In this document: positions 1-47,815 of the stretch, one piece after another
Layout of the letters: each line of letters begins with the position of its first letter
Position numbering within the stretch: position 1 is the stretch's first letter
Assembly (NCBI GenBank): GCA_030018475.1
Contig: JASEFT010000002.1
Coordinates: 26,037-73,851 of the forward strand
Origin: Thermoplasmatota archaeon
GTDB lineage: Archaea > Thermoplasmatota > JASEFT01
DNA length: 47,815 bases
Direction of reading: 5' to 3'
Position numbers and translations under genes: made by a program
Notes under the pieces: generated by a model
What the model was told of the DNA's origin: nothing
Seen by the model: the letters and a program-made list of their open reading frames with translations, nothing else
The model's database searches: none

Positions 1-352
1 CGGAGCCTTTCACAGAGATCACATAGCCTGCTTGCTCTAGCTGTTTTAAAACATGTCTTATAATAGCTCTGCTGCCTTTTCTAGCTCTATCAGGCTTAGA
101 GCCTCTATCTCTGGGGCCCCCGAAGAGAGCTGCAAGTCTCTCTACTCCAATGGAATGATGAATGTATATTTTCCTAAGAACTGCACTTGCTCTAATATAC
201 CACCAATCTAGCTGGGAAGGCGCTTTCTCACAATGCACGCCTGTCTTCATAAACCTTAACTTCTCAGGCATTTTTATATGGGCACTCTGTTTTAATTTGT
301 CAGCTAGTTTTTTTAGTAGCATATCTGGAGGCACGTCGTATACTGTAGTCAT
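1..352 (-). CDS. rps19e: 30S ribosomal protein S19e, 3' end lies outside window (N-terminal ~117 aa present)
   Basis: Manual minus-strand translation from ATG at 352..350 gives MTTVYDVPPDMLLKKLADKLKQSAHIKMPEKLRFMKTGVHCEKAPSQLDWWYIRASAVLRKIYIHHSIGVERLAALFGGPRDRGSKPDRARKGS... This matches the archaeal eS19 signature (TGVHxER..P..DWWY.R.AS.LRK.Y, G.ERL...GG). It is absent from the ORF track because it runs off the window edge. Confidence 0.75.
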   Translation of the reverse strand, partial: MTTVYDVPPDMLLKKLADKLKQSAHIKMPEKLRFMKTGVHCEKAPSQLDWWYIRASAVLRKIYIHHSIGVERLAALFGGPRDRGSKPDRARKGSRAIIRHVLKQLEQAGYVISVKGS

Positions 353-398
353 TACAGATGTAAAATAAGTAAGGGATACTTAAACTTAACGAAGATGC

Positions 399-531
399 GG
401 GAGTCCGGATTCCCACAAGCCCTAGCGTTCGCGGAAAGAGAAAAAGAAAGGGCTGATTTGAACCGGAGAACTCCTACGAGACAAGGTTCTGAGCCTTGCG
501 CCTTTTCCAAGCTTGGCTACTCCCGCAGAAG
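399..531. other. GC-rich ~130-nt patch bounded by 8-bp inverted repeat GCGGGAGT...ACTCCCGC; candidate structured ncRNA or 5' leader
   Basis: Local GC content is well above the surrounding ~35%. The terminal 8-bp perfect complement is at 399-406 and 523-530. An internal AAGG-TTCTGAG-CCTT T-arm-like hairpin is present. No clean tRNA cloverleaf could be fitted by hand. Confidence 0.2.
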
Positions 532-631
532 GAGAATATATCTTTGTGCTAATTTTATTTTCGGCAGAAAAAACAGCCCCTCAGCTCTAAATATATATAA
601 TTCAAAGCTTATTACCTATTGGTGGATCAAT

Positions 632-1165
632 ATGGAGAAGCGAAAGAAAGAAGAGGAAAAGCCTAAATTAGAGTTGGGCTTGGATTTAGGTGGTATTTTC
701 AAAGGTATAGGCGAGCTCGTAGAGCTTGCATCAAAGCTAGCTGAGGAAGGTCAGGCAGAGATAAAAAGGACTGGCGAAATTACTTTCGATAAAGCAAAAA
801 AGCTCAGAGGAATGTACGGCTTTTCAGTGAGAGTTGGTAGAGGTGGAAAACCGATAATAGATAAGTTCGGCACCTTAGCGCCGGAAGCAAGACCCAAAGA
901 GCTAAAGCCTGAGGTAAGCGAAGTCAGAGAGCCTTTGGTAGACGTGTTTGAAGAAAAAGAAGAAATTATAATAGTTGCGGAGCTACCAGGGGTTGAGGAG
1001 AAGGACATAAAAACAGAACTAAAAGAGGATATTTTGATAATTTCTGGTGAAACGAAAGATAGAAAATACTTGAAGGAAGTAGCGCTTCCGGCAAAGGTTA
1101 CAGGCGCACTAGAAAAGAGTTATAGGAATGGTGTGCTAGAGCTTAAGCTCAAGAAACAGAAATAA
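632..1165 (+). CDS. Hsp20/alpha-crystallin-domain protein (GvpH-like small heat shock protein)
   Basis: The ORF-track frame is open from 395, but 395-631 is the GC-rich patch above. ATG at 632 (MEKRKKEEEKPKLELG) is the likely start. The C-terminal alpha-crystallin core is PLVDVFEEKEEIIIVAELPGVEEKDIKTELKEDILIISGE...YRNGVLELKLKK. Confidence 0.6.
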   Translation: MEKRKKEEEKPKLELGLDLGGIFKGIGELVELASKLAEEGQAEIKRTGEITFDKAKKLRGMYGFSVRVGRGGKPIIDKFGTLAPEARPKELKPEVSEVREPLVDVFEEKEEIIIVAELPGVEEKDIKTELKEDILIISGETKDRKYLKEVALPAKVTGALEKSYRNGVLELKLKKQK

Positions 1166-1168
1166 AAA

Positions 1169-1687
1169 ATGCATAACCGAAATTACGAAGCGCGAAAATT
1201 AGAATACGAGCGCAGGAAGAAGGCGCGCAAAGAAATACTGGAAGCTAGGAAGGCAGTTTATGAGCAAAGGAAAGTTGTAAGTAGGATAGGAGCAGTGAGA
1301 GGTATATCTATCTCACCAATAGGTAGAAGAGTAGTTGGAAGGCGTGTAGCAACTCGCATAATGCCACATGAAGTGCTAAAGCCTGAGCTTGAAGAGAGGC
1401 CGCCTTTAGTAGATGTGATCAATGAGAACAGCTATTTGAGAATCGCCGTCCAGCTCTCAGATATCGCCATACCTCACGATATCACTGTGGATGAAATTAC
1501 AGAAATCTCTTTTAAGCACGGCGTGCTCGAGATAAGGCTAAGAAAGCGGAAAGAGAAACTAACTAAAGAAGAGAAAGAAGAGCTTGCAAAGGAAGGAGGG
1601 GAGGAGATAACTGCAGAGATAAATAAAAAAGTGCTTCTAATGTTGAGAAAGCGCAAAAGAGAAGAAAAGGAAAAGTTTATGATATAG
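1169..1687 (+). CDS. Hsp20-like (alpha-crystallin domain) protein with K/E-rich N- and C-terminal extensions
   Basis: The core PLVDVINENSYLRIAVQLSDIAIPHDITVDEITEISFKHGVLEIRLRK parallels the preceding gene. It starts 4 nt after the upstream stop. Confidence 0.55.
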   Translation: MHNRNYEARKLEYERRKKARKEILEARKAVYEQRKVVSRIGAVRGISISPIGRRVVGRRVATRIMPHEVLKPELEERPPLVDVINENSYLRIAVQLSDIAIPHDITVDEITEISFKHGVLEIRLRKRKEKLTKEEKEELAKEGGEEITAEINKKVLLMLRKRKREEKEKFMI

Positions 1688-1709
1688 TTATTACAAATAT
1701 AAATATAAG

Positions 1710-2165
1710 GTGAGTCTAATGAAGGTTTGTGTTAAGCCAGGCTGTAGTTATATATTAAAAGAAAAAAGCTTGAGAAAGTATACTCAGCCTTTTAAAAAGC
1801 TTTTTTCTAAGGGATTTAGAGCTCTGTGCATTACAAACCGCAAGCCTGAGGAGCTTAAAAAGAAGTATGAACTTAGTATAGAAGTTTTCAGGCTGAACGA
1901 TAAGAACAGTAAAAAGCCAGCTGAAATAATAGATAGAATAGAAAAATTCTCACAGTCTACAAAAAAGGGCATTGTGCTTTTTGAAGGTATAGATAAAATT
2001 ATAAAAAATAACGATTTTTTAAATACTTTAACAGTTCTAGAAAGCATTAACGATACAATTATGAGCAGCAATTCCAGTCTTATTTTAGCAGTAGATACTT
2101 CCAAATTTAACAAGAAAGAGCTTGCTTTCTTGGAAAGGAACTTGGAGCCTATTCTTGCACTATAA
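1710..2165 (+). CDS. DUF835-like archaeal protein (paralog 1 of 3)
   Basis: Shares the pattern ...SY(I/L)IKEKK...(F/Y)..L...G(F/Y)RALC(I/V)TR...(L/I)(F/L)EG(I/L)(D/E)YLI..NDF...L....L.E.......L(I/L)L.VDP..L..KELA(F/L)LERNLE with ORFs 2172..2669 and 4809..5495. The family assignment is from memory of Pfam DUF835. Confidence 0.5.
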   Translation: MSLMKVCVKPGCSYILKEKSLRKYTQPFKKLFSKGFRALCITNRKPEELKKKYELSIEVFRLNDKNSKKPAEIIDRIEKFSQSTKKGIVLFEGIDKIIKNNDFLNTLTVLESINDTIMSSNSSLILAVDTSKFNKKELAFLERNLEPILAL

Positions 2166-2171
2166 ACTCAT

Positions 2172-2669
2172 ATGGAAAAGGATATTTTAAAAACGCTAGT
2201 AAAAGGTAACAGCTATTTAATAAAAGAGAAAAAGCCTGACAAAACATTCGAGCTTTTTAAGTTATTAATTAAAAATAAAATAGAGCCTTTCTGCATTGCC
2301 AGATTGCATCCTAAACATATCAAGTGGAAGTATAAAATAAAAGTAAAAAGTCTATGGCTTAGTAAAAAAGAATATAATTACTGCCTATCACCAACAGATT
2401 TAGGTGTGCTTGTTTCTACAGCTGAGAATTTTATTAAAAGTGCAAAAAATGGTGTGCTGTTAATTGAAGGGTTAGAATATCTCATTTTGAATAATGATTT
2501 CACCAAAGTTCTAAGAGCTGTAGCGGATCTAATTGAAAGCGTTATGGAAAGTAACTGCAGAATACTGTTGCCAATAGACCCTGACACATTAGATAGTAAA
2601 GAGCTGGCACTGCTTGAAAGAAATCTAGTGGTAATAGAAACTGAGGAAGAGGAAGAAAAGCTCCTATAA
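2172..2669 (+). CDS. DUF835-like archaeal protein (paralog 2)
   Basis: Paralog of 1710..2165, e.g. GNSYLIKEKKPDK...LLIEGLEYLILNNDFTKVLRAV...LALLERNLVVIE. Confidence 0.5.
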   Translation: MEKDILKTLVKGNSYLIKEKKPDKTFELFKLLIKNKIEPFCIARLHPKHIKWKYKIKVKSLWLSKKEYNYCLSPTDLGVLVSTAENFIKSAKNGVLLIEGLEYLILNNDFTKVLRAVADLIESVMESNCRILLPIDPDTLDSKELALLERNLVVIETEEEEEKLL

Positions 2670-3068
2670 CGAGAAGATATAGCCTTTGAAATCTATAGCG
2701 TCTTTTTTAAGTATCTCTATCTGTTTGCCGTATTCTGCTCTTTCCCTTTCACTCATATGCTTTTTGGCAATTTCTGCTACCCTCTCAATAACCTCTAACT
2801 TGGGCAGTAGTTTTTCAGCTTTCTCTACAGGCAGCTTGTGCTTTATAGCCAAGTCGCCCGCGACAGCTACTCTTAACCCCACGCTCTCCAAATACAGCAG
2901 AGCGTTTATTCTTATCAAGTCTTTTAGAGCTATCAGAATATCTTTCAAAAGCTCAGTTTCGTTACTCGACAATTTTTCATCACCGGAATAAAGAATACTT
3001 ATAAGAGCTGATAGATTTTGCTGTCCTAAAATTATAAATAGCGGTAAAGCTATGCTGTGAAAAAGCAT
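2664..3068 (-). CDS. hypothetical protein
   Basis: 134-aa ORF with no recognised motif. Its stop overlaps the convergent gene by a few nt. Confidence 0.35.
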   Translation of the reverse strand: MLFHSIALPLFIILGQQNLSALISILYSGDEKLSSNETELLKDILIALKDLIRINALLYLESVGLRVAVAGDLAIKHKLPVEKAEKLLPKLEVIERVAEIAKKHMSERERAEYGKQIEILKKDAIDFKGYIFSL

Positions 3069-3297
3069 GAGTGTGACAAAAGAGTTAAAGCAGAGCTTAG
3101 AATCTGTTGTACTAGAAATTTTAGAAACTCAGTCAATGTGCGGATATGACATTATAAAAGTACTGTTTCAGCGCTACGGGCTTTTTATATCTCCAGGCAG
3201 AATCTATCCTCTACTGAGCTATCTAGAAGGGCTAGGCATCTTGAAATCAGAGATTGGTGGCAGAAGATCTAAAGTTTATTATTTAGCTAGAAAATAA
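3067..3297 (+). CDS. PadR-family winged-helix transcription regulator (small)
   Basis: LESVVLEILETQSMCGYDIIKVLFQRYGLFISPGRIYPLLSYLEGLGILKSE...RRSKVYYL matches the PadR wHTH pattern (hhh.hL....hGY.I........h....G.lYP.L..LE..G.l.....). The same module is fused to KaiC-like domains at 5895 and 31746. Confidence 0.6.
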   Translation: MSVTKELKQSLESVVLEILETQSMCGYDIIKVLFQRYGLFISPGRIYPLLSYLEGLGILKSEIGGRRSKVYYLARK

Positions 3298-3298
3298 A

Positions 3299-3952
3299 TC
3301 AAATCAATGTTTTAGCTATCACTTTCATTATTTCTACTATCAGTACTTTAAGCCGCTCATCTTCTAAATATTCAATTTCAAAATCCTTGGGCAATTCCTG
3401 CTCAACACGATGCACTGCGCCTATAAAAAGAATTCCCAACTCATTTTCAGCTAAAGTTTTAATTATATTTCTAGCTATATACTTATCTCTTTCCTTCAGT
3501 AATAAATCTTTTCTCTTTTTATAAGCAAGTCTTGCTTCTAAAGCTTCTCGAGCGCTCTTTGCCAAAAGAATCGCTTTTATATATTTATACTCCTCTTTTA
3601 AAAGCTCAAAACTTTCAGTTTTCATAATTCTAGCGCCTCGATCGATGAGCTTTAGCAAAATTTGATGGTTTTTACTGCCTTTGCTCGCTATCTCTTCTAT
3701 CGTTTTCACACCAATAGCGCCATTAATTACCTGACCATCTTGATAGAGTTTCACTTTGCTAATATCAATATCTTTAGTTTTTTCTAAAACTAATTTCTCA
3801 ACTAAATTCCAAAATTCAAGTAAGTTCTTTTTATGCCTGCTCCATGTCTCTACTCCGACAAGCCTTTCAGACACCTTCTCTAACATCTCTCTCACAGTGC
3901 CCATCTCCGCAGCAGTATGAAAAATAGGAATTATCAGAAGTTTTCTAGCCAT
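3299..3952 (-). CDS. hypothetical protein
   Basis: 217-aa ORF, K/E-rich, no recognised motif. Confidence 0.4.
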   Translation of the reverse strand: MARKLLIIPIFHTAAEMGTVREMLEKVSERLVGVETWSRHKKNLLEFWNLVEKLVLEKTKDIDISKVKLYQDGQVINGAIGVKTIEEIASKGSKNHQILLKLIDRGARIMKTESFELLKEEYKYIKAILLAKSAREALEARLAYKKRKDLLLKERDKYIARNIIKTLAENELGILFIGAVHRVEQELPKDFEIEYLEDERLKVLIVEIMKVIAKTLI

Positions 3953-4049
3953 TTCTTGTAATGAAAAGGGTTGTAAAGACTTAAATTTCGCTCTAAAAAG
4001 CCTAAAAGAAAAGCTTTATTTCCAACGAGTAACTTTACTTATATCAAAA

Positions 4050-4736
4050 ATGCTTAGAGACGCTGTTAAAGGATTAGATAGGTTGTTTGAAAAAGATATA
4101 CCTGAGGGGTTTATAATTCTAATTACAGGCACACCTGGCACACTCAAGTCAGGTTTTGTTCATCAAGTACTTAGTAACCATTTAGCGAGAGCGAAAAAAT
4201 TCGGTGTTTACGCTACACTTGAAGAGCCTAAAGAGAGCCATTTGCGTAATATGCGCTCTTTAGGTATAAAGAAAGTTGAGGGCTTAGAAATTTTCGATTA
4301 TTCTGATATCCGCAAAGAGTGGAAAGCAGAAGAAGAAACTTTAGATATGGTGAAAATAACTGAGGATATTATTGGTTTTTATAAAGAGAAGAAAGGCGAA
4401 GATTTTACTTGCTTTGCTCTAGATTCCCTTAACGCGCTCTACTCACTTGTAAAATCAACGAACCTAAGAAGCGACAGCTATCATTTCTTTACAGCGCTAA
4501 GAGAAAGTGGACTTACTTCTTTCATCACTCTAGAACTGCCAAAAGAGCCTGGCGAATACGCTCCAGAGTATTTTTTAGTAGACGGCGTTATTGAAGTCGG
4601 TGTTATTGAGACTAGAGAAGATGTTACTAGATATGTACAGATAAAGAAGATGCGCGCTGTAAAGCATTCTATGAAGAAACATCAGTTAGTAGTTGAAGAA
4701 GATGGCTTAGCAGTTTTAGGGCCTGTTTACGAGTAG
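4050..4736 (+). CDS. KaiC/RecA-superfamily ATPase-like protein with deviant P-loop (GTPGTLKSG)
   Basis: FIILITGTPGTLKSGFVHQVL lies at the KaiC Walker-A position but reads GxxGxxKS rather than GxxxxGK[ST]. Downstream hydrophobic strands are typical of the RecA fold (CFALDSLNALY). Paralogous to the N-domains of 5895 and 31746. Confidence 0.5.
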   Translation: MLRDAVKGLDRLFEKDIPEGFIILITGTPGTLKSGFVHQVLSNHLARAKKFGVYATLEEPKESHLRNMRSLGIKKVEGLEIFDYSDIRKEWKAEEETLDMVKITEDIIGFYKEKKGEDFTCFALDSLNALYSLVKSTNLRSDSYHFFTALRESGLTSFITLELPKEPGEYAPEYFLVDGVIEVGVIETREDVTRYVQIKKMRAVKHSMKKHQLVVEEDGLAVLGPVYE

Positions 4737-4808
4737 CTGGTATATAAAGTTTTATTTATTCTTAAACGCAATTTACCTATTGATCGGAGAACGTTAGAAA
4801 AAAGACTC

Positions 4809-5495
4809 ATGGCTGAAATTTACGAAGACAAGCGCTGGGAACTGAAGCAAGGCGATAAAATATACCCTCATTTAACAACAGAAATATTGCAGAGATGGGT
4901 TGTAGAAGGAGTTGTTAGCGATGATGATCTTGTTAGAGAGGAGGGCGCACCACATTGGGAGAAGTTGAATGAGCTCAAAGAGTTCAAATTTCTGCTCTGG
5001 GCAAGAGAAAAAGAAGCTAAAGTACTGCAAAATATAGAGGAAGGTCATAGCTATATTATAAAAGAGAAAAAGCCTAGAAGAATTTTTGAAATATTGCAAA
5101 ATTTTGTATCTTTGGGCTATAGAGCGCTTTGTGTTACAAGAATCTATTATGAAGAAATCAGAGAAAAATACAAGCTTGGAAAAACAGACATTTTCTGGCT
5201 GAGTAAAGAAGAGCGCGAGAACTGTCTTAGCCCTACAGATTTGGGAAGGTTAGCGCATACAATTATAGAGTTCTTTAAACATACAAAAGATAGTATTTGT
5301 GCACTCGAAGGCTTAGAATATCTAATCACTCATAACGATTTCGAGAAGGTTTTAAGGCTTGTTGATGACCTTTCAGAGAAAACAGCTCTTAGCAAATCAA
5401 GACTTATCCTATCAGTAACTCCTGAAACGCTTGAGGAGAAACAACTTGCACTGCTAGAAAGAAATTTAGAATCTATAGAAGTAGAAGAGGAATAA
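4809..5495 (+). CDS. DUF835-like protein (paralog 3) with N-terminal GYF-like/DUF4339-like domain
   Basis: The C-terminal ~150 aa align with 1710 and 2172 (EGHSYIIKEKKPRR...ALEGLEYLITHNDFEKVLRLV...LALLERNLE). The N-terminal W...G...YP.....L..W...G.V..D.LV...G...W..L..L resembles small GYF-like domains. Confidence 0.5.
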   Translation: MAEIYEDKRWELKQGDKIYPHLTTEILQRWVVEGVVSDDDLVREEGAPHWEKLNELKEFKFLLWAREKEAKVLQNIEEGHSYIIKEKKPRRIFEILQNFVSLGYRALCVTRIYYEEIREKYKLGKTDIFWLSKEERENCLSPTDLGRLAHTIIEFFKHTKDSICALEGLEYLITHNDFEKVLRLVDDLSEKTALSKSRLILSVTPETLEEKQLALLERNLESIEVEEE

Positions 5496-5748
5496 AAACT
5501 CATCTAGAAAATAGAAAAATTTGCAATCAGATTTACCTACAATACTCAGAGAATAGAGGGATCTAAATTAACTTTAAGAGAAACTGCTGAGCTACAATAC
5601 ATCCATTCACAGATGGAAACGGAAGAATTTCGAGACTAATAATGAATATGCAAAACAAGAGATATTTAAAAGGAGTAAAGTTTCGAGCTCTGAAAGAAAT
5701 AGAGGTAATTGCTAAAACTTAGTATTTTGAAATTTAAAACAAATTTCG

Positions 5749-5763
5749 TATCGAATTTCGATA
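5749..5763. promoter_or_regulatory. 15-bp inverted repeat TATCGAA-T-TTCGATA (candidate operator, copy 1)
   Basis: Perfect 7-bp arms. Lies 130 bp upstream of the KaiC-like/PadR gene at 5895. Half-sites TATCGAA at 5874-5880 and TACCGATACCG at 5831-5843 are nearby. Confidence 0.4.
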
Positions 5764-5894
5764 TCAATCTAGAAGCACAAAATCCTTTTAGTACTACAAA
5801 ATTTTAAGTATTCCTAAGTCATTTCCGTAAGTTACCGATACCGTTTTAACGCAAATTACTAATAAAAAAATGGTATCGAAGAAGAGGGGAGAGA

Positions 5895-6911
5895 ATGAGA
5901 GAAATGGAAGAGGATCGAATCTCGTTATTGGCTGATAACAATATTTTGTTTCTCAACAAGCTTAAAAAAGGCGAAACTCTTTTGTTTCTATACGGTCAAA
6001 AAACTGAGAAGCATGAGCTTTTTAAAACATTCATAAAAAACGGCCTTGAAAATAATGAGTTCTGTCTCTATGCAAGTACAGAGAGCAACAAATGGCATCC
6101 CGAGTACTGTTTTAAAGAATGGATTGAAAAAGGTCGTCTCACTATCCTCAACCTCGAAAGAATAGGGAAAAGTGCTATGGCTGAGCTTGATAAAGAATTT
6201 AGAAATCTCTGTAGCGCAGCTATGAGTGGGAGCGAAAGCTGCAGATTACTTGCTGATTTCGCATCACTAATAAATAGGAGAAATATAGGATATGTGAAAG
6301 ACTTCGAGGAAAGCGTAATCAGAAAGTGCCAATATTCTCTTTCCACAAGATGGACTTCTACAAAATACAAATATAAAATTCCTACACGAAAGAACTTTCC
6401 GCTGAAAGCGATAACAGCTTTCATGCTAGGCTCTCTTGACGAGTACAATCTCAATCAACTTATATACCTCCATAATTATATATTAATTTCGGCTGATAAC
6501 GGCTCTATAGTGCTAACAGAAAACGCAAAATTGCCTGGCGATGAGAGCAGTATTACTGTCGTGCCTCAAGCAACTTTGGAAGAGTTTGTTAAGAACAATC
6601 TTGAAATTATTGTTTTGAGCATGCTCTCCGAGAAAGCACTCTGCGGCTACGATATTATAAAAGGAATAGCGCAAAAATATTATACTTTTTTGAGTCAAGG
6701 CACTGTTTATCCGTTACTCTATTCTTTGCAAGAGCGCGGCATTCTGAGCGTTGAGGCAAAGCAGAAATCGAAGCTTTACTCTCCAACCGAGAAGGGCATA
6801 GAAATAATAGAAAAGAAGCTTGATGATTTTATAAAAGCGCAAGAATATACGTTGGGCTCGCTAAAGCTAAAGAGGTGTGCTACTGCTGGGAGGATTACGA
6901 ATAAGCCTTAA
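5895..6911 (+). CDS. KaiC-like (P-loop-degenerate) domain fused to C-terminal PadR-type winged helix; candidate gvp regulator
   Basis: The N-domain LLFLYGQKTEKHELFKTF...CLYASTESN shows KaiC/RecA-like topology without GK[ST]. The C-terminus NLEIIVLSMLSEKALCGYDIIKGIAQKYYTFLSQGTVYPLLYSLQERGILS is a PadR wHTH. Confidence 0.55.
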   Translation: MREMEEDRISLLADNNILFLNKLKKGETLLFLYGQKTEKHELFKTFIKNGLENNEFCLYASTESNKWHPEYCFKEWIEKGRLTILNLERIGKSAMAELDKEFRNLCSAAMSGSESCRLLADFASLINRRNIGYVKDFEESVIRKCQYSLSTRWTSTKYKYKIPTRKNFPLKAITAFMLGSLDEYNLNQLIYLHNYILISADNGSIVLTENAKLPGDESSITVVPQATLEEFVKNNLEIIVLSMLSEKALCGYDIIKGIAQKYYTFLSQGTVYPLLYSLQERGILSVEAKQKSKLYSPTEKGIEIIEKKLDDFIKAQEYTLGSLKLKRCATAGRITNKP

Positions 6912-7183
6912 TCAGCAAACTTCCCGGAATTGAAATTTTTGTTAAAATCTTAGAGTAGCGATCAAAATATTTATATTTTCGAATTCCAAAACAAATTTCG
7001 AGTTTAGTTTAGATATAAATTTTAAGAAATAAGGTATATATTCTAAGATAAACTAAGGGATAATCGCACAGAAGCAAAGTTCTCTTGGAAGAGGATAAAT
7101 TTTTCGTTACGATGAAAAAACCTCTCCCCTAGCTCTCCTCTTTCAAGAGAGCTCATGCAAGTGCAGGAGGCGGAGAAGGAGAA

Positions 7184-7408
7184 ATGGTAACACAAAGCCC
7201 GGACGTATCAAGTCTAGCAGAAGTATTGGATAGAATACTAGACAAAGGCATCGTTGTAGACGCATGGGCAAGAATCAGTTTGGTAGGCATTGAGCTACTG
7301 ACGATAGAGGCAAGAGTTGTTGTAGCAAGTGTAGATACATTCTTGCACTATGCAGAAGAGATTACAAAGATAGAGCAAGCAGCTATCGGCGCACCTGCAA
7401 CTGCTTAG
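7184..7408 (+). CDS. gvpA: gas vesicle structural protein GvpA (copy 1)
   Basis: [69 protein letters not shown] is the canonical GvpA core. An SD-like AGGAGGCGGAGAAGGAGAA lies upstream. Confidence 0.95.
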
Positions 7409-7423
7409 ACGAAAAAATCCTTT

Positions 7424-7446
7424 TCTCCCGATTTTTTTTAGGGAGA
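7424..7446 (+). terminator. hairpin TCTCCC-(GATTTTTTTTA)-GGGAGA with T8 tract downstream of gvpA1
   Basis: The stem is 7424-7429/7441-7446 and the T8 run is 7432-7439. Oligo-T is the usual archaeal termination signal, so this suggests a partial terminator between the two gvpA copies. Confidence 0.35.
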
Positions 7447-7537
7447 CGCAAGGGGTTTAGGTAAGTAAGAAGATAAAAATAGTTGGCAGGGTAGGAGCTA
7501 TCTGGCTCCGCCCTTTGAATGGAGGTGAAGAAGAAGA

Positions 7538-7762
7538 ATGGTAACACAATCACCAGACGTATCAAGCCTCGCAGAAGTGCTCGACAGAATACTTGACAAA
7601 GGCATCGTTGTAGACGCATGGGTAAGAATCAGCTTGGTAGGCATTGAGCTACTAACGATAGAGGCAAGAGTTGTTGTAGCAAGTGTAGATACATTCTTGC
7701 ACTATGCAGAAGAGATTACAAAGATAGAGCAAGCAGCTATCGGCGCACCTGCAACTGCTTAA
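7538..7762 (+). CDS. gvpA: gas vesicle structural protein GvpA (copy 2, A28V variant)
   Basis: The 74-aa protein is identical to copy 1 except WARISL to WVRISL. The 5' third differs at synonymous sites, while the 3' ~165 nt are nearly identical to copy 1. Confidence 0.95.
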
Positions 7763-7764
7763 AC

Positions 7765-7786
7765 CTCCTCGGAGCATAAAAGGAGG
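7765..7786 (+). promoter_or_regulatory. hairpin pairing CCTCC (7765-7769) with the Shine-Dalgarno GGAGG (7782-7786) of the downstream GvpC-like gene
   Basis: The 12-nt loop lies immediately after the gvpA2 stop. It could occlude the SD of ORF 7795. Confidence 0.3.
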
Positions 7787-7794
7787 TAGAGAAA

Positions 7795-8469
7795 ATGCCG
7801 GAAACAGTAGAAGAACTAACAACGACTTATTCGCGAGCTGAACTAGACGAAATGGCAGAAGAGCTAGGCTTGGTTCCAGAAGACTACCCTAATAAAGCCG
7901 CAATAGCAAAGGCTATTATTGCAGCAAGAAAAGCCAAACCGCCTGCTGTTAAAATACCCCCGAAAGTAGGCAAGAAAGGCGTGTACGCAAAGATAAAGGC
8001 CGCAGAAAAGTTCACTGCAAAAATGGACGCAGACGTAAAGGCACAAATTGGAGAAAACGTAGAAGCAGTCAAAAAGATAGAAACTGGTATTAGGGAAGTC
8101 GGGGGAAAGATAGAAGAAAAAGTTGATGACATTCAGTCAGCTGTAGACACACAGATAAAAGAGAACCAAGCTAAGGTTGCAGAGATAGGCAAAGATATCA
8201 AAGCACAGCAAAGGGAGAACATAGCGGCAGTCAAAAAGATAGAGACTGGCATAAGTGAAGTAACAAAGGCGAACGAAGCAAAAGTCAAGCAAATCCAGGC
8301 AGACATAGGAAAGCTGGTTAAGGAAAATCTAAGCGCAGTCAAAAAGATCAGTGAAGGTATAAAAGAGCAAGCAAGAGAAAACAAAGAGGCAGTTGAAGCG
8401 TTCGAACCAAAGGTTAGGGAATTGCAGACTGCTAACAAGAAATACGTAGACGACTTCTACTATGGCTGA
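7795..8469 (+). CDS. GvpC-like repeat protein (amphipathic coiled-coil repeats; SAP/Rho-N-like N-terminal motif; C-terminal KKYVDDFYYG)
   Basis: It occupies the gvpC position of the A-C-N-O order. There are three repeats of EN(V/I/L)xAVKKI(E/S)(T/E)GI.E. The N-terminus SRAELDEMAEELGLVPEDYPNKAAIAKAIIAA resembles SAP/Rho_N helix-hairpin motifs. An SD AGGAGGT sits 7 nt upstream. Confidence 0.5.
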   Translation: MPETVEELTTTYSRAELDEMAEELGLVPEDYPNKAAIAKAIIAARKAKPPAVKIPPKVGKKGVYAKIKAAEKFTAKMDADVKAQIGENVEAVKKIETGIREVGGKIEEKVDDIQSAVDTQIKENQAKVAEIGKDIKAQQRENIAAVKKIETGISEVTKANEAKVKQIQADIGKLVKENLSAVKKISEGIKEQARENKEAVEAFEPKVRELQTANKKYVDDFYYG

Positions 8470-8500
8470 GCCATAGTATCTCTTTTTTTATTTTATTTTC
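8459..8500 (+). terminator. intrinsic-terminator-like hairpin ACTATGGC-TGA-GCCATAGT followed by T-rich tract
   Basis: Perfect 8-bp stem at 8459-8477 spanning the stop codon, then TCTCTTTTTTTATTTTATTTT. Confidence 0.5.
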
Positions 8501-8523
8501 GGAAAAAAAGAAAAGGGTTTAGA

Positions 8524-8685
8524 ATGACGACTATTGAAGAGATCAAAGCTGGGATTCTGGAAAAAGGTATCGAAAGAGAGATAGGAATCAAAAAAATACG
8601 AGCTGAGCTACAAAAGAAGAGAAAAGAAATAGAAGAAGGCAGAAAGAGATATAGAGCTAAATTTTGTCTAAAAACTAAAAAATAA
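8524..8685 (+). CDS. small K/E-rich ORF (53 aa), unannotated in track
   Basis: MTTIEEIKAGILEKGIEREIGIKKIRAELQKKRKEIEEGRKRYRAKFCLKTKK. It lies between the terminator and the gvpN promoter and contains a half-site GGTATCGAAAG. It is below the 60-aa track cutoff. Confidence 0.2.
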   Translation: MTTIEEIKAGILEKGIEREIGIKKIRAELQKKRKEIEEGRKRYRAKFCLKTKK

Positions 8686-8703
8686 TTTTTATTCCGATTT
8701 ATG

Positions 8704-8733
8704 TATCGAAATTCGAAACGAAAAGTTATAAAT
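8704..8733 (+). promoter_or_regulatory. gvpN1 promoter: inverted repeat TATCGAA-A-TTCGAAA (8704-8718) abutting purine-rich BRE-like CGAAAAG and TATA-like TTATAAAT (8726-8733)
   Basis: The TATA box is ~35-40 nt upstream of the ATG at 8769. The palindrome (one mismatch) directly flanks the BRE/TATA, which suggests an operator. Confidence 0.45.
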
Positions 8734-8768
8734 ACCCTACTACTTAACCTTATTTCGAAGGTGATTAA

Positions 8769-9779
8769 ATGGGATATGTAAGCATACATCAAAGGAAAGT
8801 GAGAGGTGCATCGGTTCATGACACTCTCGAAACAAAAAGAACCGAAGAGGCAATTAGGGAACAGGAAGTGGAACGCCCTAAACTTGATAGAGAAGTTGTT
8901 GAGGCGACTTATCTAACTCCAGAAGTTGAGAACTTTGTCGAAACACCCCAAGTAAAAAAGATCGAGAGCAGGATAGAACTTTGGCTCAAGATCGGCTACC
9001 CAGTTCACATAATTGGGCCGACAGGTTGCGGGAAGACAACTATAGCGATGCATGTAGCAAGTAAGTTAGGAAGACCAGTTGTGTGGCTAAATGGAGATGA
9101 ATACGTGACAACAACAGATTTTATTGGCGGCTATTCTCAAGTAGAGGTTGAAAGCTTGAGGGACAAATTTATCCATAACGTGTTCAAAAACAAGGATATA
9201 CTAAAAGCAGACTGGGTGGATAACCCACTAACACTTGCATGCAAATACGGCTATACTTTGGTTTACAACGAGTTCTCCAGGACAAGACCAGAAGCAAATA
9301 ACATCTTGTTGTCTGTTTTGGAGGAAGGCATACTAGAACTGCCGACAAAGTTCGGTGAGGAAAGATATGTGCGTGTACATCCAGATTTTAATATGATAGT
9401 GACAAGCAACTCGGTTGAGTACGCAGGTGTGCATCGCCCGCAGGATGCGCTGCTAGACAGGATGATAGGCATATATATGGACTTTTATGATTTCGATACT
9501 GAGGTAGAAATAGTCAAAGCACATACGGGTATAGCAACAAAAGAGGCGAGAAAGGTAGTAAGTGTTGTTAGGAAGCTACGGGAGAAACTAGAAGAAGCAG
9601 AGAAACCTGGTACAAGAGCAGGTATAATGATTGCATATGGGTTACAGGGGCTAGATGGCTATAACAAAGAAGATTTTGAACAGCTTTGTATTGATGCATT
9701 AGCAACGAAAGCAAAAGGGCAGAAAGATTTGGATAAAAAGATCAAATTGGTAAAAGAGGTGGTTAAAGAAATATTTTAG
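8769..9779 (+). CDS. gvpN: GvpN AAA+ ATPase (copy 1)
   Basis: Walker A IIGPTGCGKTT, Walker B hydrophobic-LVYNEF, sensor region SNSVEYAGVHRPQDALLDRM. Position is after gvpA-A-C as in haloarchaeal gvpACNO. 336 aa. Confidence 0.9.
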   Translation: MGYVSIHQRKVRGASVHDTLETKRTEEAIREQEVERPKLDREVVEATYLTPEVENFVETPQVKKIESRIELWLKIGYPVHIIGPTGCGKTTIAMHVASKLGRPVVWLNGDEYVTTTDFIGGYSQVEVESLRDKFIHNVFKNKDILKADWVDNPLTLACKYGYTLVYNEFSRTRPEANNILLSVLEEGILELPTKFGEERYVRVHPDFNMIVTSNSVEYAGVHRPQDALLDRMIGIYMDFYDFDTEVEIVKAHTGIATKEARKVVSVVRKLREKLEEAEKPGTRAGIMIAYGLQGLDGYNKEDFEQLCIDALATKAKGQKDLDKKIKLVKEVVKEIF

Positions 9780-9790
9780 GAGGTAAAAAT

Positions 9791-10168
9791 ATGGCCGAGG
9801 AAAAAAGAGTTGAAGCTGTAATTAAGGAGGCAAAAATTAGGAAGATAGTCGATCTGTGGAGTCACAAACCAAGAGGATTGCAGTTTAATGATACAGATGC
9901 TCTGATAGTGACTGCAGAAACCGAGGCTGGAAAGATAATAAATGAAACGTTCTACTTCTGTCTAAAACCAGATGGAACGTTTAATATAGATACTGTAAGC
10001 AAGAATGGCAGCCATGTGAGGAGACAAAGACTTGCTAGTTTCCTAACACACTACAAGATCACAGACACACCAAAAAGCTACAATATAAAGGAAGGAGTAG
10101 AAAAATGGAAGGGGAAAAAGATAGAAATTGTCCCATACAAAGATGAGGGATATATCTATATTCCATAG
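9791..10168 (+). CDS. hypothetical gvp-associated protein (paralog of 21825..22421)
   Basis: The C-terminus RRQRLASFLTHYKITDTPKSYNIKEGVEKWKGKKIEIVPYKDEGYIYIP parallels RRKRLESFLKHYKITDKIEGYSIPERMKEWKKKKVKVVTYKGQDQIFIP of ORF 21825. SD AGGAGGT upstream. Confidence 0.5.
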   Translation: MAEEKRVEAVIKEAKIRKIVDLWSHKPRGLQFNDTDALIVTAETEAGKIINETFYFCLKPDGTFNIDTVSKNGSHVRRQRLASFLTHYKITDTPKSYNIKEGVEKWKGKKIEIVPYKDEGYIYIP

Positions 10169-10179
10169 GAGGTAATAAA

Positions 10180-10449
10180 ATGGTAACAGCAGAAATTAGT
10201 AAAATAGGAAAACAAAGCCTCTCCACAATAGGGAGTCTTTTAAACAAAAAACCTGAAAGCGTGGTAAGCGTTAGCAAAGAAGGAAAGGAATGGAAAGTCC
10301 TCGCTGAGGTATTGGAAAGAAGGGCGGTGCCTGATACGCAGGACATTCTTGGGAGATATGAGATGCGCTTGAATGAAGAAGGCGAGCTCTTGGGCTACAA
10401 GCAGGTAATGACAAGGAGGAGAGCGGATCTAATAGTAGAAGAAGAGTAG
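10180..10449 (+). CDS. gvpO: GvpO-like protein
   Basis: The 89-aa sequence VSVSKEGKEWKVLAEVLERRAVPDTQDILGRYEMRLNEEGELLGYKQVMTRRRADL fits my recollection of the GvpO family pattern (W.V..EVVER..VPDT.D.L..YE..LD..GEL.GY.R..RY.R). Position follows gvpN as in gvpACNO. SD GGAGGT upstream. Confidence 0.5.
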   Translation: MVTAEISKIGKQSLSTIGSLLNKKPESVVSVSKEGKEWKVLAEVLERRAVPDTQDILGRYEMRLNEEGELLGYKQVMTRRRADLIVEEE

Positions 10450-10484
10450 ATAAATATTAGAATAACTGAGAAGAGGTGAATGTA

Positions 10485-10613
10485 ATGGGAAAAGAAAGGC
10501 CGATAACAAAGTATGACCTGAGGGTTGCAAAAAGTAAGCGTCATCTAGATGCGCAGTCAAAAAGATGGAGTGCAAAGTATCAAAGAAGACCCAGGATTTG
10601 CAGAGGAGAGTAG
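10485..10613 (+). CDS. small basic ORF (42 aa), unannotated in track
   Basis: MGKERPITKYDLRVAKSKRHLDAQSKRWSAKYQRRPRICRGE with SD-like GAGAAGAGGTGAA upstream. Its stop abuts the next ORF start. Speculative. Confidence 0.2.
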   Translation: MGKERPITKYDLRVAKSKRHLDAQSKRWSAKYQRRPRICRGE

Positions 10614-10880
10614 GTGACAAATATGCCATCAGTTAAAGAATACACAAAACGGCTTGAGAAAGCAATTAAAGAAATAGGAGCAGGTATTGAAGAAAAATCT
10701 AAAATAATAGACAAAGGAGTCAAGGAAATACAGGCAGGAATGGAAGAAACATCCAGGCGTGTAGAGAGAGGAGTCAAGGAAATACAGGCAGGGATGGATG
10801 AAACCGCTAAAAGAGTTGAAAAAGGCGTTGAGGAATTGCAAACTGATAAGAAGAAGTTTACAAAAGCGTTCTGGGGCTAG
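10614..10880 (+). CDS. short coiled-coil repeat protein with C-terminal KKFTKAFWG motif (GvpC-like/phasin-like family member)
   Basis: Repeats KGVKEIQAGMEETSRRVE / RGVKEIQAGMDETAKRVE / KGVEELQ. The track start is GTG at 10614; ATG at 10623 (MPSVKEY) is an alternative. The C-terminal motif is shared with 7795 and 26940. Confidence 0.45.
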   Translation: MTNMPSVKEYTKRLEKAIKEIGAGIEEKSKIIDKGVKEIQAGMEETSRRVERGVKEIQAGMDETAKRVEKGVEELQTDKKKFTKAFWG

Positions 10881-10893
10881 ATAAGTAAAATAA

Positions 10894-11931
10894 ATGGGGG
10901 TAATAGGAATGTATGAAAAAGATAGATATGATATAACAGGAAGAAAAACAAGAGGCGGAGTAAGATACCATAAAACCATGGAAGAAAAAGAAATGGAAAG
11001 AAGAGAAGCAGAACTCAAGGCTATGCAGCTTGAGAAAACCAGGCAAGAAATTGAGGAGCAATTTCTAACGCCTAAGGCAGAGGTATTCGTTGAAACCGAA
11101 GAAATCAAAGACCTGGAAGAAAGAGTAAAAACTTGGATCGGCCTCGGCTATCCAGTTCACATAATAGGACCAACAGGTTGCGGGAAGACTATGTTAGCAG
11201 TCCACGTAGCGAGTCAGCGTGGAAGACCAGTAGTATGGCTGAATGGTGATGAGGAGATGACAACAACACACCTTGTTGGTGGATACGGACAATACTTGGA
11301 GGAGCACTATCATGACAGATTCATTCATAATGTCTATAAAAGCAGAGAAATGGTTGAACCTGGTTGGGTAGATAATCCATTGACAATTGCATGCAAATAT
11401 GGCTATACATTAATCTATAATGAGTTTTCCAGAGCTAAACCAGAGGCAAATAATGTTTTACTTTCTGTGTTAGAGGAAAAAATACTTGAACTGCCAACAA
11501 AGTTCGGTGAGGAAAGATATATCAAAGTACATCCGGACTTTGCTGCAATACTAACCAGCAACTCAATAGAATACGCAGGGGTACACGCCCCGCAGGATGC
11601 ATTGCTAGACAGAATGATAGCTTTGCATATGGGCTATTACAGTTTCGATACCGAGGTAGAGATCGTCAAAGCCCAAACAGGCATACCTGAGAAGGAAGCA
11701 AAAAAAGTAGTAAAGGTGGTGAGAGCAATAAGAGACAAGCTTCCAGAGGCAGAGAAGCCAGGGTCGAGAGCGTGTATACAGGTTGCTCAAGGACTGCAAG
11801 CGTGGAACGGTTACAGTAAGAAAAACTTCGAAAAAGTATGCATTGATGTGCTTGGATGCAAGATGAAAGGGCTAGACGAGTTATCTAAGATGGAGAAACT
11901 GATAAAAGAAGCGCTTGACAAGCTCACATAA
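10894..11931 (+). CDS. gvpN: GvpN AAA+ ATPase (copy 2)
   Basis: Walker A IIGPTGCGKTM. Clearly paralogous to 8769..9779 over its whole length (GLGYPVHIIGPTGCGKT...PVVWLNGDE...DNPLT.ACKYGYTL.YNEFSR.KPEANN.LLSVLEE.ILELPTKFGEERY..VHPDF). 345 aa. Confidence 0.9.
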   Translation: MGVIGMYEKDRYDITGRKTRGGVRYHKTMEEKEMERREAELKAMQLEKTRQEIEEQFLTPKAEVFVETEEIKDLEERVKTWIGLGYPVHIIGPTGCGKTMLAVHVASQRGRPVVWLNGDEEMTTTHLVGGYGQYLEEHYHDRFIHNVYKSREMVEPGWVDNPLTIACKYGYTLIYNEFSRAKPEANNVLLSVLEEKILELPTKFGEERYIKVHPDFAAILTSNSIEYAGVHAPQDALLDRMIALHMGYYSFDTEVEIVKAQTGIPEKEAKKVVKVVRAIRDKLPEAEKPGSRACIQVAQGLQAWNGYSKKNFEKVCIDVLGCKMKGLDELSKMEKLIKEALDKLT

Positions 11932-11962
11932 CAAACTGTTGTTCTAACAGGCTTATAGGACG

Positions 11963-12778
11963 GTGAAGATGAAGGACGAGGTGGAAAGACGTAAAGAGAA
12001 AAGGGAAAAGATAAGAGCAAATAAGAGAAAACAGAGAGAACTTGTAGAAGCTCATCAGGAAAAAATTAGAGAAGAAATCAAACCATACCTCACGAGAAGG
12101 AAGAGGGCGCACGATTTAAAAGTAGAGGAATTGCAAAAAGATATAAAAGAAAAAGGCAGAGTGCAAAAGGAAGAGGCTAGAGAAAAAGTAAAAAAGCAGC
12201 AGGAAAGGCAGAAAGCAAAAGTAGAGGCTCAGAAAGAGAAGATAAGACTGCAGCAGATTAAGCAAAGAGAAACTGTAGCAGCGCAAATGGAAAAACAGCA
12301 AGCAAGGCTTAAACCAATAATTGAAAGAAATAGGGAAATAGTAGAAGACAGAAAACTCACTAGTAGATTAGATGAGATAAGAAGAGGAAGATTCCTTTTT
12401 ACTTATTCAACCATGCCATCAAAAAAGTTTGCAGACTCAACAACCTATTCTCCAAAGCATTCAACAGTACCAGATCCTGAGTTTAGAGAAAAAACAACTT
12501 ACTCACCAAAGTACACAACTGTACCAGATCCAAAATTTGCAGAAAAAACAAATTTCTCGCCCAAATTCAAGACAGTACCAAAACTGGAGTTTGCGGAGAA
12601 AACAACTTATTCACCCAAGCACTCAACTGTGCCTAAGCCGGAATTTGCAGAGAAGACAACACATTCAACAGTGCCGAGCATAGATTTTGCGCACTCTACA
12701 CACTACTCGATCGTAGAGTTTGAGAGAGTAGCTGATGATAAGGTAAAAACTGAGAAAGAGCGAAAATGGATGGAATAA
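11963..12778 (+). CDS. K/E/R-rich coiled-coil protein with C-terminal 18-aa tandem repeats (TTYSPKHSTVPDPEFxEK x4-5)
   Basis: The N-terminal ~150 aa are almost entirely K/E/R/Q (charged single alpha-helix or coiled-coil type). The C-terminal repeats are TTYSPKHSTVPDPEFREK / TTYSPKYTTVPDPKFAEK / TNFSPKFKTVPKLEFAEK / TTYSPKHSTVPKPEFAEK / TTHSTVPSIDFAHS. A DNA tandem repeat lies at ~12440-12700. Confidence 0.5.
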   Translation: MKMKDEVERRKEKREKIRANKRKQRELVEAHQEKIREEIKPYLTRRKRAHDLKVEELQKDIKEKGRVQKEEAREKVKKQQERQKAKVEAQKEKIRLQQIKQRETVAAQMEKQQARLKPIIERNREIVEDRKLTSRLDEIRRGRFLFTYSTMPSKKFADSTTYSPKHSTVPDPEFREKTTYSPKYTTVPDPKFAEKTNFSPKFKTVPKLEFAEKTTYSPKHSTVPKPEFAEKTTHSTVPSIDFAHSTHYSIVEFERVADDKVKTEKERKWME

Positions 12779-12779
12779 G

Positions 12780-13202
12780 ATGACAGTACTTGACCCAACA
12801 AGAGGTAAAAAGAAAGGCTCTAAAATAATGCCTGAGATGGAAAGATTGATTAGGCAGCAGGAACGCATAAAAAAGCAGACTGAAAGACTTGCAGCGCAAA
12901 AACTAAAAGGATTGCACGGGCGAGCAGAACTCACTGCTTCAAAATTGACACGTGGCGAGCTAGCGCGAAAGCTAGCGGAACAGAAAAGGCTTAATGCACA
13001 GGATAAAAGGATTCTAAAACAGTACGAGGCTGAGAGAGAAAGAGCGCTTGCTGCGAGGCTACGAGGAGAGGCAGTGACTGGGATAGATTTAACAGAAAGG
13101 GCAAAGGTTTCAAGAGAGCTTAGATGGACTGGAAAATGGAAGAGAAGAAAGGCAAAAATGGATGCCGTAGCAAGAAAATATGTGATTAAAGCAGAAAAAT
13201 AA
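12780..13202 (+). CDS. basic R/K-rich helical protein (possible GvpI-like)
   Basis: 140 aa, strongly basic (RQQERIKKQTERLAAQKLKG...). The start is 1 nt after the upstream stop. The GvpI analogy rests only on basic composition. Confidence 0.4.
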   Translation: MTVLDPTRGKKKGSKIMPEMERLIRQQERIKKQTERLAAQKLKGLHGRAELTASKLTRGELARKLAEQKRLNAQDKRILKQYEAERERALAARLRGEAVTGIDLTERAKVSRELRWTGKWKRRKAKMDAVARKYVIKAEK

Positions 13203-13223
13203 AATTTAAAGGAGGTGGAAAAA

Positions 13224-13361
13224 ATGGTGAGTATTAGCCCCGGGATGAAAACTTACGGCGATTTGGGTAGAAAGCTCGATGCCAGAAAACCCTTGCTAGA
13301 ATCAAAAATGAGGGCAAGAATAGAAAAGTCAAAGTTAAAATGGCAAAGGAGAATTAGATAA
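13224..13361 (+). CDS. small basic ORF (45 aa) with strong SD, unannotated in track
   Basis: MVSISPGMKTYGDLGRKLDARKPLLESKMRARIEKSKLKWQRRIR. AAAGGAGGTGG lies 6 nt upstream of the ATG. Confidence 0.3.
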   Translation: MVSISPGMKTYGDLGRKLDARKPLLESKMRARIEKSKLKWQRRIR

Positions 13362-13380
13362 GTTCCAATAAGTGATTTAA

Positions 13381-13689
13381 ATGGATCAAGCAAAATACGA
13401 ACGGATAAAGGCAGCACATTTAGCAAGAGATAGGCTGAAGAGACAAAAGAAGATAGGTCGCTCTGGGTATCTAGCTAGAAAAATTGCAGCAAGAAGAAAA
13501 TATTTCAAACAGAAAAGAAAAGCACTTGATAGAAATTTTGAGGGAAAAAAGCAAGCGAGAGTAGGTAGAGAACATGGTAAATGGAACAGGAAATCAGCTA
13601 AATGGCTGAGCAAGGGCGCAAAATGGACTGGCAAATGGGAGCATAGAGCTGCAAAATTTAGTGCTAGAATGGAAAAACTGTTTGGCTAG
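13381..13689 (+). CDS. basic K/R-rich protein with repeated KW/GKW motifs
   Basis: The 102-aa sequence ...GREHGKWNRKSAKWLSKGAKWTGKWEHRAAKF has a composition like haloarchaeal GvpI. Compositional analogy only. Confidence 0.4.
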   Translation: MDQAKYERIKAAHLARDRLKRQKKIGRSGYLARKIAARRKYFKQKRKALDRNFEGKKQARVGREHGKWNRKSAKWLSKGAKWTGKWEHRAAKFSARMEKLFG

Positions 13690-13744
13690 AGGCGTCTAGT
13701 GTTTCTCAAAAGCTACTAGGAGAGCGAAGAGGCTACCTAAAAGA

Positions 13745-13759
13745 TATCGAAATTCGATA
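13745..13759. promoter_or_regulatory. 15-bp inverted repeat TATCGAA-A-TTCGATA (candidate operator, copy 3)
   Basis: Perfect 7-bp arms, 21 nt upstream of the ATG of the GvpJ/M-like gene at 13780. It overlaps the position where a TATA box would sit if the transcript is leaderless. Confidence 0.4.
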
Positions 13760-13779
13760 CGAACTTGGATATTGGATAA

Positions 13780-14175
13780 ATGGTAAATGTAAGACCTGCA
13801 AGTGAAGGCTTAAAAGAAGTTTTGGATAGGATACTAGATAAAGGAATTGTTATTGATTTGAATGCAAGAGCCTGCCTTAGCGATTTTGAGCTTTTAGGCA
13901 TAAACGCAATTGTTATTTTGAGCTCGTTCAAAACAGCTGCAAAGATCGGCATGGATTTTCCAGAGGGGACGAAAATGGATACTCCTGCATGGAAGGATTT
14001 ACTGTCAAAGCAGCCATGCCCGCTCTGCGGCAAGGAGTCGAGAACAAAAGAATTAAAAGAAGAAGGCTGCCCTTGGTGCGGCTGGAATTACAGACCTAAG
14101 TATAAAGAAGATAAGAAAACTTTCGAAAAAGAGCGAAAATATAGGTATGGGAAGGGAGGGAAATGGAGGAAATAG
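13780..14175 (+). CDS. GvpA-family (GvpJ/M-like) protein with C-terminal CxxC...CPWCGW zinc ribbon
   Basis: GvpA core [48 protein letters not shown], then CPLCGKESRTKELKEEGCPWCGWNY. Confidence 0.8.
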   Translation: MVNVRPASEGLKEVLDRILDKGIVIDLNARACLSDFELLGINAIVILSSFKTAAKIGMDFPEGTKMDTPAWKDLLSKQPCPLCGKESRTKELKEEGCPWCGWNYRPKYKEDKKTFEKERKYRYGKGGKWRK

Positions 14176-14549
14176 AAATATTAAGACCGGAAATAGAAAC
14201 TGAGGATACTGGCTTGGCAGGTGCAATTGACAGAATTCTAGATAAAGGTTTAGTGCTCAATGCAGATATTACAGTATCGGTTGCTGGTACTGAGTTATTG
14301 GGCATAAAAATAAGAGCTGCGCTCGCTAGTTTCGAAACTGCCGCAAAATATGGCTTAGAATTTCCATCTGGAACGAACATAAACACTGCAGCCTGGAAAG
14401 AGGCAACAATAGAGAAAGATACTTGTCCGCAGTGTGGTAAAAGATCATCTATAGAGGAATTGTTAAACGAGAGCTGTCCTTGGTGCGGCTGGGTATCTGC
14501 AAAGGCAAAAGTAGCAGTAAAACAAAAAGTAAAAGTGTTACAAAAGTGA
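14163..14549 (+). CDS. GvpA-family (GvpJ/M-like) protein with C-terminal CPQCG...CPWCGW zinc ribbon (paralog of preceding gene)
   Basis: LAGAIDRILDKGLVLNADITVSVAGTELLGIKIRAALASFETAAKYG, then CPQCGKRSSIEELLNESCPWCGWVS. Overlaps the upstream gene by 13 nt. Confidence 0.8.
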   Translation: MEEIEILRPEIETEDTGLAGAIDRILDKGLVLNADITVSVAGTELLGIKIRAALASFETAAKYGLEFPSGTNINTAAWKEATIEKDTCPQCGKRSSIEELLNESCPWCGWVSAKAKVAVKQKVKVLQK

Positions 14550-14556
14550 AACAAAA

Positions 14557-15357
14557 ATGGTTGATAACTCGTTCAAAAGGCTTGCTGAGTTCTTACCTTC
14601 AGATAAAAAAATTGCTGTTCTTAATGAGCTTTTAACTGTTTATGACGAAAGTGAGTTAGCGAAACTGCTTAAGTGCGATCCTCCTCTTATCAAGAAATGG
14701 TTGAGAAAAGCTCCGAGCAATAAATACATGCCCAAAATACTAGGGCTTGCTTTTTTCCGCTCCCCAAATATAGGTGATATACTTAAAGAAACGTTAACTG
14801 AGTTTGATTCTTTAGCTAAGTTGCTCGGCATAAAAGATGTAACTAGCAAGTTGGGCATTTTTATGAAGGAATTAGATGAAAGGAGCAGGGAAATAGTCTG
14901 GTATCTACTGAGAAACGGTCATGCAAATATTCGCGAGCTTGCAGAGATAACTAACGCAAAGACAGATAATGAAGTTCTTGTTAGGGTGAGAGAGCTTATA
15001 AACCCAAAATCAAAAGAACTCTTCGGTAAAGAAATAATGAAATTCGAAGAAGCTAAAATTAATTCTGTAACAGGTGAAAAAATTCTATTTTCATGGTGGC
15101 TGACTGAGAATATTCTACCTCTGGAGAGAGCCCCAACACTACTTGACGTATTTGATGAAAATTCTCGGATTAAAATAGTAGCAGAACTGCCGAGAGTTAA
15201 AGAAGATGATATAAAAATAGATATTGCACACCAGATCCTTACTATTTCAACTAATGGATATCAAAAAACAATCCCCCTATTTTGTAAGGTAAAGAAGATT
15301 GAAAAAACCTACAGGAATGGGATACTGGAGCTGAAGCTAGAAAAAGCTATGGAATGA
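14557..15357 (+). CDS. HTH-like N-terminal region fused to Hsp20/alpha-crystallin domain (GvpH-like)
   Basis: The C-terminus LLDVFDENSRIKIVAELPRVKEDDIKIDIAHQILTISTNGYQKTIPLFCKVKKIEKTYRNGILELKLEKA is an alpha-crystallin core. The N-terminal IVWYLLRNGHANIRELAEITNAKTDNEVLVRVRELI looks like a helix-turn-helix. Confidence 0.6.
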   Translation: MVDNSFKRLAEFLPSDKKIAVLNELLTVYDESELAKLLKCDPPLIKKWLRKAPSNKYMPKILGLAFFRSPNIGDILKETLTEFDSLAKLLGIKDVTSKLGIFMKELDERSREIVWYLLRNGHANIRELAEITNAKTDNEVLVRVRELINPKSKELFGKEIMKFEEAKINSVTGEKILFSWWLTENILPLERAPTLLDVFDENSRIKIVAELPRVKEDDIKIDIAHQILTISTNGYQKTIPLFCKVKKIEKTYRNGILELKLEKAME

Positions 15358-15366
15358 TAAAAAAAA

Positions 15367-15945
15367 ATGGCAGAAGAGAAAGAAGAAGATTACAAAAAAA
15401 GAATAAAAGAGCTTGAAGCCAGAATAAAAGCGCTCGAAAAGGAAAGAGAAAAGCCTAAAGAAGAAGAGCCTAGTATTGTAGAAGGTGTTGTTTCTCAATT
15501 TATACCTGGCTTGAGCGGTATTATTAAGAGCTTAGAAAAGAGCTCCCCTGAATTTAGAAAGCGCATTGCAGAGACTGATGCCAAAATCAAGCATAGATTA
15601 GAGACTGGCTGGACAAGCAAGCCTAAAGTGGAGTATGGTGTCACTGTGCGCGAGCTTGTACCTGAGAAGAGGGAAAAAATAGAAATAAAGCCGAAGGAAG
15701 TAAAAGCTCCTACTCTCGAGCGTGAGCCAATTGTCGATGTTTTTGAAACTGAAAAATATATTTCTGTAATTGCAGAACTGCCTGGTGTTGAGGAAAGAGA
15801 AATAAAAACGAAACTTACTGAAGACGGGCTTGAAATTTCTGCGGGTAGATATAAAAAAATTATCAAGCTCCCTTCTAAGCCAAAAGCGATTGGTGAGAAA
15901 ACATACAAGCACGGCATCTTAGAGCTTAAAATAGATAAAAAATGA
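15367..15945 (+). CDS. Hsp20/alpha-crystallin-domain protein (GvpH-like)
   Basis: PIVDVFETEKYISVIAELPGVEEREIKTKLTEDGLEISAG...YKHGILELKIDKK. Coiled-coil K/E N-terminus. Confidence 0.6.
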   Translation: MAEEKEEDYKKRIKELEARIKALEKEREKPKEEEPSIVEGVVSQFIPGLSGIIKSLEKSSPEFRKRIAETDAKIKHRLETGWTSKPKVEYGVTVRELVPEKREKIEIKPKEVKAPTLEREPIVDVFETEKYISVIAELPGVEEREIKTKLTEDGLEISAGRYKKIIKLPSKPKAIGEKTYKHGILELKIDKK

Positions 15946-16027
15946 CAGAAGCCTTTCTTTCTTTTTAGAAAAAAGAAAGAAATCCTTCAGGGAAAGAAAG
16001 AAAAATAAGCCTAAAAATAGGATATAA

Positions 16028-16348
16028 ATGACTATTAATATTGACGAGAACAATCTAAAGCAAGGCTTGCTTGGCTTGGTAGTAGCGCTAGTCGAAGTAA
16101 TACAGGAAACGCTAGAAAGGCAAGCGCTTAGAAGAATGGAATCAGGAAGATTGACAGAAGAAGAAATTGAGCGACTAGGAAATGCATTAATGGAACTTGA
16201 TGAAGCGCTTGAGCACATAAAAAAAGAAAATAAAATTGAAGAAGCAGTAAAATCAGTGAGAAGCGGTCTTGATAATATAGCACACGAGCTCGTAAACAAA
16301 ATGGTCAATCCAGAGAAGTGGAAAGAGGAAGTTGAGGCAAATGCCTGA
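16028..16348 (+). CDS. gvpK: gas vesicle protein GvpK
   Basis: LLGLVVALVEVIQETLERQALRRMESGRLTEEEIERLGNALMELDEALEHI matches the conserved GvpK core (GL..LV..VVELL...E..A.RRMESG.L...EIERLG). Confidence 0.8.
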   Translation: MTINIDENNLKQGLLGLVVALVEVIQETLERQALRRMESGRLTEEEIERLGNALMELDEALEHIKKENKIEEAVKSVRSGLDNIAHELVNKMVNPEKWKEEVEANA

Positions 16349-17171
16349 AGAAGAGGTGGTAGTTGAAAAAGAGGCACTAGAAGCTCAGGAGGCTAGATAT
16401 CTTTATTGTATAATTAACTCTAGCGCTACCTCAGACTTTGGTGATATGGGGATAGAGGACAGCAAAGTTTACACTATACCTTGTAAAGACATTGCTGCAG
16501 TTGTGCATAAATGCGCTCCTAAGCCTTACAAATCAAAAGACGAGAATCTGGTGAAAGAATGGATTTTAGCGCATCAATATATTATTGACGAAGCCATGAA
16601 AAAATTTGGTACGCCAATACCTTTCACTTTTGATACTATAATTAAAGGTGATGATGACAAAGTAAAAGAGTGGCTAGCTGAAGATTACCCAACGCTTAAA
16701 GCCAAACTGGAAAAAGTCAAAGATAAAGCAGAATACACTGTTCAAATATTTTGTGAGCCTAATATTATTCTTAAAGAAATTGAGGCCCAAAACGAAGCTC
16801 TGAAGAAATTAAAAGAAGAGATCAAAACAAAGCCTAAAGGCATCGCTTATATGCTCAGCCAGAAATTAGAAAGAATGCAAAAAGAAGAGCTGATAAAGCT
16901 TGAGAATAATTATGTTAAAGATTTTTACGAGCAGCTAAAGAGCCTCGTTGACGAATGTATAGCAGAGCCTACAAACAAGCCAGTGCCTGAAAAATGGAAA
17001 GCTCAAAAGCTAATTTTAAATTTGGCTTGTCTAGTACATAAGGATAAAGTTGAGAAGCTTGGAGAAGAGTTAGGGAAGATTAATAAAACCCAAAAATTCA
17101 AGGTGAGGTTTACAGGTCCTTGGGCACCTTTCTCATTTGTCGGCAAAGAGCTTGGGGAGAAGAAAACTTGA
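16332..17171 (+). CDS. gas vesicle protein GvpF/L family
   Basis: The N-terminus YLYCIINSSATSDFGDMGIEDSKVYTIPCKDIAAVVH plus internal ILAHQYIIDEAMKKFGTPIPFTFDTII and the C-terminal [10 protein letters not shown] are typical GvpF/L. Overlaps gvpK by 17 nt. Confidence 0.75.
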   Translation: MRQMPEEEVVVEKEALEAQEARYLYCIINSSATSDFGDMGIEDSKVYTIPCKDIAAVVHKCAPKPYKSKDENLVKEWILAHQYIIDEAMKKFGTPIPFTFDTIIKGDDDKVKEWLAEDYPTLKAKLEKVKDKAEYTVQIFCEPNIILKEIEAQNEALKKLKEEIKTKPKGIAYMLSQKLERMQKEELIKLENNYVKDFYEQLKSLVDECIAEPTNKPVPEKWKAQKLILNLACLVHKDKVEKLGEELGKINKTQKFKVRFTGPWAPFSFVGKELGEKKT

Positions 17172-18160
17172 AAAAGGGTATATACATCTACGGAATAATT
17201 GAAGAGAACGGGAACAAAAGTTTCGGGCAAATTGGAATGGATAAGAGCGAAGTATATACTATTCCCTATCAAACTCTTGCTGCTGTCGTTAGCAACGTGC
17301 CTGCTATGGTATATCAACTTACTCCCGAAAATGCAAGGGCCCATGAGAACGTTATCAGAAAAGTTATGGAAGAGCGCTCAGTTATTCCTATGAGTTTCGG
17401 TACGGTCGCGAGCAATGGCAGCCAAGTTGAAAAGATTTTGAGTATTGGTTACAAGGTATTCAAATCCATGCTTGAAAGGATAGAAAATAAGATCCAAATA
17501 GATGTAAAGGTGCTGTGGGATAAAGATAAAATATACCTTGACATTTTGCGCGAAAACGAAAATATCAAAAGGTTAACTAGGAAAGCAGATAAGTCCCAAG
17601 AGGATAAAATAGAGCTTGGCAAGCTTGTCAACCAAGCGTTAGCTGAGAAAAGAGAATTTTATATTGGTGAGATAAAAAATGTTTTAGCCAATTTTTCAGA
17701 GCCGCCAAAAGAAAACAAGCTTACCGATGAAAGAATGATTTTGAACTTGGCTTATTTGGTTGATAAAACAAGAGAACAAGAATTTTATGACAGGGTAAAT
17801 GAGAAAGAGAGAAGTTATGAAGGCAAACTCCAGATAATCGCAGTGGGCCCCCTGCCTGCTTATAATTTTACTAAACTAGAATTAAAAAAGCTAGATTTTA
17901 AATTGATAGACAGTGCAAGAAAAATACTAGGGCTAAATGAAGAAATAACCAATGAAGAGCTTGAAGAAGCGCATCGAAAGCTTGCATATAGATATCATCC
18001 AGATAGAAATCCAAACGATGTGGCTTCAGAGCAGCAGTTCAAAAAAATTGAGAAAGCCTATATGATACTTGCTAGGTATTCCAAAAATTATCCTGCTGGA
18101 AAAATCTCGCTCAAGAAAGAAGATGTTGATAAAACCATTCTGATCCTGGAAAAAGAGTGA
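17120..18160 (+). CDS. GvpF/L-family protein fused to C-terminal DnaJ (J) domain
   Basis: GvpF/L core [39 protein letters not shown]...VGPLPAYNF. The C-terminal 70 aa [52 protein letters not shown] carry the HPD J-domain signature. An in-frame TTG at 17168, overlapping the upstream TGA, is an alternative start. Confidence 0.75.
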
Positions 18161-18165
18161 AAAAA

Positions 18166-20064
18166 ATGAGCAAGATCATAGGTATAGACCTGGGGACGAG
18201 TAATTCTGCAGCTGCCGTAATTGTAAATGGTAGTGTAAAAATAATACCTAGCGCGGAAGGTCTTGCTCTGCATGGTAAAATGTTCCCTTCAGTTATTACT
18301 TTTCTGGAAGAGGGGAAGGTAATAGTAGGAAAGGATGCAAAAAAATTAATGGCTCCTGGGCGCACGATAACAAACATCAAAAGAAAGATGGGTACTGATT
18401 ATAAAATAAAAATCGGTAAGAAATGGTATATCCCACAAGAGCTCTCAGCGCTTATTTTAAAGAAGATAAAAAAAGATGCAGAATTATATCTTAATGAATC
18501 TATAAAGAAAGCAGTTATTACTTGCCCTGCATATTTTAACGATAATCAAAGAACTGCAACGAGAGATGCAGGTGTTATCGCAGGCTTAGATGTTGTGCGC
18601 ATTATAAACGAGCCTACTGCAGCAGCTTTAGCTTACGGGCTAGATAAAACTAAAAGAAAATTGAATATCGCAGTTTTGGATTTAGGTGGTGGCACTTTCG
18701 ATGTTACTATTCTAGAAATGTGCAATTCTGTGTTTAGAGTTATAGCTACCTCCGGCGATACTCAGCTTGGCGGAATAGATATGGATAATAAAATTCTAGA
18801 TTATCTGGTTGATAAGTTAAGAGGAGAAGCGCTTGATTTAAAAGCCGAAAATCTCATGCAGGTATTAAGAAACGAGGCAGAAAAGGCAAAAATAAACCTA
18901 TCTTCTAAACTTTCAACAACCATAAATTTGCCTTTTACTAATGTAAATATAAATCTAACGAGGACTAAACTAGAAGAGCTGATTGAAGATGTAATTTCAA
19001 GAATGGATAAACCATTAGAGCAAGCATTGGCAGACTCGAATTTAGCTCCTAAAGATATCGATAAAATAATTCTGGTAGGCGGGCCTACAAAAATGCCGGT
19101 TATTAGAAAAAAGGTAAAAGAATTTTTCGGTAGAGTTCCTGAGCGCGGTATAGATCCTATGCACTGTGTTGCTGCAGGCGCTGCTATCCAAGGGAGCGTG
19201 CTTTCCGGTGAACTTGGTAATATTGCGCTCCTTGACGTTACACCGCTCTCATTAGGTATAGAGACTTCAGGCACTGTGTTCACAAGATTAATACACAGAA
19301 ATACTACTATCCCAGTAGAAGAGAGCAGAGTATTTACAACTGCACAGGATTTTCAGTCTGTAGTGCCAATCCATGTATTGCAAGGTGAAAGAGCGCTTGC
19401 GCACGACAATATAACTTTAGGCGTGTTTAATCTAACTGGAATAAAGCCTGCACCTAGACACGAGCCCATGATTGAAGTTACTTTCAGTATAGATGCTAAT
19501 GGCATATTACACGTCTCTGCAGAAGATTTGGAAACCGGTAAAAAGCAAGCAATCGAAATAACAGAATCGACAAGATTGCCTAAAGAAGAGATAAGCAGAA
19601 TGATCAACGAGGCAGCAGTGTTTGCAGAGCTGGATAAAAGAAAGGAAAATGAGATAAAGCTTCGCACTAGAGCAGAAGCGCTTATCTACGAGCTGGGCCA
19701 AGTAATAAAAAAAGAAAAGCTCCCTATTGACGAGAAAAGGAATATTACAACGCTTGTTAAAGAATTAAAGCACGCGCTAAGAGTTAATAATAATGAGCAA
19801 GTGAAGAGCGCTACTGAGGAATTGAATAAATTAGTAGATAGAATAGCATTAAGAAACAGAGCTGCTAACCGAGCAAACGCATTAATATCTTCGGCAAACA
19901 AAATGATTACAGAAATTAAAATTCCCAAAGCCGAAAAAGTGGCTATTGAGGAAATGATTGTGAAATTAAAAGAAGCGTTAAAGAATGATAACACTAAAGA
20001 AATCGAAAAGCAGATCGGTGAGCTGACTGAAGAATTGACTATATTAGAGGTAGATTATAAATGA
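18166..20064 (+). CDS. Hsp70/DnaK-family chaperone (divergent, gvp-cluster-embedded)
   Basis: [65 protein letters not shown] and [16 protein letters not shown] are canonical Hsp70 NBD motifs. The track start is GTG at 18157, overlapping the upstream stop; ATG at 18166 gives the canonical [11 protein letters not shown]. 632-635 aa. Confidence 0.9.
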
Positions 20065-20438
20065 AAAAAAGATCAATATTTCAAAAAGCTGTAGACGACT
20101 GGTTTAAAGGAAAGGCGATTCAGGAATTTATTAAGGCAAGGTGTAGAGGAAGAGCATTTGATGCAGTTCAAAATCTTGCGAGAAGAATTTCGGAAGGTGC
20201 CGAGGAATATAGAAAAAGAATAATGGAAGGAGCGGTCAGGTACAGAAGAAAAGTTAAAACATCAGCTTCCAGAGCTAAAGGATGTGACCTTTGTATAGGA
20301 GTAGAGAAGCTGACAAATGTAGCAAGATACGAGTTGATAGGTGAACCGAAAGCAGAGTATATCCCTAAATATTTGTGTGAGTTTCATTACCAACATGGAA
20401 TATATAAAGACAATTATTGTTATAGAAAGATTAAATGA
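20061..20438 (+). CDS. hypothetical Cys-containing protein, translationally coupled to Hsp70 (ATGA overlap)
   Basis: 125 aa with CRGRAF, GCDLCIG, CEFHY and YCY. Possible metal-binding. No family recognised. Confidence 0.4.
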
Positions 20439-20459
20439 TGTTAAAAAGAGGTAATAAAA

Positions 20460-20864
20460 ATGAAAACGAGACCGCCAATAGTTAGAACGTTAGATGCGCA
20501 TTTATATTCGCAGATAGCAGGCGAGTTGCGCAAGAGGCTACCAGGGAAGGTAATTATAGAGATTGATAGAGGAATGGATATGAAGGGAAAAAGTGTAGTT
20601 ACCTTACGATGTAGACATCCCGAAATAGCTAAAAAGACAATTGCAGAAGTGCTTGGTGAAGAATATATTGAGCCTGAGATAGGCGAGGATTTGCCGCAAC
20701 CTAGGCAATGGTGGCAGCGCTCTATTGATTCATGTATGGGCGGGGGAAGAGCTAGAGACGCTGGCGATCTAAGGAAGAGCATGTATATGTATGCAAAAAA
20801 ATTTCAAGCTGATACTGCAAAAGTTAGAGAAAGGATATATAAGAAAAAGAGAGAAATGAGATGA
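20460..20864 (+). CDS. hypothetical protein (shares a ~60-aa domain with next ORF)
   Basis: KVIIEIDRGMDMKGKSVVTLRCRHPEIAKKTIAEVLGEE parallels HVRVDIERTMSEKGEKIVEIWSMYPEIVKSAIEKVSGK of 20865..21086. Confidence 0.4.
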   Translation: MKTRPPIVRTLDAHLYSQIAGELRKRLPGKVIIEIDRGMDMKGKSVVTLRCRHPEIAKKTIAEVLGEEYIEPEIGEDLPQPRQWWQRSIDSCMGGGRARDAGDLRKSMYMYAKKFQADTAKVRERIYKKKREMR

Positions 20865-21086
20865 GTGAAGGGGAGCAAAATGACAAGAAAAGGGGTATTA
20901 GTTTGTAAGTTGCCTGATCATGTGTACAGAGCAAAGATTGGTGCAATAAGATCTCAATTCTCTCAGCATGTGAGAGTAGACATTGAGAGAACGATGAGTG
21001 AAAAAGGAGAGAAAATAGTCGAGATATGGAGTATGTATCCAGAGATAGTAAAGAGTGCGATTGAAAAGGTGTCAGGAAAGAGGTGA
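20865..21086 (+). CDS. hypothetical small protein (paralogous domain to 20460..20864)
   Basis: See previous entry. 73 aa, starts 1 nt after the upstream stop. Confidence 0.35.
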   Translation: MKGSKMTRKGVLVCKLPDHVYRAKIGAIRSQFSQHVRVDIERTMSEKGEKIVEIWSMYPEIVKSAIEKVSGKR

Positions 21087-21091
21087 AATAG

Positions 21092-21514
21092 ATGGTAGAT
21101 ATAAGTCCTCTAGAAGAGAGGGGAAAGGCTGAGCAGCAGAGAATAAAAGTACAAGCCAAAAGAGCCGAGGATAGAGCCAAACGCTCTGAAAAAAGAAGAA
21201 TTGCAGCAGAAAAATTACGAGAAAAGGCTGAGAAGTGGCGTAAAGAGATAGAGAAAAGAGAAGAAAATAGAATGGCGGCAGCAGAAAAATGGCGAGCAGA
21301 AGCAGAAAAGTGGCGACAAAAAACAGAAAGAGAACGTGAAGAAAGGGCGAGAGCCAGTGAGAAATGGAGAGCCGATGCGCAAAGAAGACATGAAGAGCGA
21401 GAAAGAAGGCATAGGGAGAGAAGAGAAGCTGCAGAAAAAAGAGAGGCAGAAGCAAGAAGGAAATCAGAGGAGCGAGGAACAGCCTATTTATCTCGTTCAA
21501 TGAGTCGTTGGTAG
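21092..21514 (+). CDS. highly charged E/R/K-rich repeat protein (AEKWR repeats)
   Basis: RIAAEKLREKAEKWRKEIEKREENRMAAAEKWRAEAEKWRQKTEREREERARASEKWRADAQRR is a periodic EKWR motif. Likely a single alpha-helix or coiled coil. Confidence 0.4.
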   Translation: MVDISPLEERGKAEQQRIKVQAKRAEDRAKRSEKRRIAAEKLREKAEKWRKEIEKREENRMAAAEKWRAEAEKWRQKTEREREERARASEKWRADAQRRHEERERRHRERREAAEKREAEARRKSEERGTAYLSRSMSRW

Positions 21515-21656
21515 GTGAGCCGGATGGTTACCTATGAAAAAGAAGAGGGAGCTATGGTGTCGCTATCTAAATGTAGCTAGAGGTGCGATTGAAAGAGCAT
21601 TAAAAATTAGAGGTATTGCGGACGATCTTGTTGAACATGATTAAGAGGCGAAATAA

Positions 21657-21740
21657 ATGGTAAACATAAGACCTAACAGAGGGCTGGAATGGAGCGCTTA
21701 AAGAAGAGGTTAGAAGATCGCAAGGAGCAGTGCAAGAAAT
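21657..21740 (+). pseudogene. degraded remnant of a GvpA-family (J/M-like) gene start
   Basis: ATGGTAAACATAAGACCTAAC encodes MVNIRPN, against MVNVRPA of ORF 13780. The following GCGCTTAAAGAAGAGGTTAGAAGATCG resembles GGCTTAAAAGAAGTTTTGGATAGG (LKEVLDR) of 13780 but is frameshifted, with a stop after 14 codons. Confidence 0.25.
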
Positions 21741-21824
21741 GATAGAAAGCAGTTTCGAACCTCGAAGCACAAAGCTCAATACTGTTCAGCCTTTATATGA
21801 AATAGGAAAAAAACAAAAAGGGGA

Positions 21825-22421
21825 GTGAAGTATATGGCAGAGTTATATAAGCCGAAATTAACACCAAAAAGGAGCCCAAAAGAAATTAAAGAAAGATTTA
21901 GGAAGGAGAAAAAGCGACATGCAGAAGCTCTAGAACGATTAAGAGAAGCAAGAAAAATCGAGCTAGAAAAGGTAGATGCTACAATTGAAGATGCGATACT
22001 TTATACCGACACATCTTGGTTTGTTGAAAATTTCGATAACTGCTATGAAATAAAGGATTTATGGGCAACGAGACCTAAACTTTATGGTGATACCGATGTG
22101 ATAGCTGTAACTTTAAAACCATCCGAGGGTAAGCCGATAACAGATATATTCCCAGTTGTGCTGAGATTTGACGGCACATTAGAACCCAATGCTACATCTA
22201 GAAGGTCGCGCATTAGAAGGAAAAGGCTTGAAAGTTTTCTAAAACACTATAAAATAACCGACAAAATAGAAGGTTATAGTATACCTGAAAGAATGAAAGA
22301 ATGGAAAAAGAAAAAAGTAAAAGTAGTTACCTACAAGGGACAGGATCAAATCTTTATCCCTAACCATCTAGTTAGATATCGTATGCCCAAAATGCCTGAA
22401 AAAATCAAAGAGGTGAAATAA
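21825..22421 (+). CDS. hypothetical gvp-associated protein (paralog of 9791..10168, with longer N-terminus)
   Basis: See 9791..10168. 198 aa. Confidence 0.5.
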   Translation: MKYMAELYKPKLTPKRSPKEIKERFRKEKKRHAEALERLREARKIELEKVDATIEDAILYTDTSWFVENFDNCYEIKDLWATRPKLYGDTDVIAVTLKPSEGKPITDIFPVVLRFDGTLEPNATSRRSRIRRKRLESFLKHYKITDKIEGYSIPERMKEWKKKKVKVVTYKGQDQIFIPNHLVRYRMPKMPEKIKEVK

Positions 22422-22568
22422 ATGGTGAAATATAAATATATAGGAAAACCTGAAAAATGCCCTGCGTGTGGCGAACCTGTAAAAAATCCAGACCTCAACT
22501 ATTGTTTGAAATGTGGTGAGATGTTCTGGAGCAAGGGGTTCACACGAAGAACTAAATTAATTAGATAA
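22422..22568 (+). CDS. small zinc-ribbon protein (48 aa), unannotated in track
   Basis: MVKYKYIGKPEKCPACGEPVKNPDLNYCLKCGEMFWSKGFTRRTKLIR has two CxxCG pairs. SD AGGTGA lies 6 nt upstream and the ATG directly abuts the upstream stop. Confidence 0.45.
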   Translation: MVKYKYIGKPEKCPACGEPVKNPDLNYCLKCGEMFWSKGFTRRTKLIR

Positions 22569-22577
22569 GGTACTAAA

Positions 22578-23156
22578 ATGAAGCCTACAAAAGATCTAGA
22601 ATGCACGCTTGTAGATGTGTTAGACAGAATTCTAGATAAAGGCATTATTCTTAATGCAGATGTTATTATCCACGTTGCAGGTGTGCCGCTGATCGGTATA
22701 AATTTAAGAGCTGCGCTCGCAGGTATAGAAACAATGCTTGATTACGGTATGATGGAAGCCTGGGATGCAAGTATAAGAAGCTGGTATGCAAAGGGGTATG
22801 CTGATAAAATAGCTGTGCCGTTGCAAGAAAACGAAAAAATTATACTCAAAACCTACGGCTCTTATTATAACGATGGCGGTATTTACTCTGCATGGCAGCA
22901 TGGCTATCTCTATCTTACAAACAAAAGATTATTTTTGTTTAGGAAAGAGCCTGCTAGAATGTTGTTTGAGACAGAGCTATTGAAAATAAGAAGTCTAGAG
23001 ATAAGTGAGAAAAACTATTTGGGAAAAAGCAGAGAAAATCTTTGCTTGTTATTAGAAAACAATAAAATTGCAATGCTTTATTCAGAGAACATAGAGGAAT
23101 TAAAGACTGCGATTAACAAACAAATAGAAATGCTACTAGCTGCAATAGAGCAATAG
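22578..23156 (+). CDS. GvpA-family N-terminal domain fused to C-terminal bacterial-PH (bPH/GRAM-like) domain
   Basis: The N-terminus [47 protein letters not shown] is a GvpA/J/M core. The C-terminus GYLYLTNKRLFLFRKEP...LLKIRSLEISEK matches the bPH_2-type motif (G.LyLTN.Rlif). Confidence 0.7.
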   Translation: MKPTKDLECTLVDVLDRILDKGIILNADVIIHVAGVPLIGINLRAALAGIETMLDYGMMEAWDASIRSWYAKGYADKIAVPLQENEKIILKTYGSYYNDGGIYSAWQHGYLYLTNKRLFLFRKEPARMLFETELLKIRSLEISEKNYLGKSRENLCLLLENNKIAMLYSENIEELKTAINKQIEMLLAAIEQ

Positions 23157-23246
23157 TGTGCCCATAAGCTCAACTTCGCAAAGCCAACAGAAATCTATAC
23201 TTAGGCACGGCTGCATAAGTTATCAAAAATAATAAGATCCCGGCAA

Positions 23247-23567
23247 TTACTTTTCCAAAATCGTTTTTATCTTCTCGCCGAGCTCGCCACTCAATTCTTT
23301 CACTTCTATTACAGGAATAGTAACGGTTGTAGGACTCCTACTAAAAGTTTGTTTTGCAGGGTCTACAAGTTTCCAAGTGCGCTCTCTTGTATCGTATTCT
23401 ATATAAGGCGCTTTCTCTTTAGGACCATCTTTGGCTATTGCAATGTAAATGCTATCGCCTATATGCGCAAGCCCGAAATATACATCTTTATGTCTGTGGA
23501 CAGTCGTAGGTATGGGTGCAGCGCATATAGCAAGTAAAGATCCAAATGTAGTTTCTTCAATTATCAT
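23247..23567 (-). CDS. hypothetical protein
   Basis: 106-aa ORF at the convergent end of the minus-strand gvp block. No motif recognised. Confidence 0.35.
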   Translation of the reverse strand: MIIEETTFGSLLAICAAPIPTTVHRHKDVYFGLAHIGDSIYIAIAKDGPKEKAPYIEYDTRERTWKLVDPAKQTFSRSPTTVTIPVIEVKELSGELGEKIKTILEK

Positions 23568-23577
23568 TTAAGCACAA

Positions 23578-23937
23578 TTATTTTTTAGGCCTTTCCTTTA
23601 GCTTTCTTTTCTTCTTTTGGATTAATTCTTTATAAGCATCGTTAAGCTCTTTTAGCTGTCTAAAATGTTCTGATAAGATGCAGAGATACAGACCTTCTTT
23701 ACCTTTGAGCGGAAAAGGTCTATAGCCTGGAATGCTACCTCTGCCAATGATCTTTATGGCTTTAAGAGGTTTTAGTTTCTTGTATTCTTTGCACGCTTCA
23801 TTAACTTTCTGGAGTTTTTCAGCATGCTTTACAGATATAAAGAAATACAATCCTTTTTGTCTTCTAATTGGGAAAGGTTGCTCGCCACCCCTCTTACCGA
23901 TGATTTCGATCTTCCCCAGCGCTCCCACTTTCGCCAT
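23578..23937 (-). CDS. protein composed of two tandem copies of a ~45-aa novel domain (standalone paralog of the N-terminus of GvpF/L 30263..31753)
   Basis: IIGKRGGEQPFPIRRQKGLYFFISVKHAEKLQKVNEACKEY and IIGRGSIPGYRPFPLKGKEGLYLCILSEHFRQLKELNDAYKEL. Compare IIGKRSGEEPFSVSGQRGLYLYIRTEDFDKLSKINKLCKSL and IIGRGSFPGYRPFLVKGQEGSWLCILAEHFRQLKELNSAY in ORF 30263. Confidence 0.5.
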   Translation of the reverse strand: MAKVGALGKIEIIGKRGGEQPFPIRRQKGLYFFISVKHAEKLQKVNEACKEYKKLKPLKAIKIIGRGSIPGYRPFPLKGKEGLYLCILSEHFRQLKELNDAYKELIQKKKRKLKERPKK

Positions 23938-24059
23938 CCTATCACCGTCCTATTATATGCTTAGCTCTTATTATATCTTTTCCTTGAGCTATGCTTAAAC
24001 TCTGCAACACGGATTTTCAATGCAAAACTCCTCAAGAATGACTTCGATTGCAGAGTTTA

Positions 24060-26306
<2,247 letters not shown>

Positions 26307-26312
26307 TTATTT

Positions 26313-26612
26313 TCATTGAAAGTAATCAAGAAACGATTGAAAAAAATTATCTCTACCTAAGATATTAAGGCTTGCGGTATATTCTTCTGAAAATGCTATC
26401 TTTGATGTAAACTTATAGTCTTCTACCCTGATTTCAACTTTATTATCCAGTTGTCTAGCGACTTCGAATTTGAAGATAGAAACACTAGAGCCTGAATCTA
26501 CTAATGCAAAAAACTCTTTTTCGATACCCTTATTAATCAGTGTTACTTGGATTATTGGGAAGTGTTTTCCTCTGATAACCAGATAAGGATATTCTATCAT
26601 AAAATATACCAT
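26313..26612 (-). CDS. putative retropepsin-like aspartic protease fold protein
   Basis: 99 aa with ALVDSGSS (D-S/T-G-A/S active-site-like) in an N-terminal beta-rich region. Weak call. Confidence 0.3.
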   Translation of the reverse strand: MVYFMIEYPYLVIRGKHFPIIQVTLINKGIEKEFFALVDSGSSVSIFKFEVARQLDNKVEIRVEDYKFTSKIAFSEEYTASLNILGRDNFFQSFLDYFQ

Positions 26613-26809
26613 TCCTCATCCTTCCTCGGGACTAAAAAGGAGGCTGCTCTAATAGATGGATAGTTCTTTTTACAAACTTCCGCAGCCTTATCTAAAAGTT
26701 TATCGGATGCCAATATCCCTTCTTTCACATTTATAGCTATCCATTTTCCGGAGTGCTTTTCGATTTCTTTTCCATGTTTAGAGATCCATTCCAACTCTTC
26801 TCTACCCAT
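26597..26809 (-). CDS. hypothetical small protein, overlaps downstream partner by 16 nt
   Basis: 70 aa, MGREELEWISKHGKEIEKHSGKWIAI.... It forms a two-gene operon with 26313..26612. Confidence 0.35.
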   Translation of the reverse strand: MGREELEWISKHGKEIEKHSGKWIAINVKEGILASDKLLDKAAEVCKKNYPSIRAASFLVPRKDEEWYIL

Positions 26810-26939
26810 ATAATCACCTATTACTCTCTATATAATTATAATAGTGACTGTTTATAAATATATCGTTGAGTAGAGTCTTAGTTAGTAAACTTACGTTCAG
26901 TCAATCTTGACTATATCTGCCGGGCTCAAAAAAAATCGC

Positions 26940-27326
26940 TTACCCGTAAAATTTTTTAGTATATTTCTCTTTTACTTCTTCAAGCTCTTTAATTGCTTTT
27001 TCTAAAGCTACTTTTTTATCGCTGAGCTTGGCTTGCAGTGCTTTGATCTCAGGTATGAGCTCTTCCTTTTTCTCTGGCGCTTTAGCCTTTAGCTCTCTCA
27101 TACTAGAAGTTATTTCCTGCACTTCTTTTAGCGCTTTCTCCAAAGGCTCCTTTTTCTGGATGAGCTCAACTTCCATTTCTTTAACAGCCTTCAATTTTTC
27201 TTCTACGCTCTCAATACCTGTGATTGGTTTTGTAGTAGTTTTCTCTTTAAATTCTTTGAGCGCTGCTTCAAGCTCGTCTTTTTTCTTTTTTAGCTCTTCT
27301 TCTAACTTTTCTACAGCTTCAGCCAT
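26940..27326 (-). CDS. coiled-coil protein with C-terminal KEKYTKKFYG motif (same family as 7795 and 10614 C-termini)
   Basis: 128 aa, K/E/L heptad-like throughout. The C-terminus matches KK[YF]x(2,3)F[YW]G. Confidence 0.5.
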   Translation of the reverse strand: MAEAVEKLEEELKKKKDELEAALKEFKEKTTTKPITGIESVEEKLKAVKEMEVELIQKKEPLEKALKEVQEITSSMRELKAKAPEKKEELIPEIKALQAKLSDKKVALEKAIKELEEVKEKYTKKFYG

Positions 27327-27346
27327 TTTTTTTCACCCCTTTTCTT

Positions 27347-27523
27347 TTATTTTTTCTTTCTTCTCTTTGCAAGCGCAAGCTCTTTAGACCTATCTTTTAC
27401 CGTGGAATACCTCGTACCTGGACTCCTTGCTGTTGAATACAAAACAGAATATGTTGTTCCACTGCCCTTAACGCTACTTAACACTTTGTATTTTTTTGTT
27501 TTTTTCTTCTTTTCCTTTGCCAT
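27347..27523 (-). CDS. small lysine-rich ORF (58 aa) with strong SD, unannotated in track
   Basis: Minus-strand AAGGAGGGATAAAAAATGG. The translation MAKEKKKKTKKYKVLSSVKGSGTTYSVLYSTARSPGTRYSTVKDRSKELALAKRRKKK contains T-Y-S motifs like the TTYSPK repeats of ORF 11963. Confidence 0.35.
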   Translation of the reverse strand: MAKEKKKKTKKYKVLSSVKGSGTTYSVLYSTARSPGTRYSTVKDRSKELALAKRRKKK

Positions 27524-27571
27524 TTTTTATCCCTCCTTACTCAATTCGAGCTCATTTCTTCTTTCTTCTCC

Positions 27572-29533
27572 TCAGTCATATAATCCAGCTCCATACATAA
27601 CCTGAGCAAATTCTAGAAGCCCATCTACAGACCTAACCTCGTGTGGAAACAGAGGCATTTCAGTTATTGTAAAATTTGAAAATTTATTGTAGATATCTTT
27701 GACATAATCTAGCTCTCTTTCTGCTCGTGAGGCACAGAAACTGCAGCTGCTAAGGGGTGTGACTTTATTAATAACGATCTTATGCACAGGTATCTCAAGC
27801 TCCCGAAGCCTTTTAACTACGCGCTCTGTTTCAACAATACCCAGCTTCTCAGGAACTGTAACAACAACAAACTCAGTTCTACTCTCATCTTTTAAGAGAG
27901 AGATTAGGTTTTTAACAAGTTTCTTCTTGGTGAGCACGAGTTTCATACAATTGTAAAGAGAAACTATTTTTCGGTATTTCATCATGGTTTTGATAAGAGC
28001 GCTGAGCCAGTCCATAACTATCGCTGGAAGCTCGAGTAACTTTAACAAATGCCCGGAAGGAGCTGTATCTAAGATGAAAATATCGTATCTGCCTTCTTCA
28101 ATGAAGTCCATAATTTTAGTCAGGGCCATAAGCTCGTCTAAACCAGGTGGCGAGAGCTCTAGAGTTCTATCGAACATTTTTCTATCAAATGGCAAGTCTA
28201 TACCTGCACCACCAGTGATGAACCCTTCGAATATTTCGTCGATCTCTTTCTTATATGTTTGCTTAAATTCGTTTAATGCCTCGTCTGCATCCATTGCTAC
28301 AGCATACAGGTTTTCCTTTATCTGCAGCGGCTCTGTACCTATCAGCAAATCAAAACTCCTGCCTAGTGCCTGTGCTGGGTCGGTAGAAAAAATCAATATT
28401 TTCTTGTCAGGCAGCATTTTAGCAAGCTGTAGCGCGGTTGCAGCTGCTACGGTTGTTTTCCCTAACCCTCCTTTACCACCAAAGAGGTATAACTTGCGAG
28501 TACCATCAAACTTAATTTTCGGTCCGGGGGTTGGTGATATTTGTTCAGGTCCGTATCTCTTGATTAACTCATACTTGTATGATTTTCCAGAAAGAACTTC
28601 GCCGAACTTCTCGAGATTGCTTAACCCTTTAACTTCGTATGGTAACAAAGGGCTTTCGAGAATGTTGTGATTCGGGAATAAATTCTTGAGCTGCTCAATA
28701 TATTTTTTCTGCTTTTCAGCTCTAGATCTGCAAAAATCACATTCAGTAGATTGGTTAACTAGATTAACGATGATATTCTTTACGTTAATTTTATTCTTCT
28801 CGATGGTCTCGAGAAGTAATTTAGTCTCCTCCACACCCATTGATTCAGGTATTGTTACAGGCACAAATTCTGTCTTTCTAGGATCTGAGAAAAACGCTCT
28901 TATATTTTTCACATCTCTTATTTGCTGCTCTAAAAACCAATCCATTTCATCTTTTGGTAACTTTTTCCGTGCAAAGGTAGATCTTATATATCTGTGTTTA
29001 GCTTGCATTATACCTAAAATCTCAGCAAAGTCTTCTAACAGTTTGGGTAGGGAGAAGAAGCGCATCAAATGCCCTGTCGCTGCGGTATCTATTATGAAGA
29101 CATCGTAGGTATTCTCTTCTTTCATAAAATCTATGAGTTTCCGTACAGCCATGAGCTCGTCCATGCCTGGTATCGAAAGCTCGAAAAATCTTTCTAGATC
29201 TTGTGTATCGAGATAAGTGCCCCTATCTACTATGGTTTTAATGTATAGCTCGTTTTTTTTCTTGTATTCCCTTACAAGTTCTTCGGTATTTACTTCTAAA
29301 CCCCAGAGATTTTCATTAAGTTTAGTAATACTGCCACCGATCGTGCATTCGAATATATCTGAGAGTGAATGGGCAGGGTTTATCGAGACAAGCAAGGTTT
29401 TTCGGGCTTGTTTTGCTGTCAGTAGCGCTACCGCTGCAGCACATGTAGTTTTACCTACGCCACCTTTCCCGCCAAAAAATATGAGCTTTAAGTCTTTATC
29501 GCATAAAAAACTAGGTAATTCTTTAGTAATCAT
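27572..29533 (-). CDS. ArsA/GET3-family tandem (duplicated) P-loop ATPase
   Basis: Two halves each have GGKGGVGKTT/GGKGGLGKTT P-loops and DTAATGHLMRF / DTAPSGHLLKL switch-II signatures, plus CxxC pairs (ECDFC, SCSFC). 653 aa. Confidence 0.9.
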   Translation of the reverse strand: MITKELPSFLCDKDLKLIFFGGKGGVGKTTCAAAVALLTAKQARKTLLVSINPAHSLSDIFECTIGGSITKLNENLWGLEVNTEELVREYKKKNELYIKTIVDRGTYLDTQDLERFFELSIPGMDELMAVRKLIDFMKEENTYDVFIIDTAATGHLMRFFSLPKLLEDFAEILGIMQAKHRYIRSTFARKKLPKDEMDWFLEQQIRDVKNIRAFFSDPRKTEFVPVTIPESMGVEETKLLLETIEKNKINVKNIIVNLVNQSTECDFCRSRAEKQKKYIEQLKNLFPNHNILESPLLPYEVKGLSNLEKFGEVLSGKSYKYELIKRYGPEQISPTPGPKIKFDGTRKLYLFGGKGGLGKTTVAAATALQLAKMLPDKKILIFSTDPAQALGRSFDLLIGTEPLQIKENLYAVAMDADEALNEFKQTYKKEIDEIFEGFITGGAGIDLPFDRKMFDRTLELSPPGLDELMALTKIMDFIEEGRYDIFILDTAPSGHLLKLLELPAIVMDWLSALIKTMMKYRKIVSLYNCMKLVLTKKKLVKNLISLLKDESRTEFVVVTVPEKLGIVETERVVKRLRELEIPVHKIVINKVTPLSSCSFCASRAERELDYVKDIYNKFSNFTITEMPLFPHEVRSVDGLLEFAQVMYGAGLYD

Positions 29534-29567
29534 TTAGTGTGATTCCCCTTTCTCTTCACTGCTTTTC

Positions 29568-29852
29568 TCATCCTAAAATATCCATTCTTTTATTAAGATT
29601 CATACTGTTTACGCGGTTGGCTATTTTTAAGTTATGATTGAGCACATTGTTCCTTCTCTCATACTCTTCTTTAGAAATCTCGCCAAACTCATATAGGAGC
29701 CTGTTTTCTTTTAGCTGGTCGTTAATCTTATCAGGATTGTACACTTCTTGCAGTGTATGGTCTCTTATCTGCTCTACCAGCCAGATCATATCAAACGGTG
29801 GTATTGATATTCCGAGCATACGCAGAAATGCATCGTCTACAAAAAACGGCAT
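29568..29852 (-). CDS. gvpG: gas vesicle protein GvpG-like
   Basis: MPFFVDDAFLRMLGISIPPFDMIWLVEQIRDHTLQEVYNPDKINDQLKENRLLYEFGEISKEEYERR matches the GvpG pattern (L..L...A.E.YD...I...L.EL...YE.GEISEEEY...E..L). Confidence 0.6.
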   Translation of the reverse strand: MPFFVDDAFLRMLGISIPPFDMIWLVEQIRDHTLQEVYNPDKINDQLKENRLLYEFGEISKEEYERRNNVLNHNLKIANRVNSMNLNKRMDILG

Positions 29853-29860
29853 TTTTTAGT

Positions 29861-30262
29861 TCACCTCCTTATCCTATATCTTGGTTTTTTACCTTTTTTA
29901 GTCCCTTTCTTTTTTAATTGCAGGGCGCGATCAAACTCATCTATAATTTCGGACCTTCTTCTCTCATATTTTTCTTTTGTTATTTTACCAGATTCGTAAA
30001 GTGTCTTAATTTCTTTAAGAGGCTTTTCTAAAGACTTAGTAATTTCAAGTCTTTTCGAGAGCTCAGAGTTTATTTTCTCATAATCTTCTTTAGTTATCTC
30101 CTCTGCCTCATAAAGCAACTTGTTTTCTTCAAGCGCAGCTTTGATTTTTTCAGGATCGTAAACTTCTAAATAAGCAAGATCTCGTATTTTTTTAAGTATT
30201 TGAGTAGAGAGCTCGGTAGTAGGTTCGATAAGAAGCTTGTATGCTAGATATGAGAAGACCAT
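29861..30262 (-). CDS. GvpG-like protein (second copy, with duplicated YE-GxITKExYE motif)
   Basis: LAYLEVYDPEKIKAALEENKLLYEAEEITKEDYEKINSEL and LYESGKITKEKYERRRSEI. Confidence 0.5.
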   Translation of the reverse strand: MVFSYLAYKLLIEPTTELSTQILKKIRDLAYLEVYDPEKIKAALEENKLLYEAEEITKEDYEKINSELSKRLEITKSLEKPLKEIKTLYESGKITKEKYERRRSEIIDEFDRALQLKKKGTKKGKKPRYRIRR

Positions 30263-31753
30263 TTAGCTCACCTCTTTTCTTCCGACTTCTATACCTTTTG
30301 CACCGATCTTGACGCATACAAAACTATAGGGCGGCCAGGGCCCGGAATATTTAAGTATCAGATCCTTATATCTTTCGCTTAGTTGCCCAATTTCTTTAGA
30401 GAAGTCTTTTATTTTATGCTTGGGGACTAGGTAAGAGGCGTTTAGAATCAGCCTATCGCTAAACAATCTGCCTCTGACCGCTTCCGCAGCTTTTTTAGTG
30501 AGTGTATTGAAAATTTTTTCTCCCTCATTCTTAAGCTTTATCTTCTTCTTATCATCTAAAGATTTCACGGCCTGCTTAGGCACGATAGCTTTTACGCCCA
30601 GTTCGACTTTGTTATCTATCAATTTTGTACATTCTTTTAGAGCCTTATAGGCTTTTTTTATTAACACCCTTAGGATTTTCGGATTCTTGAAAACCTGTCC
30701 AAACGCAGCAGGAACTATAGAATACTTTTCTAACACTTTTCTTACAACTCCTTCGTGCGTTCTGGAATATTCTTCGGTCACAGAATAGTCTTTCACAGGC
30801 GTATCGCTAACAACTGCTGCTAAATCTTTGTAATTAATTGTATAGACCCTGCTTCCATCGCCTATTCCAATATTTCCAAACCTTATTTCTTTTTCAGGTG
30901 CAGGTATTATGCCGTAGAGATATTTACCTTCCGGGACTTTTAGTTTGAGTTTTCTTTCAGCTTCTGATTTAGCATAGCTTGCGAGCTCTACAGCTTTTGG
31001 TATTAGTTTGATAGTTTTATCATATTTTGCAGCACTAAATACTTTCTTTATTTCAGCGAACGATTTCTCCACTTCTTGCATTATCTCAGGAACATATTTT
31101 AGCGCTTTTGCTTCCCTAGCTTCTTCAACTGCTTTTCTCAGACTTGTCAATGCATTCTTTGCCTTTTTCCTCTTTTCTTCTACTTTCTTCTTCCGTACCT
31201 CTTCCAGTTTAAGCTTCCTTTCTTCTTCAAGCCTTCTTTCTTCCTCTAATTTCTTCTTCCGCTCAGCTTCTCTCTTCTTTCTCGCTCTTTCAAGTTTTTT
31301 CTTCCTTTCTTCCTCAAGTAATCTTTTCTCCTCTAATTTTTTTCTAAGCTCAGCTTCGCGCCTCTTTCTCTCGGCTTCCTTCCTTCTCTCCTCCACTTCC
31401 AAAACCCTGCGGTATGCAGAATTGAGCTCTTTTAACTGCCTAAAATGCTCTGCAAGAATACAAAGCCAAGAGCCCTCTTGGCCTTTAACCAAAAAAGGTC
31501 TATAGCCTGGAAAAGAGCCTCTACCGATAATCTTTACACTCTCAAGAGTTTTGCCAGCGAGTTCAGGTAAAGACTTGCACAGCTTGTTTATTTTGCTCAG
31601 TTTATCAAAATCTTCAGTTCTAATATAGAGATAGAGACCTCTCTGTCCACTTACTGAAAAAGGTTCTTCTCCACTTCTCTTACCAATAATTTCAAGCTTT
31701 TCAAGAGGCTTTAATTTTATCCTAGCCATTCCCTCACCAGTTGCTTTACTCAA
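30263..31753 (-). CDS. GvpF/L-family protein with N-terminal tandem novel domain and E/R/K-rich coiled-coil linker
   Basis: The C-terminal 250 aa are GvpF/L (YLYGIIPAPEKEIRFGNIGIGDGSRVYTINYKDLAAVVSD...YSGPWPPYSF). The N-terminal 115 aa are the duplicated domain shared with ORF 23578. The middle ~90 aa are an ERK repeat. Confidence 0.7.
   Translation of the reverse strand: MSKATGEGMARIKLKPLEKLEIIGKRSGEEPFSVSGQRGLYLYIRTEDFDKLSKINKLCKSLPELAGKTLESVKIIGRGSFPGYRPFLVKGQEGSWLCILAEHFRQLKELNSAYRRVLEVEERRKEAERKRREAELRKKLEEKRLLEEERKKKLERARKKREAERKKKLEEERRLEEERKLKLEEVRKKKVEEKRKKAKNALTSLRKAVEEAREAKALKYVPEIMQEVEKSFAEIKKVFSAAKYDKTIKLIPKAVELASYAKSEAERKLKLKVPEGKYLYGIIPAPEKEIRFGNIGIGDGSRVYTINYKDLAAVVSDTPVKDYSVTEEYSRTHEGVVRKVLEKYSIVPAAFGQVFKNPKILRVLIKKAYKALKECTKLIDNKVELGVKAIVPKQAVKSLDDKKKIKLKNEGEKIFNTLTKKAAEAVRGRLFSDRLILNASYLVPKHKIKDFSKEIGQLSERYKDLILKYSGPWPPYSFVCVKIGAKGIEVGRKEVS
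31195..31400. repeat. ~105-bp imperfect tandem duplication within the E/R/K linker-coding region of ORF 30263..31753
   Basis: Two consecutive ~35-codon units encode LEEKRLLEEERKKKLERARKKREAERKKK and LEEERRLEEERKLKLEEVRKKKVEEKRKK. Confidence 0.4.
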
Positions 31754-32561
31754 CTGTCTTTCTATTCAGCTCTACAGACTGCAAAAACTTACTCAAAAAC
31801 TTGCTGGCTTGCACATGCTCGTTAAGTATACCTCTTATTTTAGGCTCTGCACCTTTTGGAGGTTTGTAGAGCTTTGTTTTAACTTTATACTCGCATTTCA
31901 GCAAGCCTTTTTCTTCTAGCGAATGGAGCAGGGGATAAATTGTGCCAGGGCTTAGCAAGATGTTAAATTCTTTATGCACAGTCTTTATTATATCTGTACC
32001 GCACATAGGCTTGTTAAGTATTAATGCTAGGACGATAGTCTCAAGCTCGTTTTTAACAAATCTCTCTATAAACTCGTCTGAGATATTTGACTTGTCAAGC
32101 GTTTCCGAAGAAAGAACAGTGATATCGCTAGCTGTAAGCATGAGTTTGTCATGGCATTCCACTAACTCTTTTATAATCTTAGGGTCGAGCTTAGAGGCGT
32201 CATAGGTGCATAACATAAGCTGGTTTTTGCCTGCTCTCGCAAGACTCTTCTCTATTTTCAAATGCTCCTCTTTATCTATGGAGCCTGCATCTACGAGAAT
32301 TCTCAGTTTGTCGTTAAAGTTAATTCTACCAAGCCCACTAGGCTTGATAATAGAAATATCGAAATTCAATCCTTTAAGCTCTTGAGATACTGCATCAGGT
32401 TCGTCATTAGTTATATAAACTACCTTTTCATCTTTAGCTGCAGAGCCTATGAAAGGCGCATGAATTGCATATTTGTTCACATCAGGTGTATACAAATGCA
32501 AAGTATGCTTTGCTATAGCAGAAAGAATTGTATTTATCGCCGATATTTTGCCTTCTTCCAT
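31746..32561 (-). CDS. KaiC-like (P-loop-degenerate) domain fused to C-terminal PadR-type winged helix; candidate gvp regulator (paralog of 5895..6911)
   Basis: C-terminus NELETIVLALILNKPMCGTDIIKTVHKEFNILLSPGTIYPLLHSLEEKGLLKCEYK. The N-domain has RecA-like strand/helix alternation without GK[ST]. Confidence 0.55.
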   Translation of the reverse strand: MEEGKISAINTILSAIAKHTLHLYTPDVNKYAIHAPFIGSAAKDEKVVYITNDEPDAVSQELKGLNFDISIIKPSGLGRINFNDKLRILVDAGSIDKEEHLKIEKSLARAGKNQLMLCTYDASKLDPKIIKELVECHDKLMLTASDITVLSSETLDKSNISDEFIERFVKNELETIVLALILNKPMCGTDIIKTVHKEFNILLSPGTIYPLLHSLEEKGLLKCEYKVKTKLYKPPKGAEPKIRGILNEHVQASKFLSKFLQSVELNRKTVE

Positions 32562-32613
32562 TTATAATCACTTCTATTTTTGTTGCATAAGTTAATTTCT
32601 ATATATAGATTTC

Positions 32614-33822
32614 GTGTCGAGTTCCGATACACAGTTTGACAACTTGATGGCGAAATCGCTACGCTTATATATTATCAAAAGAAATTTTCTTTTTGTGAGA
32701 ATAGCGCAAGTAACGCCTTATTTTTATCCTCATATTGGAGGAGTAGAATCGCGCGTAATTAATACTTCAAAATATCTTGTTAAAAAAGGCCATGACGTTA
32801 CTGTGTTCACATCGCTACTTCCCAATACAAAAGAATATGACTTTTATGAGGGTATTGAGATAAGGAGAGTAAAGCCGTTATTTACAATTTACAAAACTCC
32901 AATAACGCCTAAACTTACTAAGATTATTAAAGATTTTGATTTGGTGGATGCGCACACTCCGCCACCTTTGCAAGCTTATTATGCAGCGGTAGCTTGTAAA
33001 TTACAAAAAATACCTCTTGTACTAACATATCATTGTGATCCTGAAATTCCATCCTTGATTGGTAAATTGATAGTTAGTATTTACAATATCACATTAGGGC
33101 AGTACACAATGAATGTAGCAAGTAGAATAATTGTTACAACCTCTGGCTATGCCGCAACCTCCAGAACTCTTTGGAAGAGCTCAGTTACTGTCATGCCTAC
33201 GCCTGTGGACACTAACATTTTCAAGCCCGACTTAAATTCAGGTATAGCTATTAGGAAGCGCTATAACCTAAATAACAACGATTTTGTTGTGCTTTTTGTA
33301 GGTCGACTTGTAGCACATAAAGGCTTGGAGTATTTGATAAGCTCAGCCAAACATACAAATGCAAAATATCTTATTGTCGGTACTGGCGAGCTTAAGGCAA
33401 AAATAGAGAAGCAGGTAGCAATTGAAAACTTAAAGAGCAAAATAATTTTAGCAGGCAGAGCAGATGAAAATGCGCTGCCAGGTTATTACAATGCCTGCGA
33501 TGTTCTAGTACTACCATCAACATCAAGACTTGAGGCTATGGGACTTGTGGTTTTAGAGGCGCTTGCCTGCGCTAAGCCAGTGATTGTCTCGGACATTCCA
33601 GGCGTTAAAGAGACGGTAGTAGATGGTAAAGACGGCTTTTATGTAGAGCCTATGAGCGGAAAAGCGCTTGCTGATAAAATTAACTATCTTGCAGAGCATA
33701 TAGAGCTTTGTAAAGAGTTTGGTAAGTATGGCAGAGAGAAAATTGTTCAAGAACTAACTTGGGATAAGGTAATTGATAAAATTGAAAGAGTATATTTAGG
33801 GGCAGTAGAAAATGCAAGATAA
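32614..33822 (+). CDS. GT4-family glycosyltransferase
   Basis: RIAQVTPYFYPHIGGVE is a typical GT4 N-terminus. E..G.vvLEALACAKPVIVSD contains the GT4 EX7E-region. The probable true start is downstream: ATG at 32644, or GTG at 32695 giving VRIAQV. Confidence 0.8.
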   Translation: MSSSDTQFDNLMAKSLRLYIIKRNFLFVRIAQVTPYFYPHIGGVESRVINTSKYLVKKGHDVTVFTSLLPNTKEYDFYEGIEIRRVKPLFTIYKTPITPKLTKIIKDFDLVDAHTPPPLQAYYAAVACKLQKIPLVLTYHCDPEIPSLIGKLIVSIYNITLGQYTMNVASRIIVTTSGYAATSRTLWKSSVTVMPTPVDTNIFKPDLNSGIAIRKRYNLNNNDFVVLFVGRLVAHKGLEYLISSAKHTNAKYLIVGTGELKAKIEKQVAIENLKSKIILAGRADENALPGYYNACDVLVLPSTSRLEAMGLVVLEALACAKPVIVSDIPGVKETVVDGKDGFYVEPMSGKALADKINYLAEHIELCKEFGKYGREKIVQELTWDKVIDKIERVYLGAVENAR

Positions 33823-34372
33823 AAAAGGCATTGCCAGGCTGATAGAGTTCTTTATGGTTTTTACAATATTTATTATAATAATTGGTGGCTTTTATGCAAT
33901 AGTTAATATCTACAGACCTGCGATTATGAGCTATCTAGAAGAAGATACTATGAGGCTTGTAGAGCTTTTAATTAGCCAGCCTGGGTTCTATACTGATACT
34001 GCAATCGATAATTGGGAAGATTATGGGTATGAGGAGATAATTAATGCCGAGAATAAAAGTATTGGGCTGGCAATAAATTCTACAGTAAGAGTAGACAATC
34101 AAACTTACGGTATTTTACACTGGGGCAAAATTCATAAACTTATAAATAATACTACTGAAGAGTGGTATGAATGTGTGAGGTCTGTGCTAAAGCTAAAAGA
34201 GGGAGGCTATCACCTAAACATTACTTTTACTAATCTTACAACTAACGAGAAATATTATTTCGGCAATGAGAGCGCTGGTAAATATGGCTTTTGCTGGAAA
34301 AGAATAACAGTTGTATACAATGGAAATTATATTCCTTTCGCTATTGAGGTACGGTTAGCTAAGCGCCAGTAA
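33812..34372 (+). CDS. N-terminally anchored secreted glycoprotein, possible class III (type IV pilin-like) signal peptide
   Basis: MQDKKG-IARLIEFFMVFTIFIIIIGG is a short basic N-terminus, then G, then a hydrophobic stretch with E at +6. Multiple N-x-S/T sequons. Confidence 0.4.
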   Translation: MQDKKGIARLIEFFMVFTIFIIIIGGFYAIVNIYRPAIMSYLEEDTMRLVELLISQPGFYTDTAIDNWEDYGYEEIINAENKSIGLAINSTVRVDNQTYGILHWGKIHKLINNTTEEWYECVRSVLKLKEGGYHLNITFTNLTTNEKYYFGNESAGKYGFCWKRITVVYNGNYIPFAIEVRLAKRQ

Positions 34373-34375
34373 ATT

Positions 34376-37300
34376 TTACTCTTTAAAAACTGCGCCGCAC
34401 TTAGGGCATTTCTTAGCAGTTATTGGTACAAAAGCGCCGCATTCAGAGCATTTAGCAAGCTCTTCTTCTTTAGCTTCTTCAAATTCGACTCCGCAGAAAA
34501 CGCATTTTCGTAGTGAAGATGGTATTTTTTTACTGCATTCGCTGCATTCTGTGAACTCTTCCTTCTTGAGCTTTGCTTTCAAAATTACTAAATAAGCTTT
34601 GAGTTTCTTTCTCATTACGAAGCATATTGCAATAACGATTACTACGATTACTATCGCAACAATTACTGGGAGGATATCAAAAGGTTTTGGAGGGGGCGCT
34701 AGAACTACCAGCGATTTTTCAGTAATAGCTTGCAAGTTAAAGTGGGGGTCAGTTACAGAAACTGCTATCCCATAATTACCACCGGTCCCGGGTGCAGCAA
34801 TTTCCTTCTCGTATTTGCCATTAGCATCTGTATTTGTAGAATAAGTTATATGGTCTATAGTGATAGTAACTAGTGCATTTGCCACTCCAGGCTTCGTACT
34901 GAGATTATATCTAACAGTGCCTGACATAATTAACAATCCACCAGCCTCTATAATTTCGGTACTCAGCTTAGCTGTTAGTTCTAGTGCTGTAGGCACAACT
35001 ACAATTTGCTGATAATCCTTCTTAAGCTCAGTATTGTTTTCTAAACTGAAGTATTGGTAAAAGCTTTCATTCCCATAGCTCAGATTAAGAATATAGTTCT
35101 TTGTATGTATAACTCCTTTAGCTGTAAGTTCTTCAGCAAGTAGTCGTACAAGCGCTATTCCGTTCTCGTCAGTCCTGTTCATGCCTAGAATCTGGATATA
35201 GCTCTCTTTCTCTCTAGAATAAATTCTAATCTCTGCATCTGGTATCCCGCTACCTAATTTATCTATAAAATTAACTTTAAGCCACCAGTATCTATAGAGA
35301 GTTGCATTTCCTAAAACCTCTGCAGGCGCTGTAACATTTATAAGTTCTATAATACCATGCTCAAATACTAGTTTCGATGCTAAACTTGTGTTCTGAATTC
35401 TAGATTTCTGAGCTTGCAAACTAATTGAAGGTGAGTTAAGAACTGAGTTTTCTATGTAAATGGAATTTGCGTTTACTAATATATTCTTGCTTGCGAAGTT
35501 AGTACTTTCAGTTACTAGCTCGTCACAAGTAATATTTAAAGATCCGTTGAATAAGCTTCCGGTTGAAAAAATATTTGTAGAGCCTTTTGTAATGACATTT
35601 AAATTCAAAGTTGAGTTTGTAACAGATAAATTACCATCATATACATGCATACACAATTGATAATTGCTCTTTATTGTACTGTTGTGTAAAACAATTCCAG
35701 CACCTTGTAGCGCTATCATTTCGTTTTCCCAGTCAAAAGTTTGAGGAATAGTCAAAGTGGAGTTAGAAATTAATAAATTGCAGCCTCTTATTACAATATT
35801 GCTAGGCCATAGATAGTCATGCTCTATAGTTCTATCTGATTCTAAAACAAGGTCGCCTCGTTTAGCAGAATAAATTAACAAACTTGTAGTAAGCTCGTTG
35901 TTAGTAAGTATTCGTTCGCTCGGTGTGCAGTTAGTTAATTTTACAGTCACATTTACTTTACCATAAATATTAGAAGTATTAAAAGAGCTGCTTATATTCG
36001 CTGTGGTGTTTGCAGAGATATAAAAAGAGCTTTTCGCCAGCAATGTATTATCAACATAAAATTCTGCTTCATAGCTGGCGCTTGTTTCACCTAAATTGCC
36101 AATTGTACCAAAAATAGTTATAATATCATTTTCTATAGGATAGCAATCTGAAAAACTAATACTCTCAATGTACAAATCAGGTCTTGATAGCACAATAACA
36201 TGGACCCATGCGATATTATTTCCTTCGTCAAGTTCCGGTGTTCTATTCAGCTCATCTACAATCGCTGTAATATTATGAACTTCGCTAGGAACAGTTGCGG
36301 TTGCAGTCCAATCAATATAGAGTTCTACCGCTCCATTAGTAGGTATATGAGCAATGTCTTCTTCGTGAAATAATTCTCCGTTATCTAGAAGTTTTAGATT
36401 CACACTATAGCCTGACGTTGTGCCGAAATTATTTACCTTTACATTAATTTTTATAACTTCACCTTCTATAAGCGGTTCAGCTGTAGCAAGCTTTGTAATA
36501 GTAAAGTCGGGCACAAGCTCTTCAAAACTTATAACAACGAGCTCAGTATTGTGCTCAGCTTCAATTAGTGGGAAATATTTAAAGCTTGCATTCCTTAGTT
36601 TGCTGTAAGTTTGATACCGCGCTGTGATATTATAATTACCAACAAATTCTGAGTTAGGCCATTTTGACGGTAGCATTAAATCGCTAAGTAGCGGTATGGT
36701 TGCTTTACCAGCGAGAGTGCGATTGTAATTACTCAAGTCTCTACCTAGATATTGCAGAATAACAGCAGGAGGCGGAGTTACAAGAGTAGCATTACTCTCT
36801 ATAATAAGTTCTACATTATCTATAGACATTCCAGGCAGGTCAGTAGTTCTAATTTCAAGCCATTTATAGAATAGTATTTGAGAAGTGCTGTCTGATATAA
36901 ATGGCGGGTTGCCTTTATAAGGTATACCGCCAGTCTCAGAAGAATCCACTGTAACGTTATAAAGATAGACTTTTGAATTAAATTTAGCTCTTAAAACGTT
37001 ATGAGTCAAACTTGCATCTATAAAATAAGTCTCAGGCGTTGTTTCTTGTACATTGCCGGTAGGATCTGTATCACCAACTCTAAAGTCTAAATCCATATAT
37101 GTATTAATTGCGTGGAGCGTAGAATTTGTCAGAGATATATCATTTTCATAAGAAAATACCAGCTTTACACTATGGAAAGTTACATTGCTTTTAGTATCAT
37201 TTTCCAAATCGTTGTTTTCAAACTTTACTCTGATCCTTTCGAGCTCTCCTATTGTGCGTATACCGCTAGTGAACAGTTCATAACTCTCAGTTGCAGTCTT

Positions 37301-38104
37301 ATTCTTAGGCTCAATTGTAGTGTTTACATACTCTATACCATCTTTAGACCATAACACTGAGCTCGTACCGTTATACCATTCCTCCCCAGTGTAAGTTACC
37401 TGTAATACAACGGCACTCAAATACTGCGTGACAATATTTATTCCTGACGGTGAAAACTCGAAACTATCGTTATCTCCAGGCTGAAATGTGCGATTTGAAG
37501 GTATAGAAGTAAATGCTTGCTCCCCAAGAAAAGCTTCATAGTAATGCTCTATTTTAGAATCCGCAATAGTAATATTTGAGTTGGTAAAAGTCAAAAATGG
37601 GCAATCGTTATTATCGTCAATATCAAGTCCTGTGCCGCTAGGGTCTAAGTTTGTAAATTTTGAATTGTATATTTCTACAGCACAATTTTCAAACCAAATA
37701 CTACCAGGAAAAGCAATAGTAGAATTTCTAATACTCACAGTAGTATTTCTAAGAGTAACGTTAAGTTTCAGCAGTGGGCAAAACTGGTATTTTCCAGAAG
37801 TTAATGTAGAGTGTTCTATTATAAATTTGCTACTATTATCAAACGAGATATAATAACGTTTAGTAAAGCTATCTTGAACCATTTCAAGAGTCGCATCTCT
37901 AAGTATCAACGTGCTGTTAGAAGCAGTGATATTGCCGTGCTGTCTGAAAGCTACTGATGCAATAGTTCTGGTCTCGTTTACCAGAATTATATCAACCTTG
38001 CTCTCTTCAAATTCTTCCGATTCGTTACTATGCAGCGCGAAAATCGAGTTTAAGCACAAAGCCAGCGCTATAGCTATTATCAAACCGAGCAATAGTTTTT
38101 TCAC
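34376..38104 (-). CDS. large (1242 aa) cell-surface glycoprotein: signal peptide, parallel-beta-helix-like repeats, C-terminal TM anchor and cytoplasmic double zinc ribbon
   Basis: N-terminus MKKLLLGLIIAIALALCLNSIFA. Dozens of N-x-S/T sequons. N/S/T-rich beta repeats (e.g. VNANSIYIENSVLNSPSISLQAQKSRIQNTSL). TM segment ILPVIVAIVIVVIVIAICFV, then CSECSKK...CVFCG...CSECG...CPKCG. Confidence 0.7.
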   Translation of the reverse strand: MKKLLLGLIIAIALALCLNSIFALHSNESEEFEESKVDIILVNETRTIASVAFRQHGNITASNSTLILRDATLEMVQDSFTKRYYISFDNSSKFIIEHSTLTSGKYQFCPLLKLNVTLRNTTVSIRNSTIAFPGSIWFENCAVEIYNSKFTNLDPSGTGLDIDDNNDCPFLTFTNSNITIADSKIEHYYEAFLGEQAFTSIPSNRTFQPGDNDSFEFSPSGINIVTQYLSAVVLQVTYTGEEWYNGTSSVLWSKDGIEYVNTTIEPKNKTATESYELFTSGIRTIGELERIRVKFENNDLENDTKSNVTFHSVKLVFSYENDISLTNSTLHAINTYMDLDFRVGDTDPTGNVQETTPETYFIDASLTHNVLRAKFNSKVYLYNVTVDSSETGGIPYKGNPPFISDSTSQILFYKWLEIRTTDLPGMSIDNVELIIESNATLVTPPPAVILQYLGRDLSNYNRTLAGKATIPLLSDLMLPSKWPNSEFVGNYNITARYQTYSKLRNASFKYFPLIEAEHNTELVVISFEELVPDFTITKLATAEPLIEGEVIKINVKVNNFGTTSGYSVNLKLLDNGELFHEEDIAHIPTNGAVELYIDWTATATVPSEVHNITAIVDELNRTPELDEGNNIAWVHVIVLSRPDLYIESISFSDCYPIENDIITIFGTIGNLGETSASYEAEFYVDNTLLAKSSFYISANTTANISSSFNTSNIYGKVNVTVKLTNCTPSERILTNNELTTSLLIYSAKRGDLVLESDRTIEHDYLWPSNIVIRGCNLLISNSTLTIPQTFDWENEMIALQGAGIVLHNSTIKSNYQLCMHVYDGNLSVTNSTLNLNVITKGSTNIFSTGSLFNGSLNITCDELVTESTNFASKNILVNANSIYIENSVLNSPSISLQAQKSRIQNTSLASKLVFEHGIIELINVTAPAEVLGNATLYRYWWLKVNFIDKLGSGIPDAEIRIYSREKESYIQILGMNRTDENGIALVRLLAEELTAKGVIHTKNYILNLSYGNESFYQYFSLENNTELKKDYQQIVVVPTALELTAKLSTEIIEAGGLLIMSGTVRYNLSTKPGVANALVTITIDHITYSTNTDANGKYEKEIAAPGTGGNYGIAVSVTDPHFNLQAITEKSLVVLAPPPKPFDILPVIVAIVIVVIVIAICFVMRKKLKAYLVILKAKLKKEEFTECSECSKKIPSSLRKCVFCGVEFEEAKEEELAKCSECGAFVPITAKKCPKCGAVFKE

Positions 38105-38290
38105 CGACTCACCATCTTTGAATAAGGTTTAATACTATAAATAATTAACTTTAATTATATTTTCCTCATTTGAATTTGCGTGTTATAACTATGAAAACAT
38201 AAATAAGTTTGGTATCTAAAATACTTTTTCTGCCTCTCTCCAGATTAAATTTAAGTGCTTAGAAACTGTTTATGAAAAAACGTAGAAAAA

Positions 38291-38953
38291 ATGTTAACAA
38301 AGAAGCAGCTTGCTAGAATGATAGATCATACGAATTTAAAGCCGTTCGCTACAAGTGAGGATATAAAAAAGCTTTGCAGCGAAGCTAAGAAATACGATTT
38401 TGCAACTGTATGCGTTAACCCATACTGGGTAAGTTTAGTATCAGAACTTTTACTTGGTACTGATATTAAAGTATGCACAGTTGTAGGCTTTCCTTTAGGA
38501 GCGAATACTCTTGAAGTAAAATTATTTGAAGCGAAAGATGCTTGCAGAAACGGCTCGCAGGAAATAGATGTGGTAATGAACATAGGTGCTTTGAAAGATA
38601 AGAATTACGAGCTTGTAAAACGAGAAATTTTTAAGATAGCGGAAGAAGTTGGTAAAGTACCTGTGAAAGTAATAATTGAATGCTGCTATTTAAGTGAAGA
38701 GGAGAAAGTCAAAGCTTGCGAGCTTGCAAAAGAAGCTGGCGCTAGATTTGTAAAAACCTCTACAGGCTTTGGAGTTAGTGGCGCAAACGTTGAGGATGTA
38801 GCGCTGATAAGAAGAGTGGTTGGCGAGAATTTTGGTATAAAAGCTGCTGGGGGTATAAAAACTGCAGAGCAAGCTTTGAAGTTGATAGAAGCTGGCGCTA
38901 CTAGAATAGGTGCGAGTGCAAGTGTAGAAATAATAGAAGGGCTGAAAGAATGA
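38291..38953 (+). CDS. deoC: deoxyribose-phosphate aldolase
   Basis: ARMIDHTNLKP (substrate-binding start), VCVNPYWV and FVKTSTGF (Schiff-base lysine motif). 220 aa. Confidence 0.85.
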   Translation: MLTKKQLARMIDHTNLKPFATSEDIKKLCSEAKKYDFATVCVNPYWVSLVSELLLGTDIKVCTVVGFPLGANTLEVKLFEAKDACRNGSQEIDVVMNIGALKDKNYELVKREIFKIAEEVGKVPVKVIIECCYLSEEEKVKACELAKEAGARFVKTSTGFGVSGANVEDVALIRRVVGENFGIKAAGGIKTAEQALKLIEAGATRIGASASVEIIEGLKE

Positions 38954-40317
38954 AGCTTTTTGGCACCGCAGGTATAAGAGGCTTAACTAACATAGAAATC
39001 ACACCACAATTCGCACTCGATTTAGGCTCTGCCTACGCTTGCTTCTTAAACAACAAAGGTAAAGTTGCAATTGCACGCGATAATAGGTACGGTGCTTTAG
39101 CCATCCAACATGCTTTTATCGCAGGATTGCTGAGTAATGGCATTGATGTAGAAGATTGCGGTATTGTACCTACGCCTACATTAGCATGTTACATTGCAAA
39201 TTCAAGCTCAGAAGGTGGAGCTATAATCACAGGCTCTCATTTAGCTTACAACAGAATAGGAATTATATTTTTTCATAGTAACGGCGCTTGCCTTTCTAGC
39301 ATGATGGAAGAAGAATTTGAAAAGAAATATAGTGAAAGAGTATGGGAAAAGAAAAGAGCGGAGCCTGAATCCATTGGAAAATTAACTCAAAATGCTACAG
39401 CCCAATTCATACATCGTGATATTGCACTGAGTGGCATAGATTCAAAAGCTCAAGCTAAAATTGCATCAAAAAAATTTCGTGTGCTTCTAGACCCATGCAA
39501 TGGCACCGCATGCCAATTCTTTGCAAGCGTTATTAGAGATTTAGGATGCGAGGTTATTGAAATCAATTCAGAGCAATCGCCTATACCTTCAAGAGCTCCT
39601 GAGCCTAAGCCTGAAAATTTGAGAGAGACAGCAAGAAATGTAATGAGTAACGATTGCGACTTAGGATTTGCTTTAGATACAGATGGAGATAGAGTTGTAG
39701 TTATAGCTCATAACGGCGAGATTATTCCTAACGATAATATCGCAACGCTTTTGGCGGAGCAAATTTTCAGTAAAGAAAAAGGTATTTGCGTTACTCCTAT
39801 CAACGCTTCTATGCTGATTGAGTGGCTAACTGCTAAATATAATTCAAAAGTAGAATATTGCAGAGTAGGAGCACCTGCTATTGCGGAAAAAATTTTATCA
39901 GTGGGAGCAAGCTTCGGCTACGAAGAGACAGGTAAATATTTCTTCTCACCTATGCTATGGCCTGACGCTCTATTAGCTATATTAAAAATTCTTGCTATAA
40001 TAGCTGACCGCGAGAGCTTAACGCAACTGCTCAAAAAATTTCCAAAATTCTATCAAAAGAAGCAGGCTATAGAATGTGAGGAATTTAAAAAAACCAAGGT
40101 TATGGAAAAAGTAGATAAAACTTGGAACGATAGCGGAGTAGTTAAAACTATAAAAGTTGACGGTATAAAAAAATTCTATGAAAATTCATGGCTTTTAATA
40201 AGGGCAAGCGGTACAGAGCCTTTGATAAGAATATTTTCAGAGGCGCAAGAGCCGAGAAGGGCTGAAGAGCTGCTGAGACTTGGAATTGAGCTTGTTAGTA
40301 AAGCTACGAGCGACTGA
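38950..40317 (+). CDS. phosphoglucomutase/phosphomannomutase-family protein (archaeal phosphopentomutase-type)
   Basis: MKLFGTAGIRG N-terminus. GSHLAYN (phosphoserine loop TASHNP-like variant), DTDGDR metal-binding loop and the C-terminal GTEPLIRIF motif. 455 aa. Overlaps the deoC stop (ATGA). Confidence 0.8.
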   Translation: MKLFGTAGIRGLTNIEITPQFALDLGSAYACFLNNKGKVAIARDNRYGALAIQHAFIAGLLSNGIDVEDCGIVPTPTLACYIANSSSEGGAIITGSHLAYNRIGIIFFHSNGACLSSMMEEEFEKKYSERVWEKKRAEPESIGKLTQNATAQFIHRDIALSGIDSKAQAKIASKKFRVLLDPCNGTACQFFASVIRDLGCEVIEINSEQSPIPSRAPEPKPENLRETARNVMSNDCDLGFALDTDGDRVVVIAHNGEIIPNDNIATLLAEQIFSKEKGICVTPINASMLIEWLTAKYNSKVEYCRVGAPAIAEKILSVGASFGYEETGKYFFSPMLWPDALLAILKILAIIADRESLTQLLKKFPKFYQKKQAIECEEFKKTKVMEKVDKTWNDSGVVKTIKVDGIKKFYENSWLLIRASGTEPLIRIFSEAQEPRRAEELLRLGIELVSKATSD

Positions 40318-40319
40318 AT

Positions 40320-41063
40320 ATGGAGTATCATATAGGACTTGCTAAAGGGGAAGTTGCAAATTATATATTACTTTGCGGAGCGCCTGAGAGGGCTGAAAGA
40401 ACTTCTAAATTATTTGATAAAGTTAAAATAGAGCGAAGGAACAGAGAATTTTTGACTTTTACAGGCATTTATAAAAAAATACCGATTACGGTAATGTCTA
40501 CAGGCATAGGACCTGATAATACAGAAATTGCAGTTATTGAAATTTGCCAAATCACAAAAAAACCTACTTTTATAAGAATCGGCAGCTGCGGCGCATTACA
40601 AAAAAACATTGCGCTCGGCGAGCTTGTAATATCGACAGGTGCAGTAAGATTGGAAAATACTTCTTTGTTCTTTGTTCCTGAAGGATATCCTGCAGTTGCT
40701 CACTATGAAATAGTTAATGCACTTGCTGAGGCTGCAAAAACGTTTCGCTATCCTTATCATATAGGTTTAACAGCAACCGCTTGCGGCTTCTACGGAGCGC
40801 AGGCACGAAAGGTTGGGGGCTTTCCATTACGATTTCCTAACCTTGTAAAAGAGCTAAGCGCTCTCAAAGTCCTGAATTTTGAAATGGAAAGTTCTGTGCT
40901 CTTCACACTTGCAAGTATTCGCAACTTAAGAGCAGGCGCTGTTTGCGCAGTCTATGCTCAGAGGATAAAAAACGAATTTATTAATGATAAAGCGAAAGAG
41001 GAAGCAGAATTAAGGTGCATAAAAACAGGCTTGAAGGCTGTAGAGCTACTTTATAAAAGATGA
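40320..41063 (+). CDS. PNP/UDP family-1 nucleoside phosphorylase (uridine phosphorylase-like)
   Basis: 247 aa. YHIGL...ANYILLCGAPERAE...IRIGSCGAL...EMES has Udp/DeoD family-1 topology and motifs. Confidence 0.75.
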   Translation: MEYHIGLAKGEVANYILLCGAPERAERTSKLFDKVKIERRNREFLTFTGIYKKIPITVMSTGIGPDNTEIAVIEICQITKKPTFIRIGSCGALQKNIALGELVISTGAVRLENTSLFFVPEGYPAVAHYEIVNALAEAAKTFRYPYHIGLTATACGFYGAQARKVGGFPLRFPNLVKELSALKVLNFEMESSVLFTLASIRNLRAGAVCAVYAQRIKNEFINDKAKEEAELRCIKTGLKAVELLYKR

Positions 41064-41455
41064 AAAAAGAGTATAAAAAATTAATTCAAGAAGCGAAAGA
41101 GGCTTTAAAGAATGCTTACGCGCCTTATTCTAAGTTCAGAGTGGGTGCTGCGGTATTAACAAAAAAAGGTAATATTTATAGAGGTTGCAATGTAGAAAAC
41201 TCAAGTTATGCTCTAACTATATGCGCAGAGCGCAATGCACTAGCAAACGCAATAGCTAACGGAGAAAGAGATTTAGAAGCAATTGCAATAGTTGCGGAAG
41301 GAAAAAAGTTAAGAACGCCGTGCGGCGCGTGCAGACAAGCTATAATAGAATTTAGTAAAGATGTTCTTGTAATAATTGGCAATTTAAAAGGTAAAAAAGA
41401 AGTTAGAAGTATCAAAGAGCTTTTGCCAATGCCGTTTTCGACAGCCGAAAAATAA
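41060..41455 (+). CDS. cdd: cytidine deaminase (homotetrameric type)
   Basis: CAERNA and PCGACRQ zinc-ligand motifs. 131 aa. Confidence 0.85.
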   Translation: MKKEYKKLIQEAKEALKNAYAPYSKFRVGAAVLTKKGNIYRGCNVENSSYALTICAERNALANAIANGERDLEAIAIVAEGKKLRTPCGACRQAIIEFSKDVLVIIGNLKGKKEVRSIKELLPMPFSTAEK

Positions 41456-41475
41456 TTATCTATCTTAACAGATTT

Positions 41476-42855
41476 ATGTTGGGTAGGAAAATGCACGACG
41501 TTATAGTAATAGGTGGCGGGCCAGCAGGGCTTTTTGCAGCTTACGAATTAGTGGGAAAAAACAAAAAAATCTTGATTATAGAAAAAGGTAAGGAAGCTAA
41601 GAAGCGCATATGCCCTATGAAAGAGACAGGTAAATGCATTTCATGCGTGCCCTGCGATATTATGTGCGGCGTTGGTGGCGCAGGTACTTTCTCAGACGGT
41701 ATTCTAAACTTAAGACCTGACGTTGGCGGCAATTTAGTAAATTTAACTAAAGAGGAAACTCTTGCTTGGGAACTTGTAAATTACATAGATAAAACATTTT
41801 TAAAGTTCGGAGCGCCTAAAGTGCTGTACGGCACTAATGAAAATAAAATACTAGAGTTAAGGAAGAAATGCGCATCTGTAGGTATTAATTTTATAGATAT
41901 CAAGCAGCGCCATATAGGTAGCGATCTCGCACCTTTTGTAATTGATAGATTTACTAAATATTTAGTAAAGAAAGGAGTGAAGTTTTCCACCAATACTGAA
42001 GTTACAGATTTAATTATAAAGGGCAATAAATGTTACGGAGTAAGAGTTAAGAACAAAGAGATAGAAGCTAAGAATGTAATTGCTGCGCCAGGCAGGGTCG
42101 GAGTTGATTGGTTTGAAAAAATAATTAGTAAATATAAGATCAATGCAAAATACGGCCCTATAGATGTTGGTATAAGGGTAGAAGTTCCTGCTATAATTAT
42201 GGAGCATATAATTGCAATTAACAAAGATCCTAAATTCCATATAAGAACTACAAGCTACGATGACTTTGTAAGAACTTTCTGTACTAACGCAAATGGATTT
42301 GTAGTTAAAGAAAGTTACGATAGCTTTGTCGGCGTTAATGGCCACTCACTAAAGAGTGCAAAATCACAAAATACTAACTTTGCGTTTTTAGTTAGAATAG
42401 AGCTTACGGAGCCTGTAGAAAACACTACTGAGTACGGTAGGAGCATAGCTAAACTGGCAACTACAATTGGTGGTGGAAAGCCTATTATTCAGAGAATTGG
42501 CGATTTGAGGAGGGACAGGCGATCTACGTGGGATAGACTGCGAAGAAATCCTTTGAAAAACACGCTTACAGATGTCACTCCTGGCGATATTTCTACTGCT
42601 CTACCGCATAGAGTAGTGACTAATCTTATTGAAGGGTTAGAGAAACTCAATGAGGTAATACCTGGTGTAGCTGCAGACTCTACTTTGCTCTACGCACCTG
42701 AGATTAAATATTATGCAATGGAAGTGCAAGTTAATGAGCGGTTGGAAACTAATATTAAAAATTTATTTGTTGCTGGCGATGGCGCTGGATTGAGCAGGGA
42801 TATAATCAATGCAAGTGCTACAGGCATACTTGCTGCAAGAGGGATACTTGAATGA
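41476..42855 (+). CDS. FAD-dependent oxidoreductase (uncharacterised NAD(FAD)-dehydrogenase family)
   Basis: N-terminal Rossmann VIVIGGGPAGLFAAYEL and C-terminal FVAGDGAG. 459 aa. Confidence 0.65.
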   Translation: MLGRKMHDVIVIGGGPAGLFAAYELVGKNKKILIIEKGKEAKKRICPMKETGKCISCVPCDIMCGVGGAGTFSDGILNLRPDVGGNLVNLTKEETLAWELVNYIDKTFLKFGAPKVLYGTNENKILELRKKCASVGINFIDIKQRHIGSDLAPFVIDRFTKYLVKKGVKFSTNTEVTDLIIKGNKCYGVRVKNKEIEAKNVIAAPGRVGVDWFEKIISKYKINAKYGPIDVGIRVEVPAIIMEHIIAINKDPKFHIRTTSYDDFVRTFCTNANGFVVKESYDSFVGVNGHSLKSAKSQNTNFAFLVRIELTEPVENTTEYGRSIAKLATTIGGGKPIIQRIGDLRRDRRSTWDRLRRNPLKNTLTDVTPGDISTALPHRVVTNLIEGLEKLNEVIPGVAADSTLLYAPEIKYYAMEVQVNERLETNIKNLFVAGDGAGLSRDIINASATGILAARGILE

Positions 42856-43595
42856 TCGGCGTAATTGGTGGTACAGGGCTATACAGGGCACTTAAATGTA
42901 TTGATACCAAAAGAGAGCTTACTGCGCGCACGCCTTACGGTATTTGCGAATATGTTGAAGGCAAGATAAACAATGATAATATAATTTTTATAGCTAGACA
43001 TACACAAAAAAAATATCCACCTCATAAAATAAATCACAGGTCAAATATATTTTTAATGAAAAAATTAGGAATAAATAAAATAATTTCTGTTTCTGCAGTA
43101 GGCAGTTTAAGAGCTAAATATAAAGTTGGTAGTTTTGCGCTTCCAGAGCAGTTAATTGATTTTACCAAGCAAACATGGACTTTTAATGATAGGGAAGCGA
43201 AGCATGCTAATTTTGCAGTACCTTTCTGTAAAAAATTAAGTAACATTTTAGAGCTTGCAGCTAATGAGCTCAATTTAGAAGCTCATTCCGGAGGTACTTA
43301 TATATGTTTTGCAGGGCCTCAATTCGAGACCAAAGCGGAGTTGAAAATGGCTAGATTGCTTGGCGCTGATTTTGTAGGTATGACTATTGCCCCAGAGGCT
43401 AAACTTGCACGTGAACTAGCAATATGCTATCAACCTATTGTAGTAATAACAAACAAATGCAATGGAAAAGCAAGTCATGAGGAAGCTATTAAAGTAGTTG
43501 AGAAGCTAGAAAATAAGCTGAATAGCTTTGTCGAGCATGCTGTAATAAAAATTAGCGAAAGTAAACTGAGCTGCAACGATTGCAGGCCTTGGTAA
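42852..43595 (+). CDS. mtnP: 5'-methylthioadenosine/purine nucleoside phosphorylase (PNP family 2)
   Basis: MIGVIGGTGLY N-terminus, NHRSNIF and MTIAPEAKLARE motifs. 247 aa. Confidence 0.75.
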   Translation: MIGVIGGTGLYRALKCIDTKRELTARTPYGICEYVEGKINNDNIIFIARHTQKKYPPHKINHRSNIFLMKKLGINKIISVSAVGSLRAKYKVGSFALPEQLIDFTKQTWTFNDREAKHANFAVPFCKKLSNILELAANELNLEAHSGGTYICFAGPQFETKAELKMARLLGADFVGMTIAPEAKLARELAICYQPIVVITNKCNGKASHEEAIKVVEKLENKLNSFVEHAVIKISESKLSCNDCRPW

Positions 43596-43599
43596 CGAG

Positions 43600-44379
43600 C
43601 TATTCGCAATACTTGTTTTCATAAATCCCTTTAGTTAAATTGAGTTTCACCATCTCAGTTTTGCGCTCCTCACGAATATTAACTACAGTTAAAATTACAG
43701 AAACGCCATCTTTCTCTTCCACAATATCCAAAATATTAAAAGTGTATCCGAAATGAGCTCTTGTGCGATTACATGAAAAAGTACCTGCGTTTATTAATAA
43801 CGATTTATGCACTCTCGTTGCGTAAGGTACATGGCGATGGCCCATCAGCACAATTGGAATCGCGCTCTTCAAAATTATATCTAGAGTTTCGCCTGCATCT
43901 TCAATTATGTTTTTCTCTCTGCCCGAGTTAGGTACAGGTGTTAAATGATGATGAAAGCCCACAATTACTATTTTATTTTTATTATTCTTAACTGCTTGAT
44001 TAATAATTTCATGCCTTCTTCTTCCTAATCTTCCACTATCCGTATCAGGCTCTGAAGAAGCTAGCCCGACGAGCACAATCTTACCAAAGCTCTTTACGAA
44101 ATCAACTTCACCGAAATATTCTGGAAATAGTTTATAGCCTAAATTGCGCTCGTCATGATTGCCGGGCACTATTACAAGCTTACCTTCTAAAAGCTCTAAC
44201 TGCTGCTTCGCAAAATCGTAATCTGATAGCAAGCCATCGATAGTCAAATCGCCTGAAACAAAAATAAAATCTTTTTCTAGCTTGTTCAGAATTTTGATAC
44301 CTTTTTCGTAGACCCTCTCGTTGAAGTCAACGCCTTTACCGAAATGCAAATCTGAGATATGTGCAATACGCATTTTCAC
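43600..44379 (-). CDS. calcineurin-like metallophosphoesterase
   Basis: IAHISDLHFG, GDLT, GNHD and GHRH motifs. 259 aa. Confidence 0.8.
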   Translation of the reverse strand: MKMRIAHISDLHFGKGVDFNERVYEKGIKILNKLEKDFIFVSGDLTIDGLLSDYDFAKQQLELLEGKLVIVPGNHDERNLGYKLFPEYFGEVDFVKSFGKIVLVGLASSEPDTDSGRLGRRRHEIINQAVKNNKNKIVIVGFHHHLTPVPNSGREKNIIEDAGETLDIILKSAIPIVLMGHRHVPYATRVHKSLLINAGTFSCNRTRAHFGYTFNILDIVEEKDGVSVILTVVNIREERKTEMVKLNLTKGIYENKYCE

Positions 44380-44987
44380 ATCAACTTCTTGATTTCTTTT
44401 ATACCCTCAGCAGCAAGCTCTTCTACCGACTTTGTAGCATCTAATTTTTTATAGCGCTTTTCTCTGGCGGCAAATTCAAAATAAAGCTCTTGCACTTGTT
44501 TTAAGAACTTTACTCTTTCAAATTTCGACTTCATTCTGAATTTGATTCTAGCAAGCGCTAGCTCAGGCTCAATAACAAGTAATAAGGTCAGGTCAGGCAC
44601 TATAGTAAGCGGTCTCTGAACACTCTTCAGCCACTCAACAGAATCGATACCCTTCTCAGCTAATATTTTTCTTAACTGCACACCTTGATATGCATAGCTT
44701 GAATCATTGTACCTATCGCAGAGCACAATTTTTTTCTCAGAAAGCCATCTTCTGATTTTAGCGACTAAATTAGCATGGTCTGCTGTGAAAAGCAAAGCTT
44801 CTGAGCAGGGATAAACATTAGACTCGGTAGCTCTTCTTACCGCCTTGCCGAGCCATGTGTTCGTAGGCTCAGATACAAGCACTACAGCTAAATTCTCTTT
44901 CTTAAGCTTTTTATAGACTTCTTTTGCAAGCGTTGTTTTTCCAGAAGCATCTATACCTTCGAAAGTTATAAGTTTGCCTTTTACCAT
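44376..44987 (-). CDS. tmk: thymidylate kinase
   Basis: KLITFEGIDASGKTT P-loop and DRY motif (CDRYNDSSYAYQG). The ORF-track start at 45098 would add 37 non-conserved residues, so ATG at 44987 (MVKGKLITFEG) was chosen. Confidence 0.8.
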   Translation of the reverse strand: MVKGKLITFEGIDASGKTTLAKEVYKKLKKENLAVVLVSEPTNTWLGKAVRRATESNVYPCSEALLFTADHANLVAKIRRWLSEKKIVLCDRYNDSSYAYQGVQLRKILAEKGIDSVEWLKSVQRPLTIVPDLTLLLVIEPELALARIKFRMKSKFERVKFLKQVQELYFEFAAREKRYKKLDATKSVEELAAEGIKEIKKLM

Positions 44988-45036
44988 TTTTACTATTTGA
45001 TAAAGAGTTGAGAATATAAAATAATTTACGATAGCA

Positions 45037-47061
45037 ATGTTTGGAAATAAAGTAGGCTCAATTATAATATTACTTCTAATATGTTTAATCTCTTCCAATA
45101 CTACTTCTTGGGTTTATACACAAGAGGATTTGCCTTCTATAGATTTATCTTCTACTGATAAATTAATTGCGAACTTTAACTATACTGCAGGAAGGTTTGA
45201 AACTGATTACTCTCACCAGCAACTACTTGGAATAATAGCATTACTGAGCGTGGCAAATAATACTAAAGATTATAGTTATTTAGAGTTGGCAGAAAAAGTT
45301 TGGTATTATTGCGAGAATTTTTACGATGGCCATAATAGAGCCTATAGGTATAATATTTCAAACTATACTTTTTACATTATAGATAATAGCTATGGTATTT
45401 TAGCCAATTTAGAGCTTTACAGAATCGTTGGGAAAATCAAATATTTAGAAAGAGCAAAAAATATAGGTAACTTTATTCTCAATAATCAGCCCAGTGACTA
45501 TTTCAATGCCTCTAATTTAAATTCTAGTATTGATTTAAATACTCAAGCATTAGCTTCTATAGCGCTTCTTGAATTATACAAAGAGACTAAAACTCAAAGC
45601 TATCTTGCTGCGCTTAAAGCTCTTAACGCAACTAAAAGAGATTATTTCAAGCATAAAGGCTATAGGACAGAGCTCAATAATACCTCAGTTTACTATGGAG
45701 AGCATAATGCTAAACTTGCAGTTGCTAATGCAAAAGCTTACGAGCTAACAAACATAACTGAGTTTAAAATTTTAGCATTGGATATTGTAGATTTTTTAAT
45801 TAGTAACTTAACATTTGCGCAAGCTAGAGGATTCTTGCTTGCTTATGCAGGTATTGAAAAAAACGGTTCTTTTGAGCTAAAACCTTATTTTGCATCTTCA
45901 GAAACGCAGCTTTGGTTCTGTATAGCACTATCATCGCTTTATAAACTTACAAATAATAATTCTTATTCTGATTATGCTAAAAGCGTTATTTTAGCTACTT
46001 TACTGCCCTACGAGCAATACTATCTTAGATTTTGGGATTTCGAAAATGGTGGGTATCTTGATCTAAATTCTAATTTTATTGCTGTGCTACTTACAAGGAG
46101 CGAATATAAAACAGATCCTAAAGATGCTTATACAGCAATGTCTCTGATTCTACCAAAAAGCAAATTTTGTAGCTATTACTCAGGTTATTATTCTACTTAC
46201 GGTATTTTTAATTTCACTATACTCTCGGAATCGAATATCAATAAAGTAATAGTAGAAGATGTGAGCAAGCTAGGCGCCTACCCGATTAAGCTTTATTATC
46301 AGAGTTTCTCACCGACCGTTTTCGATTCTAAAGGCATGGCTATAGAATGTATTCTAGAAAATAAATATCTCATTTTCAATGCGAACTTAAGCTCTGGGTA
46401 CAATAATTTTACTCTCTACACATCTATACCACTATTGTTTTTAAATGCTTCTATGAATGCTACTTTTGCAAGCATAAATTTTATAGCTTTTAATCATGAT
46501 ATTTTTCTAAATCAGACTATAATCTCATTTGAAGCCACAAATATTGGTTTGAAAAAATTAGTCTGTGATAATAAAAGTCTGGAGTTTGAATATAACTATT
46601 CTACAAGCGTTCTAGCTATTTCAAATATCACTTTTACCGGTAATTCAACTTTAATTCTAGAGTATGAAGACAAAGAAAAGCCTAGAATAGCGAATTTATC
46701 ATTTAGTGCCCATAAAGTTGAAAAAGGCATAGATATTTATGTGATTTGCGAAGTTACTGATAACAACGTTTTGGAAAATGTTATAATTTACTATAATGAC
46801 GCTTCAGGCTGGCAATCCAAGAGCATGCTTTACGTTGGCGAGAGCAAATATCAAGCCTATTTAGGGAGCTTTGAAAATAGTGTGGGGGTTTATGTTGAAG
46901 CAGGCGACATTTCTGGTAACAGAGCTACAACTGAGATAGTATATTTACATGCTGAGCCACAAAAAGAACCTCAAATTTTATATTTAATTGTCTTGTGCAT
47001 TGTAATTATTTTTGTAATTGCAGTAATAGCAATGAGAAGTAAGCGTGCGAAGGTTAAATAA
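45037..47061 (+). CDS. membrane-anchored extracellular glycoprotein (N-terminal signal/TM, C-terminal TM anchor), function unknown
   Basis: N-terminus MFGNKVGSIIILLLICLISS. More than 30 N-x-S/T sequons. C-terminal TM ILYLIVLCIVIIFVIAVIAM plus basic tail. Possible alpha/alpha-toroid region (aromatic-rich repeats). Confidence 0.55.
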   Translation: MFGNKVGSIIILLLICLISSNTTSWVYTQEDLPSIDLSSTDKLIANFNYTAGRFETDYSHQQLLGIIALLSVANNTKDYSYLELAEKVWYYCENFYDGHNRAYRYNISNYTFYIIDNSYGILANLELYRIVGKIKYLERAKNIGNFILNNQPSDYFNASNLNSSIDLNTQALASIALLELYKETKTQSYLAALKALNATKRDYFKHKGYRTELNNTSVYYGEHNAKLAVANAKAYELTNITEFKILALDIVDFLISNLTFAQARGFLLAYAGIEKNGSFELKPYFASSETQLWFCIALSSLYKLTNNNSYSDYAKSVILATLLPYEQYYLRFWDFENGGYLDLNSNFIAVLLTRSEYKTDPKDAYTAMSLILPKSKFCSYYSGYYSTYGIFNFTILSESNINKVIVEDVSKLGAYPIKLYYQSFSPTVFDSKGMAIECILENKYLIFNANLSSGYNNFTLYTSIPLLFLNASMNATFASINFIAFNHDIFLNQTIISFEATNIGLKKLVCDNKSLEFEYNYSTSVLAISNITFTGNSTLILEYEDKEKPRIANLSFSAHKVEKGIDIYVICEVTDNNVLENVIIYYNDASGWQSKSMLYVGESKYQAYLGSFENSVGVYVEAGDISGNRATTEIVYLHAEPQKEPQILYLIVLCIVIIFVIAVIAMRSKRAKVK

Positions 47062-47128
47062 TATTCTAAACTGATTCACTGTTTGACAAGAAAGCCCCTT
47101 CGGGGAAATTTAGATAGCTCCAGCTAAT

Positions 47129-47815
47129 CTAAATGTAGTTCCAATCTTCTATTTTCTCACCAAAATTAATATCTGGTGGTGGATGACCTGACATATACCA
47201 GATAACCTCCATTTTTGAACCACATTTAGGGCATCTAAATCTCCAAATCTTATCAAAATCAAAAAGCTTCGTTTGGGCTATAGTTGACTGTTGAAGAGCT
47301 TTTTTAAAGATTCTCTTATCTCTTCGATTGTAAGCACCGTAATACCTAATTAGTCTAAATTGCCTTTCAGGGATATGTTGAATTATCGCTTTTATGAACT
47401 CATCTACACTCATTGTCTTATAATGTATTTCTCCACCATTATCTCTCCACCAAAACGTTACTTCTTTTCCATCATATCTGCATATCCTGCTATTTGCTAC
47501 TGCAGGATGTCTTATATATCTACCAACATATTTTGATATCTCTCTTCTCGATTCTATTCTAGATTCTTTGGGGAGCCATACATAGAAGCCATCATAAGTC
47601 TTAAACAAACTGTTGATAAGCTTAGCATATTCTCTTGTTTTTGGTAACGCTTTCTTAAATCTTGTTAGAACTTGATACTGCCAAGTCTTCCGCATAGCTC
47701 TTGCAGGATAAAATTTCCTTGGATAAAAGTTCACTTTACTATCAAACCCACCTTCTGTAACAAGCACGTGGACATGTGGTTTAAATTCCAAATCTCTACC
47801 AAATGGGTGTAATAT
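47129..47815 (-). mobile_element. IS91-like HUH (Y2) rolling-circle transposase gene, N-terminus outside window
   Basis: HUH motif PHVHVLVTEGG. Paired catalytic tyrosines RYYGAYNRR (Y-x3-Y). C-terminal CPKCG zinc motif. The reading frame is open to the window edge. Confidence 0.5.

Follow-up and report, generated by a model that had tools for sequence, protein, structure and literature searches.

Does a short inverted repeat that recurs at promoters of a gas-vesicle (gvp) island in a Thermoplasmatota archaeon serve as a regulatory site, and which protein would recognise it? The question concerns a stretch of 47,815 nt (the window), in which the sequence-only reading had proposed a 15-bp repeat, TATCGAA-N-TTCGATA, as a candidate operator at three gvp promoters. 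How gas vesicles are regulated is known for haloarchaea (GvpD/GvpE) and certain bacteria. On the widespread gvp clusters found in methanogens and in uncultured anaerobic archaea, a review notes only the absence of gvpDE, which is specific to haloarchaea (PMC9501494); our literature search found no paper on the box motif and none on gvp regulators of such clusters. We present evidence that the box is very probably the switch site by which a cluster-encoded regulator, probably of the PadR type, would control gas-vesicle formation.

The palindrome is real at all three reported positions: TATCGAANTTCGATA matches at 5749-5763 and 13745-13759 without mismatches and at 8704-8718 with one mismatch. 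A further match with two mismatches, at 32357 within an ORF, is probably due to chance. Four matches were thus found versus 0.27 expected, and none of 100 shuffles gave four. The symmetric extent of 15 bp was not upheld, however, since the element common to the sites is an asymmetric 20-mer, TATCGAAnTTCGAwACGAAA (in the window also written TATCGAAATTCGAwACGAA). The functional unit of ∼20 bp joins a palindrome of 15-17 bp, (G)TATCGAA-N-TTCGATA(C), to ACGAAA, which at most sites occupies the BRE position and is followed by a TATA box 2-4 nt further on; the palindrome therefore abuts the BRE with fixed spacing. Four sites in the window match the 20-mer with at most two mismatches (versus 0.0 in 30 Markov shuffles). 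All four are intergenic and located within the gvp island, while the 14 kb of non-gvp DNA in the window contain no good copy; chance origin of the box copies in the window is excluded. The half-site 8-mer GTATCGAA occurs nine times versus 0.81 expected; two of these copies (9492 and 11644) fall at paralogous positions within the coding sequences of gvpN1 and gvpN2. The half-sites quoted earlier, TATCGAA at 5874 and 8568, are present.

Table 1. Features of the gvp island, in window coordinates
Feature	Position	Strand	Details
Candidate binder 3, stand-alone 76-aa PadR wHTH	3067-3297	+	Pfam PadR 38.2 bits; same subfamily, aligned with the others
KaiC-like gene (4050-4736) and DUF835 gene (4809-5495)	4050-5495	+	Pfam
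TATA-like TTTTAAAT	5732-5739	-	4 nt past site 1
Site 1	5744-5763	-	Perfect 20-mer TATCGAAATTCGATACGAAA; palindrome 5749-5763
Isolated half-site GTATCGAA	5873-5880	+	15 nt before ATG of KaiC-like-PadR gene
Candidate binder 1, KaiC-like-PadR	5895-6911	+	RecA/KaiC/ArlH-like N-domain without Walker A, PadR wHTH, long C-terminal helix
Degenerate box TTTCGAATTCCAAAACAAAT	6977-6996	+	5 mismatches; upstream of gvpA1; then TTTCGAG and TATA-like GATATAAAT
Isolated half-site GTATCGAA	8567-8574	+	Within small 53-aa ORF 8524-8685; significance uncertain
Site 2, archetype	8704-8723	+	TATCGAAATTCGAAACGAAA; palindrome 8704-8718; BRE-like ACGAAA 8718-8723; directly upstream of gvpN1 promoter
TATA box TTATAAAT of gvpN1 promoter	8726-8733	+	2 nt past 20-mer
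gvpN1	8769-9779	+	Pfam AAA_5; identical protein P0001 named GvpN by NCBI
Site 3	13745-13764	+	TATCGAAATTCGATACGAAC; 20 nt before ATG of gvpJ/M-like gene; class 2
gvpJ/M-like gene	13780-14175	+	Downstream of site 3; Pfam Gas_vesicle; NCBIfam GvpJ-like
Candidate binder 2, MEDS + PadR	31746-32561	-	Pfam MEDS 35.2, PadR 35.4 bits; first gene of padR-gvpF/L-gvpG unit
Site 4	32610-32629	-	TATCGGAACTCGACACGAAA; 2 mismatches to 20-mer; upstream of MEDS-PadR gene

Individual sites differ in how clearly they can be assigned to a promoter (Table 1). At site 2 the gvpN1 ATG at 8769 is preceded by an SD sequence, GGTGA, and no other gene has the box in front of it as consistently as gvpN1. Site 4 had been described as a degenerate version near 32612-32635; it turned out to be better than claimed, and it is followed by TATATATA (32600-32607), 48 nt ahead of the MEDS-PadR start codon (ATG), a location that implies probable autoregulation. 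Site 1 does lie upstream of the KaiC-like-PadR gene (by 132 nt), as had been reported, but the register of the 20-mer places it on the minus strand, facing away from that gene. The TTTTAAAT following it predicts a minus-strand transcript without a recognisable gene; beyond site 1 on that strand we found only small ORFs of 31-33 aa and no Rfam family. As an analogue of site 1, a reversed degenerate box with BRE/TATA is located upstream of PadR338 homologues in L018, L037, L052, L068 and L070, where it faces a divergent gene for a 102-aa wHTH protein; the window does not have that gene. The third reported gvp-promoter copy, site 3, is indeed close to the gvpJ/M-like gene; still, no good TATA box is present downstream of it (TATA-like CTAAAAGA is located just upstream) and its status as a promoter is therefore not established. 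Class 2 boxes arranged in this way also precede gvpJ/M in L012 and gvpF/L in L031, L032 and L060; the copy in L025 is degenerate. The variant seen at gvpA1 of the window, acTTTCGAAtTcCAAAACA-N13-TTCGAGAAAAAA-TATA, is also conserved at the gvpA promoters of L004, L012, L018, L037, L052, L068 and L085.

Comparison with other archaea by phylogenetic footprinting (the window, GvpN-retrieved loci and a metagenome scan) gives good support to the proposal of a candidate operator of gvp promoters. Loci L003, L004, L005, L008 and L083 were fetched by GvpN similarity alone, with no use of the motif. These loci (58-75% amino-acid identity; MAGs labelled Hadarchaeota, Aenigmatarchaeota, Methanocellales, Methanoperedens and Altiarchaeales) have this box ahead of gvpN or gvpA, within flanks that are unconserved. 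The box precedes gvpN in the Methanocellales (L005) and Methanoperedens (L008) loci, while the Altiarchaeales locus (L083) carries two tandem perfect palindromes upstream of gvpA. In each of the two genome loci found via GvpN (58% identity) the 11-nt core is present in a single copy, <80 nt ahead of gvpN. The 20-mer together with a TATA box was observed upstream of gvpN in L004, L005, L012, L018, L025, L037, L039, L052, L068, L070, L079 and L085; the PadR271 orthologue is preceded by TATCGAAyTTCGACACGAAA-ttaATATAAAA in L029, L031, L032, L060 and L077. The information-content profile confines conservation to the box, BRE and TATA. Thus, the box is conserved across several archaeal phyla at promoters of gvpN, padR-gvpF/L-gvpG and gvpA, whereas the DNA around it is unconserved.

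Scanning metagenomes for the exact pattern produced 69 matches, of which 19 belong to gvp clusters. Each of these 19 is located upstream of, and on the same strand as, a gvpN, MEDS-PadR (padR271) or gvpF/L gene, with an A/T-rich TATA-like box 2-4 nt beyond. The other 50 matches fall into long ORFs, satellites or eukaryote-like DNA; outside these categories almost all matches belong to gvp clusters. The identical pattern was found twice in the whole viral collection. Given that most metagenome instances were found by exact match, the apparent invariance of the 20-mer is partly an ascertainment effect.

Candidate binders are encoded next to the box. The three PadR-type proteins named in the sequence-only reading (genes 3067, 5895 and 31746) have the PadR fold and score 38.2, 36.7 and 35.4 bits against Pfam PF03551 (gathering score 27); besides PadR, no recognisable DNA-binding domain was detected in the island ORFs scanned. 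The structure model of a cluster PadR protein consists of a PadR wHTH and a C-terminal helix, and the N-domains of 5895 and 31746 have a RecA/KaiC-like fold without nucleotide-binding motifs. Candidates 1 and 2 share 35% identity over the C-terminal 150 aa; orthologues of candidate 2 are present in L003, L006, L008, L009, L029-32 and L060. A gene for a MEDS/KaiC-like-PadR protein is located within a few kb of the box in 13 of the 16 motif loci with length of at least 5 kb. In six loci (the window, L029, L031, L032, L060 and L077) the box precedes the PadR271 gene itself, which suggests autoregulation. No PadR gene was found in L004 and L025 on their shorter contigs, nor in L083 within -10/+8.6 kb (18.7 kb) of its perfect palindromes. 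Conversely, the gvp clusters of Methanothrix (L080) and Methanolobus (L082) encode closely related PadR proteins with a recognition helix nearly identical to that of the cluster PadRs, yet have no motif; the helix is thus not diagnostic. These two clusters are flanked by PadR+KaiC gene pairs and response-regulator/histidine-kinase/DUF835 operons, and PadR-DUF835 fusion proteins exist as well (P0150, P0151). The KaiC-like and DUF835 genes of the window are possible signalling partners of the PadR proteins. We infer that the binder would be the KaiC-like/MEDS-PadR fusion proteins of the cluster.

The box has a size expected of a PadR operator. PadR/MarR proteins bind as dimers to palindromes of 20-25 bp, and characterised sites are of the type TGT-Nx-ACA: TGT-N8-ACA for Bacillus subtilis PadR and TGT-N10-ACA for hsRosR (PMC7145548). 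Similarly, the box is a palindrome within the ∼15-25 bp range suited to a wHTH dimer, such operators often being located in the regulator's own promoter (PMC7145548), and the cluster proteins have bona fide PadR domains. The half-site is different: it is GTATCGAA, (G)TATCGAA, rather than TGT/ACA; TGT-Nx-ACA half-sites are absent from the box, with TGT seen only as the left flank at gvpN sites and no matching ACA. Other differences are the archaeal BRE/TATA promoter context and the position of the cluster PadR domain, which comes after an N-terminal KaiC/RecA-like pseudo-ATPase or MEDS domain and is not stand-alone. Position-dependent motifs of archaeal regulators include the Thermococcales glycolytic motif TATCAC-N5-GTGATA (TrmBL1/Tgr) and the SurR site; in systems of this type, location of the site upstream of BRE/TATA or between TATA and the start codon decides between activation and repression. 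The box resembles them in its TATC...GATA palindrome ends and in occurring at both placements relative to BRE/TATA; it differs in spacing, inner bases and regulon, and the island has no TrmB-family or SurR gene.

A parallel in architecture is the upstream activating sequence (UAS) of haloarchaeal GvpE, at the PA/PD promoters of p-vac and mc-vac. This UAS has 20 nt, in two 8-nt portions with 4 nt between them, and adjoins the BRE; this proximity is a prerequisite for activation (PMC4390858). The box is alike in length (∼20 nt), in directly adjoining BRE/TATA of gvp promoters, in a tight BRE spacing that matches the requirement shown for GvpE (PMC4390858) and in occurring at more than one cluster promoter, including that of the regulator's own operon, which for the box is the operon of a candidate regulator (PMC4390858, PMC9501494). 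Unlike the UAS, the box is an inverted repeat with a 1-nt spacer, unrelated in sequence and symmetry; its candidate binder is a PadR wHTH protein while GvpE is leucine-zipper-like, and activation through the box is a prediction. None of the 40 ORFs scanned matched GvpD or GvpE. GvpD is a P-loop NTPase that antagonises GvpE. In the island, too, DNA-binding regulators come with RecA/KaiC-type domains, either within one protein (5895 and 31746) or as separate products (4050 and the DUF835 genes), which recalls an NTPase-like modulator of a gvp transcription factor; these domains, however, have no sequence match to GvpD and no canonical Walker A motif, and a functional link to a GvpD-like role is speculative.

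On this evidence, the repeat is rather likely to be the recognition site of a sequence-specific dimeric regulator of the gvp regulon, with a mechanical coupling to BRE/TATA, in a horizontally spread type of cluster of non-halophilic archaea. The outer half-site cores GTATCG/CGATAC are ∼11 bp apart, a distance suited to a winged-helix dimer that would contact two consecutive major grooves. The dimer may be formed by one or more of the paralogous cluster PadR proteins with a KaiC-like or MEDS sensor domain and a PadR wHTH. Like the GvpE UAS, the box at class 1 promoters is held in a fixed position relative to the BRE, and activation via stabilisation of TFB/TBP is therefore slightly favoured, in what we regard as a nearly even balance of arguments. 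Repression through BRE occlusion, a tentative second option, would be the usual PadR behaviour; the core promoters beside the box look strong (ACGAAA + TATAAAT), which argues against the need for an activator. At class 2 sites (13745 before gvpJ/M; gvpF/L elsewhere) the box is 17-24 nt before the start codon and probably overlaps the transcription start, where a bound protein might act as a repressor or roadblock. The orientation of site 1 away from any gene speaks against the reading of the box as a regulator's recognition site.

The same cis-regulatory element might be bound by a protein other than PadR: another small wHTH (e.g. the 102-aa one encoded divergently from PadR338 in a single clade), a Gvp accessory protein whose DNA-binding capacity has gone unrecognised, or a factor of the host. 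Such a binder would fit the L083 palindromes with no PadR nearby, the Methanosarcinales clusters (L080, L082) with PadR and no motif, and the conserved ORFs lacking a known domain (271, 140, 102, 125 and 53 aa) that co-vary with the motif. We still consider it unlikely, as the 102-aa wHTH is limited to one clade and absent from the window, a host factor would need to be present in at least six phyla, and location of the box ahead of padR271 in six loci is expected of an autoregulated factor. Even less probable is a composite core-promoter element, in which three CGAA/TTCG units would make an extended or duplicated BRE for strong or bidirectional TFB recruitment by the basal machinery. The third unit, ACGAAA, does sit where a BRE would, at a fixed distance from the TATA box, CGAAA resembles the archaeal BRE consensus, and site 1 works as a reversed BRE/TATA arrangement. 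On the other hand, other promoters of the window (e.g. those of PadR76 and the KaiC-like gene) lack the box, the palindrome appears, from the loci and metagenomes scanned, to be gvp-cluster-specific across phyla with different basal factors, L083 and L003 retain it without the CGAAA unit, and no TATA box follows class 2 sites.

An element acting at the RNA level (a hairpin, a terminator or a 5′-UTR structure) is very improbable. The box is an inverted repeat and, at gvpN, comes after the T-run that ends the upstream gvpA-...-53-aa unit; however, its arms are only 1 nt apart, predicted hairpins are weak and no better than those of shuffles (-3.8 to -8.1 kcal/mol, z from -0.01 to -1.26), class 1 boxes precede the TATA box, one arm is altered without compensation in variant copies (site 4 and L005), and there is no Rfam match. 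Least credible of all are non-functional relics, either duplicates of a promoter module or the remnant end of a mobile element. The window does have a duplicated gvpN, and copying of promoter modules inside the island is conceivable, but gvpN2 has no copy of the box and the flanks of the four copies are unrelated to each other. Moreover, the box persists between loci whose GvpN proteins share just 57-65% identity and whose nearby non-coding DNA is randomised; conservation across phyla effectively refutes this explanation.

With a dimeric PadR-type regulator as the preferred reading, the box marks out a predicted regulon of gvpN, the padR-gvpF/L-gvpG unit and gvpJ/M, with gvpA as a probable further member. 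A short conserved box beside BRE/TATA, with few candidate binders encoded next door, makes the question of the regulator directly testable. It is also a clean example of a predicted transcription-factor site held at a fixed register to the archaeal BRE across phyla, and may offer a portable promoter/operator module to those transplanting gvp clusters as acoustic reporters. More tentatively, the box could be the DNA end of a self-contained, horizontally mobile regulatory circuit travelling with the gvp cluster across archaeal phyla. Fusions of PadR wHTH with a KaiC/RecA-like pseudo-ATPase (MEDS), together with separate KaiC-like and DUF835 proteins, would sense energy or another cellular signal, and a single BRE-coupled 20-bp site would switch at least four gvp promoters, positively where the box abuts the BRE and negatively where it overlaps the transcription start. 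If true, this circuit would correspond in function, without homology, to GvpD/GvpE of haloarchaea, and would provide the first regulatory logic for the gas vesicles of archaea that are anaerobic and non-halophilic.

A search of the window for the palindrome TATCGAANTTCGATA with up to two mismatches tolerated returned four matches, against 0.27 expected from 100 shuffles, none of which reached four. Three of them had been proposed as an operator of gas-vesicle (gvp) genes in the sequence-only reading, and on direct inspection these sites, like the half-sites quoted with them, read as described. Alignment of the sites with their flanks showed that the common element is longer than the palindrome and asymmetric (TATCGAAATTCGAwACGAA). 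The 20-mer TATCGAANTTCGANACGAAA, used as a query, recovered an additional good copy (site 4) on the minus strand at 32610-32629, TATCGGAACTCGACACGAAA with TATATATA after it, ahead of the gene 31746-32561; what had been listed as a degenerate version is thus a copy within two mismatches of the 20-mer. At this threshold the 20-mer has four sites in the window and 0.0 in shuffles. Site 1, read in the asymmetric register, is a minus-strand copy (5744-5763) that faces away from the 5895 gene. The 8-mer GTATCGAA occurs nine times versus 0.81 expected (two of the nine copies lie at paralogous positions within the gvpN1 and gvpN2 coding sequences), and the intergenic density of TCGAA/TTCGA pentamers is 2.6-fold that of coding DNA in the window.

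Genes of the gas-vesicle island and copies of the box (window positions; for genes with a single number, the gene as labelled by that position)
Feature	Position	Remark
DUF835 proteins	1710, 2172, 4809	
PadR protein	3067	76 aa
KaiC-like protein	4050	
PadR protein	5895	338 aa, PadR domain C-terminal
gvpA (two genes)	7184, 7538	
Coiled-coil protein		224 aa
gvpN1	8769	
gvpO	10180	
gvpN2	10894	
gvpJ/M-like (two genes)	13780, 14163	
gvpK		
gvpF/L (two genes)		one a DnaJ fusion
Hsp70		
GvpA-PH fusion		
gvpG		minus strand
Long gvpF/L		minus strand
MEDS+PadR protein	31746	271 aa, minus strand
Palindrome match (site 1)	5749-5763	perfect
Palindrome match (site 2)	8704-8718	1 mismatch
Palindrome match (site 3)	13745-13759	perfect
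Palindrome match	32357	2 mismatches, within ORF
gvpA bipartite box, acTTTCGAAtTcCAAAACA-N13-TTCGAGAAAAAA-tccCTTTAAAAGG	6977-7030	upstream of gvpA; also in L004, L012, L018, L037, L052, L068, L085

The window (G+C content ~38%) amounts to a large gas-vesicle island of an archaeon, its genes identified with Pfam and NCBIfam; the NCBI annotation of an identical GvpN names a Candidatus Thermoplasmatota MAG as source. Five ORFs without a family match (11963-12778, 271 aa; 12780-13202, 140 aa; 13381-13689, 102 aa; 9791-10168, 125 aa; 8524-8685, 53 aa) are 45-68% identical across motif-bearing gvp clusters, and clusters of the Methanosarcinales type lack them; they seem to encode accessory Gvp proteins that are as yet uncharacterised. 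A 134-aa ORF (2664-3068, minus strand), also without a family match, overlaps head-to-head the start of the gene for the 76-aa PadR protein (3067-3297, plus strand) and is probably spurious, since the padR gene has its own TATA box, AAATTATAAATA, ~30 nt upstream. The KaiC-like protein (4050-4736) carries GTPGTLKS in place of the canonical Walker A motif (GxxxxGK[ST]), and all KaiC/RecA-like domains of the island may, judging by sequence, be non-catalytic.

Conservation was assessed in loci retrieved by GvpN similarity, with the motif playing no part in the selection. The genome collection yielded just two relatives, one a MAG of Aenigmatarchaeota (L003) and one of Hadarchaeota (L004), each with GvpN identity of 58%. 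Both have exactly one copy of the 11-nt core TCGAANTTCGA, located <80 nt upstream of gvpN. The L004 site, TATCGAATTTCGAAACGAAAAACTATAAAT, is near-identical to site 2 of the window, BRE and TATA box included, while the remaining intergenic DNA is unrelated. Among further loci with GvpN homologues, the box precedes gvpN in Methanocellales (L005) and Methanoperedens (L008), and in Altiarchaeales (L083) a perfect palindrome with a second copy 25 nt upstream stands ahead of the gvpA TATA box. Methanobacterium (L006) has a degenerate copy only, at gvpA, and the box was searched for and not found in the gvp clusters of Methanothrix (L080) and Methanolobus (L082). The half-sites of Bathyarchaeia (L009) are in a rearranged order (TTCGATAC...GTATCGG) within repeated promoter modules, at ~8885-8935, ~9900-9950 and 7303, of the form gttttcagTTTTCGAyACAAnnTTnGTATCrGCTTTTTGAATATTACTTA; the everted order of the half-sites suggests an evolved variant of the operator. 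An anchored comparison covered the upstream regions of 13 gvpN genes: the information content was concentrated on the 20-mer and the TATA box after it; otherwise only a T-run upstream of the 20-mer was conserved, moderately, and it probably terminates the unit before it.

A single exact-pattern scan of the metagenomes gave 69 loci, 18 of which contained gvp genes by tblastn with the Gvp proteins of the window; because they were retrieved by exact match, these 18 loci are uninformative on variability inside the 20-mer, and they do show the location of the box. In all 18 the box lies directly upstream of a gene on the same strand: gvpN in 13 (one of them, L042, by inference, its gvpN being off the contig), an orthologue of the 271-aa PadR gene in four and gvpF/L in one. 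A 19th gvp locus, L077, is a truncated promoter of the same padR gene, the fifth such case. Every one of these gvp loci has an A/T-rich TATA-like box 2-4 nt after the box (for example ctATAAAT, taATATAAAA or ctAAATAAG). Of the remaining 50 matches, some fell in higher-GC contigs within long open frames (several of these represent one conserved gene), others in AATTCGA-type satellites or eukaryote-like DNA. A 1360-bp metagenome contig (L061, GC 33%) has several copies of tttcgTATCGAAnTTCGATAcgaaa in both orientations in low-complexity eukaryote-like sequence and is probably a satellite that shares the motif by coincidence. The whole viral collection yielded two matches to the same pattern. In the collections scanned the 20-bp element appears specific to gvp clusters, and it spans phyla; it occurs at several promoters per cluster, a regulator's own among them, and at most sites it keeps a fixed register to BRE/TATA.

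Two arrangements of the box were distinguished. In class 1 the order is palindrome, ACGAAA, 2-4 nt, TATA box; the class comprises the promoters of gvpN and of the 271-aa PadR gene, gvpF/L of L038, gvpA of L083 and, reversed, site 1 of the window. In class 2 the box lies 17-24 nt ahead of the start codon with a Shine-Dalgarno sequence between, and a TATA-like box (TTTTAAAC, CTTAAAAC, TTTAAATG) is found 13-16 nt upstream of the palindrome. Its members are site 3 and L012 (gvpJ/M), L031, L032 and L060 (long gvpF/L) and L008 (gvpN); L025, the closest relative with a gvpJ/M1 gene, has kept the right half alone at the site 3 position. At site 3 the box either separates an upstream TATA box from the start of transcription or is part of an operon transcript. 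The TATA-like GATATTGG after site 3 was rejected as the gvpJ/M promoter: it precedes ATG 13780 by no more than 10 nt, and orthologues share the N-terminus of the protein from the first residue on, so this start codon stands and GATATTGG is not its TATA box.

From site 1 and its BRE/TATA, a transcript of the minus strand is predicted, with its start near 5708. No convincing ORF lies on it (5700-5496), and it would continue as antisense RNA into the DUF835 gene 4809-5495. The equivalent reversed promoter of one clade has a gene for a 102-aa wHTH protein (L018, 6530-6838) under its control, a gene missing from the window. In loci with the 338-aa PadR protein, gvpA promoters have a conserved bipartite box of their own (acTTTCGAAtTcCAAAACA-N13-TTCGAGAAAAAA-TATA), related to the 20-mer and distinct from it, which may have lower affinity or be the target of the paralogous PadR. 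Nothing informative for an archaeon came from the sigma-70/terminator scan except one hairpin: TACTATGG(C)-N3-6-(G)CCATAGTA and then a T-run, at 8458-8488, downstream of the gene for the 224-aa coiled-coil (possibly GvpC-like) protein. The same hairpin is present in L008 (~85-125), L080 (~9945-9975) and L082 (~9935-9965), kept even in palindrome-free Methanosarcinales clusters, and may act as a terminator or attenuator between gvpA-level and gvpN-level expression.

The three PadR domains are the only recognised DNA-binding domains in the island (Pfam, NCBIfam). The 338-aa and 271-aa proteins are paralogues (35% identity over 150 aa), and the former matches solved PadR structures in sequence. 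A gene for a MEDS/KaiC-like-PadR protein lies within a few kb in 13 of the 16 motif-bearing loci of at least 5 kb, loci that are not all independent. In the window and five other loci the box lies ahead of the 271-aa PadR gene itself, a placement typical of autoregulation. Some loci speak against a strict association of PadR with the motif: L083 has the motif, yet the stretch of -10/+8.6 kb around it contains no PadR gene, and the motif-free L080 and L082 each have, beside a KaiC-like gene, one for a short PadR with 45% identity to the wHTH of the 338-aa protein. Variants of the recognition helix (LSQGTVYPLLYSL / LSPGTIYPLLHSL) do not discriminate as a marker of motif presence, the helix being near-invariant across all copies compared, motif-free clusters included. 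The divergent 102-aa wHTH protein, encoded beside the 338-aa PadR gene in one clade, was discarded as a general binder since neither the window nor most of the loci have it. The 338-aa protein belongs to a small family; its more distant REC-PadR relatives (Methanomicrobiales-type) lie outside gvp clusters with no motif nearby, and the gvp linkage is restricted to the KaiC-like/MEDS-PadR subgroup.

In Methanolobus (L082, 7700-7800) TTGAAAC/GTTTCAA repeats occupy the divergent region between a response-regulator operon and gvp genes; they may be the counterpart site of the Methanosarcinales short PadR and KaiC pair. P0150 and P0151 are PadR-DUF835 fusions (510 aa); PadR+KaiC gene pairs, and receiver/PAS-histidine-kinase/DUF835 operons beside gvpA, occur among the loci L080, L082, L006 and L083. 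Together they suggest that archaeal gvp clusters are accompanied by a signalling module of several parts.

We class the box as a probable transcription-factor binding site that is coupled to the core promoter of archaea. Its GTATCG/CGATAC cores are ~11 bp apart and PadR/MarR proteins bind palindromic targets of 20-25 bp (PMC7145548), which suggests that a wHTH dimer would bind it; the binder would be a PadR protein of the cluster. An RNA hairpin was rejected: the four sites fold no more stably than shuffled sequences, just 1 nt separates the arms, the box lies upstream of the TATA box, and Rfam at gathering threshold gave no match over the whole window. An element of the basal machinery is unlikely because other island promoters lack the box and the palindrome persists without the CGAAA unit. 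Conservation across phyla with unrelated flanks excludes a relic of duplication.

As to the sign of regulation by such a transcription factor, we give activation at class 1 sites about an even chance: the rigid juxtaposition to BRE parallels the UAS of the haloarchaeal activator GvpE, whose closeness to BRE is essential for activation (PMC4390858), and the tandem upstream copies in L083 fit a UAS. Pure repression is given a chance somewhat below even, other outcomes making up the remainder; PadR proteins are typically repressors, BRE and TATA beside the box look strong, a third CGAA unit may let the site overlap BRE, and at class 2 sites the box probably overlaps with the point where transcription starts.

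The box resembles the GvpE UAS in architecture and differs from it in sequence and form, and no GvpE match turned up among the 40 ORFs scanned; gvpDE are specific to haloarchaea, and methanogen clusters are devoid of them (reviews; PMC9501494). With PadR operators it shares symmetry, whereas the TGT-Nx-ACA half-sites of characterised PadR/MarR sites, such as TGT-N10-ACA of hsRosR (PMC7145548), are missing from it. Our literature search found no paper linking PadR proteins or the box sequence to gas vesicles, and motif strings retrieved primers and satellites only. The box makes gas-vesicle regulation in non-halophilic archaea directly testable.

What the first reader, a model, noticed from the sequence alone, without database searches (positions are those of the whole stretch)
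7184..32561. Expanded gas-vesicle island that embeds Hsp70, a J-domain fusion, CDC48, ArsA/GET3 and four to five Hsp20 genes among core gvp genes
The gene complement is gvpA x2, GvpC-like, gvpN x2, gvpO, gvpK, gvpF/L x3, GvpJ/M-like x3, gvpG x2 and Hsp20/GvpH-like genes. Interleaved with these, sharing operon structure through overlapping start/stop codons, are an Hsp70 (18166..20064), a GvpF/L-J-domain fusion (17120..18160), a CDC48 AAA unfoldase (24060..26282) and a tandem ArsA/GET3 ATPase (27572..29533). Known haloarchaeal, cyanobacterial, Bacillus and Serratia gvp clusters contain GvpN (AAA+) and sometimes Hsp20. To my knowledge none contains an Hsp70/J pair, CDC48 or a GET3/ArsA-type ATPase. 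This looks like an unusually chaperone-rich assembly system for the highly hydrophobic GvpA shell.
Basis: partly seen in the sequence, partly recalled or inferred. Interest (0 to 1): 0.9.

Follow-up and report, generated by a model that had tools for sequence, protein, structure and literature searches.

The report
Chaperone-equipped gas vesicle gene cluster
A gas-vesicle gene island from an uncultured archaeon carries its own Hsp70, a J-domain fused to a vesicle-assembly protein, a CDC48 unfoldase and a Get3-like ATPase, and the same module recurs in gas-vesicle clusters of dozens of uncultured archaeal and bacterial lineages, which points to a dedicated chaperone machine for building these protein shells.

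Summary
Window 7184-32561, from a Candidatus Thermoplasmatota MAG, is a gas-vesicle (gvp) island. It has gvpA x2, gvpN x2, gvpO, gvpK, gvpG x2, three GvpF/L and three GvpJ/M-like genes. Interleaved are a GvpF/L-J-domain fusion, an Hsp70, a CDC48/VAT-type AAA+ unfoldase, a tandem Get3/ArsA ATPase and small heat-shock proteins: two inside the range and one or two upstream, not four to five.

The linkage is not accidental. An independent MAG reproduces the arrangement at 98.6% identity. The GvpF/L-J fusion was found in 85 non-redundant loci from about 5 archaeal and over 20 bacterial phylum-level groups, always with an intact HPD motif. In the 41 loci with at least 5 kb on both sides, CDC48 occurs in 32, ArsA in 28, Hsp20 in 37 and Hsp70 in 15. 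At least one of the three ATPases occurs in 41/41. Hsp70 directly follows the fusion in 14/14 archaeal loci.

ArsA and Hsp20 in gvp clusters were published in 2010, and the cluster is a widespread class, not a one-off. I found no paper describing CDC48, Hsp70 or J-domain GvpF/L in gvp clusters.

Best reading: a client-specific chaperone machine for hydrophobic shell proteins. This rests on inference, with no experiment.

The parts
395..1165 (+).
   Evidence: phmmer E 2.7e-18 to ORF 15367-15945. Pfam HSP20 20.9 bits, cut-off 20.8.
1710..5495 (+). Putative regulatory arm: DUF835 ORFs 1710-2165, 2172-2669 and 4809-5495; PadR 3067-3297; KaiC-like ATPase 4050-4736
   Evidence: Pfam. The same set (Hsp20, KaiC-like ATPase, PadR, response regulator-DUF835) lies next to gvpA/CDC48 in L092.
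5895..6911 (+). MEDS-PadR transcription regulator 1
   Evidence: Pfam PadR and MEDS. Homologues lie inside 11 of 14 archaeal gvp loci.
7184..7762 (+). gvpA x2 (7184-7408, 7538-7762), the major shell protein; the two copies differ by one residue
   Evidence: PF00741, 63 and 65 bits. Aligns with solved GvpA 8GBS and 7R1C.
7795..8469 (+). Coiled-coil repeat protein in the GvpC position, with C-terminal ..FYYG tail
   Evidence: No GvpC Pfam hit. The C-terminal aromatic-aromatic-Gly tail is conserved in the post-gvpA ORF of 8 archaeal loci.
8769..9779 (+). GvpN1 AAA+ ATPase
   Evidence: TIGR02640, 361 bits, above cut-off.
9791..10168 (+). Conserved archaeal gvp-cluster ORF of unknown function; paralogous to the C-terminus of 21825-22421
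   Evidence: tblastn hits in L010-L013 and L018. 42% identity to 21825-22421.
10180..10449 (+). GvpO
   Evidence: PF05800, 74.5 bits.
10614..10880 (+). Small coiled-coil protein ending ..FWG
   Evidence: Related to 7795-8469 and 26940-27326 (blastp about 1e-8).
10894..11931 (+). GvpN2, 61% identical to GvpN1
   Evidence: AAA_5; blastp.
11963..13689 (+). Three K/R/E-rich ORFs with no family match (11963-12778, 12780-13202, 13381-13689)
   Evidence: No Pfam hit. 12780-13202 has relatives in 6 archaeal loci.
13780..14549 (+). Two GvpJ-like proteins with C-terminal Cys4 zinc-ribbon-like tails (13780-14175, 14163-14549)
   Evidence: PF00741. Cys motifs read from the translation.
14557..15357 (+). 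HTH + Hsp20 alpha-crystallin-domain protein
   Evidence: NCBIfam archaeal Hsp20 E 5e-16. Homologues in 59 loci.
15367..15945 (+). Small heat-shock protein (Hsp20 family)
   Evidence: NCBIfam archaeal Hsp20 E 2e-17. Homologues in 55 loci.
16028..16348 (+). GvpK
   Evidence: PF05121, 76.5 bits.
16332..17171 (+). GvpF/L paralogue 1 (probable ATG start at 16341)
   Evidence: PF06386, 231 bits.
17168..18160 (+). GvpF/L fused to a C-terminal J domain (HPD at residues 293-295 of the 346-aa ORF)
   Evidence: PF06386 + PF00226. HPD invariant in the 21-sequence alignment and in 85/85 loci. AlphaFold pLDDT 86.9. Foldseek matches GvpF 6L5D/4QSG and J domains, including the DnaK-bound 5NRO_B.
18157..20064 (+). 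Cluster-encoded Hsp70; start overlaps the stop of the J-fusion
   Evidence: PF00012, 617 bits. Catalytic and J-coupling residues conserved. Falls in a gvp-linked clade separate from housekeeping archaeal DnaK.
20061..22421 (+). Five ORFs without family assignment (20061-20438, 20460-20864, 20865-21086, 21092-21514, 21825-22421)
   Evidence: No Pfam hit. Same ORFs in the independent MAG L095.
22578..23156 (+). GvpM-like protein fused to a PH/GLUE-like domain
   Evidence: NF046091 GvpM E 2e-27. PF00741 + bPH_3.
23247..23937 (-). Two small ORFs; 23578-23937 is a paralogue of the N-terminus of the long GvpF/L
   Evidence: 56% identity over 107 aa.
24060..26282 (-). CDC48/VAT-type double-ring AAA+ unfoldase without a C-terminal HbYX motif
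   Evidence: TIGR01243, 1066 bits. Best solved relative is Thermoplasma VAT. Walker A/B and aromatic pore loops present in both rings. C-terminus ..EEWRV.
26313..26809 (-). Two small ORFs (99 aa unknown; DUF5678)
   Evidence: Pfam.
26940..27326 (-). Coiled-coil protein ending ..FYG
   Evidence: Translation; blastp to 10614-10880, 1e-8.
27572..29533 (-). Tandem (pseudo-dimeric) Get3/TRC40/ArsA-family ATPase with a CxxC motif in each half
   Evidence: TIGR00345, 454 bits. Arsenical-pump equivalog TIGR04291 only 201 bits against cut-off 650. PDB: ArsA1/Get3 149-231 bits against E. coli ArsA 100 bits. CDFCRSRAEKQKKYIEQL aligns with the Get3 CxxC region.
29568..30262 (-). GvpG x2 (29568-29852; 29861-30262 with SHOCT)
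   Evidence: PF05120.
30263..31753 (-). Long GvpF/L with N-terminal duplicated small domain and coiled coil
   Evidence: PF06386, 138 bits.
31746..32561 (-). MEDS-PadR regulator 2, heading the minus-strand operon
   Evidence: Pfam. The order regulator-GvpF/L long-GvpG-ArsA is conserved in L010, L011, L016 and L018.

Best explanation
The region is the gas-vesicle gene island of a Thermoplasmatota archaeon. It belongs to a large class of gvp clusters, undescribed in the literature I could search, that carry their own protein-handling machinery.

Shown:
- All core gvp genes are present.
- One GvpF/L paralogue carries a C-terminal J domain with an intact HPD motif.
- It is translationally coupled to an Hsp70 whose ATPase and J-coupling residues are intact.
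- A VAT-like CDC48 unfoldase, a Get3-like tandem ATPase and sHsps sit in the same operons.
- This module is linked to gvp genes in many archaeal and bacterial lineages.

Inferred mechanism:
1. The GvpF/L domain binds hydrophobic GvpA-family proteins. In haloarchaea, GvpF and GvpL bind GvpM.
2. Its J domain then fires ATP hydrolysis in Hsp70, so that Hsp70 clamps the client. GvpF/L-J would thus act as a client-specific co-chaperone, as HscB does for HscA.
3. In archaea the partner Hsp70 is encoded next door. In most bacterial versions the J domain would recruit the host DnaK.
4. sHsps and the Get3-like ATPase hold aggregation-prone hydrophobic segments.
5. The CDC48 ring lacks the proteasome-docking tail. 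It would pull apart or recycle misassembled or collapsed shell protein rather than feed it to the proteasome.
For: Gene identities.

Operon coupling.

Not chimeric: another MAG (L095) is 98.6% identical over window 17942-26490, across the convergent junction.

The fusion family is real and large:
- HPD is invariant and present in 85/85 loci.
- About 126 of the best 150 50%-identity cluster representatives align through the J domain.
- The fold model matches solved GvpF plus J domain.

Linkage:
- Of 41 loci with at least 5 kb on both sides, CDC48 is in 32, ArsA in 28, Hsp20 in 37 and Hsp70 in 15. At least one of the three ATPases is in 41/41.
- In 44 of the 57 loci with a CDC48 match, CDC48 lies upstream of the fusion on the same strand, within 600 bp.
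- Hsp70 directly follows the fusion in 14/14 archaeal loci.

Dedicated copies:
- Archaeal gvp-linked Hsp70s from 5 phyla form one clade apart from housekeeping DnaK, including Bathyarchaeia's own. They share a loop deletion and altered substrate-arch residues.
- The nearest CDC48 relatives (71-80% identity) are again inside gvp clusters.
- A penultimate-Tyr HbYX tail is present in 6/6 CDC48s taken as non-gvp; only 2 of the 6 had their context checked. It is present in only 1/6 archaeal and 0/45 bacterial gvp-linked CDC48s.

Literature:
- GvpF and GvpL bind GvpM, and GvpH is chaperone-like (PMC6107691).
- ArsA-gvp co-evolution (PMC2963123).
- Most gvp clusters fail to assemble in E. coli, and clusters with non-gvp genes were deliberately avoided (PMC10344784).
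Against: - There is no expression, interaction or phenotype data. Every organism involved is a MAG or SAG, so it is not even shown that they make gas vesicles.
- The co-occurrence numbers are conditional on the J-fusion, because the loci were fetched with it. They do not say what share of all gvp clusters has the module.
- The trees are neighbour-joining on few references. E. coli DnaK is the only bacterial housekeeping Hsp70 included.
- The window's Hsp70 is as similar to housekeeping Methanothermobacter DnaK (57%) as to Bathyarchaeial gvp-linked Hsp70s (50-54%). Clade membership could therefore partly reflect long branches.
- The window's CDC48 is only slightly closer to gvp-linked relatives than to heat-shock-operon CDC48 (71-80% against 68-71%).
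- No nucleotide-exchange factor (GrpE) was found in the window.
- Model gvp clusters (Halobacterium, Anabaena, Bacillus, Serratia) assemble vesicles without these genes, so the module cannot be universally required.
Confidence: 0.7

Rival explanations
1. The chaperone genes are general stress or housekeeping genes (the cell's heat-shock CDC48-sHsp pair and a DnaK) that merely lie beside gvp genes and play no specific part in gas-vesicle formation.
For: - CDC48 relatives at 68-71% identity sit in HTH(Phr/HSR1-like)-CDC48-Hsp20 operons with no gvp genes in Archaeoglobaceae and Methanosarcinales. That operon is a known heat-shock regulon (PMC10653856).
- The Hsp70 scores above NCBI's cut-off for one DnaK model (NF001413, 705 bits against 648) and is 57% identical to housekeeping DnaK.
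- In L006 an HTH gene precedes CDC48, as in the heat-shock operon.
Against: - A J domain is physically fused to a GvpF/L protein in 85/85 loci, with HPD intact.
- CDC48 abuts that gene in dozens of bacterial lineages. From general knowledge, not tested here, CDC48 with an N domain is otherwise sporadic in bacteria.
- Hsp70 start and stop codons overlap gvp-cluster ORFs on both sides.
- gvp-linked Hsp70s cluster apart from the same phylum's housekeeping DnaK.
- gvp-linked CDC48s have lost the HbYX tail that non-gvp relatives keep.
Confidence: 0.1
2. The module works mainly on the far side of assembly. CDC48 and Hsp70 dismantle, recycle or regulate existing or collapsed vesicles, or degrade regulators as GvpD does for GvpE in haloarchaea, rather than help build them.
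For: - CDC48/VAT enzymes are unfoldases with aromatic pore loops in both rings.
- Collapsed vesicles are very stable protein sheets that need an energy-driven extractor to be reused (general knowledge).
- A KaiC-like ATPase and several PadR/MEDS regulators share the island.
Against: - The J domain is fused to GvpF/L, a family placed early in assembly in haloarchaea (PMC6107691).
- sHsps and Get3-like holdases fit pre-assembly handling better.
- Loss of the HbYX tail argues against proteasome-coupled degradation.
- This rival is not exclusive of the main explanation.
Confidence: 0.17
3. The island is an assembly artefact that joins a gvp cluster to an unrelated stress-gene region.
For: The sequence is a MAG contig. 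The two operons converge at 23156/23247, a place where a false join could hide.
Against: - An independent assembly (GCA_030017735.1, L095) matches window 17942-26490 at 98.6% across that junction with the same gene order.
- Composition is even, GC 0.37-0.42 across the island.
- The same gene neighbourhoods recur in many other assemblies.
Confidence: 0.01

Closest known systems
Model gas-vesicle gene clusters (Halobacterium p-vac gvpACNO/DEFGHIJKLM, Anabaena, Bacillus/Priestia megaterium pNL29, Serratia 39006)
   Same: Same core set: GvpA shell protein, GvpN AAA+, GvpF/L, GvpG, GvpJ/M, GvpK and GvpO, plus a repeat protein after gvpA.
   Different: From established knowledge of their gene lists, the model clusters have no Hsp70, no J domain on GvpF/L, no CDC48 and no Get3/ArsA. 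Here these sit inside the operons with overlapping start and stop codons. The regulators are MEDS-PadR types, not GvpD/E.
gvp clusters with a two-domain ArsA homologue and Hsp20 (Castillo & Saier 2010, PMC2963123)
   Same: A tandem ArsA-family ATPase and Hsp20 inside gvp clusters, with no ars genes nearby. The authors proposed that they energise a biogenic step.
   Different: That paper reports neither CDC48, nor Hsp70, nor a J-domain GvpF/L, nor archaeal examples. Here the ATPase scores far closer to Get3/TRC40/ArsA1 than to the arsenite pump and keeps the Get3 CxxC motif in both halves.
Euryarchaeal Phr/HSR1 heat-shock regulon (HTH regulator - AAA+ CDC48 - sHsp operon)
   Same: The window's CDC48 is 68-71% identical to CDC48s in exactly this operon in Archaeoglobaceae and Methanosarcinales. 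CDC48 and Hsp20 travel together in the gvp clusters too.
   Different: In the window there is no adjacent Phr-like HTH, and the neighbours are gvp genes. The C-terminal HbYX tail kept by the heat-shock copies is lost in most gvp-linked copies.
Dedicated Hsp70/J-protein pairs such as HscA-HscB (Fe-S cluster assembly) and organelle-specific J proteins such as Mycoplasma TopJ
   Same: A J domain joined to a client-specific binding module, encoded next to (or recruiting) an Hsp70, serving one assembly pathway. HscA and TopJ models give partial hits.
   Different: There is no homology outside the J domain and Hsp70 core. The client-binding module here is a GvpF/L fold. The presumed clients are GvpA-family shell proteins.
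Get3/TRC40 tail-anchored-protein targeting factors, including tandem chloroplast ArsA1
   Same: Best solved relatives are ArsA1 5ZME at 231 bits, followed by Get3/ASNA1-type proteins (including the archaeal 3ZQ6 and 3UG6) at 149-201 bits. The P-loops, switch motifs and CxxC zinc motif are conserved.
   Different: No membrane-insertion partners (Get1/2-like) are encoded nearby. The proposed clients are soluble-phase hydrophobic Gvp proteins, not membrane proteins. This is inferred only.

Membership tests
Gas-vesicle (gvp) gene cluster | GvpA major shell protein | tested here: met
   PF00741, 63-65 bits. Full-length alignment to solved GvpA 8GBS, E 2e-23.
Gas-vesicle (gvp) gene cluster | Conserved accessory genes GvpN, GvpF/L, GvpG, GvpJ/M, GvpK, GvpO | tested here: met
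   All hit their Pfam/NCBIfam models above cut-off.
Gas-vesicle (gvp) gene cluster | GvpC outer reinforcing protein (Pfam Gas_vesicle_C repeats) | tested here: not met
   ORF 7795-8469 gives only weak apolipoprotein/coiled-coil hits. It resembles GvpC by position and repeats only.
Gas-vesicle (gvp) gene cluster | The organism actually forms gas vesicles | not testable with these tools
   Uncultured MAG; no imaging or expression data.
J-domain protein (class C / type III) | J domain with HPD tripeptide between helices II and III | tested here: met
   PF00226, 54.5 bits, cut-off 27.8. H293 and D295 are invariant and P294 is in at least 90%. 85/85 loci. Model helices 278-292 and 301-321 flank HPD. 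Foldseek matches J domains, including 5NRO_B.
J-domain protein (class C / type III) | Stimulates Hsp70 ATPase | not testable with these tools
   Needs biochemistry.
Hsp70 / DnaK | Hsp70 nucleotide-binding and substrate-binding domains with catalytic residues and interdomain linker | tested here: met
   PF00012, 617 bits. D8, K70, E171, D194, T199, D201, R167 and the L391/D393 linker are conserved.
Hsp70 / DnaK | Canonical DnaK equivalog (NCBIfam cut-offs) | tested here: inconclusive
   NF001413 705 bits is above its cut-off of 648, but TIGR02350 700 bits is below its cut-off of 822. It falls in a long-branched gvp-linked clade in the NJ tree.
Hsp70 / DnaK | dnaK-dnaJ-grpE operon context | tested here: not met
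   No GrpE or full-length DnaJ among the scanned window ORFs. The neighbours are GvpF/L-J and an unknown ORF.
CDC48 / VAT / p97 AAA+ ATPase | N domain (double-psi barrel + beta-clam) and two AAA rings with Walker motifs and pore loops | tested here: met
   CDC48_N, CDC48_2 and AAA x2. TIGR01243 1066 bits, cut-off 803. Motifs present. Best PDB match is VAT.
CDC48 / VAT / p97 AAA+ ATPase | C-terminal HbYX tail for docking on the 20S proteasome (archaeal Cdc48) | tested here: not met
   The window protein ends ..EEWRV. 6/6 relatives taken as non-gvp end in x-Y-x.
Arsenical pump ATPase ArsA | Equivalog score and ars operon context (arsB/arsD/arsR) | tested here: not met
   TIGR04291 201 bits against cut-off 650. 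No ars genes among the window ORFs. E. coli ArsA scores only 100 bits.
Get3 / TRC40 / ArsA superfamily | Family score, deviant P-loop, CxxC zinc motif | tested here: met
   TIGR00345 454 bits, cut-off 135. GKGGVGKT and GKGGLGKT P-loops. CDFC and CSFC motifs, the first aligning with the Get3 CxxC region.
Get3 / TRC40 / ArsA superfamily | Binds hydrophobic helices of client proteins | not testable with these tools
   Needs binding assays.
Small heat-shock protein (Hsp20) | Alpha-crystallin domain above family cut-off | tested here: inconclusive
   NCBIfam archaeal Hsp20 E 5e-16 and 2e-17, but at 59-63 bits against cut-off 140. Pfam HSP20 20.3 bits against 20.8 for 14557-15357 and 20.9 bits for 395-1165.
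Phr/HSR1 heat-shock operon | Phr-like HTH regulator immediately upstream of CDC48, sHsp immediately downstream | tested here: not met
   The window's CDC48 is flanked by small unknown ORFs. The pattern is met in L093 and L094.

The most novel reading that the evidence does not exclude
Many gas-vesicle clusters across both prokaryotic domains, perhaps most of those in uncultured anaerobes, encode a self-contained ATP-driven assembly line. In it a GvpF/L adaptor delivers shell proteins to Hsp70 through a fused J domain, and a proteasome-independent CDC48, a Get3-like holdase and sHsps keep or return GvpA-family proteins to an assembly-competent state. If so, gas-vesicle biogenesis would be a chaperone-directed process comparable to Fe-S cluster or clathrin handling by dedicated Hsp70/J pairs. 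It would also explain why most clusters fail in heterologous hosts.
Probability: 0.45. Interest if true: 0.85.

Novelty: new variant of a known kind. Interest (0 to 1): 0.68.

Why it matters
How the extremely hydrophobic GvpA is kept soluble and fed into a growing gas vesicle is an open question. The roles of GvpF/L and the other accessory proteins are still guessed at.

A natural fusion of GvpF/L to a J domain, conserved with its HPD motif in 85 loci from both domains, is a strong genetic hint that GvpF/L is a client adaptor. It gives a direct experiment: HPD mutants, ATPase stimulation assays and pull-downs.

It also matters for engineering. In a published screen only 5 of 15 native clusters made vesicles in E. 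coli, and clusters with 'non-gvp' genes were deliberately avoided (PMC10344784). The avoided genes may be the missing helpers.

It would also give a concrete job to two sets of genes. One is the extra Hsp70 copies noted without explanation in Thermoplasmatota (PMC12874294). The other is the CDC48 homologues scattered in bacteria.

Tried and rejected
- Chimeric assembly: rejected. An independent MAG matches at 98.6% across the operon junction.
- Housekeeping-copy idea: tested by neighbourhood look-ups of nearest homologues. Rejected for Hsp70 and for the CDC48 relatives at 71% identity or above. CDC48 relatives at 68-71% identity are ordinary heat-shock-operon copies, so the lineage was recruited, not invented.
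- More Hsp20 genes among the unknown ORFs: Pfam at E up to 5, and phmmer against all window ORFs, found none inside the range. One clear and one weak copy lie upstream.
- GvpC membership of 7795-8469: no family hit.
- A nucleotide-exchange factor next to Hsp70: the overlapping downstream ORF 20061-20438 has no family hit and no relatives in other loci.
- Prior description: ten literature searches found only the 2010 ArsA/Hsp20 report. One search was badly designed and uninformative. The J Mol Biol 2020 survey of bacterial J-domain proteins, which might list this architecture, is not held.
- Look-up of the window's own fusion protein in the contig index found nothing.
- I did not use the metagenome scan, because it returns the nearest relatives and would not give an unbiased census.

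Full report
WHAT IS THERE

The window is from a Candidatus Thermoplasmatota MAG. Its GvpF/L-J, Hsp70 and CDC48 proteins are 100% identical to NCBI entries of that name, on a 73.9-kb contig.

- Plus strand: gvpA x2, a coiled-coil repeat protein, gvpN, an unknown ORF, gvpO, a small coiled-coil protein, a second gvpN, three K/R/E-rich ORFs, two GvpJ-like proteins, two Hsp20-domain proteins, gvpK, GvpF/L, GvpF/L-J, Hsp70, five unknown ORFs, and a GvpM-PH fusion.
- Minus strand: a MEDS-PadR regulator, a long GvpF/L, gvpG x2, a tandem ArsA/Get3, a coiled-coil protein, two small ORFs, CDC48, and two small ORFs.
- GvpA aligns over its full length with the solved Anabaena and Bacillus shell proteins.
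- Start/stop overlaps link GvpF/L, GvpF/L-J, Hsp70 and the next ORF: TTGA at 17168-17171, GTGA at 18157-18160 and ATGA at 20061-20064.

- Only two Hsp20-domain genes lie inside the stated range. A third (395-1165) and a weak fourth (1169-1687) lie upstream.
- 'GvpC-like' rests on position and repeats only.
- The island has an upstream regulatory arm: DUF835 x3, PadR, a KaiC-like ATPase and a second MEDS-PadR.

IS IT REAL?

GC content is even across the island. A different MAG (GCA_030017735.1, locus L095) is 98.6% identical to window 17942-26490. It has the same ORFs from the J domain through Hsp70, the GvpM fusion and the convergent junction into CDC48. A false join is therefore excluded at the only suspicious point.

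ARE THE CHAPERONES LINKED TO GVP GENES ELSEWHERE?

The fusion protein has about 28 database clusters with both Pfam domains. Contig look-ups of distant members gave gvp clusters each time:
- L001, a bacterium with sigma-54 regulators: Hsp20-ArsA-CDC48-GvpF/L-J.
- L003, a Ktedonobacteraceae MAG: Hsp20-CDC48-GvpF/L-J...ArsA.
- L008, a 'Patescibacteria group' MAG: Hsp20-ArsA-CDC48-GvpF/L-J.
- L005, archaeal: ArsA x2-GvpF/L-J-Hsp70.
- L006: GvpF/L-J-Hsp70-GvpM...CDC48...Hsp20.

A scan of one genome per GTDB species, using an alignment of 21 fusions, found 418 related loci. The best 80 were fetched. All are MAGs or SAGs:
- Archaea: Bathyarchaeia, Thermoplasmatales, Methanomicrobia, 'Halobacteria', Micrarchaeota, Nitrosotalea.
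- Bacteria: Pirellulales, Desulfobacteraceae, Syntrophales, Dehalococcoidia, Nitrospirota, Omnitrophota, Actinomycetota, KSB1, Latescibacter, Cloacimonetes, Aerophobetes, Zixiibacteriota, Verrucomicrobiota and others.

tblastn of the window's proteins against all loci gave the following:
- All 85 non-redundant loci have the J domain with HPD.
- Of the 41 loci with at least 5 kb on both sides, CDC48 is in 32, ArsA in 28, Hsp20 in 37 and Hsp70 in 15. At least one of the three ATPases is in 41/41.
- In 44 of the 57 loci with a CDC48 match, CDC48 lies upstream of the fusion on the same strand, within 600 bp.
- Hsp70 lies immediately downstream of the fusion in 14/14 archaeal loci. In eight bacterial loci it lies at the far end of the cluster.
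- Gene order in Bathyarchaeia matches the window's plus-strand operon closely: gvpA-(coiled coil)-N-x-O-x-MEDS/PadR-GvpF/L long-G-J-J-Hsp20-K-F-F/J-Hsp70-M. The block regulator-GvpF/L long-G-ArsA of the minus strand recurs in L010, L011, L016 and L018.

A search of 1.84 billion cluster representatives found 242 proteins at E<=1e-30. About 126 of the best 150 align through the J domain.

These numbers are conditional on the fusion, because it was the bait. They are not a census of all gvp clusters.

ARE THESE DEDICATED COPIES?

Hsp70:
- The window protein is 57% identical to housekeeping archaeal DnaKs such as Methanothermobacter.
- In a neighbour-joining tree the gvp-linked archaeal Hsp70s from five phyla form one long-branched clade. 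It is separate from housekeeping DnaKs of Bathyarchaeia, Asgard archaea and Methanobacteriales.
- The bacterial gvp-linked Hsp70s form another clade.
- The archaeal gvp clade shares a deletion of the 'AD-SGPKH' loop. It also has changed substrate-arch residues: M404 to Ser in 13/22 and V436 to Met in 17/22.
- All catalytic residues, R167 and the interdomain linker are kept.

CDC48:
- The nearest relatives at 71-80% identity are again in gvp clusters. These are L090 (gvpA-N-O-CDC48...ArsA x2...), L091 (Methanocellales, PadR-gvpA-N-O-CDC48) and L092.
- Relatives at 68-71% identity in Archaeoglobaceae and Methanosarcinales lie in HTH-CDC48-Hsp20 operons without gvp genes. That operon is the known Phr/HSR1 heat-shock regulon (PMC10653856).
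- The gvp CDC48, and probably its sHsp partner, is therefore a recruited heat-shock unfoldase.
- All 58 CDC48s compared keep the Walker A/B motifs and aromatic pore loops in both rings, like VAT.
- The proteasome-docking HbYX tail (penultimate Tyr) is present in 6/6 copies taken as non-gvp. Only two of those six had their context checked. It is present in 1/6 archaeal and 0/45 bacterial gvp-linked copies. The window protein ends ..EEWRV.

ArsA:
- The protein is far closer to Get3/TRC40/ArsA1 than to the arsenite pump. TIGR00345 scores 454 bits (cut-off 135), while TIGR04291 scores 201 bits (cut-off 650).
- Against solved structures, ArsA1 and Get3-type proteins score 149-231 bits and E. coli ArsA scores 100 bits.
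- Each half keeps a CxxC motif, the first aligning with the zinc motif of Get3.

THE FUSION PROTEIN

An AlphaFold model built on the 21-sequence alignment has pLDDT 86.9. Residues 17-258 match the crystal structures of cyanobacterial GvpF (6L5D, 4QSG; TM 0.78-0.83 on the target). The C-terminal part matches J domains, including the one bound to DnaK in 5NRO. HPD sits between helices 278-292 and 301-321.

HOW IT MOST LIKELY WORKS (INFERENCE)

In haloarchaea GvpF and GvpL bind GvpM, a GvpA-family protein, and GvpH keeps GvpM from aggregating (PMC6107691).

1. A GvpF/L fold joined to a J domain is the architecture of a client-specific co-chaperone. It binds the hydrophobic shell-family protein and triggers ATP hydrolysis in Hsp70, so that Hsp70 clamps the client.
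2. Archaeal clusters bring their own Hsp70. Most bacterial ones would use the host DnaK.
3. The sHsps and the Get3-like ATPase act as holdases for hydrophobic segments.
4. The tail-less CDC48 acts as a stand-alone unfoldase that clears or recycles misassembled or collapsed shell protein.

I put about 0.7 on the statement that the module acts on Gvp proteins. Whether it acts before assembly, after, or both is open.

The main rival is that these are merely stress genes nearby. The fusion itself, the conserved adjacency in many phyla, and the distinct sequence features of the gvp-linked copies all make it unlikely.

WHAT IS KNOWN

ArsA homologues and Hsp20 in gvp clusters were described in 2010, with the proposal that ArsA energises a biogenic step (PMC2963123).

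The searches of 8 million full texts found no paper that links gas vesicles with a J domain, Hsp70/DnaK as a cluster gene, or CDC48.
- A 2026 survey of archaeal Hsp70 systems notes extra Hsp70 copies in Thermoplasmatota without a function and does not mention vesicles.
- A large screen of gvp clusters for ultrasound reporters chose clusters with few non-gvp genes. Only 5 of 15 made vesicles in E. coli.
- The J Mol Biol 2020 survey of bacterial J-domain proteins could not be read. A listing of the domain architecture there cannot be excluded.

VERDICT

This is a real, correctly described island.

I rate it a new variant of a known kind, interest 0.68.

Limits:
- There is no experimental evidence.
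- All genomes are uncultured.
- The trees are neighbour-joining.
- The co-occurrence statistics are conditional on the bait.

Noticed in passing
window 7795-8469, 10614-10880, 26940-27326; also L006, L012, L013, L015, L017, L019, L090, L091: Three coiled-coil ORFs in the island end in aromatic-aromatic-Gly (FYYG, FWG, FYG). Among 3089 ORFs of all fetched loci only 9 end this way, and 8 of them are the ORF directly after gvpA in archaeal clusters (..DFYG..KFYG..DFYFG..DFYYG). This looks like a conserved C-terminal tail of a GvpC-position protein with no family assignment.
   Followed up: partly
window 13780-14175 and 14163-14549: Both GvpJ-like proteins carry a C-terminal CPxCG...CPWCGW motif, which looks like a zinc ribbon. 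I do not know of this in model GvpJ/M proteins.
   Followed up: no
window 22578-23156; L006 12904-13488; L090 16375-17337: A GvpM-like N-terminus is fused to a bacterial-PH / Vps36-GLUE-like domain. The same fusion recurs in related clusters.
   Followed up: partly
window 23578-23937 vs 30263-31753; 9791-10168 vs 21825-22421: Internal paralogy. The 119-aa ORF is 56% identical to residues 13-119 of the long GvpF/L. Two unknown ORFs share a 42%-identical C-terminal domain. Both families occur only in archaeal gvp loci (L010-L013, L018).
   Followed up: partly
window 395-6911; L092: An upstream block of Hsp20, three DUF835 ORFs, PadR, a KaiC-like ATPase and MEDS-PadR. A similar set (Hsp20, KaiC-like ATPase, PadR, response regulator-DUF835) flanks gvpA/CDC48 in L092. 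This suggests a regulatory arm, possibly a functional counterpart of the haloarchaeal GvpD/E.
   Followed up: partly
window 18157-20064 and gvp-linked Hsp70s in L005-L019, L045: The gvp-linked archaeal Hsp70 clade has Ser in place of the substrate-arch Met404 (E. coli numbering) in 13/22 and Met in place of Val436 in 17/22. It also has a deleted surface loop and a shared C-terminal ..L-E-V/I-D-Y-K tail. This hints at altered client specificity.
   Followed up: partly
L093 10001-12718; L094 10001-12712: Non-gvp relatives of the CDC48 sit in a three-gene HTH-CDC48-Hsp20 operon in Archaeoglobaceae and Methanosarcinales, and end in an HbYX-type tail (..KMYV..KTYA). The gvp-linked copies have mostly lost it.
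   Followed up: yes
window 11963-12778: The C-terminal half of this K/R/E-rich ORF contains several near-identical repeats of about 15 residues (..TTYSPKHSTVPDPEF....TTYSPKYTTVPDPKF..). It has no family match.
   Followed up: no
window 34376-38104 (minus strand): A 1242-aa protein with CARDB domains and C-terminal zinc ribbons lies just outside the island. It is probably a surface protein unrelated to the gvp genes.
   Followed up: no

Follow-up and report, generated by a model that had tools for sequence, protein, structure and literature searches.

GvpJ-type gas vesicle proteins with a C-terminal Cys4 ribbon mark a widely distributed type of gvp gene cluster

Two overlapping genes encode GvpJ-type proteins with a Cys4 tail

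The window analyzed here, a 47,815-nucleotide stretch of a contig from a Thermoplasmatota archaeon, contains two adjacent genes that we refer to as ZnR-GvpJ paralog 1 (ZnJ1, ORF1; 13780..14175, + strand, 131 aa) and ZnR-GvpJ paralog 2 (ZnJ2, ORF2; 14163..14549, + strand, 128 aa). The two ORFs, both on the + strand, overlap by 13 nt. ZnJ1 is composed of a GvpA-like core (13807..13953, +; aa 10-58, with the Pfam match at aa 11-47), a linker helix leading into a Cys4 ribbon (linker plus ribbon 13954..14088, +; aa 59-103, FPEGT..PAW..CPLCG-x13-CPWCGW) and a poorly conserved basic tail. In ZnJ2 the GvpA-like core occupies 14211..14360 (+; aa 17-66), and the linker plus ribbon 14361..14495 (+; aa 67-111, FPSGT..AAW..CPQCG-x13-CPWCGW). 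The reading frame from core through linker to CPxCG-x13-CPWCGW is unbroken in both genes, and the ribbon cysteines are C80/C83/C97/C100 in ZnJ1 and C88/C91/C105/C108 in ZnJ2. Over core, linker and ribbon the paralogs are 48% identical (E 3e-33), a similarity far above chance.

Both proteins match the Gas_vesicle family (PF00741) above its gathering cutoff of 25 bits, ZnJ1 with 29 bits (E 1.2e-6) and ZnJ2 with 56.1 bits (E 4e-15), in agreement with the initial annotation, which had described them as GvpA-family, J/M-like paralogs. The best NCBIfam model for both is the haloarchaeal GvpJ model (NF046090), against which ZnJ2 scores 96.4 bits (E 7.7e-28) and ZnJ1 55 bits; both proteins score under the NCBIfam GvpA family cutoffs. 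Because their NF046090 scores lie below the 125-bit cutoff of that model, we call the proteins GvpJ-type and not members of NF046090. Each follows the NF046090 profile up to position 64-65 of 73, including the GLEFPxGT segment after α2, which is common to GvpJ, occurs also in the haloarchaeal GvpJ proteins of loci L026 and L028, and is not found in GvpA or GvpM. The earlier J/M-like label is correct and can be narrowed to GvpJ type; the true GvpM-like gene of the cluster is a different one with a PH-like domain (22578..23156, +). On these sequence criteria, ZnJ1 and ZnJ2 are assigned as GvpJ-type minor paralogs of the shell protein GvpA.

Structural comparisons are consistent with this assignment. 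The ZnJ2 alignment profile matches the solved GvpA structures 8gbs (8.4e-16) and 7r1c (9e-14), and the top Foldseek matches of the ZnJ2 AF2 model are 7r1c and 8gbs (probability 0.99); the remaining matches were noise, because the model itself is of low confidence. AF2 models of the two paralogs, whose overall confidence is low (mean pLDDT 65 and 67), place an α1-β1-β2-α2 core ahead of a helix, a hairpin and a further helix. The core comprises helices at residues 11-21 and 50-56 and strands at 23-33 and 36-47 in ZnJ1, and helices at 18-28 and 57-63 and strands at 30-40 and 43-54 in ZnJ2.

The tail is a compact and conserved module

Where canonical GvpJ ends in a variable and disordered tail, each of the two proteins has a compact module some 45 residues long, made up of a short Trp-containing helix and then a zinc-ribbon-like knuckle pair. 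In the AF2 models the first knuckle lies in a hairpin (strands 85-87 and 94-96 in ZnJ2, 77-79 and 86-88 in ZnJ1) and a short helix precedes the second knuckle in both paralogs, each at a pLDDT of about 70-79; the linker and ribbon of ZnJ2 are the best-scoring part of its model (76-79).

Two Cys pairs had been noted in these tails from the window alone, and their conservation in orthologs was a point on which the earlier proposal could have failed. All four cysteines are invariant in two curated alignments, one of 47 sequences and one, for ZnJ1, of 75. The motif is present in 119 of the best 120 of 3462 database matches to ZnJ2 and in each of the 120 retrieved ZnJ1 homologues, so that 239 of 240 homologues retain all four cysteines, with a spacer of 13 residues between the pairs in nearly all motif-bearing proteins. 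Beyond the cysteines, W78, P89, L100, P106, W107 and G109 of ZnJ2 are conserved in at least 90% of the 47-sequence alignment. Mean identity to ZnJ1 is 64% in the core (90 homologues), 67% in the linker and 78% in the ribbon, and overall the ribbon and linker (71-78%) are comparable to the core (64-88%). These values indicate that the ribbon is under selection and is conserved about as much as the GvpA-like core.

The module matches no curated zinc-ribbon family in Pfam or NCBIfam above threshold. In the Pfam search, Zn_ribbon_3 reached 14.7 bits against a cutoff of 27, and Cys_rich_KTR, Cys_rich_CPCC, HypA and other matches all fell below their cutoffs. A profile search of the PDB gave weak matches to the zinc ribbons of Rpo12/RpoP, eL43, S27ae and L32 (E 0.013-0.4). 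These small Cys4 ribbons (Rpo12/RpoP, eL43/L37ae, S27ae, L32) share with the ZnJ module a small size and CxxC knuckles about 13-14 residues apart, but none is a significant match, AF2 places a helix between the ZnJ knuckles, and the gene context is entirely different. In rubredoxin, the CxxCG...CPxCG knuckles are separated by about 30 residues and belong to an aromatic-core fold of roughly 50 aa. While the CPxCG form is present in the ZnJ module, its spacer is 13 residues and the rubredoxin Pfam family gave no match to ZnJ1 or ZnJ2 at E values up to 0.1, so the module does not qualify as a rubredoxin. In public databases, members of the family are named either simply "gas vesicle protein" or, in error, ribosomal protein L37AE, rubredoxin, topoisomerase zinc finger or Nob1; the rubredoxin labels given to some members by JGI are automatic annotation.

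Ribbon-bearing GvpJ marks a distinct type of gvp cluster

ZnJ1 and ZnJ2 sit in a complete gvp cluster, where they belong to a conserved J-K-F/L-M block; the gvp set in the window comprises two gvpA, two GvpN, GvpO, GvpK and two GvpF/L genes. The gvpA genes, encoding the major shell protein, are of identical length (7184..7408 and 7538..7762, +), and the window GvpA scores 132 bits against an NCBIfam cutoff of 100. Directly downstream of the ZnR-GvpJ genes, in a GvpH-like position that is kept in most of loci L001-L025, lie genes for two Hsp20-like proteins (14557..15945, +) with weak HSP20, ArsA_HSP20 and HTH_24 matches. These are followed by GvpK (16028..16348, +; PF05121 1.7e-21) and GvpF/L (16332..17171, +; PF06386 3.3e-68), both of which always come after ZnR-GvpJ in related loci, then by a GvpL/F that carries a fused DnaJ J-domain (17120..18160, +; PF06386 and PF00226) and a dedicated Hsp70 (18157..20064, +; PF00012 3e-185). 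The gene at 22578..23156 joins a GvpM-like core to a PH/GLUE-like domain (PF00741, Vps36_ESCRT-II, bPH_3), matches the NCBIfam haloarchaeal GvpM model with an E value of 2.4e-27, and is without a ribbon in this genome.

The order ZnRJ-(Hsp20-like)-GvpK-GvpF-...-GvpM-PH is fixed in the related loci examined, and on Natronococcus and Streptomyces plasmids ZnRJ, M-like, K and L genes form a block of their own. Chaperone genes are enriched beside ribbon-bearing GvpJ relative to the other loci compared: Hsp70 was found at 9 of 25 ribbon loci versus 1 of 55, GvpL-DnaJ at 11 of 25 versus 3 of 55, and Hsp20-like proteins at 18 of 25 versus 14 of 55. Ribbon-bearing GvpJ thus marks a distinct gvp cluster type with Hsp20-like proteins, GvpK, GvpF and GvpM-PH, often accompanied by GvpL-DnaJ and Hsp70.

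A second ribbon is present in many of these clusters. At six bacterial loci (L002, L004, L006, L008, L009, L062) GvpM-PH ends in the same ribbon, and in archaea ZnRJ itself is duplicated (the window, L001, L014, L081), indicating that the second ribbon-bearing paralog arose in two ways. A rule of two ribbons per cluster does not hold: approximately 10 clusters have two (J1 and J2, or J and a ribbon-bearing M-PH) and approximately 12 have a single one. Pairing between ribbons cannot be obligatory, as only one ribbon-bearing protein is encoded at roughly half of the ribbon loci. ZnJ2 is the widely distributed orthologue type. ZnJ1 was found on archaeal contigs only and is most simply explained as an archaeal duplicate.

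The ribbon architecture is old and widely transferred

The initial annotation had regarded a metal-binding ribbon on a shell-protein paralog as unusual and had asked whether it is lineage-specific. The fusion is no isolated peculiarity: genome and plasmid scans rule out a lineage-specific invention and reveal a large, highly conserved family that spans numerous phyla of both archaea and bacteria and extends to plasmids of cultured organisms. Archaeal carriers include Thermoplasmatota, Bathyarchaeota, DPANN, Methanosarcina and Methanomicrobia, and there are many bacterial groups besides; in the cultured Natronococcus occultus and Streptomyces the gene lies on plasmids. Carriers are mostly anaerobes (methanogens, Bathyarchaeota, Atribacter, Dehalococcoidia, Syntrophales, Desulfobacteraceae, Geobacteraceae), although a restriction to anaerobes is weakened by the aerobic Streptomyces and Natronococcus. 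ZnJ2 and its bacterial counterparts (L002-L016, L062) share 64-79% identity. At the same loci the identities are 67-85% for GvpA, 54-65% for GvpK, 31-50% for GvpF and 43-48% for GvpN, which puts the cross-domain identity of ZnJ2 close to that of GvpA and above that of the other three. The ribbon-GvpJ architecture is an old, widely transferred family.

The module is not universal. Methanoperedens and one Methanobacteriota MAG have a recognizable tail in which all four cysteines are replaced, so the module can be lost, and the GvpJ of Methanocalculus has a truncated tail. Since haloarchaeal, Bacillus and cyanobacterial systems work without it, the module is an accessory and not a universal requirement.

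Comparison with known gas vesicle proteins

The ZnJ proteins share with GvpA (7r1c, 8gbs) the core fold, the DRILDKG... motif and the alternating hydrophobic pattern of the β-hairpin, but GvpA measures about 70-88 aa and ends in a short, flexible C-terminus, and the window encodes canonical GvpA separately (7184..7762). With haloarchaeal GvpJ (Halobacterium salinarum, NF046090) they have in common the α1-β1-β2-α2 core, GLEFPxGT, and gvpK and gvpL/F neighbors. They differ in the tail, which in haloarchaeal GvpJ (L026, L028) is acidic, Cys-free and unstructured and here consists of a conserved helix with a Cys4 ribbon after it. The Bacillus megaterium proteins GvpJ and GvpS (pNL29 operon) and Serratia GvpA2 and GvpA3 are likewise GvpA-homologous minor proteins, which work together with GvpK and GvpL and have been proposed to start vesicles and to sit at their tips (PMC11445434); no metal-binding module has been described for them, and their clusters lack Hsp70, DnaJ-GvpL and GvpM-PH. 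A 2022 review mentions a zinc-finger motif only at the C-terminus of haloarchaeal GvpC (PMC9501494), which is the sole metal-binding motif that we found reported in a gas vesicle protein. Haloarchaeal GvpC is an unrelated external reinforcing protein with a different motif and no sequence relationship to ribbon-GvpJ. That the well-studied GvpJ, GvpM and GvpS proteins are without such a module, as had been supposed, is consistent with both the review and the haloarchaeal tails. In the openly accessible gas vesicle literature searched for zinc motifs, no description of the module was found. The GvpJ-ribbon architecture itself is real.

The ribbon is a candidate contact module in gas vesicle seeding

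Nucleation is the main open question of the gas vesicle field, and GvpJ, GvpM/S and GvpK are suspected seed components (PMC9994262, PMC11445434): GvpJ, GvpS(M) and GvpK have been called putative nucleation factors (PMC9994262) and are proposed to act in seeding or at the tip and to bind GvpL (PMC11445434). A role for the ribbon in nucleation is plausible. We lean slightly towards the ribbon acting as a metal-stabilized contact knob in a J/M/K/L seeding complex. In GvpA shells, subunits are spaced by 12 Å, α2 sits on the hairpin and the C-terminus is flexible (PMC9994262); the ribbon would lie on the outer, cytoplasmic face of whichever part of the vesicle holds GvpJ. There the metal-stabilized module could provide a rigid surface for protein-protein contact, binding a partner in the J/M/K/L block or pairing ribbon-bearing subunits, and could help an early complex of GvpJ, GvpM, GvpK and GvpL/F to form at the future cone tip. 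Given the spacing of about 12 Å between neighboring GvpA subunits in a rib, long straight ribs would also be disfavored if each subunit bore a folded knob, which would suit a tip or seed role.

An alternative is that the ribbon is a hand-off handle that docks the hydrophobic GvpJ to the GvpL-DnaJ, Hsp70 and Hsp20-like chaperones of its cluster and makes no contact with lattice or seed. The enrichment of these chaperones beside ribbon-GvpJ, and their presence in the window, fit such a function. On the other hand, neither Hsp70 nor a J-domain is seen within reach at over half of the ribbon loci (though many contigs are cut), and such chaperones are missing from the ribbon-bearing mini-modules of Natronococcus and Streptomyces. 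Hsp70 normally binds extended hydrophobic segments, and this preference does not extend to folded zinc knuckles. We consider the chaperone explanation unlikely.

Less likely still is a redox- or metal-responsive switch, in which the Cys4 site, holding Zn or Fe, would sense oxidation or metal supply and gate nucleation. Both knuckles have the rubredoxin-like CPxCG form, some members carry the JGI rubredoxin annotation, and in carriers that are mostly anaerobic such gating could matter at oxic-anoxic boundaries. The ribbon of the aerobic Streptomyces and Natronococcus, the missing Pfam rubredoxin match and a 13-residue spacer far shorter than that of rubredoxin argue against this, and a sensing site and a structural site look the same in sequence. 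An extended form, to which we assign a similarly low probability, would make the ribbon a regulatory redox- or metal-gated Cys4 center that licenses nucleation and, with GvpM-PH, GvpK and GvpL/F, forms a self-contained "seed machine" moving between phyla. The stand-alone block of ZnRJ, M-like, K and L genes on the Natronococcus and Streptomyces plasmids is flanked by 9 kb on each side that contain no annotated gvpA; such a block might prime vesicles from a gvpA located elsewhere, or build a different structure.

Binding of nucleic acid, raised in the initial annotation, is very improbable. The ribbon would in this case contact RNA or DNA, for instance so that translation is coupled with assembly, and the weak profile likeness to the Rpo12/RpoP, eL43, S27ae and L32 ribbons (E 0.013-0.4), together with Lys/Arg-rich C-terminal tails on both ZnJ1 and ZnJ2, could be read in this way. 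However, the ribosomal and RNA polymerase likenesses are below significance and reflect a generic knuckle pattern, the basic tails are unconserved (18-41% identity) and missing from most ZnJ1 homologues, the conserved surface residues of the ribbon are Trp, Pro and Leu and not basic, and the module is joined to a hydrophobic shell-forming core. In the seeding model the ribbon would bind no nucleic acid. Finally, an artefact, whether a separate small zinc-ribbon gene fused to gvpJ through a frameshift or misassembly or a Cys pattern due to chance, could appeal only to a free-standing Cys4 ORF elsewhere in the cluster and is virtually inconceivable. The frame is continuous in the window and in 240 independent homologues drawn from many assemblies, among them finished plasmids from cultured strains, and conservation also covers the linker that joins core to ribbon.

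For work on seeding, the ribbon offers a built-in landmark that could locate GvpJ in bicones by cryo-ET, and its four cysteines are a clean mutational handle with which to part seeding from the shell-forming role. It also marks a distinct and widely transferred type of gvp cluster, equipped with Hsp70 and J-domain chaperones of its own and a PH-domain GvpM, which dominates in anaerobic sediment and groundwater lineages and is untried as an acoustic-reporter chassis.

A free-standing Cys4 ORF and a ZnJ1 fragment lie in a lineage-specific insert

Two further features had been listed with the ribbon proteins as parts of the same operon. The first, a free-standing ORF of 48 aa (22422..22568, +; CPACG-x12-CLKCG, with weak Pfam DZR and Zn_ribbon matches), exists as described and is not a conserved part of the system: tblastn finds none in L001-L025 or L062, and it is absent from L081. 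It has no detectable relation to the GvpJ ribbon. The possibility that it is a split-off M-PH ribbon was rejected, given the lack of detectable homology, the different spacer and its absence from related loci. The second, previously called a degraded GvpJ/M remnant, is a short degraded copy of the 5' end of ZnJ1 (21653..21740, +; translation MVNIRPNRGLEWSA*). The copy is non-random, in that 21653..21674 repeats 22 nt of ZnJ1 covering the ribosome-binding region and first six codons (0 expected by chance), and it contains no GvpA core. The fragment runs into a stop after 14 codons; visual inspection suggests that similarity to ZnJ1 may continue for a further ~25 nt with indels. The 48-aa ORF and the ZnJ1 fragment both fall within an insert specific to this lineage, and neither is a conserved part of the system.

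Adjacent GvpJ-type genes with a C-terminal Cys4 module

Two overlapping ORFs on the + strand, ZnJ1 (13780..14175, 131 aa) and ZnJ2 (14163..14549, 128 aa), scored 29 and 56.1 bits respectively against the Pfam Gas_vesicle family PF00741, passing its gathering score of 25 bits. In each, a GvpA-like core runs in frame into FP(E/S)GT...(P/A)AW...CPxCG-x13-CPWCGW, which bears out the initial annotation of two ribbon-tailed GvpA-family ORFs at this position. Haloarchaeal GvpJ was the top NCBIfam model for both (E 6.6e-15 for ZnJ1 and 7.7e-28 for ZnJ2, both under the model cutoff). The two products are 48% identical across core, linker and ribbon (E 3e-33), the linker being the stretch between the GvpA-like core and the ribbon; antisense ORFs at the locus were unsupported. 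There are two candidate starts for ZnJ2 (14163..14178). The ATG at 14163, which overlaps the ZnJ1 stop by 13 nt, has GGAGGG immediately 5' of it, while the NCBI protein from a near-identical MAG (P0001, 123 aa) begins five codons downstream; we favour the former because N-terminal extensions are present in homologues. We regard it as almost certain that ZnJ1 and ZnJ2 are paralogs of GvpJ type and that their conserved Cys4 module is genuine.

Haloarchaeal GvpJ and Bacillus GvpJ/GvpS are most closely related to them, with the same core, genomic position and presumed role; ZnJ1 and ZnJ2 differ in having the folded (putative) metal module and in lying in a chaperone-rich type of cluster. In haloarchaeal GvpJ, the shared core and GLEFPxGT segment are followed by an acidic, Cys-free tail.

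The ribbon is conserved like the core

Database searches returned 3462 matches for ZnJ2 and 124 for ZnJ1. The ribbon motif was present in 119 of the 120 best ZnJ2 matches and in all 120 best ZnJ1 matches, and the spacer was 13 residues long in 229 of these 239 motif-bearing homologues. The initial annotation had raised the prospect that the Cys pairs might not be conserved in orthologs; all four were invariant in both diversity-thinned alignments (47 and 75 sequences), where W78, P89, L100, P106, W107 and G109 (ZnJ2 numbering) were at least 90% conserved. Mean identity of homologues to the window proteins was 88% in the core, 76% in the linker and 71% in the ribbon for ZnJ2, and 64%, 67% and 78%, respectively, for ZnJ1; the N-termini and basic C-terminal tails were poorly conserved (18-41% identity). 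Given these identities and the invariant Cys residues, constraint on the ribbon is about as strong as on the shell-forming core.

AlphaFold2 models built with homologue alignments were of low confidence as a whole (mean pLDDT 65 and 66.7 for the two paralogs), as expected when a lattice protein is modelled as a monomer. These low-confidence models share the topology a1, b1, b2, a2, a short helix over the AW motif and then the ribbon, in which a hairpin with the first knuckle leads through a short helix to the second knuckle; the ribbon is the best-scoring part of the ZnJ2 model (pLDDT 76-79). Solved GvpA shells were matched by alignment profile (8gbs, 8.4e-16; 7r1c, 9e-14) and were the top Foldseek matches (7r1c, 8gbs). 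For the ribbon tail, the profile gave only sub-significant matches to small Cys4 ribbons, namely Rpo12/RpoP (0.013) followed by eL43, S27ae and L32. Neither protein matched a curated zinc-ribbon or rubredoxin family in Pfam or NCBIfam above threshold, and we therefore use the name zinc-ribbon-like Cys4 module; we infer that it binds metal.

Distribution, loss and duplication of the ribbon

The initial annotation asked whether the ribbon is lineage-specific, which it is not. Scanning one genome per species, we detected GvpJ with the ribbon in archaea (Bathyarchaeota, the DPANN groups Nanoarchaeota and Woesearchaeota, Methanomicrobia and Methanosarcina) and in bacteria (Bacteroidales, Atribacter, Nitrospirota, Syntrophales, Ca. 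Hakubella, Dehalococcoidia, Desulfobacteraceae, Geobacteraceae, Pseudomonadota, Actinomycetes and Bacillota). Source names in the protein database added Altiarchaeota, Methanobacterium, Negativicutes and Thermoplasmatota, the last through an entry 99% identical to ZnJ2 and probably from the same organism as the window. An exhaustive search gave 4479 GvpA-family clusters (50%-identity representatives), with the ribbon in 45 of the best 150; ribbon carriers thus make up a branch of the superfamily that is small but well populated. In public databases they are annotated as "gas vesicle protein" or, wrongly, as L37AE/L43A, rubredoxin, topoisomerase zinc finger or Nob1.

The ribbon can also decay. 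In Methanoperedens and a Methanobacteriota MAG (L020 9992..10348; L022 8078..8434; L024 9986..10342), the GvpJ tail can still be recognised as a homologue of the Methanosarcina ribbon (..NRREEHLLIEEG..), with other residues in place of all four Cys and of the Trp, while in Methanocalculus GvpJ the tail is truncated. The ribbon can therefore be lost while the gene persists in an otherwise intact cluster, and the natural ligand-less variants offer a useful functional comparison.

The ZnJ1 type was found only on archaeal contigs, always just 5' of ZnJ2 (the window, L001, L014 and L081); a tandem duplication within archaea is its simplest explanation. The C-terminus of GvpM-PH (a GvpM-like core with a PH/GLUE-like domain) reads CPxCG-x13-CxxCGW(V/I/M) in six bacterial loci and in 16 of the long cluster representatives (219-372 aa), and is clearly the same module as on GvpJ. 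A second ribbon paralog thus arose by two routes: archaea duplicated ribbon-bearing GvpJ, and bacteria fused the ribbon to GvpM-PH. Pairing is not obligatory, since roughly one ribbon cluster in two contains a single ribbon. Ribbon-ended bacterial GvpM-PH orthologues are 246-374 aa long; in Streptomyces the protein carries two PH-like repeats and lacks the ribbon.

Ribbon-bearing GvpJ also occurs on finished plasmids of cultured strains, Natronococcus occultus SP4 (WP_015323277.1) and Streptomyces sp. SGAir0924 (WP_019328275.1). Each carries a four-gene mini-module of ribbon-bearing GvpJ, an M-like paralog, GvpK and GvpL/F (8968..11535 of L083, from N. occultus plasmid 2, and 9001..11594 of L084, from the Streptomyces plasmid), and the annotation shows neither gvpA nor gvpN in the 9 kb to each side. 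A TetR-family regulator flanks each mini-module.

A chaperone-rich gvp cluster

The window holds a complete gvp cluster: two gvpA genes (7184..7762), a repeat protein in the GvpC position (7795..8469), two GvpN genes (8769..9779 and 10894..11931), GvpO (10180..10449), Lys/Arg-rich ORFs (11963..13689), the ZnJ pair, two Hsp20-like proteins (14557..15945), GvpK (16028..16348), GvpF/L (16332..17171), GvpL fused to a J-domain (GvpL-DnaJ, 17120..18160), Hsp70 (18157..20064) and GvpM-PH (22578..23156; Pfam Vps36_ESCRT-II 9.7e-5, bPH_3 2.2e-4). Across phyla, tblastn against fetched loci recovered the order ribbon-bearing GvpJ, (Hsp20-like), GvpK, GvpF, [GvpL-DnaJ], [Hsp70], GvpM-PH. GvpM-PH was present in 14 of 25 ribbon loci versus 3 of 55 other GvpA-family loci, J-domain GvpL in 11 versus 3 and Hsp70 in 9 versus 1, counts that are indicative only, as truncated contigs are common and sampling differed between the two sets. 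All three non-ribbon loci with GvpM-PH come from the Methanoperedens and Methanocalculus relatives whose ribbons have decayed.

The pairing of GvpL-DnaJ with a dedicated Hsp70 directly after it, inside the gvp cluster, recurs across phyla in ribbon-type clusters and implies recruitment of Hsp70 to the GvpL scaffold; a literature search on gas vesicles, Hsp70, GvpL and anaerobes returned no paper combining Hsp70 and GvpL.

The two GvpN-type AAA_5 ATPases of this one cluster are paralogs, with GvpO and small ORFs between them. Between GvpN and GvpO lies a conserved 125-aa protein of unknown function (9791..10168) with no Pfam or NCBIfam match, whose homologues (39-58% identity) occur at gvp loci of Methanoperedens, a Methanobacteriota MAG and Woesearchaeota (L020, L021, L023, L024). 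The Lys/Glu-rich product of 11963..12778 has about five tandem repeats of about 17 aa (TTYSPKHSTVPDPEFxEK) in its C-terminal half and homologues 5' of ribbon-bearing GvpJ in a Nanoarchaeota MAG (53%) and Methanosarcina (34%); by analogy with GvpC, this repeat protein may bind vesicles from the outside. More Lys/Arg-rich ORFs occupy 12780..13689.

Possible role of the ribbon

GvpA has a coil-a-b-b-a-coil fold with a hydrophobic luminal face, a2 folded back on the hairpin, a flexible C-terminus and a subunit spacing of ~12 A along the rib (PMC9994262). GvpJ, GvpM and GvpS are considered to act in nucleation or at the tips; in B. megaterium the GvpA-GvpL interaction requires GvpS, GvpK and GvpJ, and in Halobacterium GvpL interacts with GvpM, GvpK and GvpJ (PMC11445434, PMC9994262). 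Coming after a2, the ribbon would therefore be located on the cytoplasmic face. We give roughly even odds to its being a rigid protein-contact knob of the seeding complex on that face, a reading suggested by its core-like conservation, its conserved Trp/Pro/Leu surface, its co-inheritance with GvpK, GvpF/L and GvpM and its reuse on GvpM. A folded knob on each subunit would also fit poorly in straight ribs at 12 A spacing, which would agree with a seed or tip role.

The ribbon might instead be a docking handle for chaperones, which are encoded in many of the same clusters, although we consider this unlikely. That the Cys4 module works as a redox or metal switch seems somewhat less probable again, and nucleic-acid binding, a property the initial annotation had floated for it, is very doubtful. 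That the tail is an artefact of a frameshifted separate gene can be dismissed almost outright, with the motif in 239 of the 240 best matches and the linker conserved.

A full-text literature search found no paper tying gas vesicles to a zinc ribbon or Cys motif on GvpJ/M, the only zinc motif found reported in a Gvp being that of haloarchaeal GvpC (PMC9501494). Although these are long-standing database entries of obvious family membership, the ribbon module and the cluster type appear to be undescribed.

A lineage-specific insert

A 2.5-kb stretch between Hsp70 and GvpM-PH (20061..22568) is missing from the related contig L081 and is a lineage-specific insert. It contains two features of the initial annotation. 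The 48-aa Cys4 ORF proposed as a free-standing ribbon (22422..22568) exists, with a 12-residue spacer and no CGW signature, and it had no tblastn match in the related loci listed. The supposed GvpJ/M remnant comes down to a copy of the ZnJ1 start region of just 22 nt (21653..21674), of which none is expected by chance, followed by a stop after 14 codons. An Arg/Glu/Lys-rich ORF also lies inside the insert, together with small ORFs paralogous to one another or to cluster genes elsewhere (ORF21825 versus ORF9791, 43% identity, 7e-28; ORF20460 versus ORF20865, 2e-9), so that the stretch looks like a zone of local duplication or rearrangement.

What the first reader, a model, noticed from the sequence alone, without database searches (positions are those of the whole stretch)
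17120..20064. GvpF/L fused to a C-terminal J domain, translationally coupled to a dedicated Hsp70
ORF 17120..18160 has a full GvpF/L core, ending in the family-typical GPLPAYNF. It is followed by a ~70-aa domain carrying the J-domain HPD signature ([13 protein letters not shown]). Its stop overlaps the start of a divergent Hsp70 (GTGA/ATG at 18157-18168). This suggests a gas-vesicle-specific co-chaperone that targets Hsp70 to GvpF/L clients, or to the GvpA assembly site. The Hsp70 is followed, by ATGA coupling, by a Cys-rich ORF (20061..20438).
Basis: seen in the sequence. Interest (0 to 1): 0.85.

Follow-up and report, generated by a model that had tools for sequence, protein, structure and literature searches.

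The report
Gas-vesicle GvpF fused to J-domain, with Hsp70
In this archaeal gas-vesicle gene cluster, the protein thought to hold the shell protein GvpA carries a J domain and sits next to its own Hsp70, an arrangement found in hundreds of uncultured microbes but in no paper I could find, which suggests that an ATP-driven chaperone helps build gas vesicles.

Summary
Gene 17168-18160 (+) encodes a full GvpF/L core (Pfam E 4e-62) followed by a true J domain (Pfam DnaJ 54.6 bits, cutoff 27.8, HPD at 17996-18004). The AlphaFold2 model (pLDDT 89.9) matches crystallised GvpF and the DnaJ J domain.

Five bases downstream (ATG 18166) starts a complete DnaK-type Hsp70.

The fusion is not a local oddity. 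All 120 listed database hits carry both domains, and all 80 genome loci examined have the HPD motif, across many archaeal and bacterial phyla.

In all 13 archaeal loci examined, Hsp70 directly follows the fusion. In about 12 bacterial loci it lies at the cluster's 3' end.

Archaeal gvp-linked Hsp70s form their own clade (bootstrap 100), apart from housekeeping grpE-dnaK-dnaJ copies. They differ at J-interface positions (E217 to K/R/Q, D477) and the substrate arch (M404 to S).

Three corrections apply:
- The Hsp70 is only moderately divergent (57-60% identity to archaeal DnaK).
- The start overlap depends on which start codon is chosen.
- The Cys-rich ORF is a lineage-restricted orphan, not part of the system.

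No paper found describes this. It is a new variant of the dedicated J-protein/Hsp70 pair. Function is inferred, not shown.

The parts
17168..18160 (+). gvpF-J: GvpF/L-family protein with a C-terminal J domain (330 aa). The TTG start overlaps the stop of the upstream gvpF/L paralog.
   Evidence: Pfam GvpL_GvpF E 4e-62 plus DnaJ E 1.2e-14. Identical to NCBI protein P0001. AlphaFold2 pLDDT 89.9.
17177..17872 (+). GvpF core (aa 4-235), ending in VGPLPAYNF.
   Evidence: 6l5d 56.9 bits, 4qsg 50.4 bits. (TM 0.84 to 6l5d_B). It is the closest of the three window GvpF/L paralogs to crystallised GvpF.
17897..18082 (+). J domain (aa 244-305: helices I-III, HPD at aa 277-279, nt 17996-18004). A conserved 25-aa tail follows.
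   Evidence: Pfam DnaJ 54.6 bits (cutoff 27.8). HPD is invariant in alignment A1 and in 80/80 loci. Foldseek TM 0.80 to 5nro_B.
18166..20064 (+). gvp-linked DnaK-type Hsp70 (632 aa; an alternative GTG start at 18157 overlaps the gvpF-J stop).
   Evidence: Pfam HSP70 E 3e-185. NCBIfam NF001413 705 bits. Catalytic and J-contact residues are kept, and the clade signature is R217/S404/S477. The clade has bootstrap 100.
20061..20438 (+). Cys-rich 125-aa ORF, ATGA-overlapped with the Hsp70 stop. It is a lineage-restricted orphan and not a conserved part of the module.
   Evidence: No Pfam or NCBIfam hit. No tblastn hit in L001-L080. Absent in L082. One real homologue, P0241 at 67% identity.
16332..17171 (+). 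GvpF/L paralog without a J domain, immediately upstream.
   Evidence: Pfam GvpL_GvpF E 3.3e-68.
16028..16348 (+). gvpK
   Evidence: Pfam GvpK E 1.7e-21.
14557..15945 (+). Two small-heat-shock (Hsp20-like) genes, the first with a winged-helix domain. They lie in the same tightly packed operon.
   Evidence: NCBIfam archaeal Hsp20 E 5e-16 and 2e-17, both below cutoff. Pfam HSP20 and ArsA_HSP20 give weak hits. Homologues are conserved in related loci.
22578..23156 (+). GvpA-family plus PH-domain fusion. It is the gene that directly follows the Hsp70 in related archaeal clusters.
   Evidence: Pfam Gas_vesicle E 8e-16 plus bPH_3. Synteny in L001, L004-L011 and L082.
7184..7762 (+). Two tandem gvpA genes (74 aa each), the presumed ultimate clients.
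   Evidence: ORF translations carry the GvpA core motif [18 protein letters not shown].

Best explanation
GvpF-J is a class-C (type III) J-domain protein whose client-binding module is a GvpF fold.

**Proposed mechanism.**
- The GvpF core binds the hydrophobic shell protein GvpA, or its GvpJ/M-like paralogs.
- The C-terminal J domain docks on the co-transcribed DnaK-type Hsp70 in its ATP state and triggers hydrolysis through the HPD motif.
- Hsp70 then clamps onto the GvpF-bound client. This either keeps GvpA-family proteins soluble and hands them on for insertion into the growing vesicle, or strips GvpF from them.
- The co-encoded Hsp20-like holdases and AAA+ proteins would complete a cluster-borne proteostasis module.

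**Shown here.**
- The domain architecture.
- Conservation of the residues needed for J-to-Hsp70 signalling.
- Conserved gene linkage.
- A separate Hsp70 clade.
- Co-divergence of the two partners.

**Inferred, not shown.**
- That GvpA-family proteins are the client. This rests on published GvpF-GvpA binding.
- That the J domain acts on this Hsp70 rather than another.
- That the step affected is assembly.
For: **Domains and fold.** Both are confirmed.

**Fusion conservation.** HPD is invariant in 24/24 aligned fusions and 80/80 loci. All 120 best database hits carry both Pfam domains. 418 species-level genome loci encode a relative of the fusion, though only the best 80 were checked for the J domain.

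**Linkage to Hsp70.**
- Hsp70 lies directly downstream in all 12 archaeal genome loci plus L082.
- It lies at the 3' end of the gvp cluster in 12 bacterial loci.
- The operon is tightly packed, with gaps of -17 to +9 nt around the pair.

**A separate Hsp70 lineage.**
- Archaeal gvp-linked Hsp70s form one clade with bootstrap 100, separate from Bathyarchaeia, Methanothermobacter and Asgard DnaKs.
- Of those, P0144 and P0166 were checked and sit in grpE-dnaK-dnaJ operons.
- Distances between GvpF-J proteins and between their Hsp70s correlate (r=0.97, Mantel 0/2000).

**Hsp70 looks functional but specialised.**
- It keeps D8, K70, R167, N170, E171, T173, D194, T199, D201 and the hydrophobic linker.
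- The clade differs at E217, D477 and the arch residue M404.

**Client inference.**
- The J-bearing paralog is the closest of the three window GvpF/L paralogs to crystallised GvpF.
- GvpF is the sole or primary binder of GvpA and has been proposed as its chaperone (PMC7688916; PMC11445434).
Against: - There is no experimental evidence for any step.
- No nucleotide-exchange factor (GrpE) is encoded in the window or in any related cluster examined.
- Most bacterial fusions, such as those in Pirellulales, many Nitrospirota and Omnitrophota, have no Hsp70 within 10 kb. The J domain therefore does not strictly need a linked Hsp70.
- The Hsp70 still passes one NCBI DnaK equivalog model.
- The trees are neighbour-joining only and sample few bacterial housekeeping DnaKs.
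Confidence: 0.62

Rival explanations
1. The Hsp70 is simply the organism's general DnaK that happens to lie in the gvp cluster. The J domain on GvpF recruits whatever DnaK is present, and there is no dedicated or private pair.
For: - NCBI names it DnaK, and it passes NF001413 (705 bits against 648).
- It is 57-60% identical to housekeeping archaeal DnaKs.
- Many bacterial fusions have no linked Hsp70 and must use the housekeeping one.
- A second dnaK in this MAG was not demonstrated.
Against: - There is a distinct gvp-only clade with bootstrap 100 and longer branches.
- The signature K/R217 plus S404 occurs in 18 gvp-type hits, against E217 in about 103 housekeeping-type hits.
- The gvp-linked copies have no grpE or class-A dnaJ neighbours, whereas the housekeeping copies checked (P0144, P0166) have both.
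- The Hsp70 fails TIGR02350.
- Linkage is conserved across at least six archaeal lineages.
Confidence: 0.15
2. The module works mainly in quality control or recycling rather than assembly. Together with the Hsp20-like proteins (and perhaps the nearby CDC48), the GvpF-J/Hsp70 pair would disaggregate misassembled or collapsed GvpA, or strip the GvpF/L nucleation complex off finished vesicles in an auxilin-like uncoating step.
For: - Two Hsp20-like genes lie in the same operon. In bacterial clusters the Hsp70 is followed by a PH-wHTH-Hsp20 gene.
- CDC48 and an ArsA/Get3-type ATPase lie next to the cluster.
- Cooperation between small heat-shock proteins and Hsp70 in disaggregation is established chaperone biology (own knowledge).
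- GvpF binding to GvpA is transient and is displaced by GvpG (PMC11445434).
Against: Nothing in the sequence distinguishes assembly from recycling. This reading overlaps with the best explanation rather than excluding it.
Confidence: 0.18
3. The fusion is an assembly or annotation artefact (a frameshift joining two genes), or the J domain is a degenerate pseudo-J domain with no co-chaperone activity.
For: - The window comes from a metagenome-assembled genome.
- Pfam covers only positions 4-55 of the 63-position J model.
- Several canonical basic helix-II residues (positions 19, 22, 23) are acidic.
Against: - The same single-ORF architecture appears in more than 120 independent protein clusters and 80/80 loci from different assemblies.
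- HPD is invariant.
- The fold prediction is confident (pLDDT 94-96 over the J helices).
- K26/R27-equivalent basic residues and K48 are kept.
Confidence: 0.03

Closest known systems
HscB-HscA (Fe-S cluster co-chaperone and Hsp70, isc operon) and DjlC-HscC of E. coli
   Same: - A specialised J-domain protein carries its own client- or site-binding domain.
- It is encoded next to a specialised Hsp70 paralog within or beside the operon of the pathway it serves.
- No GrpE is encoded in the operon.
   Different: - The window Hsp70 is DnaK-type: 49% identity to E. coli DnaK, 38% to HscA and 34% to HscC. It scores below the HscA model cutoffs.
- The client-binding module is a GvpF fold.
- The J domain is C-terminal, whereas in HscB it is N-terminal.
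- The client would be a structural shell protein rather than a scaffold enzyme.
Canonical GvpF (crystal structures 4QSG from Microcystis and 6L5D from Anabaena; Halobacterium and B. megaterium GvpF)
   Same: - Same fold (TM 0.84).
- Same gvp-cluster context.
- Published role as the primary binder of GvpA (PMC7688916, PMC11445434).
   Different: - Canonical GvpF ends right after the ...PYxF motif and has no J domain.
- The studied model clusters (Halobacterium, Anabaena, B. megaterium, Serratia) encode no Hsp70 (own knowledge plus the papers read).
- Sequence identity is only about 22%.
Auxilin/GAK-Hsc70 (clathrin uncoating) and TopJ (Mycoplasma terminal-organelle J protein)
   Same: A class-C J protein recruits Hsp70 to a specific supramolecular assembly. 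In auxilin the J domain is C-terminal to the lattice-binding part. TopJ appeared among the NCBIfam J-domain hits.
   Different: They share no homology outside the J domain. Those systems use the general cytosolic Hsp70 rather than a co-encoded paralog.
Housekeeping archaeal grpE-dnaK-dnaJ operon
   Same: - The Hsp70 is 57-60% identical to these DnaKs.
- The catalytic, linker and R167/N170/T173 residues are the same.
   Different: - It forms a different clade.
- It has no grpE and no class-A dnaJ neighbour.
- It carries E217 to K/R/Q, D477 to K/S/Q and M404-equivalent to S.
- Its C-terminal lid segment is duplicated, and the tail ends in LE.DY rather than DADYEV.

Membership tests
J-domain proteins (Pfam PF00226) | Profile match above the curated threshold | tested here: met
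   54.6 bits for the whole protein and 56.8 bits for the isolated C-terminus, against a cutoff of 27.8.
J-domain proteins (Pfam PF00226) | HPD tripeptide in the loop between helices II and III | tested here: met
   H277-P278-D279 lies between predicted helices 262-276 and 285-305. It is invariant in 24/24 aligned fusions and 80/80 loci.
J-domain proteins (Pfam PF00226) | Helical J fold | tested here: met
   Foldseek TM 0.80 to the DnaJ J domain in 5nro_B, with many other J domains at probability 1.00. This is a predicted model, not an experimental structure.
J-domain proteins (Pfam PF00226) | HPD-dependent stimulation of Hsp70 ATPase | not testable with these tools
   Needs a biochemical assay.
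GvpF/GvpL family (Pfam PF06386) | Profile match, GvpF fold and gvp-cluster context | tested here: met
   E 4e-62 over positions 1-244 of the 245-position model. TM 0.84 to 6l5d_B. Flanked by gvpK, gvpF/L, gvpN, gvpO and gvpA.
GvpF/GvpL family (Pfam PF06386) | Equivalog-level identity with cyanobacterial GvpF or with GvpL | tested here: not met
   NCBIfam GvpF-cyano 91 bits (cutoff 350) and GvpL 42.5 bits (cutoff 200). It is a family member but not an equivalog of either named protein.
Hsp70 / DnaK | Hsp70 profile with complete NBD, linker, SBD-beta and lid | tested here: met
   PF00012 E 3e-185 over positions 1-594 of the 599-position model. Catalytic residues and the [13 protein letters not shown] linker/SBD junction are present.
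Hsp70 / DnaK | DnaK equivalog score | tested here: inconclusive
   Passes NF001413 (705 bits against 648) but fails TIGR02350 (700 against 822.55).
Hsp70 / DnaK | Housekeeping context (grpE-dnaK-dnaJ operon) | tested here: not met
   No GrpE or class-A DnaJ in the 47.8-kb window. The housekeeping Bathyarchaeia copies have both.
HscA / HscC specialised Hsp70s | Sequence membership | tested here: not met
   HscA models score 491 and 487 bits, below cutoffs of 708 and 620. Identity is 38% to HscA and 34% to HscC, against 49% to E. coli DnaK.

The most novel reading that the evidence does not exclude
The gvp cluster may carry a private, electrostatically rewired J-domain/Hsp70 pair that is insulated from the cell's housekeeping DnaK/DnaJ network.

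**Interface changes.**
- In the archaeal fusions, the canonical basic J-domain position 22 (R/K in E. coli and Bathyarchaeia DnaJ) is E/D/N/S.
- In the linked Hsp70, the acidic contact residues E217 (and in one subclade E206) are K/R, and D477 is usually K/S/Q.
- This pattern is consistent with a charge inversion of the known J-Hsp70 electrostatic interface.

**Wider reading.** Together with the Hsp20-like genes and the GvpN AAA+ genes in the operon, the cluster would be a self-contained, horizontally mobile organelle-assembly-plus-proteostasis cassette. It would also be natural 'Rosetta-stone' evidence that GvpF is the GvpA chaperone adaptor.
Probability: 0.3. Interest if true: 0.8.

Novelty: new variant of a known kind. 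Interest (0 to 1): 0.66.

Why it matters
**An open question in gas-vesicle biology.** How gas vesicles assemble, and what the essential GvpF/L proteins do, is unresolved. The authors of the 2024 interaction map say that the GvpF crystal structures do not explain its function. They only hypothesise that GvpF chaperones GvpA (PMC11445434).

**What the fusion adds.** A natural fusion of GvpF to a J domain is independent genomic evidence for that hypothesis. It recurs across dozens of phyla and is often linked to its own Hsp70. J-domain proteins are by definition the adaptors that deliver clients to Hsp70.

**How it can be tested.**
- ATPase stimulation assays.
- HPD mutants.
- Pull-down of GvpA.

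**Practical value.** Heterologous gas-vesicle expression for acoustic reporter genes is limited by proteotoxic stress (PMC12848028 abstract). A cluster-borne Hsp70/J/sHsp set could be a portable remedy.

**For chaperone biology.** It adds a new class-C J-protein architecture. It may also be a naturally orthogonal J-Hsp70 interface.

Tried and rejected
- **Contigs of this MAG.** Looking up the contigs that encode P0001 and P0121, to reach the rest of the MAG and find a housekeeping dnaK, gave nothing on record. Same-genome paralogy is therefore untested.
- **Cys-rich ORF as a zinc-finger partner or exchange factor.**
  - It has no Pfam or NCBIfam hit.
  - It has no homologue in 80 loci.
  - It is absent from the closest relative, L082.
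  - It has only one real homologue in 1.84 billion representatives.
  - The weak hit to P0242 is a PAS-repeat protein and probably spurious.
  - I rejected it as part of the module.
- **GrpE search.** I looked for GrpE in the window and in the gaps between gvp genes and Hsp70 in bacterial loci. I found histidine kinase plus response regulator pairs, or an actin-like ATPase, instead.
- **HscA/HscC membership.** Tested and rejected.
- **Pairwise J-DnaK contacts.** The primary 5NRO paper is not held. Only the review-level residue lists (PMC8215388) and molecular-dynamics papers were available. The charge-swap reading therefore rests on residue sets, not on measured pairs.
- **Complex model.** I considered an AlphaFold model of the J-Hsp70 complex as one chain. 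I dropped it because concatenated sequences are not admissible and the tool returns no coordinates to inspect contacts.
- **Literature.** Six searches for any prior description found nothing relevant. The supplement of the large J-protein survey is not held.
Full report
**1. The observation**

The window is a gas-vesicle (gvp) gene cluster from a Candidatus Thermoplasmatota metagenome-assembled genome. The encoded proteins P0001 and P0121 are identical to NCBI entries from a 73,851-bp contig.

On the + strand, from about 5.9 to 23.2 kb, the gene order is:
- a PadR/MEDS regulator;
- two tandem gvpA genes (7184-7408, 7538-7762) and a GvpC-like repeat protein;
- GvpN, GvpO, a second GvpN and several lysine-rich ORFs;
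- two GvpA-family genes with zinc ribbons;
- two Hsp20-like genes;
- gvpK and a gvpF/L paralog;
- the gene of interest, an Hsp70 and four poorly conserved ORFs;
- a GvpA-PH fusion.

ORF 17120-18160 exists. Its likely start is TTG 17168, which overlaps the stop of the preceding gene and gives the 330-aa product that NCBI annotates.

Evidence for the two domains:
- Pfam finds GvpL_GvpF over residues 4-235 (E 4e-62).
- Pfam finds DnaJ over residues 252-303 (54.6 bits, cutoff 27.8).
- The HPD codons are at 17996-18004.
- phmmer against the PDB hits the two GvpF crystal structures over residues 1-235 and about forty J domains over residues 249-307.
- An AlphaFold2 model built on 24 homologues has mean pLDDT 89.9. 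It superposes on GvpF 6l5d_B (TM 0.84) and on the DnaJ J domain of the DnaK-DnaJ complex 5nro_B (TM 0.80).

The next gene is a full-length Hsp70 (PF00012, E 3e-185). A GTG at 18157 would overlap the stop. The canonical N-terminus [14 protein letters not shown] starts at ATG 18166, five bases after the stop, and that is the annotated start. The Hsp70 stop overlaps the ATG of a 125-aa Cys-rich ORF (ATGA).

**2. It is a widespread, conserved architecture**

- All 120 listed hits to the fusion carry both Pfam domains (264 hits have E below 1e-5). Named sources include Thermoplasmatota, Dehalococcoidales, Nitrospirota, Nitrospinae, Omnitrophica and Thermodesulfovibrionales.
- In an alignment of 24 fusions down to 32% identity, H277, P278, D279 and VGPLP.Y.F are invariant.
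- A scan of one genome per species found 418 loci that encode a relative of the fusion. I inspected only the best 80.
- Those 80 span Thermoplasmatales, Methanomicrobia, Halobacteria, Bathyarchaeia, Micrarchaeota and Nitrosotalea.
- They also span Desulfobacteraceae, Dehalococcoidia, Syntrophales, Nitrospirota, Planctomycetota, Omnitrophota, Latescibacter, Aerophobetes, KSB1, Cloacimonetes, Actinomycetota and others. All are MAGs or single-cell genomes.
- All 80 have a J domain with HPD directly after the GvpF core.

An assembly artefact or a degenerate pseudo-J domain is therefore excluded for practical purposes.

**3. Linkage to Hsp70**

- In all 12 archaeal genome loci and in L082, a 69%-identical Thermoplasmatota relative, an Hsp70 gene follows the fusion within 3-150 bp.
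- In 12 bacterial loci the Hsp70 is not adjacent. It sits at the 3' end of the same gvp cluster, after the GvpA-PH or GvpA-like genes. Where sequence continues, a PH-wHTH-Hsp20 gene follows it.
- In Pirellulales-type, many Nitrospirota and Omnitrophota loci, no Hsp70 lies within 10 kb.

So the J fusion is the more general feature, and the linked Hsp70 is frequent but not obligatory.

**4. What kind of Hsp70 it is**

- It is 57-60% identical to housekeeping archaeal DnaKs over 88% of its length.
- In the trimmed alignment it is 49% identical to E. coli DnaK (46% by BLASTP over the aligned region), 38% to HscA and 34% to HscC.
- It passes the NCBIfam DnaK model NF001413 (705 bits against 648) but fails TIGR02350 (700 against 822.55).

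A neighbour-joining tree (49 sequences, 551 columns, 100 bootstraps) gives these results:
- Every archaeal gvp-linked Hsp70 falls in one clade with bootstrap 100 and long branches.
- That clade is separate from Methanothermobacter, Bathyarchaeia and Asgard DnaKs.
- The bacterial gvp-linked copies form a second clade with bootstrap 100. Support drops to 57 when HscA and HscC are added.
- Two representatives of the non-gvp group, P0144 and P0166, sit in classic grpE-dnaK-dnaJ operons.

Pairwise distances between fusion proteins and between their linked Hsp70s correlate at r=0.97 for the archaeal loci (Mantel 0/2000). The two genes have therefore travelled together.

Residues in E. coli DnaK numbering:
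- The catalytic and J-signalling residues D8, K70, R167, N170, E171, T173, D194, T199 and D201 are kept, as is the hydrophobic linker.
- E217 is K/R/Q in 20/20 archaeal gvp-linked copies and E in 21/21 housekeeping ones.
- D477 is K/S/Q in 16/20 gvp-linked copies and D in 21/21 housekeeping ones.
- The substrate-arch residue M404 is S in 19/20 gvp-linked copies and L/V/Q in housekeeping ones.
- Among the 120 best database hits, 18 carry the [K/R]217 plus S404 signature. About 103 carry E206, E217, a hydrophobic or Q residue at 404, and D477.

No GrpE and no class-A DnaJ is encoded anywhere in the 47.8-kb window.

I could not test whether this MAG has a second, housekeeping dnaK. This is the main gap in the evidence.

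**5. J-domain interface**

A review of bacterial Hsp70 (PMC8215388) states the following. The J domain is positioned by basic residues R22, K26, R27, K48 and K51. These face the acidic DnaK residues E206, D211, E217 and D477. D35 bonds to R167, and H33 bonds to the linker.

In DnaJ numbering:
- The archaeal fusions keep the basic residues at positions 26 and 27, K48 and HPD.
- They have E/D/N/S at position 22, and often an acidic residue at 19 and 23.
- Housekeeping DnaJs from E. coli and two Bathyarchaeia, and nearly all the bacterial fusions, have K/R at position 22.
- In the L002/L003/L010 subclade, the Hsp70 has both E206K and E217K, while the J domain has D/E at 22 and 23 and N/T at 26.

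This looks like co-adaptation, possibly a charge inversion, of the interface. However, it rests on only two or three independent evolutionary events and on residue sets rather than measured contacts. I treat it as a hypothesis (the novel case, probability about 0.3).

**6. Most likely mechanism**

Published work shows that GvpF is the only partner of GvpA in Halobacterium (PMC7688916). It is also the primary, transient binder of GvpA2 in B. megaterium. The authors of that study propose it is a chaperone, and they note that its crystal structures do not explain its function (PMC11445434).

Of the three GvpF/L paralogs in the window, the J-bearing one is closest to crystallised GvpF (56.9 bits against 35.5 and 35.0).

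J-domain proteins are by definition the adaptors that deliver clients to Hsp70 and trigger ATP hydrolysis. The best-supported reading is therefore as follows:
- GvpF-J is a class-C J protein.
- Its GvpF module binds GvpA-family proteins.
- Its J domain loads them onto the co-encoded Hsp70, or makes the Hsp70 release GvpF from them.
- The Hsp20-like holdases in the same operon assist.

Architecture, conservation, linkage and co-divergence are shown. Client identity, partner specificity and the step affected are inferred. Confidence is about 0.6.

The rival readings are:
- a general DnaK with no dedicated role (0.15);
- a mainly quality-control, recycling or uncoating role (0.18, overlapping with the best explanation);
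- an artefact or pseudo-J domain (0.03).

**7. The Cys-rich ORF**

ORF 20061-20438 has no family hit and no homologue in the 80 loci. It is missing in L082, where the GvpA-PH gene follows the Hsp70 directly. It has a single genuine homologue among 1.84 billion representatives (P0241, 67% identity).

It is probably a real but lineage-restricted gene, and not part of the conserved module. The 2.5 kb between the Hsp70 and the GvpA-PH gene is specific to this lineage. It includes a paralog (21825-22421) of the ORF at 9791-10168.

**8. Comparison with known systems, and novelty**

In logic, this most resembles the operon-encoded specialised pairs HscB-HscA and DjlC-HscC. It also resembles class-C J proteins that target Hsp70 to an assembly, such as auxilin and TopJ. 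It is not a member of the HscA or HscC families.

Six full-text searches found no description of a J domain on a Gvp protein or of an Hsp70 in a gvp cluster. These covered 7.7 million open-access papers and bioRxiv. The main text of the large 2023 survey of J-protein architectures does not mention Gvp either.

The sequences are public, but they are labelled only 'GvpL/GvpF family gas vesicle protein' and 'molecular chaperone DnaK'.

I rate this a new variant of a known kind, with interest 0.66. It would surprise gas-vesicle specialists, and it makes the long-standing question of what GvpF does directly testable. All functional steps, however, remain inference.

Noticed in passing
window 24060-32561 (- strand): A second, oppositely oriented gvp-related block. 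It holds a CDC48/VCP-type AAA+ ATPase (24060-26282), a tandem-duplicated ArsA/Get3-type ATPase (27572-29533) and GvpG (29861-30262). It also holds a 495-aa GvpL/F with a long N-terminal extension (30263-31753) and a second PadR+MEDS regulator (31746-32561). ArsA/Get3 and CDC48 next to gvp genes suggest further chaperone or targeting factors.
   Followed up: partly
window 13780-14175 and 14163-14549: Two GvpA-family (GvpJ/M-like) proteins carry a C-terminal zinc-ribbon motif, CPxCG...CPWCGW. Homologues occur in most related loci, and a bacterial GvpA-PH protein in L030 ends with a similar motif.
   Followed up: no
window 22578-23156: A GvpA-family domain is fused to a bacterial PH (bPH_3) domain. 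This gene follows the Hsp70 directly in archaeal relatives and precedes it in bacterial clusters.
   Followed up: partly
window 9791-10168 and 21825-22421: These are paralogous ORFs of unknown function that share the motif RRxRLxSFLxHYKITD. A homologue sits directly upstream of the GvpF-J gene in L002, L003 and L010.
   Followed up: no
window 14557-15357; L018 19038-19982; L049 19889-20791: A winged-helix plus Hsp20-like fusion protein is conserved in these gvp clusters. In the bacterial versions it carries an extra N-terminal PH-like domain and lies immediately after the Hsp70.
   Followed up: no
window 7184-8469: Two near-identical tandem gvpA genes (74 aa each) are followed by a 224-aa protein with repeated AVKKIETGI-type motifs. 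It may be a GvpC analogue, though only weak apolipoprotein-like Pfam hits were found.
   Followed up: no
window 1710-5495: Three DUF835 proteins and a KaiC-like ATPase lie upstream of the cluster, next to an Hsp20-like ORF (395-1165).
   Followed up: no
L071 10167-11213: In the Aerophobus gvp cluster, a 342-aa actin/MreB-like ATPase lies immediately upstream of the gvp-linked Hsp70. In L030 and L042, a histidine kinase plus response regulator pair occupies that position.
   Followed up: no
L012-L080 (bacterial fusions), J-domain position 48: Most bacterial GvpF-J proteins have E/D/N/Q instead of the canonical K48, which in E. coli forms a salt bridge to DnaK D477. This is so even though many of these loci lack a linked Hsp70. 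No explanation was found.
   Followed up: no
window 47129-47791 (- strand): A Y2-type transposase fragment lies at the window edge.
   Followed up: no

Follow-up and report, generated by a model that had tools for sequence, protein, structure and literature searches.

The window, by which we mean the whole 47,815-nucleotide stretch of Thermoplasmatota archaeon DNA that was analysed, contains a gas-vesicle (gvp) region extending from about 5.9 kb to 32.6 kb. Inside this region, on the forward strand at 22578..23156, lies a gene that we call gvpM-PH, which starts with ATG and, with the stop codon included in these coordinates, encodes a protein of 192 amino acids (ORF listing and sequence). Its product can be divided into a GvpM core (residues 1–67; 22578..22778), delimited by Pfam, NCBIfam and identity to Halobacterium GvpM; a linker (residues 64–84; 22767..22829), delimited by the secondary structure of an AlphaFold2 (AF2) model and sharing its first four residues with the core; and a PH-like domain (residues 85–192; 22830..23153) with seven predicted β-strands and a C-terminal helix, all on the forward strand. 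NCBI holds a 99%-identical protein from a Candidatus Thermoplasmatota metagenome-assembled genome (MAG), under the name "gas vesicle protein GvpJ".

Upstream on the same strand are gvpK (16028–16348; Pfam GvpK, E 1.7e-21), gvpF/L (16332–17171; Pfam GvpL_GvpF, E 3e-68), a gene for a GvpL–J-domain fusion (17120–18160; Pfam GvpL_GvpF plus DnaJ) and an Hsp70 gene (18157–20064), the last assigned from its ORF translation and from the Pfam HSP70 match of its homologue in a related locus (L001). Two further genes, at 13780..14175 and 14163..14549, encode GvpJ-like proteins that score as GvpJ, end in a zinc ribbon (CPxCG...CPWCGW) and have no PH domain. A conserved ORF following gvpN, u9791 (9791–10168), has no PDB or Pfam match, and a paralogue of it forms the C-terminal half of a 198-aa ORF (21825–22421) just upstream of gvpM-PH. 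Between this ORF and gvpM-PH lies a 48-aa forward-strand ORF (22422..22568) with weak DZR and DUF7575 matches, a probable zinc ribbon, which ends 9 nt before the gvpM-PH start. Counts of sigma-70 promoters and intrinsic terminators around the gene did not exceed shuffle expectation, a scan that is not meaningful for an archaeon.

The sequence-only reading placed the N-terminal part of the product in the GvpA family. This is borne out, and the core resolves further to GvpM. The Pfam Gas_vesicle profile (PF00741) matches residues 10–48 over its full length (1–39) with E 8.3e-16 and 58.3 bits, well over the cut-off of 25, and the family profile matches the GvpA structures 8gbs (E 2e-10) and 7r1c (E 1e-8). 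The best NCBIfam model is halo_gas_GvpM, with 94.4 bits over positions 1–67 of 67, compared with 50 for GvpJ and 42 for GvpA. This score lies under the curated cut-off of 109 bits, as expected in an orthologue from a non-halophile, since the model is a haloarchaeal "exception" model. When residues 1–70 were compared with Halobacterium plasmids by tblastn, the best match was the annotated gvpM adjoining gvpL on pNRC100 of H. salinarum; by BLASTP, the GvpM encoded there shares 52% identity over residues 1–67 (77.8 bits), and Halobacterium GvpJ is the weaker match (44% identity, 55.5 bits).

The core follows the order coil, α1, β-hairpin with a PLIG turn, α2 and a YGMMEAWD..R motif. In the alignment, three features are common only to GvpM: an N-terminal M(E/K)PTKD, the turn (V/I)PLIGI, where GvpJ and GvpA have ELLGI, and YG(M/L)xE(A/E)WDA..R after helix α2. 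With the 84-aa GvpM of H. salinarum (p-vac/pNRC100) the product shares membership of the A-J-M family, the PLIG β-turn, RAA(L/I)A and (D/E)YG(M/L)xExWD..R, as well as an operon place downstream of gvpK and gvpL. The homology to Halobacterium GvpM ends at residue 67, where the non-conserved haloarchaeal tail begins. There the two proteins differ: the H. salinarum protein ends in about 17–25 non-conserved, deletable residues, whereas here about 125 residues of linker and PH-like domain follow, conserved across several archaeal phyla as these are assigned. A product of 192 aa with a conserved, folded C-terminal domain thus departs from the small size (about 80–90 aa) and short tail of a typical GvpM. 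Because the two zinc-ribbon paralogues score as GvpJ, gvpM-PH is the only GvpM-type gene among the window's five Gas_vesicle-family ORFs, and we regard it as near certain that it is the gvpM of the gas-vesicle cluster in this archaeon.

The C-terminal half had been proposed to be a bPH/GRAM-like PH domain, and both PH-clan profiles and PH-fold matches agree with that proposal. Its narrower label, bPH_2/YdbT-type, attached to the motif GYLYLTNKRLFLF (residues 109–121), was wrong. The bPH_2 profile (PF03703) gave no match at E≤10 in the gvpM-PH product and none at E≤0.01 among 82 family members, the flanking transmembrane segments of the YdbT type are absent from the product, and the nearest profiles are instead GLUE, bPH_3, GRAM, PH_TFIIH and CheF-arch. 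In the product itself, Pfam matches to residues 81–180 are all sub-threshold: Vps36 GLUE (PF11605) at 22.9 bits against a cut-off of 24.1, bPH_3 (PF14470) at 22.1 against 23, and Carm_PH; the same scan gave no match to GRAM (PF02893). Among the 82 members, in which 11 families matched at E≤0.01, GLUE was found in 56, bPH_3 in 46, GRAM in 26, PH_TFIIH in 15, CheF-arch in 9 and PH in 4, with best E values of 2.9e-10 for GLUE, 5.4e-8 for GRAM and 2.4e-8 for bPH_3. The profile evidence is therefore divided, with PH-clan matches that are strong in relatives, but sub-threshold scores in the gvpM-PH product and bPH_2 missing.

A PDB sequence search with the family profile found only GvpA structures and Vps36 at an insignificant E of 1.3, so that only a fold search could place the domain. 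In an AF2 model built on the 82-sequence family alignment, residues 85–191 (pLDDT around 80–92) make up a seven-stranded antiparallel β-sandwich closed at one end by the C-terminal α-helix. The stretch W106..G109-YLYLT-NKR-LFLFRK-P125 lies within this domain, and the linker is predicted as a helix (64–75) and a coil ending in P81-L82, two residues that are nearly invariant across the family. The core is poorly modelled (N-terminal pLDDT 43–64), as we would expect of a subunit that folds within an assembly, and its packing against the PH-like domain carries no confidence (pTM 0.58, and 0.48 for a tandem form described below). Structural neighbours in the fold search include TAPP1, Akt, the MTMR2 GRAM-PH domain, Lam6 and Vps36 GLUE, many of them lipid binders, together with TFIIH p62, pICln and Ran-binding domains, and Foldseek agrees with the assignment. 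On the strength of the model, we assign the domain to the PH-like folds of the GRAM/GLUE/bPH_3 kind. Known ligands of domains in that clan are PI3P, ubiquitin and sterol-rich membranes, for which gvpM-PH has no evident counterpart. Another likeness is to CheF, an archaeal cytoplasmic PH-like adaptor that links CheY to a large protein machine, the archaellum. Its profile (PF04283; best E 2.8e-6 among the nine members matched) does not match the gvpM-PH product itself, and context and partners differ.

The full-length query retrieved 319 clusters (90% identity) at E≤1e-3, and a second search with a Methanosarcinales member as query retrieved 528 at E≤1e-10. The best 120 of the 319 and the best 120 of the 528 all cover at least 76% of the query, and the coverage of 76–100% means that both domains are included in the best 120 of the 319; chance would not produce such a recurrence. 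The proteins fall into two length classes, one of about 190–200 aa with a single PH domain and one of about 310–330 aa with two; the second PH domain of this tandem form is homologous to the first and is likewise predicted to have seven strands and a helix. Among the 82 members, mean pairwise identity is highest in the core (74%), followed by the PH sandwich (51%), the linker (42%) and the C-terminal helix of the PH domain (36%). Named carriers, taken from source records and from a scan of species-representative genomes, include Thermoplasmatales/Thermoplasmatota, many Bathyarchaeia, Methanocellales, Methanosarcinales, Methanothrix sp. and Ca. Methanoperedens, with further records labelled "Methanobacteriota", "Thermoproteota", a "Thaumarchaeota" MAG and one "uncultured bacterium" bin; the census is partial, as the genome scan used one peptide pattern. 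The locus in the "uncultured bacterium" bin carries an archaeal-type CDC48. Every named carrier is a MAG, with no cultured carrier among the named matches of the database searches and the genome scan, and the gas vesicles of the carriers are known here from genes alone. The fusion is thus a conserved family in hundreds of uncultured, mostly anaerobic archaea. The sequence-only reading was to be given up if no PH-domain profile matched the C-terminal half and if relatives lacked the fusion; PH-clan profiles do match, and the fusion is conserved in the gvp clusters of relatives.

Further comparison showed this PH subfamily to be almost confined to Gvp proteins. When the PH part alone (residues 77–192) was compared with 1.84 billion representative proteins, only 102 matched at E≤1e-3, and in 70 of the first 100 of these a GvpM core lies upstream of the PH domain. 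Two further proteins, P0129 and P0142, are natural fusions of GvpK with a GvpM core and two PH domains, one is P0176, and the remainder are PH-only proteins, many of them short and perhaps fragments, with a few longer proteins of unknown kind. P0176 joins the N-terminal half of GvpL/F to a PH domain and was considered as an independent architecture. This was rejected: its gene sits in L024, where a truncated second cluster accompanies an intact one, and P0176 appears to be a deletion remnant in a decayed duplicate cluster. The GvpK–GvpM fusions fit the seeding sub-network of GvpK, GvpJ, GvpS(M) and GvpL that has been proposed (PMC11445434, PMC7688916).

Readable flanks were available for 21 loci of relatives (L001–L021, of which L003 is a second contig carrying the protein of L002). 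In all 21, the fusion comes last among the gvp-related genes of its strand, immediately following either gvpK-gvpL or the longer series gvpK-gvpL, gvpL-J-domain and Hsp70; in L005 and L021 it is followed, past a gap or on the other strand, by more gvp genes, and a further locus, L024, has a matching arrangement. Bathyarchaeia/Thermoplasmatales relatives have the GvpL-J-domain/Hsp70 pair immediately upstream of gvpM-PH, and the trio of gvpL-J-domain, Hsp70 and gvpM-PH was found in L001, L006, L008–L011, L013, L014, L017, L018, L020 and L024. Orientation and relative order are the same in the window, but, unlike in the relatives, gvpM-PH stands about 2.5 kb from Hsp70 with six ORFs between them, namely four without a family match, the 198-aa ORF and the zinc-ribbon ORF, homologues of which adjoin the fusion in L005, L006 and L007 (tblastn). 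The u9791 family, represented just upstream of gvpM-PH by the paralogue at 21825–22421, was considered as an obligate partner of the PH domain and rejected, being absent from the PH-type clusters L013, L014, L018 and L020. The single or tandem PH form and the presence of Hsp70 were not strictly correlated in the loci examined. Clusters of this type carry Hsp20-like proteins and often Hsp70. The gene order in Halobacterium is gvpJ-K-L-M, and the fusion stands where gvpM does in the haloarchaeal operon gvpFGHIJKLM; in Methanosarcina barkeri, with the reported order gvpAAA-NOFG-JHKLM, the corresponding position is likewise that of gvpM (PMC9501494).

Candidates for a conserved PH surface are K116 and R117 at the β2–β3 turn, R122-K123-x-P125 in the β3–β4 loop, and R107; K116, R117, R122, K123 and K176 make up a nearly invariant, surface-exposed set, and position 107, at the start of β2, is arginine in 88% of members and glutamine in the window protein. 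The β1–β2 loop, which usually shapes the lipid pocket of a PH domain, varies across the family in sequence and length. The canonical phosphoinositide motif K-Xn-(K/R)-X-R, at the end of β1 and the start of β2, is absent, with one basic residue at the β2 start. Members differ in the net charge of the PH domain, from −6 to +10 (median pI 8.7), and the domain of the window protein is near neutral (pI 8.0). The variable loop, the missing motif, Q107 and the range of charge give no support to the suggestion of the sequence-only reading that the protein is a membrane-templated factor. A lipid or other anionic ligand is still conceivable, given that R107, R122 and K123 would lie at the barrel end where classical PH domains bind anionic lipids.

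What might such a protein do? Haloarchaeal GvpM is reported to be essential and early-acting, with point mutants that are all-or-none, and to bind GvpL, pull down all accessory Gvps and tend to aggregate (PMC7688916). Together with GvpJ and GvpS it is thought to be a component of the nucleus or tip rather than of the bulk shell (PMC9994262, PMC11445434). For GvpJ and GvpS, which share the GvpA-like core with gvpM-PH, a joint role with GvpK and GvpL in seeding and at the bicone stage has been proposed (PMC11445434), and GvpJ is described as having a lineage-specific, functionally important C-terminal extension (PMC8716928). We suggest that GvpM, with GvpJ, GvpK, GvpL and GvpF, would seed a new vesicle, its hydrophobic α-β-β-α core inserting into the nascent shell as GvpA does. 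The term nucleation factor, used in the sequence-only reading, may then be apt, with support that is indirect, from a core that is orthologous to GvpM and from reports that place GvpM in an early seeding complex (PMC7688916, PMC9994262, PMC11445434). The last 25 residues of GvpM are reported to be dispensable for vesicle formation in Halobacterium (PMC8716928), and in place of this short tail the gvpM-PH product has a helical linker followed by the PH-like domain.

The consequences of this replacement can be considered from the geometry of the shell. Helix α2 and the C-terminus of GvpA lie outside the shell, where GvpC binds, and a PH domain of about 110 residues is about 3 nm across, with tandem forms being larger. 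If the GvpM core inserts as GvpA does, its C-terminus and the PH domain would face the cytoplasm. In the GvpA lattice the lateral distance between subunits along the ribs is reported as about 12 Å and the pitch as 48.8 Å (PMC9994262). A domain of about 3 nm is too large to be present at each 1.2 × 4.9 nm position of the lattice, so that GvpM-PH would be sparse or terminal, possibly at the cone apex, in the nucleus or at the seam. The steric argument draws on bacterial GvpA lattice data and a generic domain size.

The PH domain, in turn, may be a protein-docking module for other assembly factors, candidates being GvpL/GvpF, GvpK, the zinc-ribbon GvpJ and the GvpL-J-domain/Hsp70 chaperone pair. 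The restriction of the PH domain to Gvp proteins suggests a gas-vesicle-specific partner, which makes docking our best guess. Topology, sparse placement and docking function are all points that we infer, and the docking part we hold with much less confidence than the identity of the core. As for the layered explanation as a whole, a GvpM seeding component bearing a cytoplasmic PH docking module, we regard it as evenly balanced between right and wrong. The earlier suggestion of an adaptor is plausible in so far as the PH subfamily is almost confined to Gvp proteins; the partners that it would link to the vesicle are candidates.

Several alternatives have to be weighed against the seeding component with a docking module. 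An unlikely one is that the PH domain has no specific ligand and keeps the GvpM core soluble, its bulk also blocking GvpA-like ribs. Haloarchaeal GvpM and GvpJ are reported to aggregate, GvpH to prevent the aggregation of GvpM (PMC7688916), and split-reporter fusions to the GvpA paralogue GvpS to be tolerated in assembly in B. megaterium (PMC11445434); the GvpA lattice spacing, too tight for a PH domain on each subunit, also fits this proposal. A solubility tag would, however, need neither a basic set kept nearly invariant and exposed across phyla nor the tandem duplication of the PH domain, and Hsp20-like proteins, often with Hsp70, are already present in the clusters for that job.

More doubtful still, and in our judgement decidedly improbable, is a membrane anchor, in which the PH-like domain binds anionic archaeal lipids and so holds vesicles, or the nuclei from which they form, at the cytoplasmic membrane; this corresponds to the membrane-templated factor of the sequence-only reading. 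The lipid-binding structural neighbours listed above, the mildly basic median pI and the position of R107, R122 and K123, judged from strand register to be at the β1–β2/β3–β4 end of the barrel, would suit such an anchor. The same surface argues the other way through its variable β1–β2 loop, the absent phosphoinositide motif, the glutamine at position 107 of the window protein, the wide range of net charge and the near neutrality of the window copy, and the restriction to Gvp proteins points to a gas-vesicle-specific partner rather than to lipid. Gas vesicles are not known to be membrane-attached.

We give still less credence, and indeed little, to an oligomerisation hub, in which PH domains would self-associate as a small ring, gather GvpM cores and template the cone apex. 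PHb domains are reported to form dome-shaped C5 rings (PMC2817789), GvpM is reported to be recovered as dimers and multimers in pull-downs (PMC7688916), and tandem forms double the local concentration of PH domains; but no scan of the gvpM-PH product or of the 82 members showed a sequence relation to the ring-forming family PF08000, and the nearest folds are those of eukaryotic PH, GRAM and GLUE domains, which are monomeric. Finally, an artefact, whether a frameshift or misassembly that joined two adjacent genes or a pseudogene in decay, is excluded for practical purposes by conservation. P0176 in L024 does look like a deletion remnant joining half of GvpL to a PH domain, but the gvpM-PH ORF is uninterrupted, hundreds of independent assemblies, from lineages assigned to several archaeal phyla, share its junction and linker, and both domains are conserved (51–74% mean identity).

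Returning to the seeding component with a docking module, a bolder version of it is that, in a large clade of uncultured and mostly anaerobic archaea, the gas-vesicle nucleus has gained folded cytoplasmic "handles" on both minor shell paralogues, the PH domain on GvpM and the zinc ribbon on GvpJ, with the PH domain as a hub that couples the first GvpM/GvpJ/GvpK/GvpL seed to a dedicated chaperone machine of J-domain GvpL and Hsp70, and perhaps CDC48/ArsA. This we consider speculative and rather unlikely. The PH domain might also couple the finished vesicle to another structure of the cell. If the handle proposal were true, the position of GvpM in the vesicle would be marked by the PH domain, a natural and genetically encoded tag.

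In the full-text literature, with subscription-only papers outside the scope of the search, we found no description of a gas-vesicle protein or GvpM fused to a PH, GRAM, GLUE or bPH domain, and none that covers gvp clusters in Thermoplasmatota or Bathyarchaeota. In public records the proteins go under the names "GvpJ", "GvpA", "gas vesicle protein" or "hypothetical", none of those listed using GvpM or PH; the architecture is not hidden, as precomputed Pfam matches on tandem forms show the PH domains. To go by that search, what is new here is a GvpM extended by a PH-like module, one that recurs across lineages. The nucleation of gas vesicles and the location of the essential minor paralogues GvpJ, GvpM and GvpS are stated to be open questions (PMC9994262, PMC11445434), and GvpM-PH could help show how gas vesicles start. 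We regard its interest as moderate, because it bears on the nucleation question and its carriers are uncultured anaerobes whose gas vesicles are unstudied. With GvpM-PH, the zinc-ribbon GvpJ and a J-domain GvpL accompanied by its own Hsp70, the gvp clusters of non-halophilic archaea differ systematically from the Halobacterium model, a difference of relevance to the engineering of gas vesicles as acoustic reporters. One or two C-terminal domains of 13 kDa imply that the C-terminus of GvpM is free and exposed to solvent in its working state, which argues against GvpM as a regular lattice subunit, and such a domain would be a density marker large enough for cryo-ET at the cone tips or the seam.

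The gene for the GvpM-PH protein, a GvpM core joined to a PH-like domain (22578-23156, plus strand), shares its region with a pair of chaperone genes on the same strand (17120-20064). The first of these encodes a GvpL/GvpF-family protein with a J-domain at its C-terminus (Pfam DnaJ, E 1e-14), and the Hsp70 gene that follows overlaps it by 4 nt. The trio of GvpL-J-domain, Hsp70 and GvpM-PH is conserved in gvp clusters of Bathyarchaeia and Thermoplasmatales, and among the relatives' gvp loci, which we denote by L numbers, it is present in L001, L006, L008-L011, L013, L014, L017, L018, L020 and L024. This conservation suggests that hydrophobic clients bound by GvpL have an Hsp70 system of their own, which is recruited to them; the literature searched yielded no account of such a system.

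Both of the GvpJ-like paralogues (13780-14175 and 14163-14549, plus strand) have a CPxCG...CPWCGW zinc ribbon at the C-terminus, and in most of the relatives' loci that have this region GvpM-PH is accompanied by a zinc-ribbon GvpJ. With the ribbon on GvpJ co-occurring with GvpM-PH, both minor GvpA paralogues, GvpJ and GvpM, thus have folded modules at the C-terminus in this clade. Next on the plus strand, in the GvpH position, are two Hsp20/alpha-crystallin-like proteins (14557-15357 and 15367-15945), the first having a winged-helix-like N-terminal region (weak HTH_24 match); homologues occur in essentially all related clusters.

Further upstream, also on the plus strand, gvpA and gvpN are each present twice. 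The two gvpA copies (7184-7408 and 7538-7762, 74 aa each) differ by a single residue, and AAA_5-type domains are present in both gvpN products (8769-9779, 336 aa; 10894-11931, 345 aa). The gene at 7795-8469 encodes a repeat protein that is coiled-coil and GvpC-like. Located 3' of the first gvpN is a gene for a 125-aa protein (9791-10168) that is without a match in Pfam, NCBIfam or PDB; its homologue comes after gvpN in many relatives and is absent from the PH-type clusters L013, L014, L018 and L020. The zinc-ribbon ORF and, after it, gvpM-PH are directly preceded by a gene for a paralogue of this protein (21825-22421, 42% identity over 107 aa), longer by about 75 aa at the N-terminus. No family match was found for two other plus-strand products. 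In one, of 271 aa (11963-12778), the N-terminal half is rich in lysine and glutamate, and a TTYSPKHSTVPDPEFAEK-like peptide occurs about five times in tandem; L004 and L007 have homologues of this protein (51-70% identity) within their gvp clusters. The other, an extremely charged 140-aa protein (21092-21514) made of EKWR/AEKxR-type repeats, is overlapped by long antisense ORFs; it could be an accessory protein of the gvp system with a coiled-coil structure, or this ORF could be no gene at all.

On the minus strand, a CDC48/VCP-type double AAA ATPase (24060-26282) directly adjoins the gvp genes. In L005, L012, L016 and L021, too, gvp genes have a CDC48 homologue as a neighbour, perhaps not by mere coincidence. 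The same strand carries a second gvp-related block (27572-32561), in divergent orientation. Its genes include one for a 652-aa tandem ArsA-type ATPase (ArsA_ATPase, E 3e-146) and one for a GvpL/GvpF protein of 495 aa whose N-terminal extension measures about 270 aa; two small ORFs and a PadR plus MEDS regulator make up the rest. The title of one paper (PMC2963123), together with its term counts, hints that ArsA is associated with gas vesicles.

PH domains also occur in other fusions among relatives. Natural three-part fusions of GvpK, the GvpM core and two PH domains are found in metagenomic sequences (P0129 and P0142, proteins matched by the PH-only database search; L023). P0176, from the same search, joins the N-terminal half of GvpL to a PH domain (L024, 8001-8804), and looks like a deletion remnant within a decayed second cluster.
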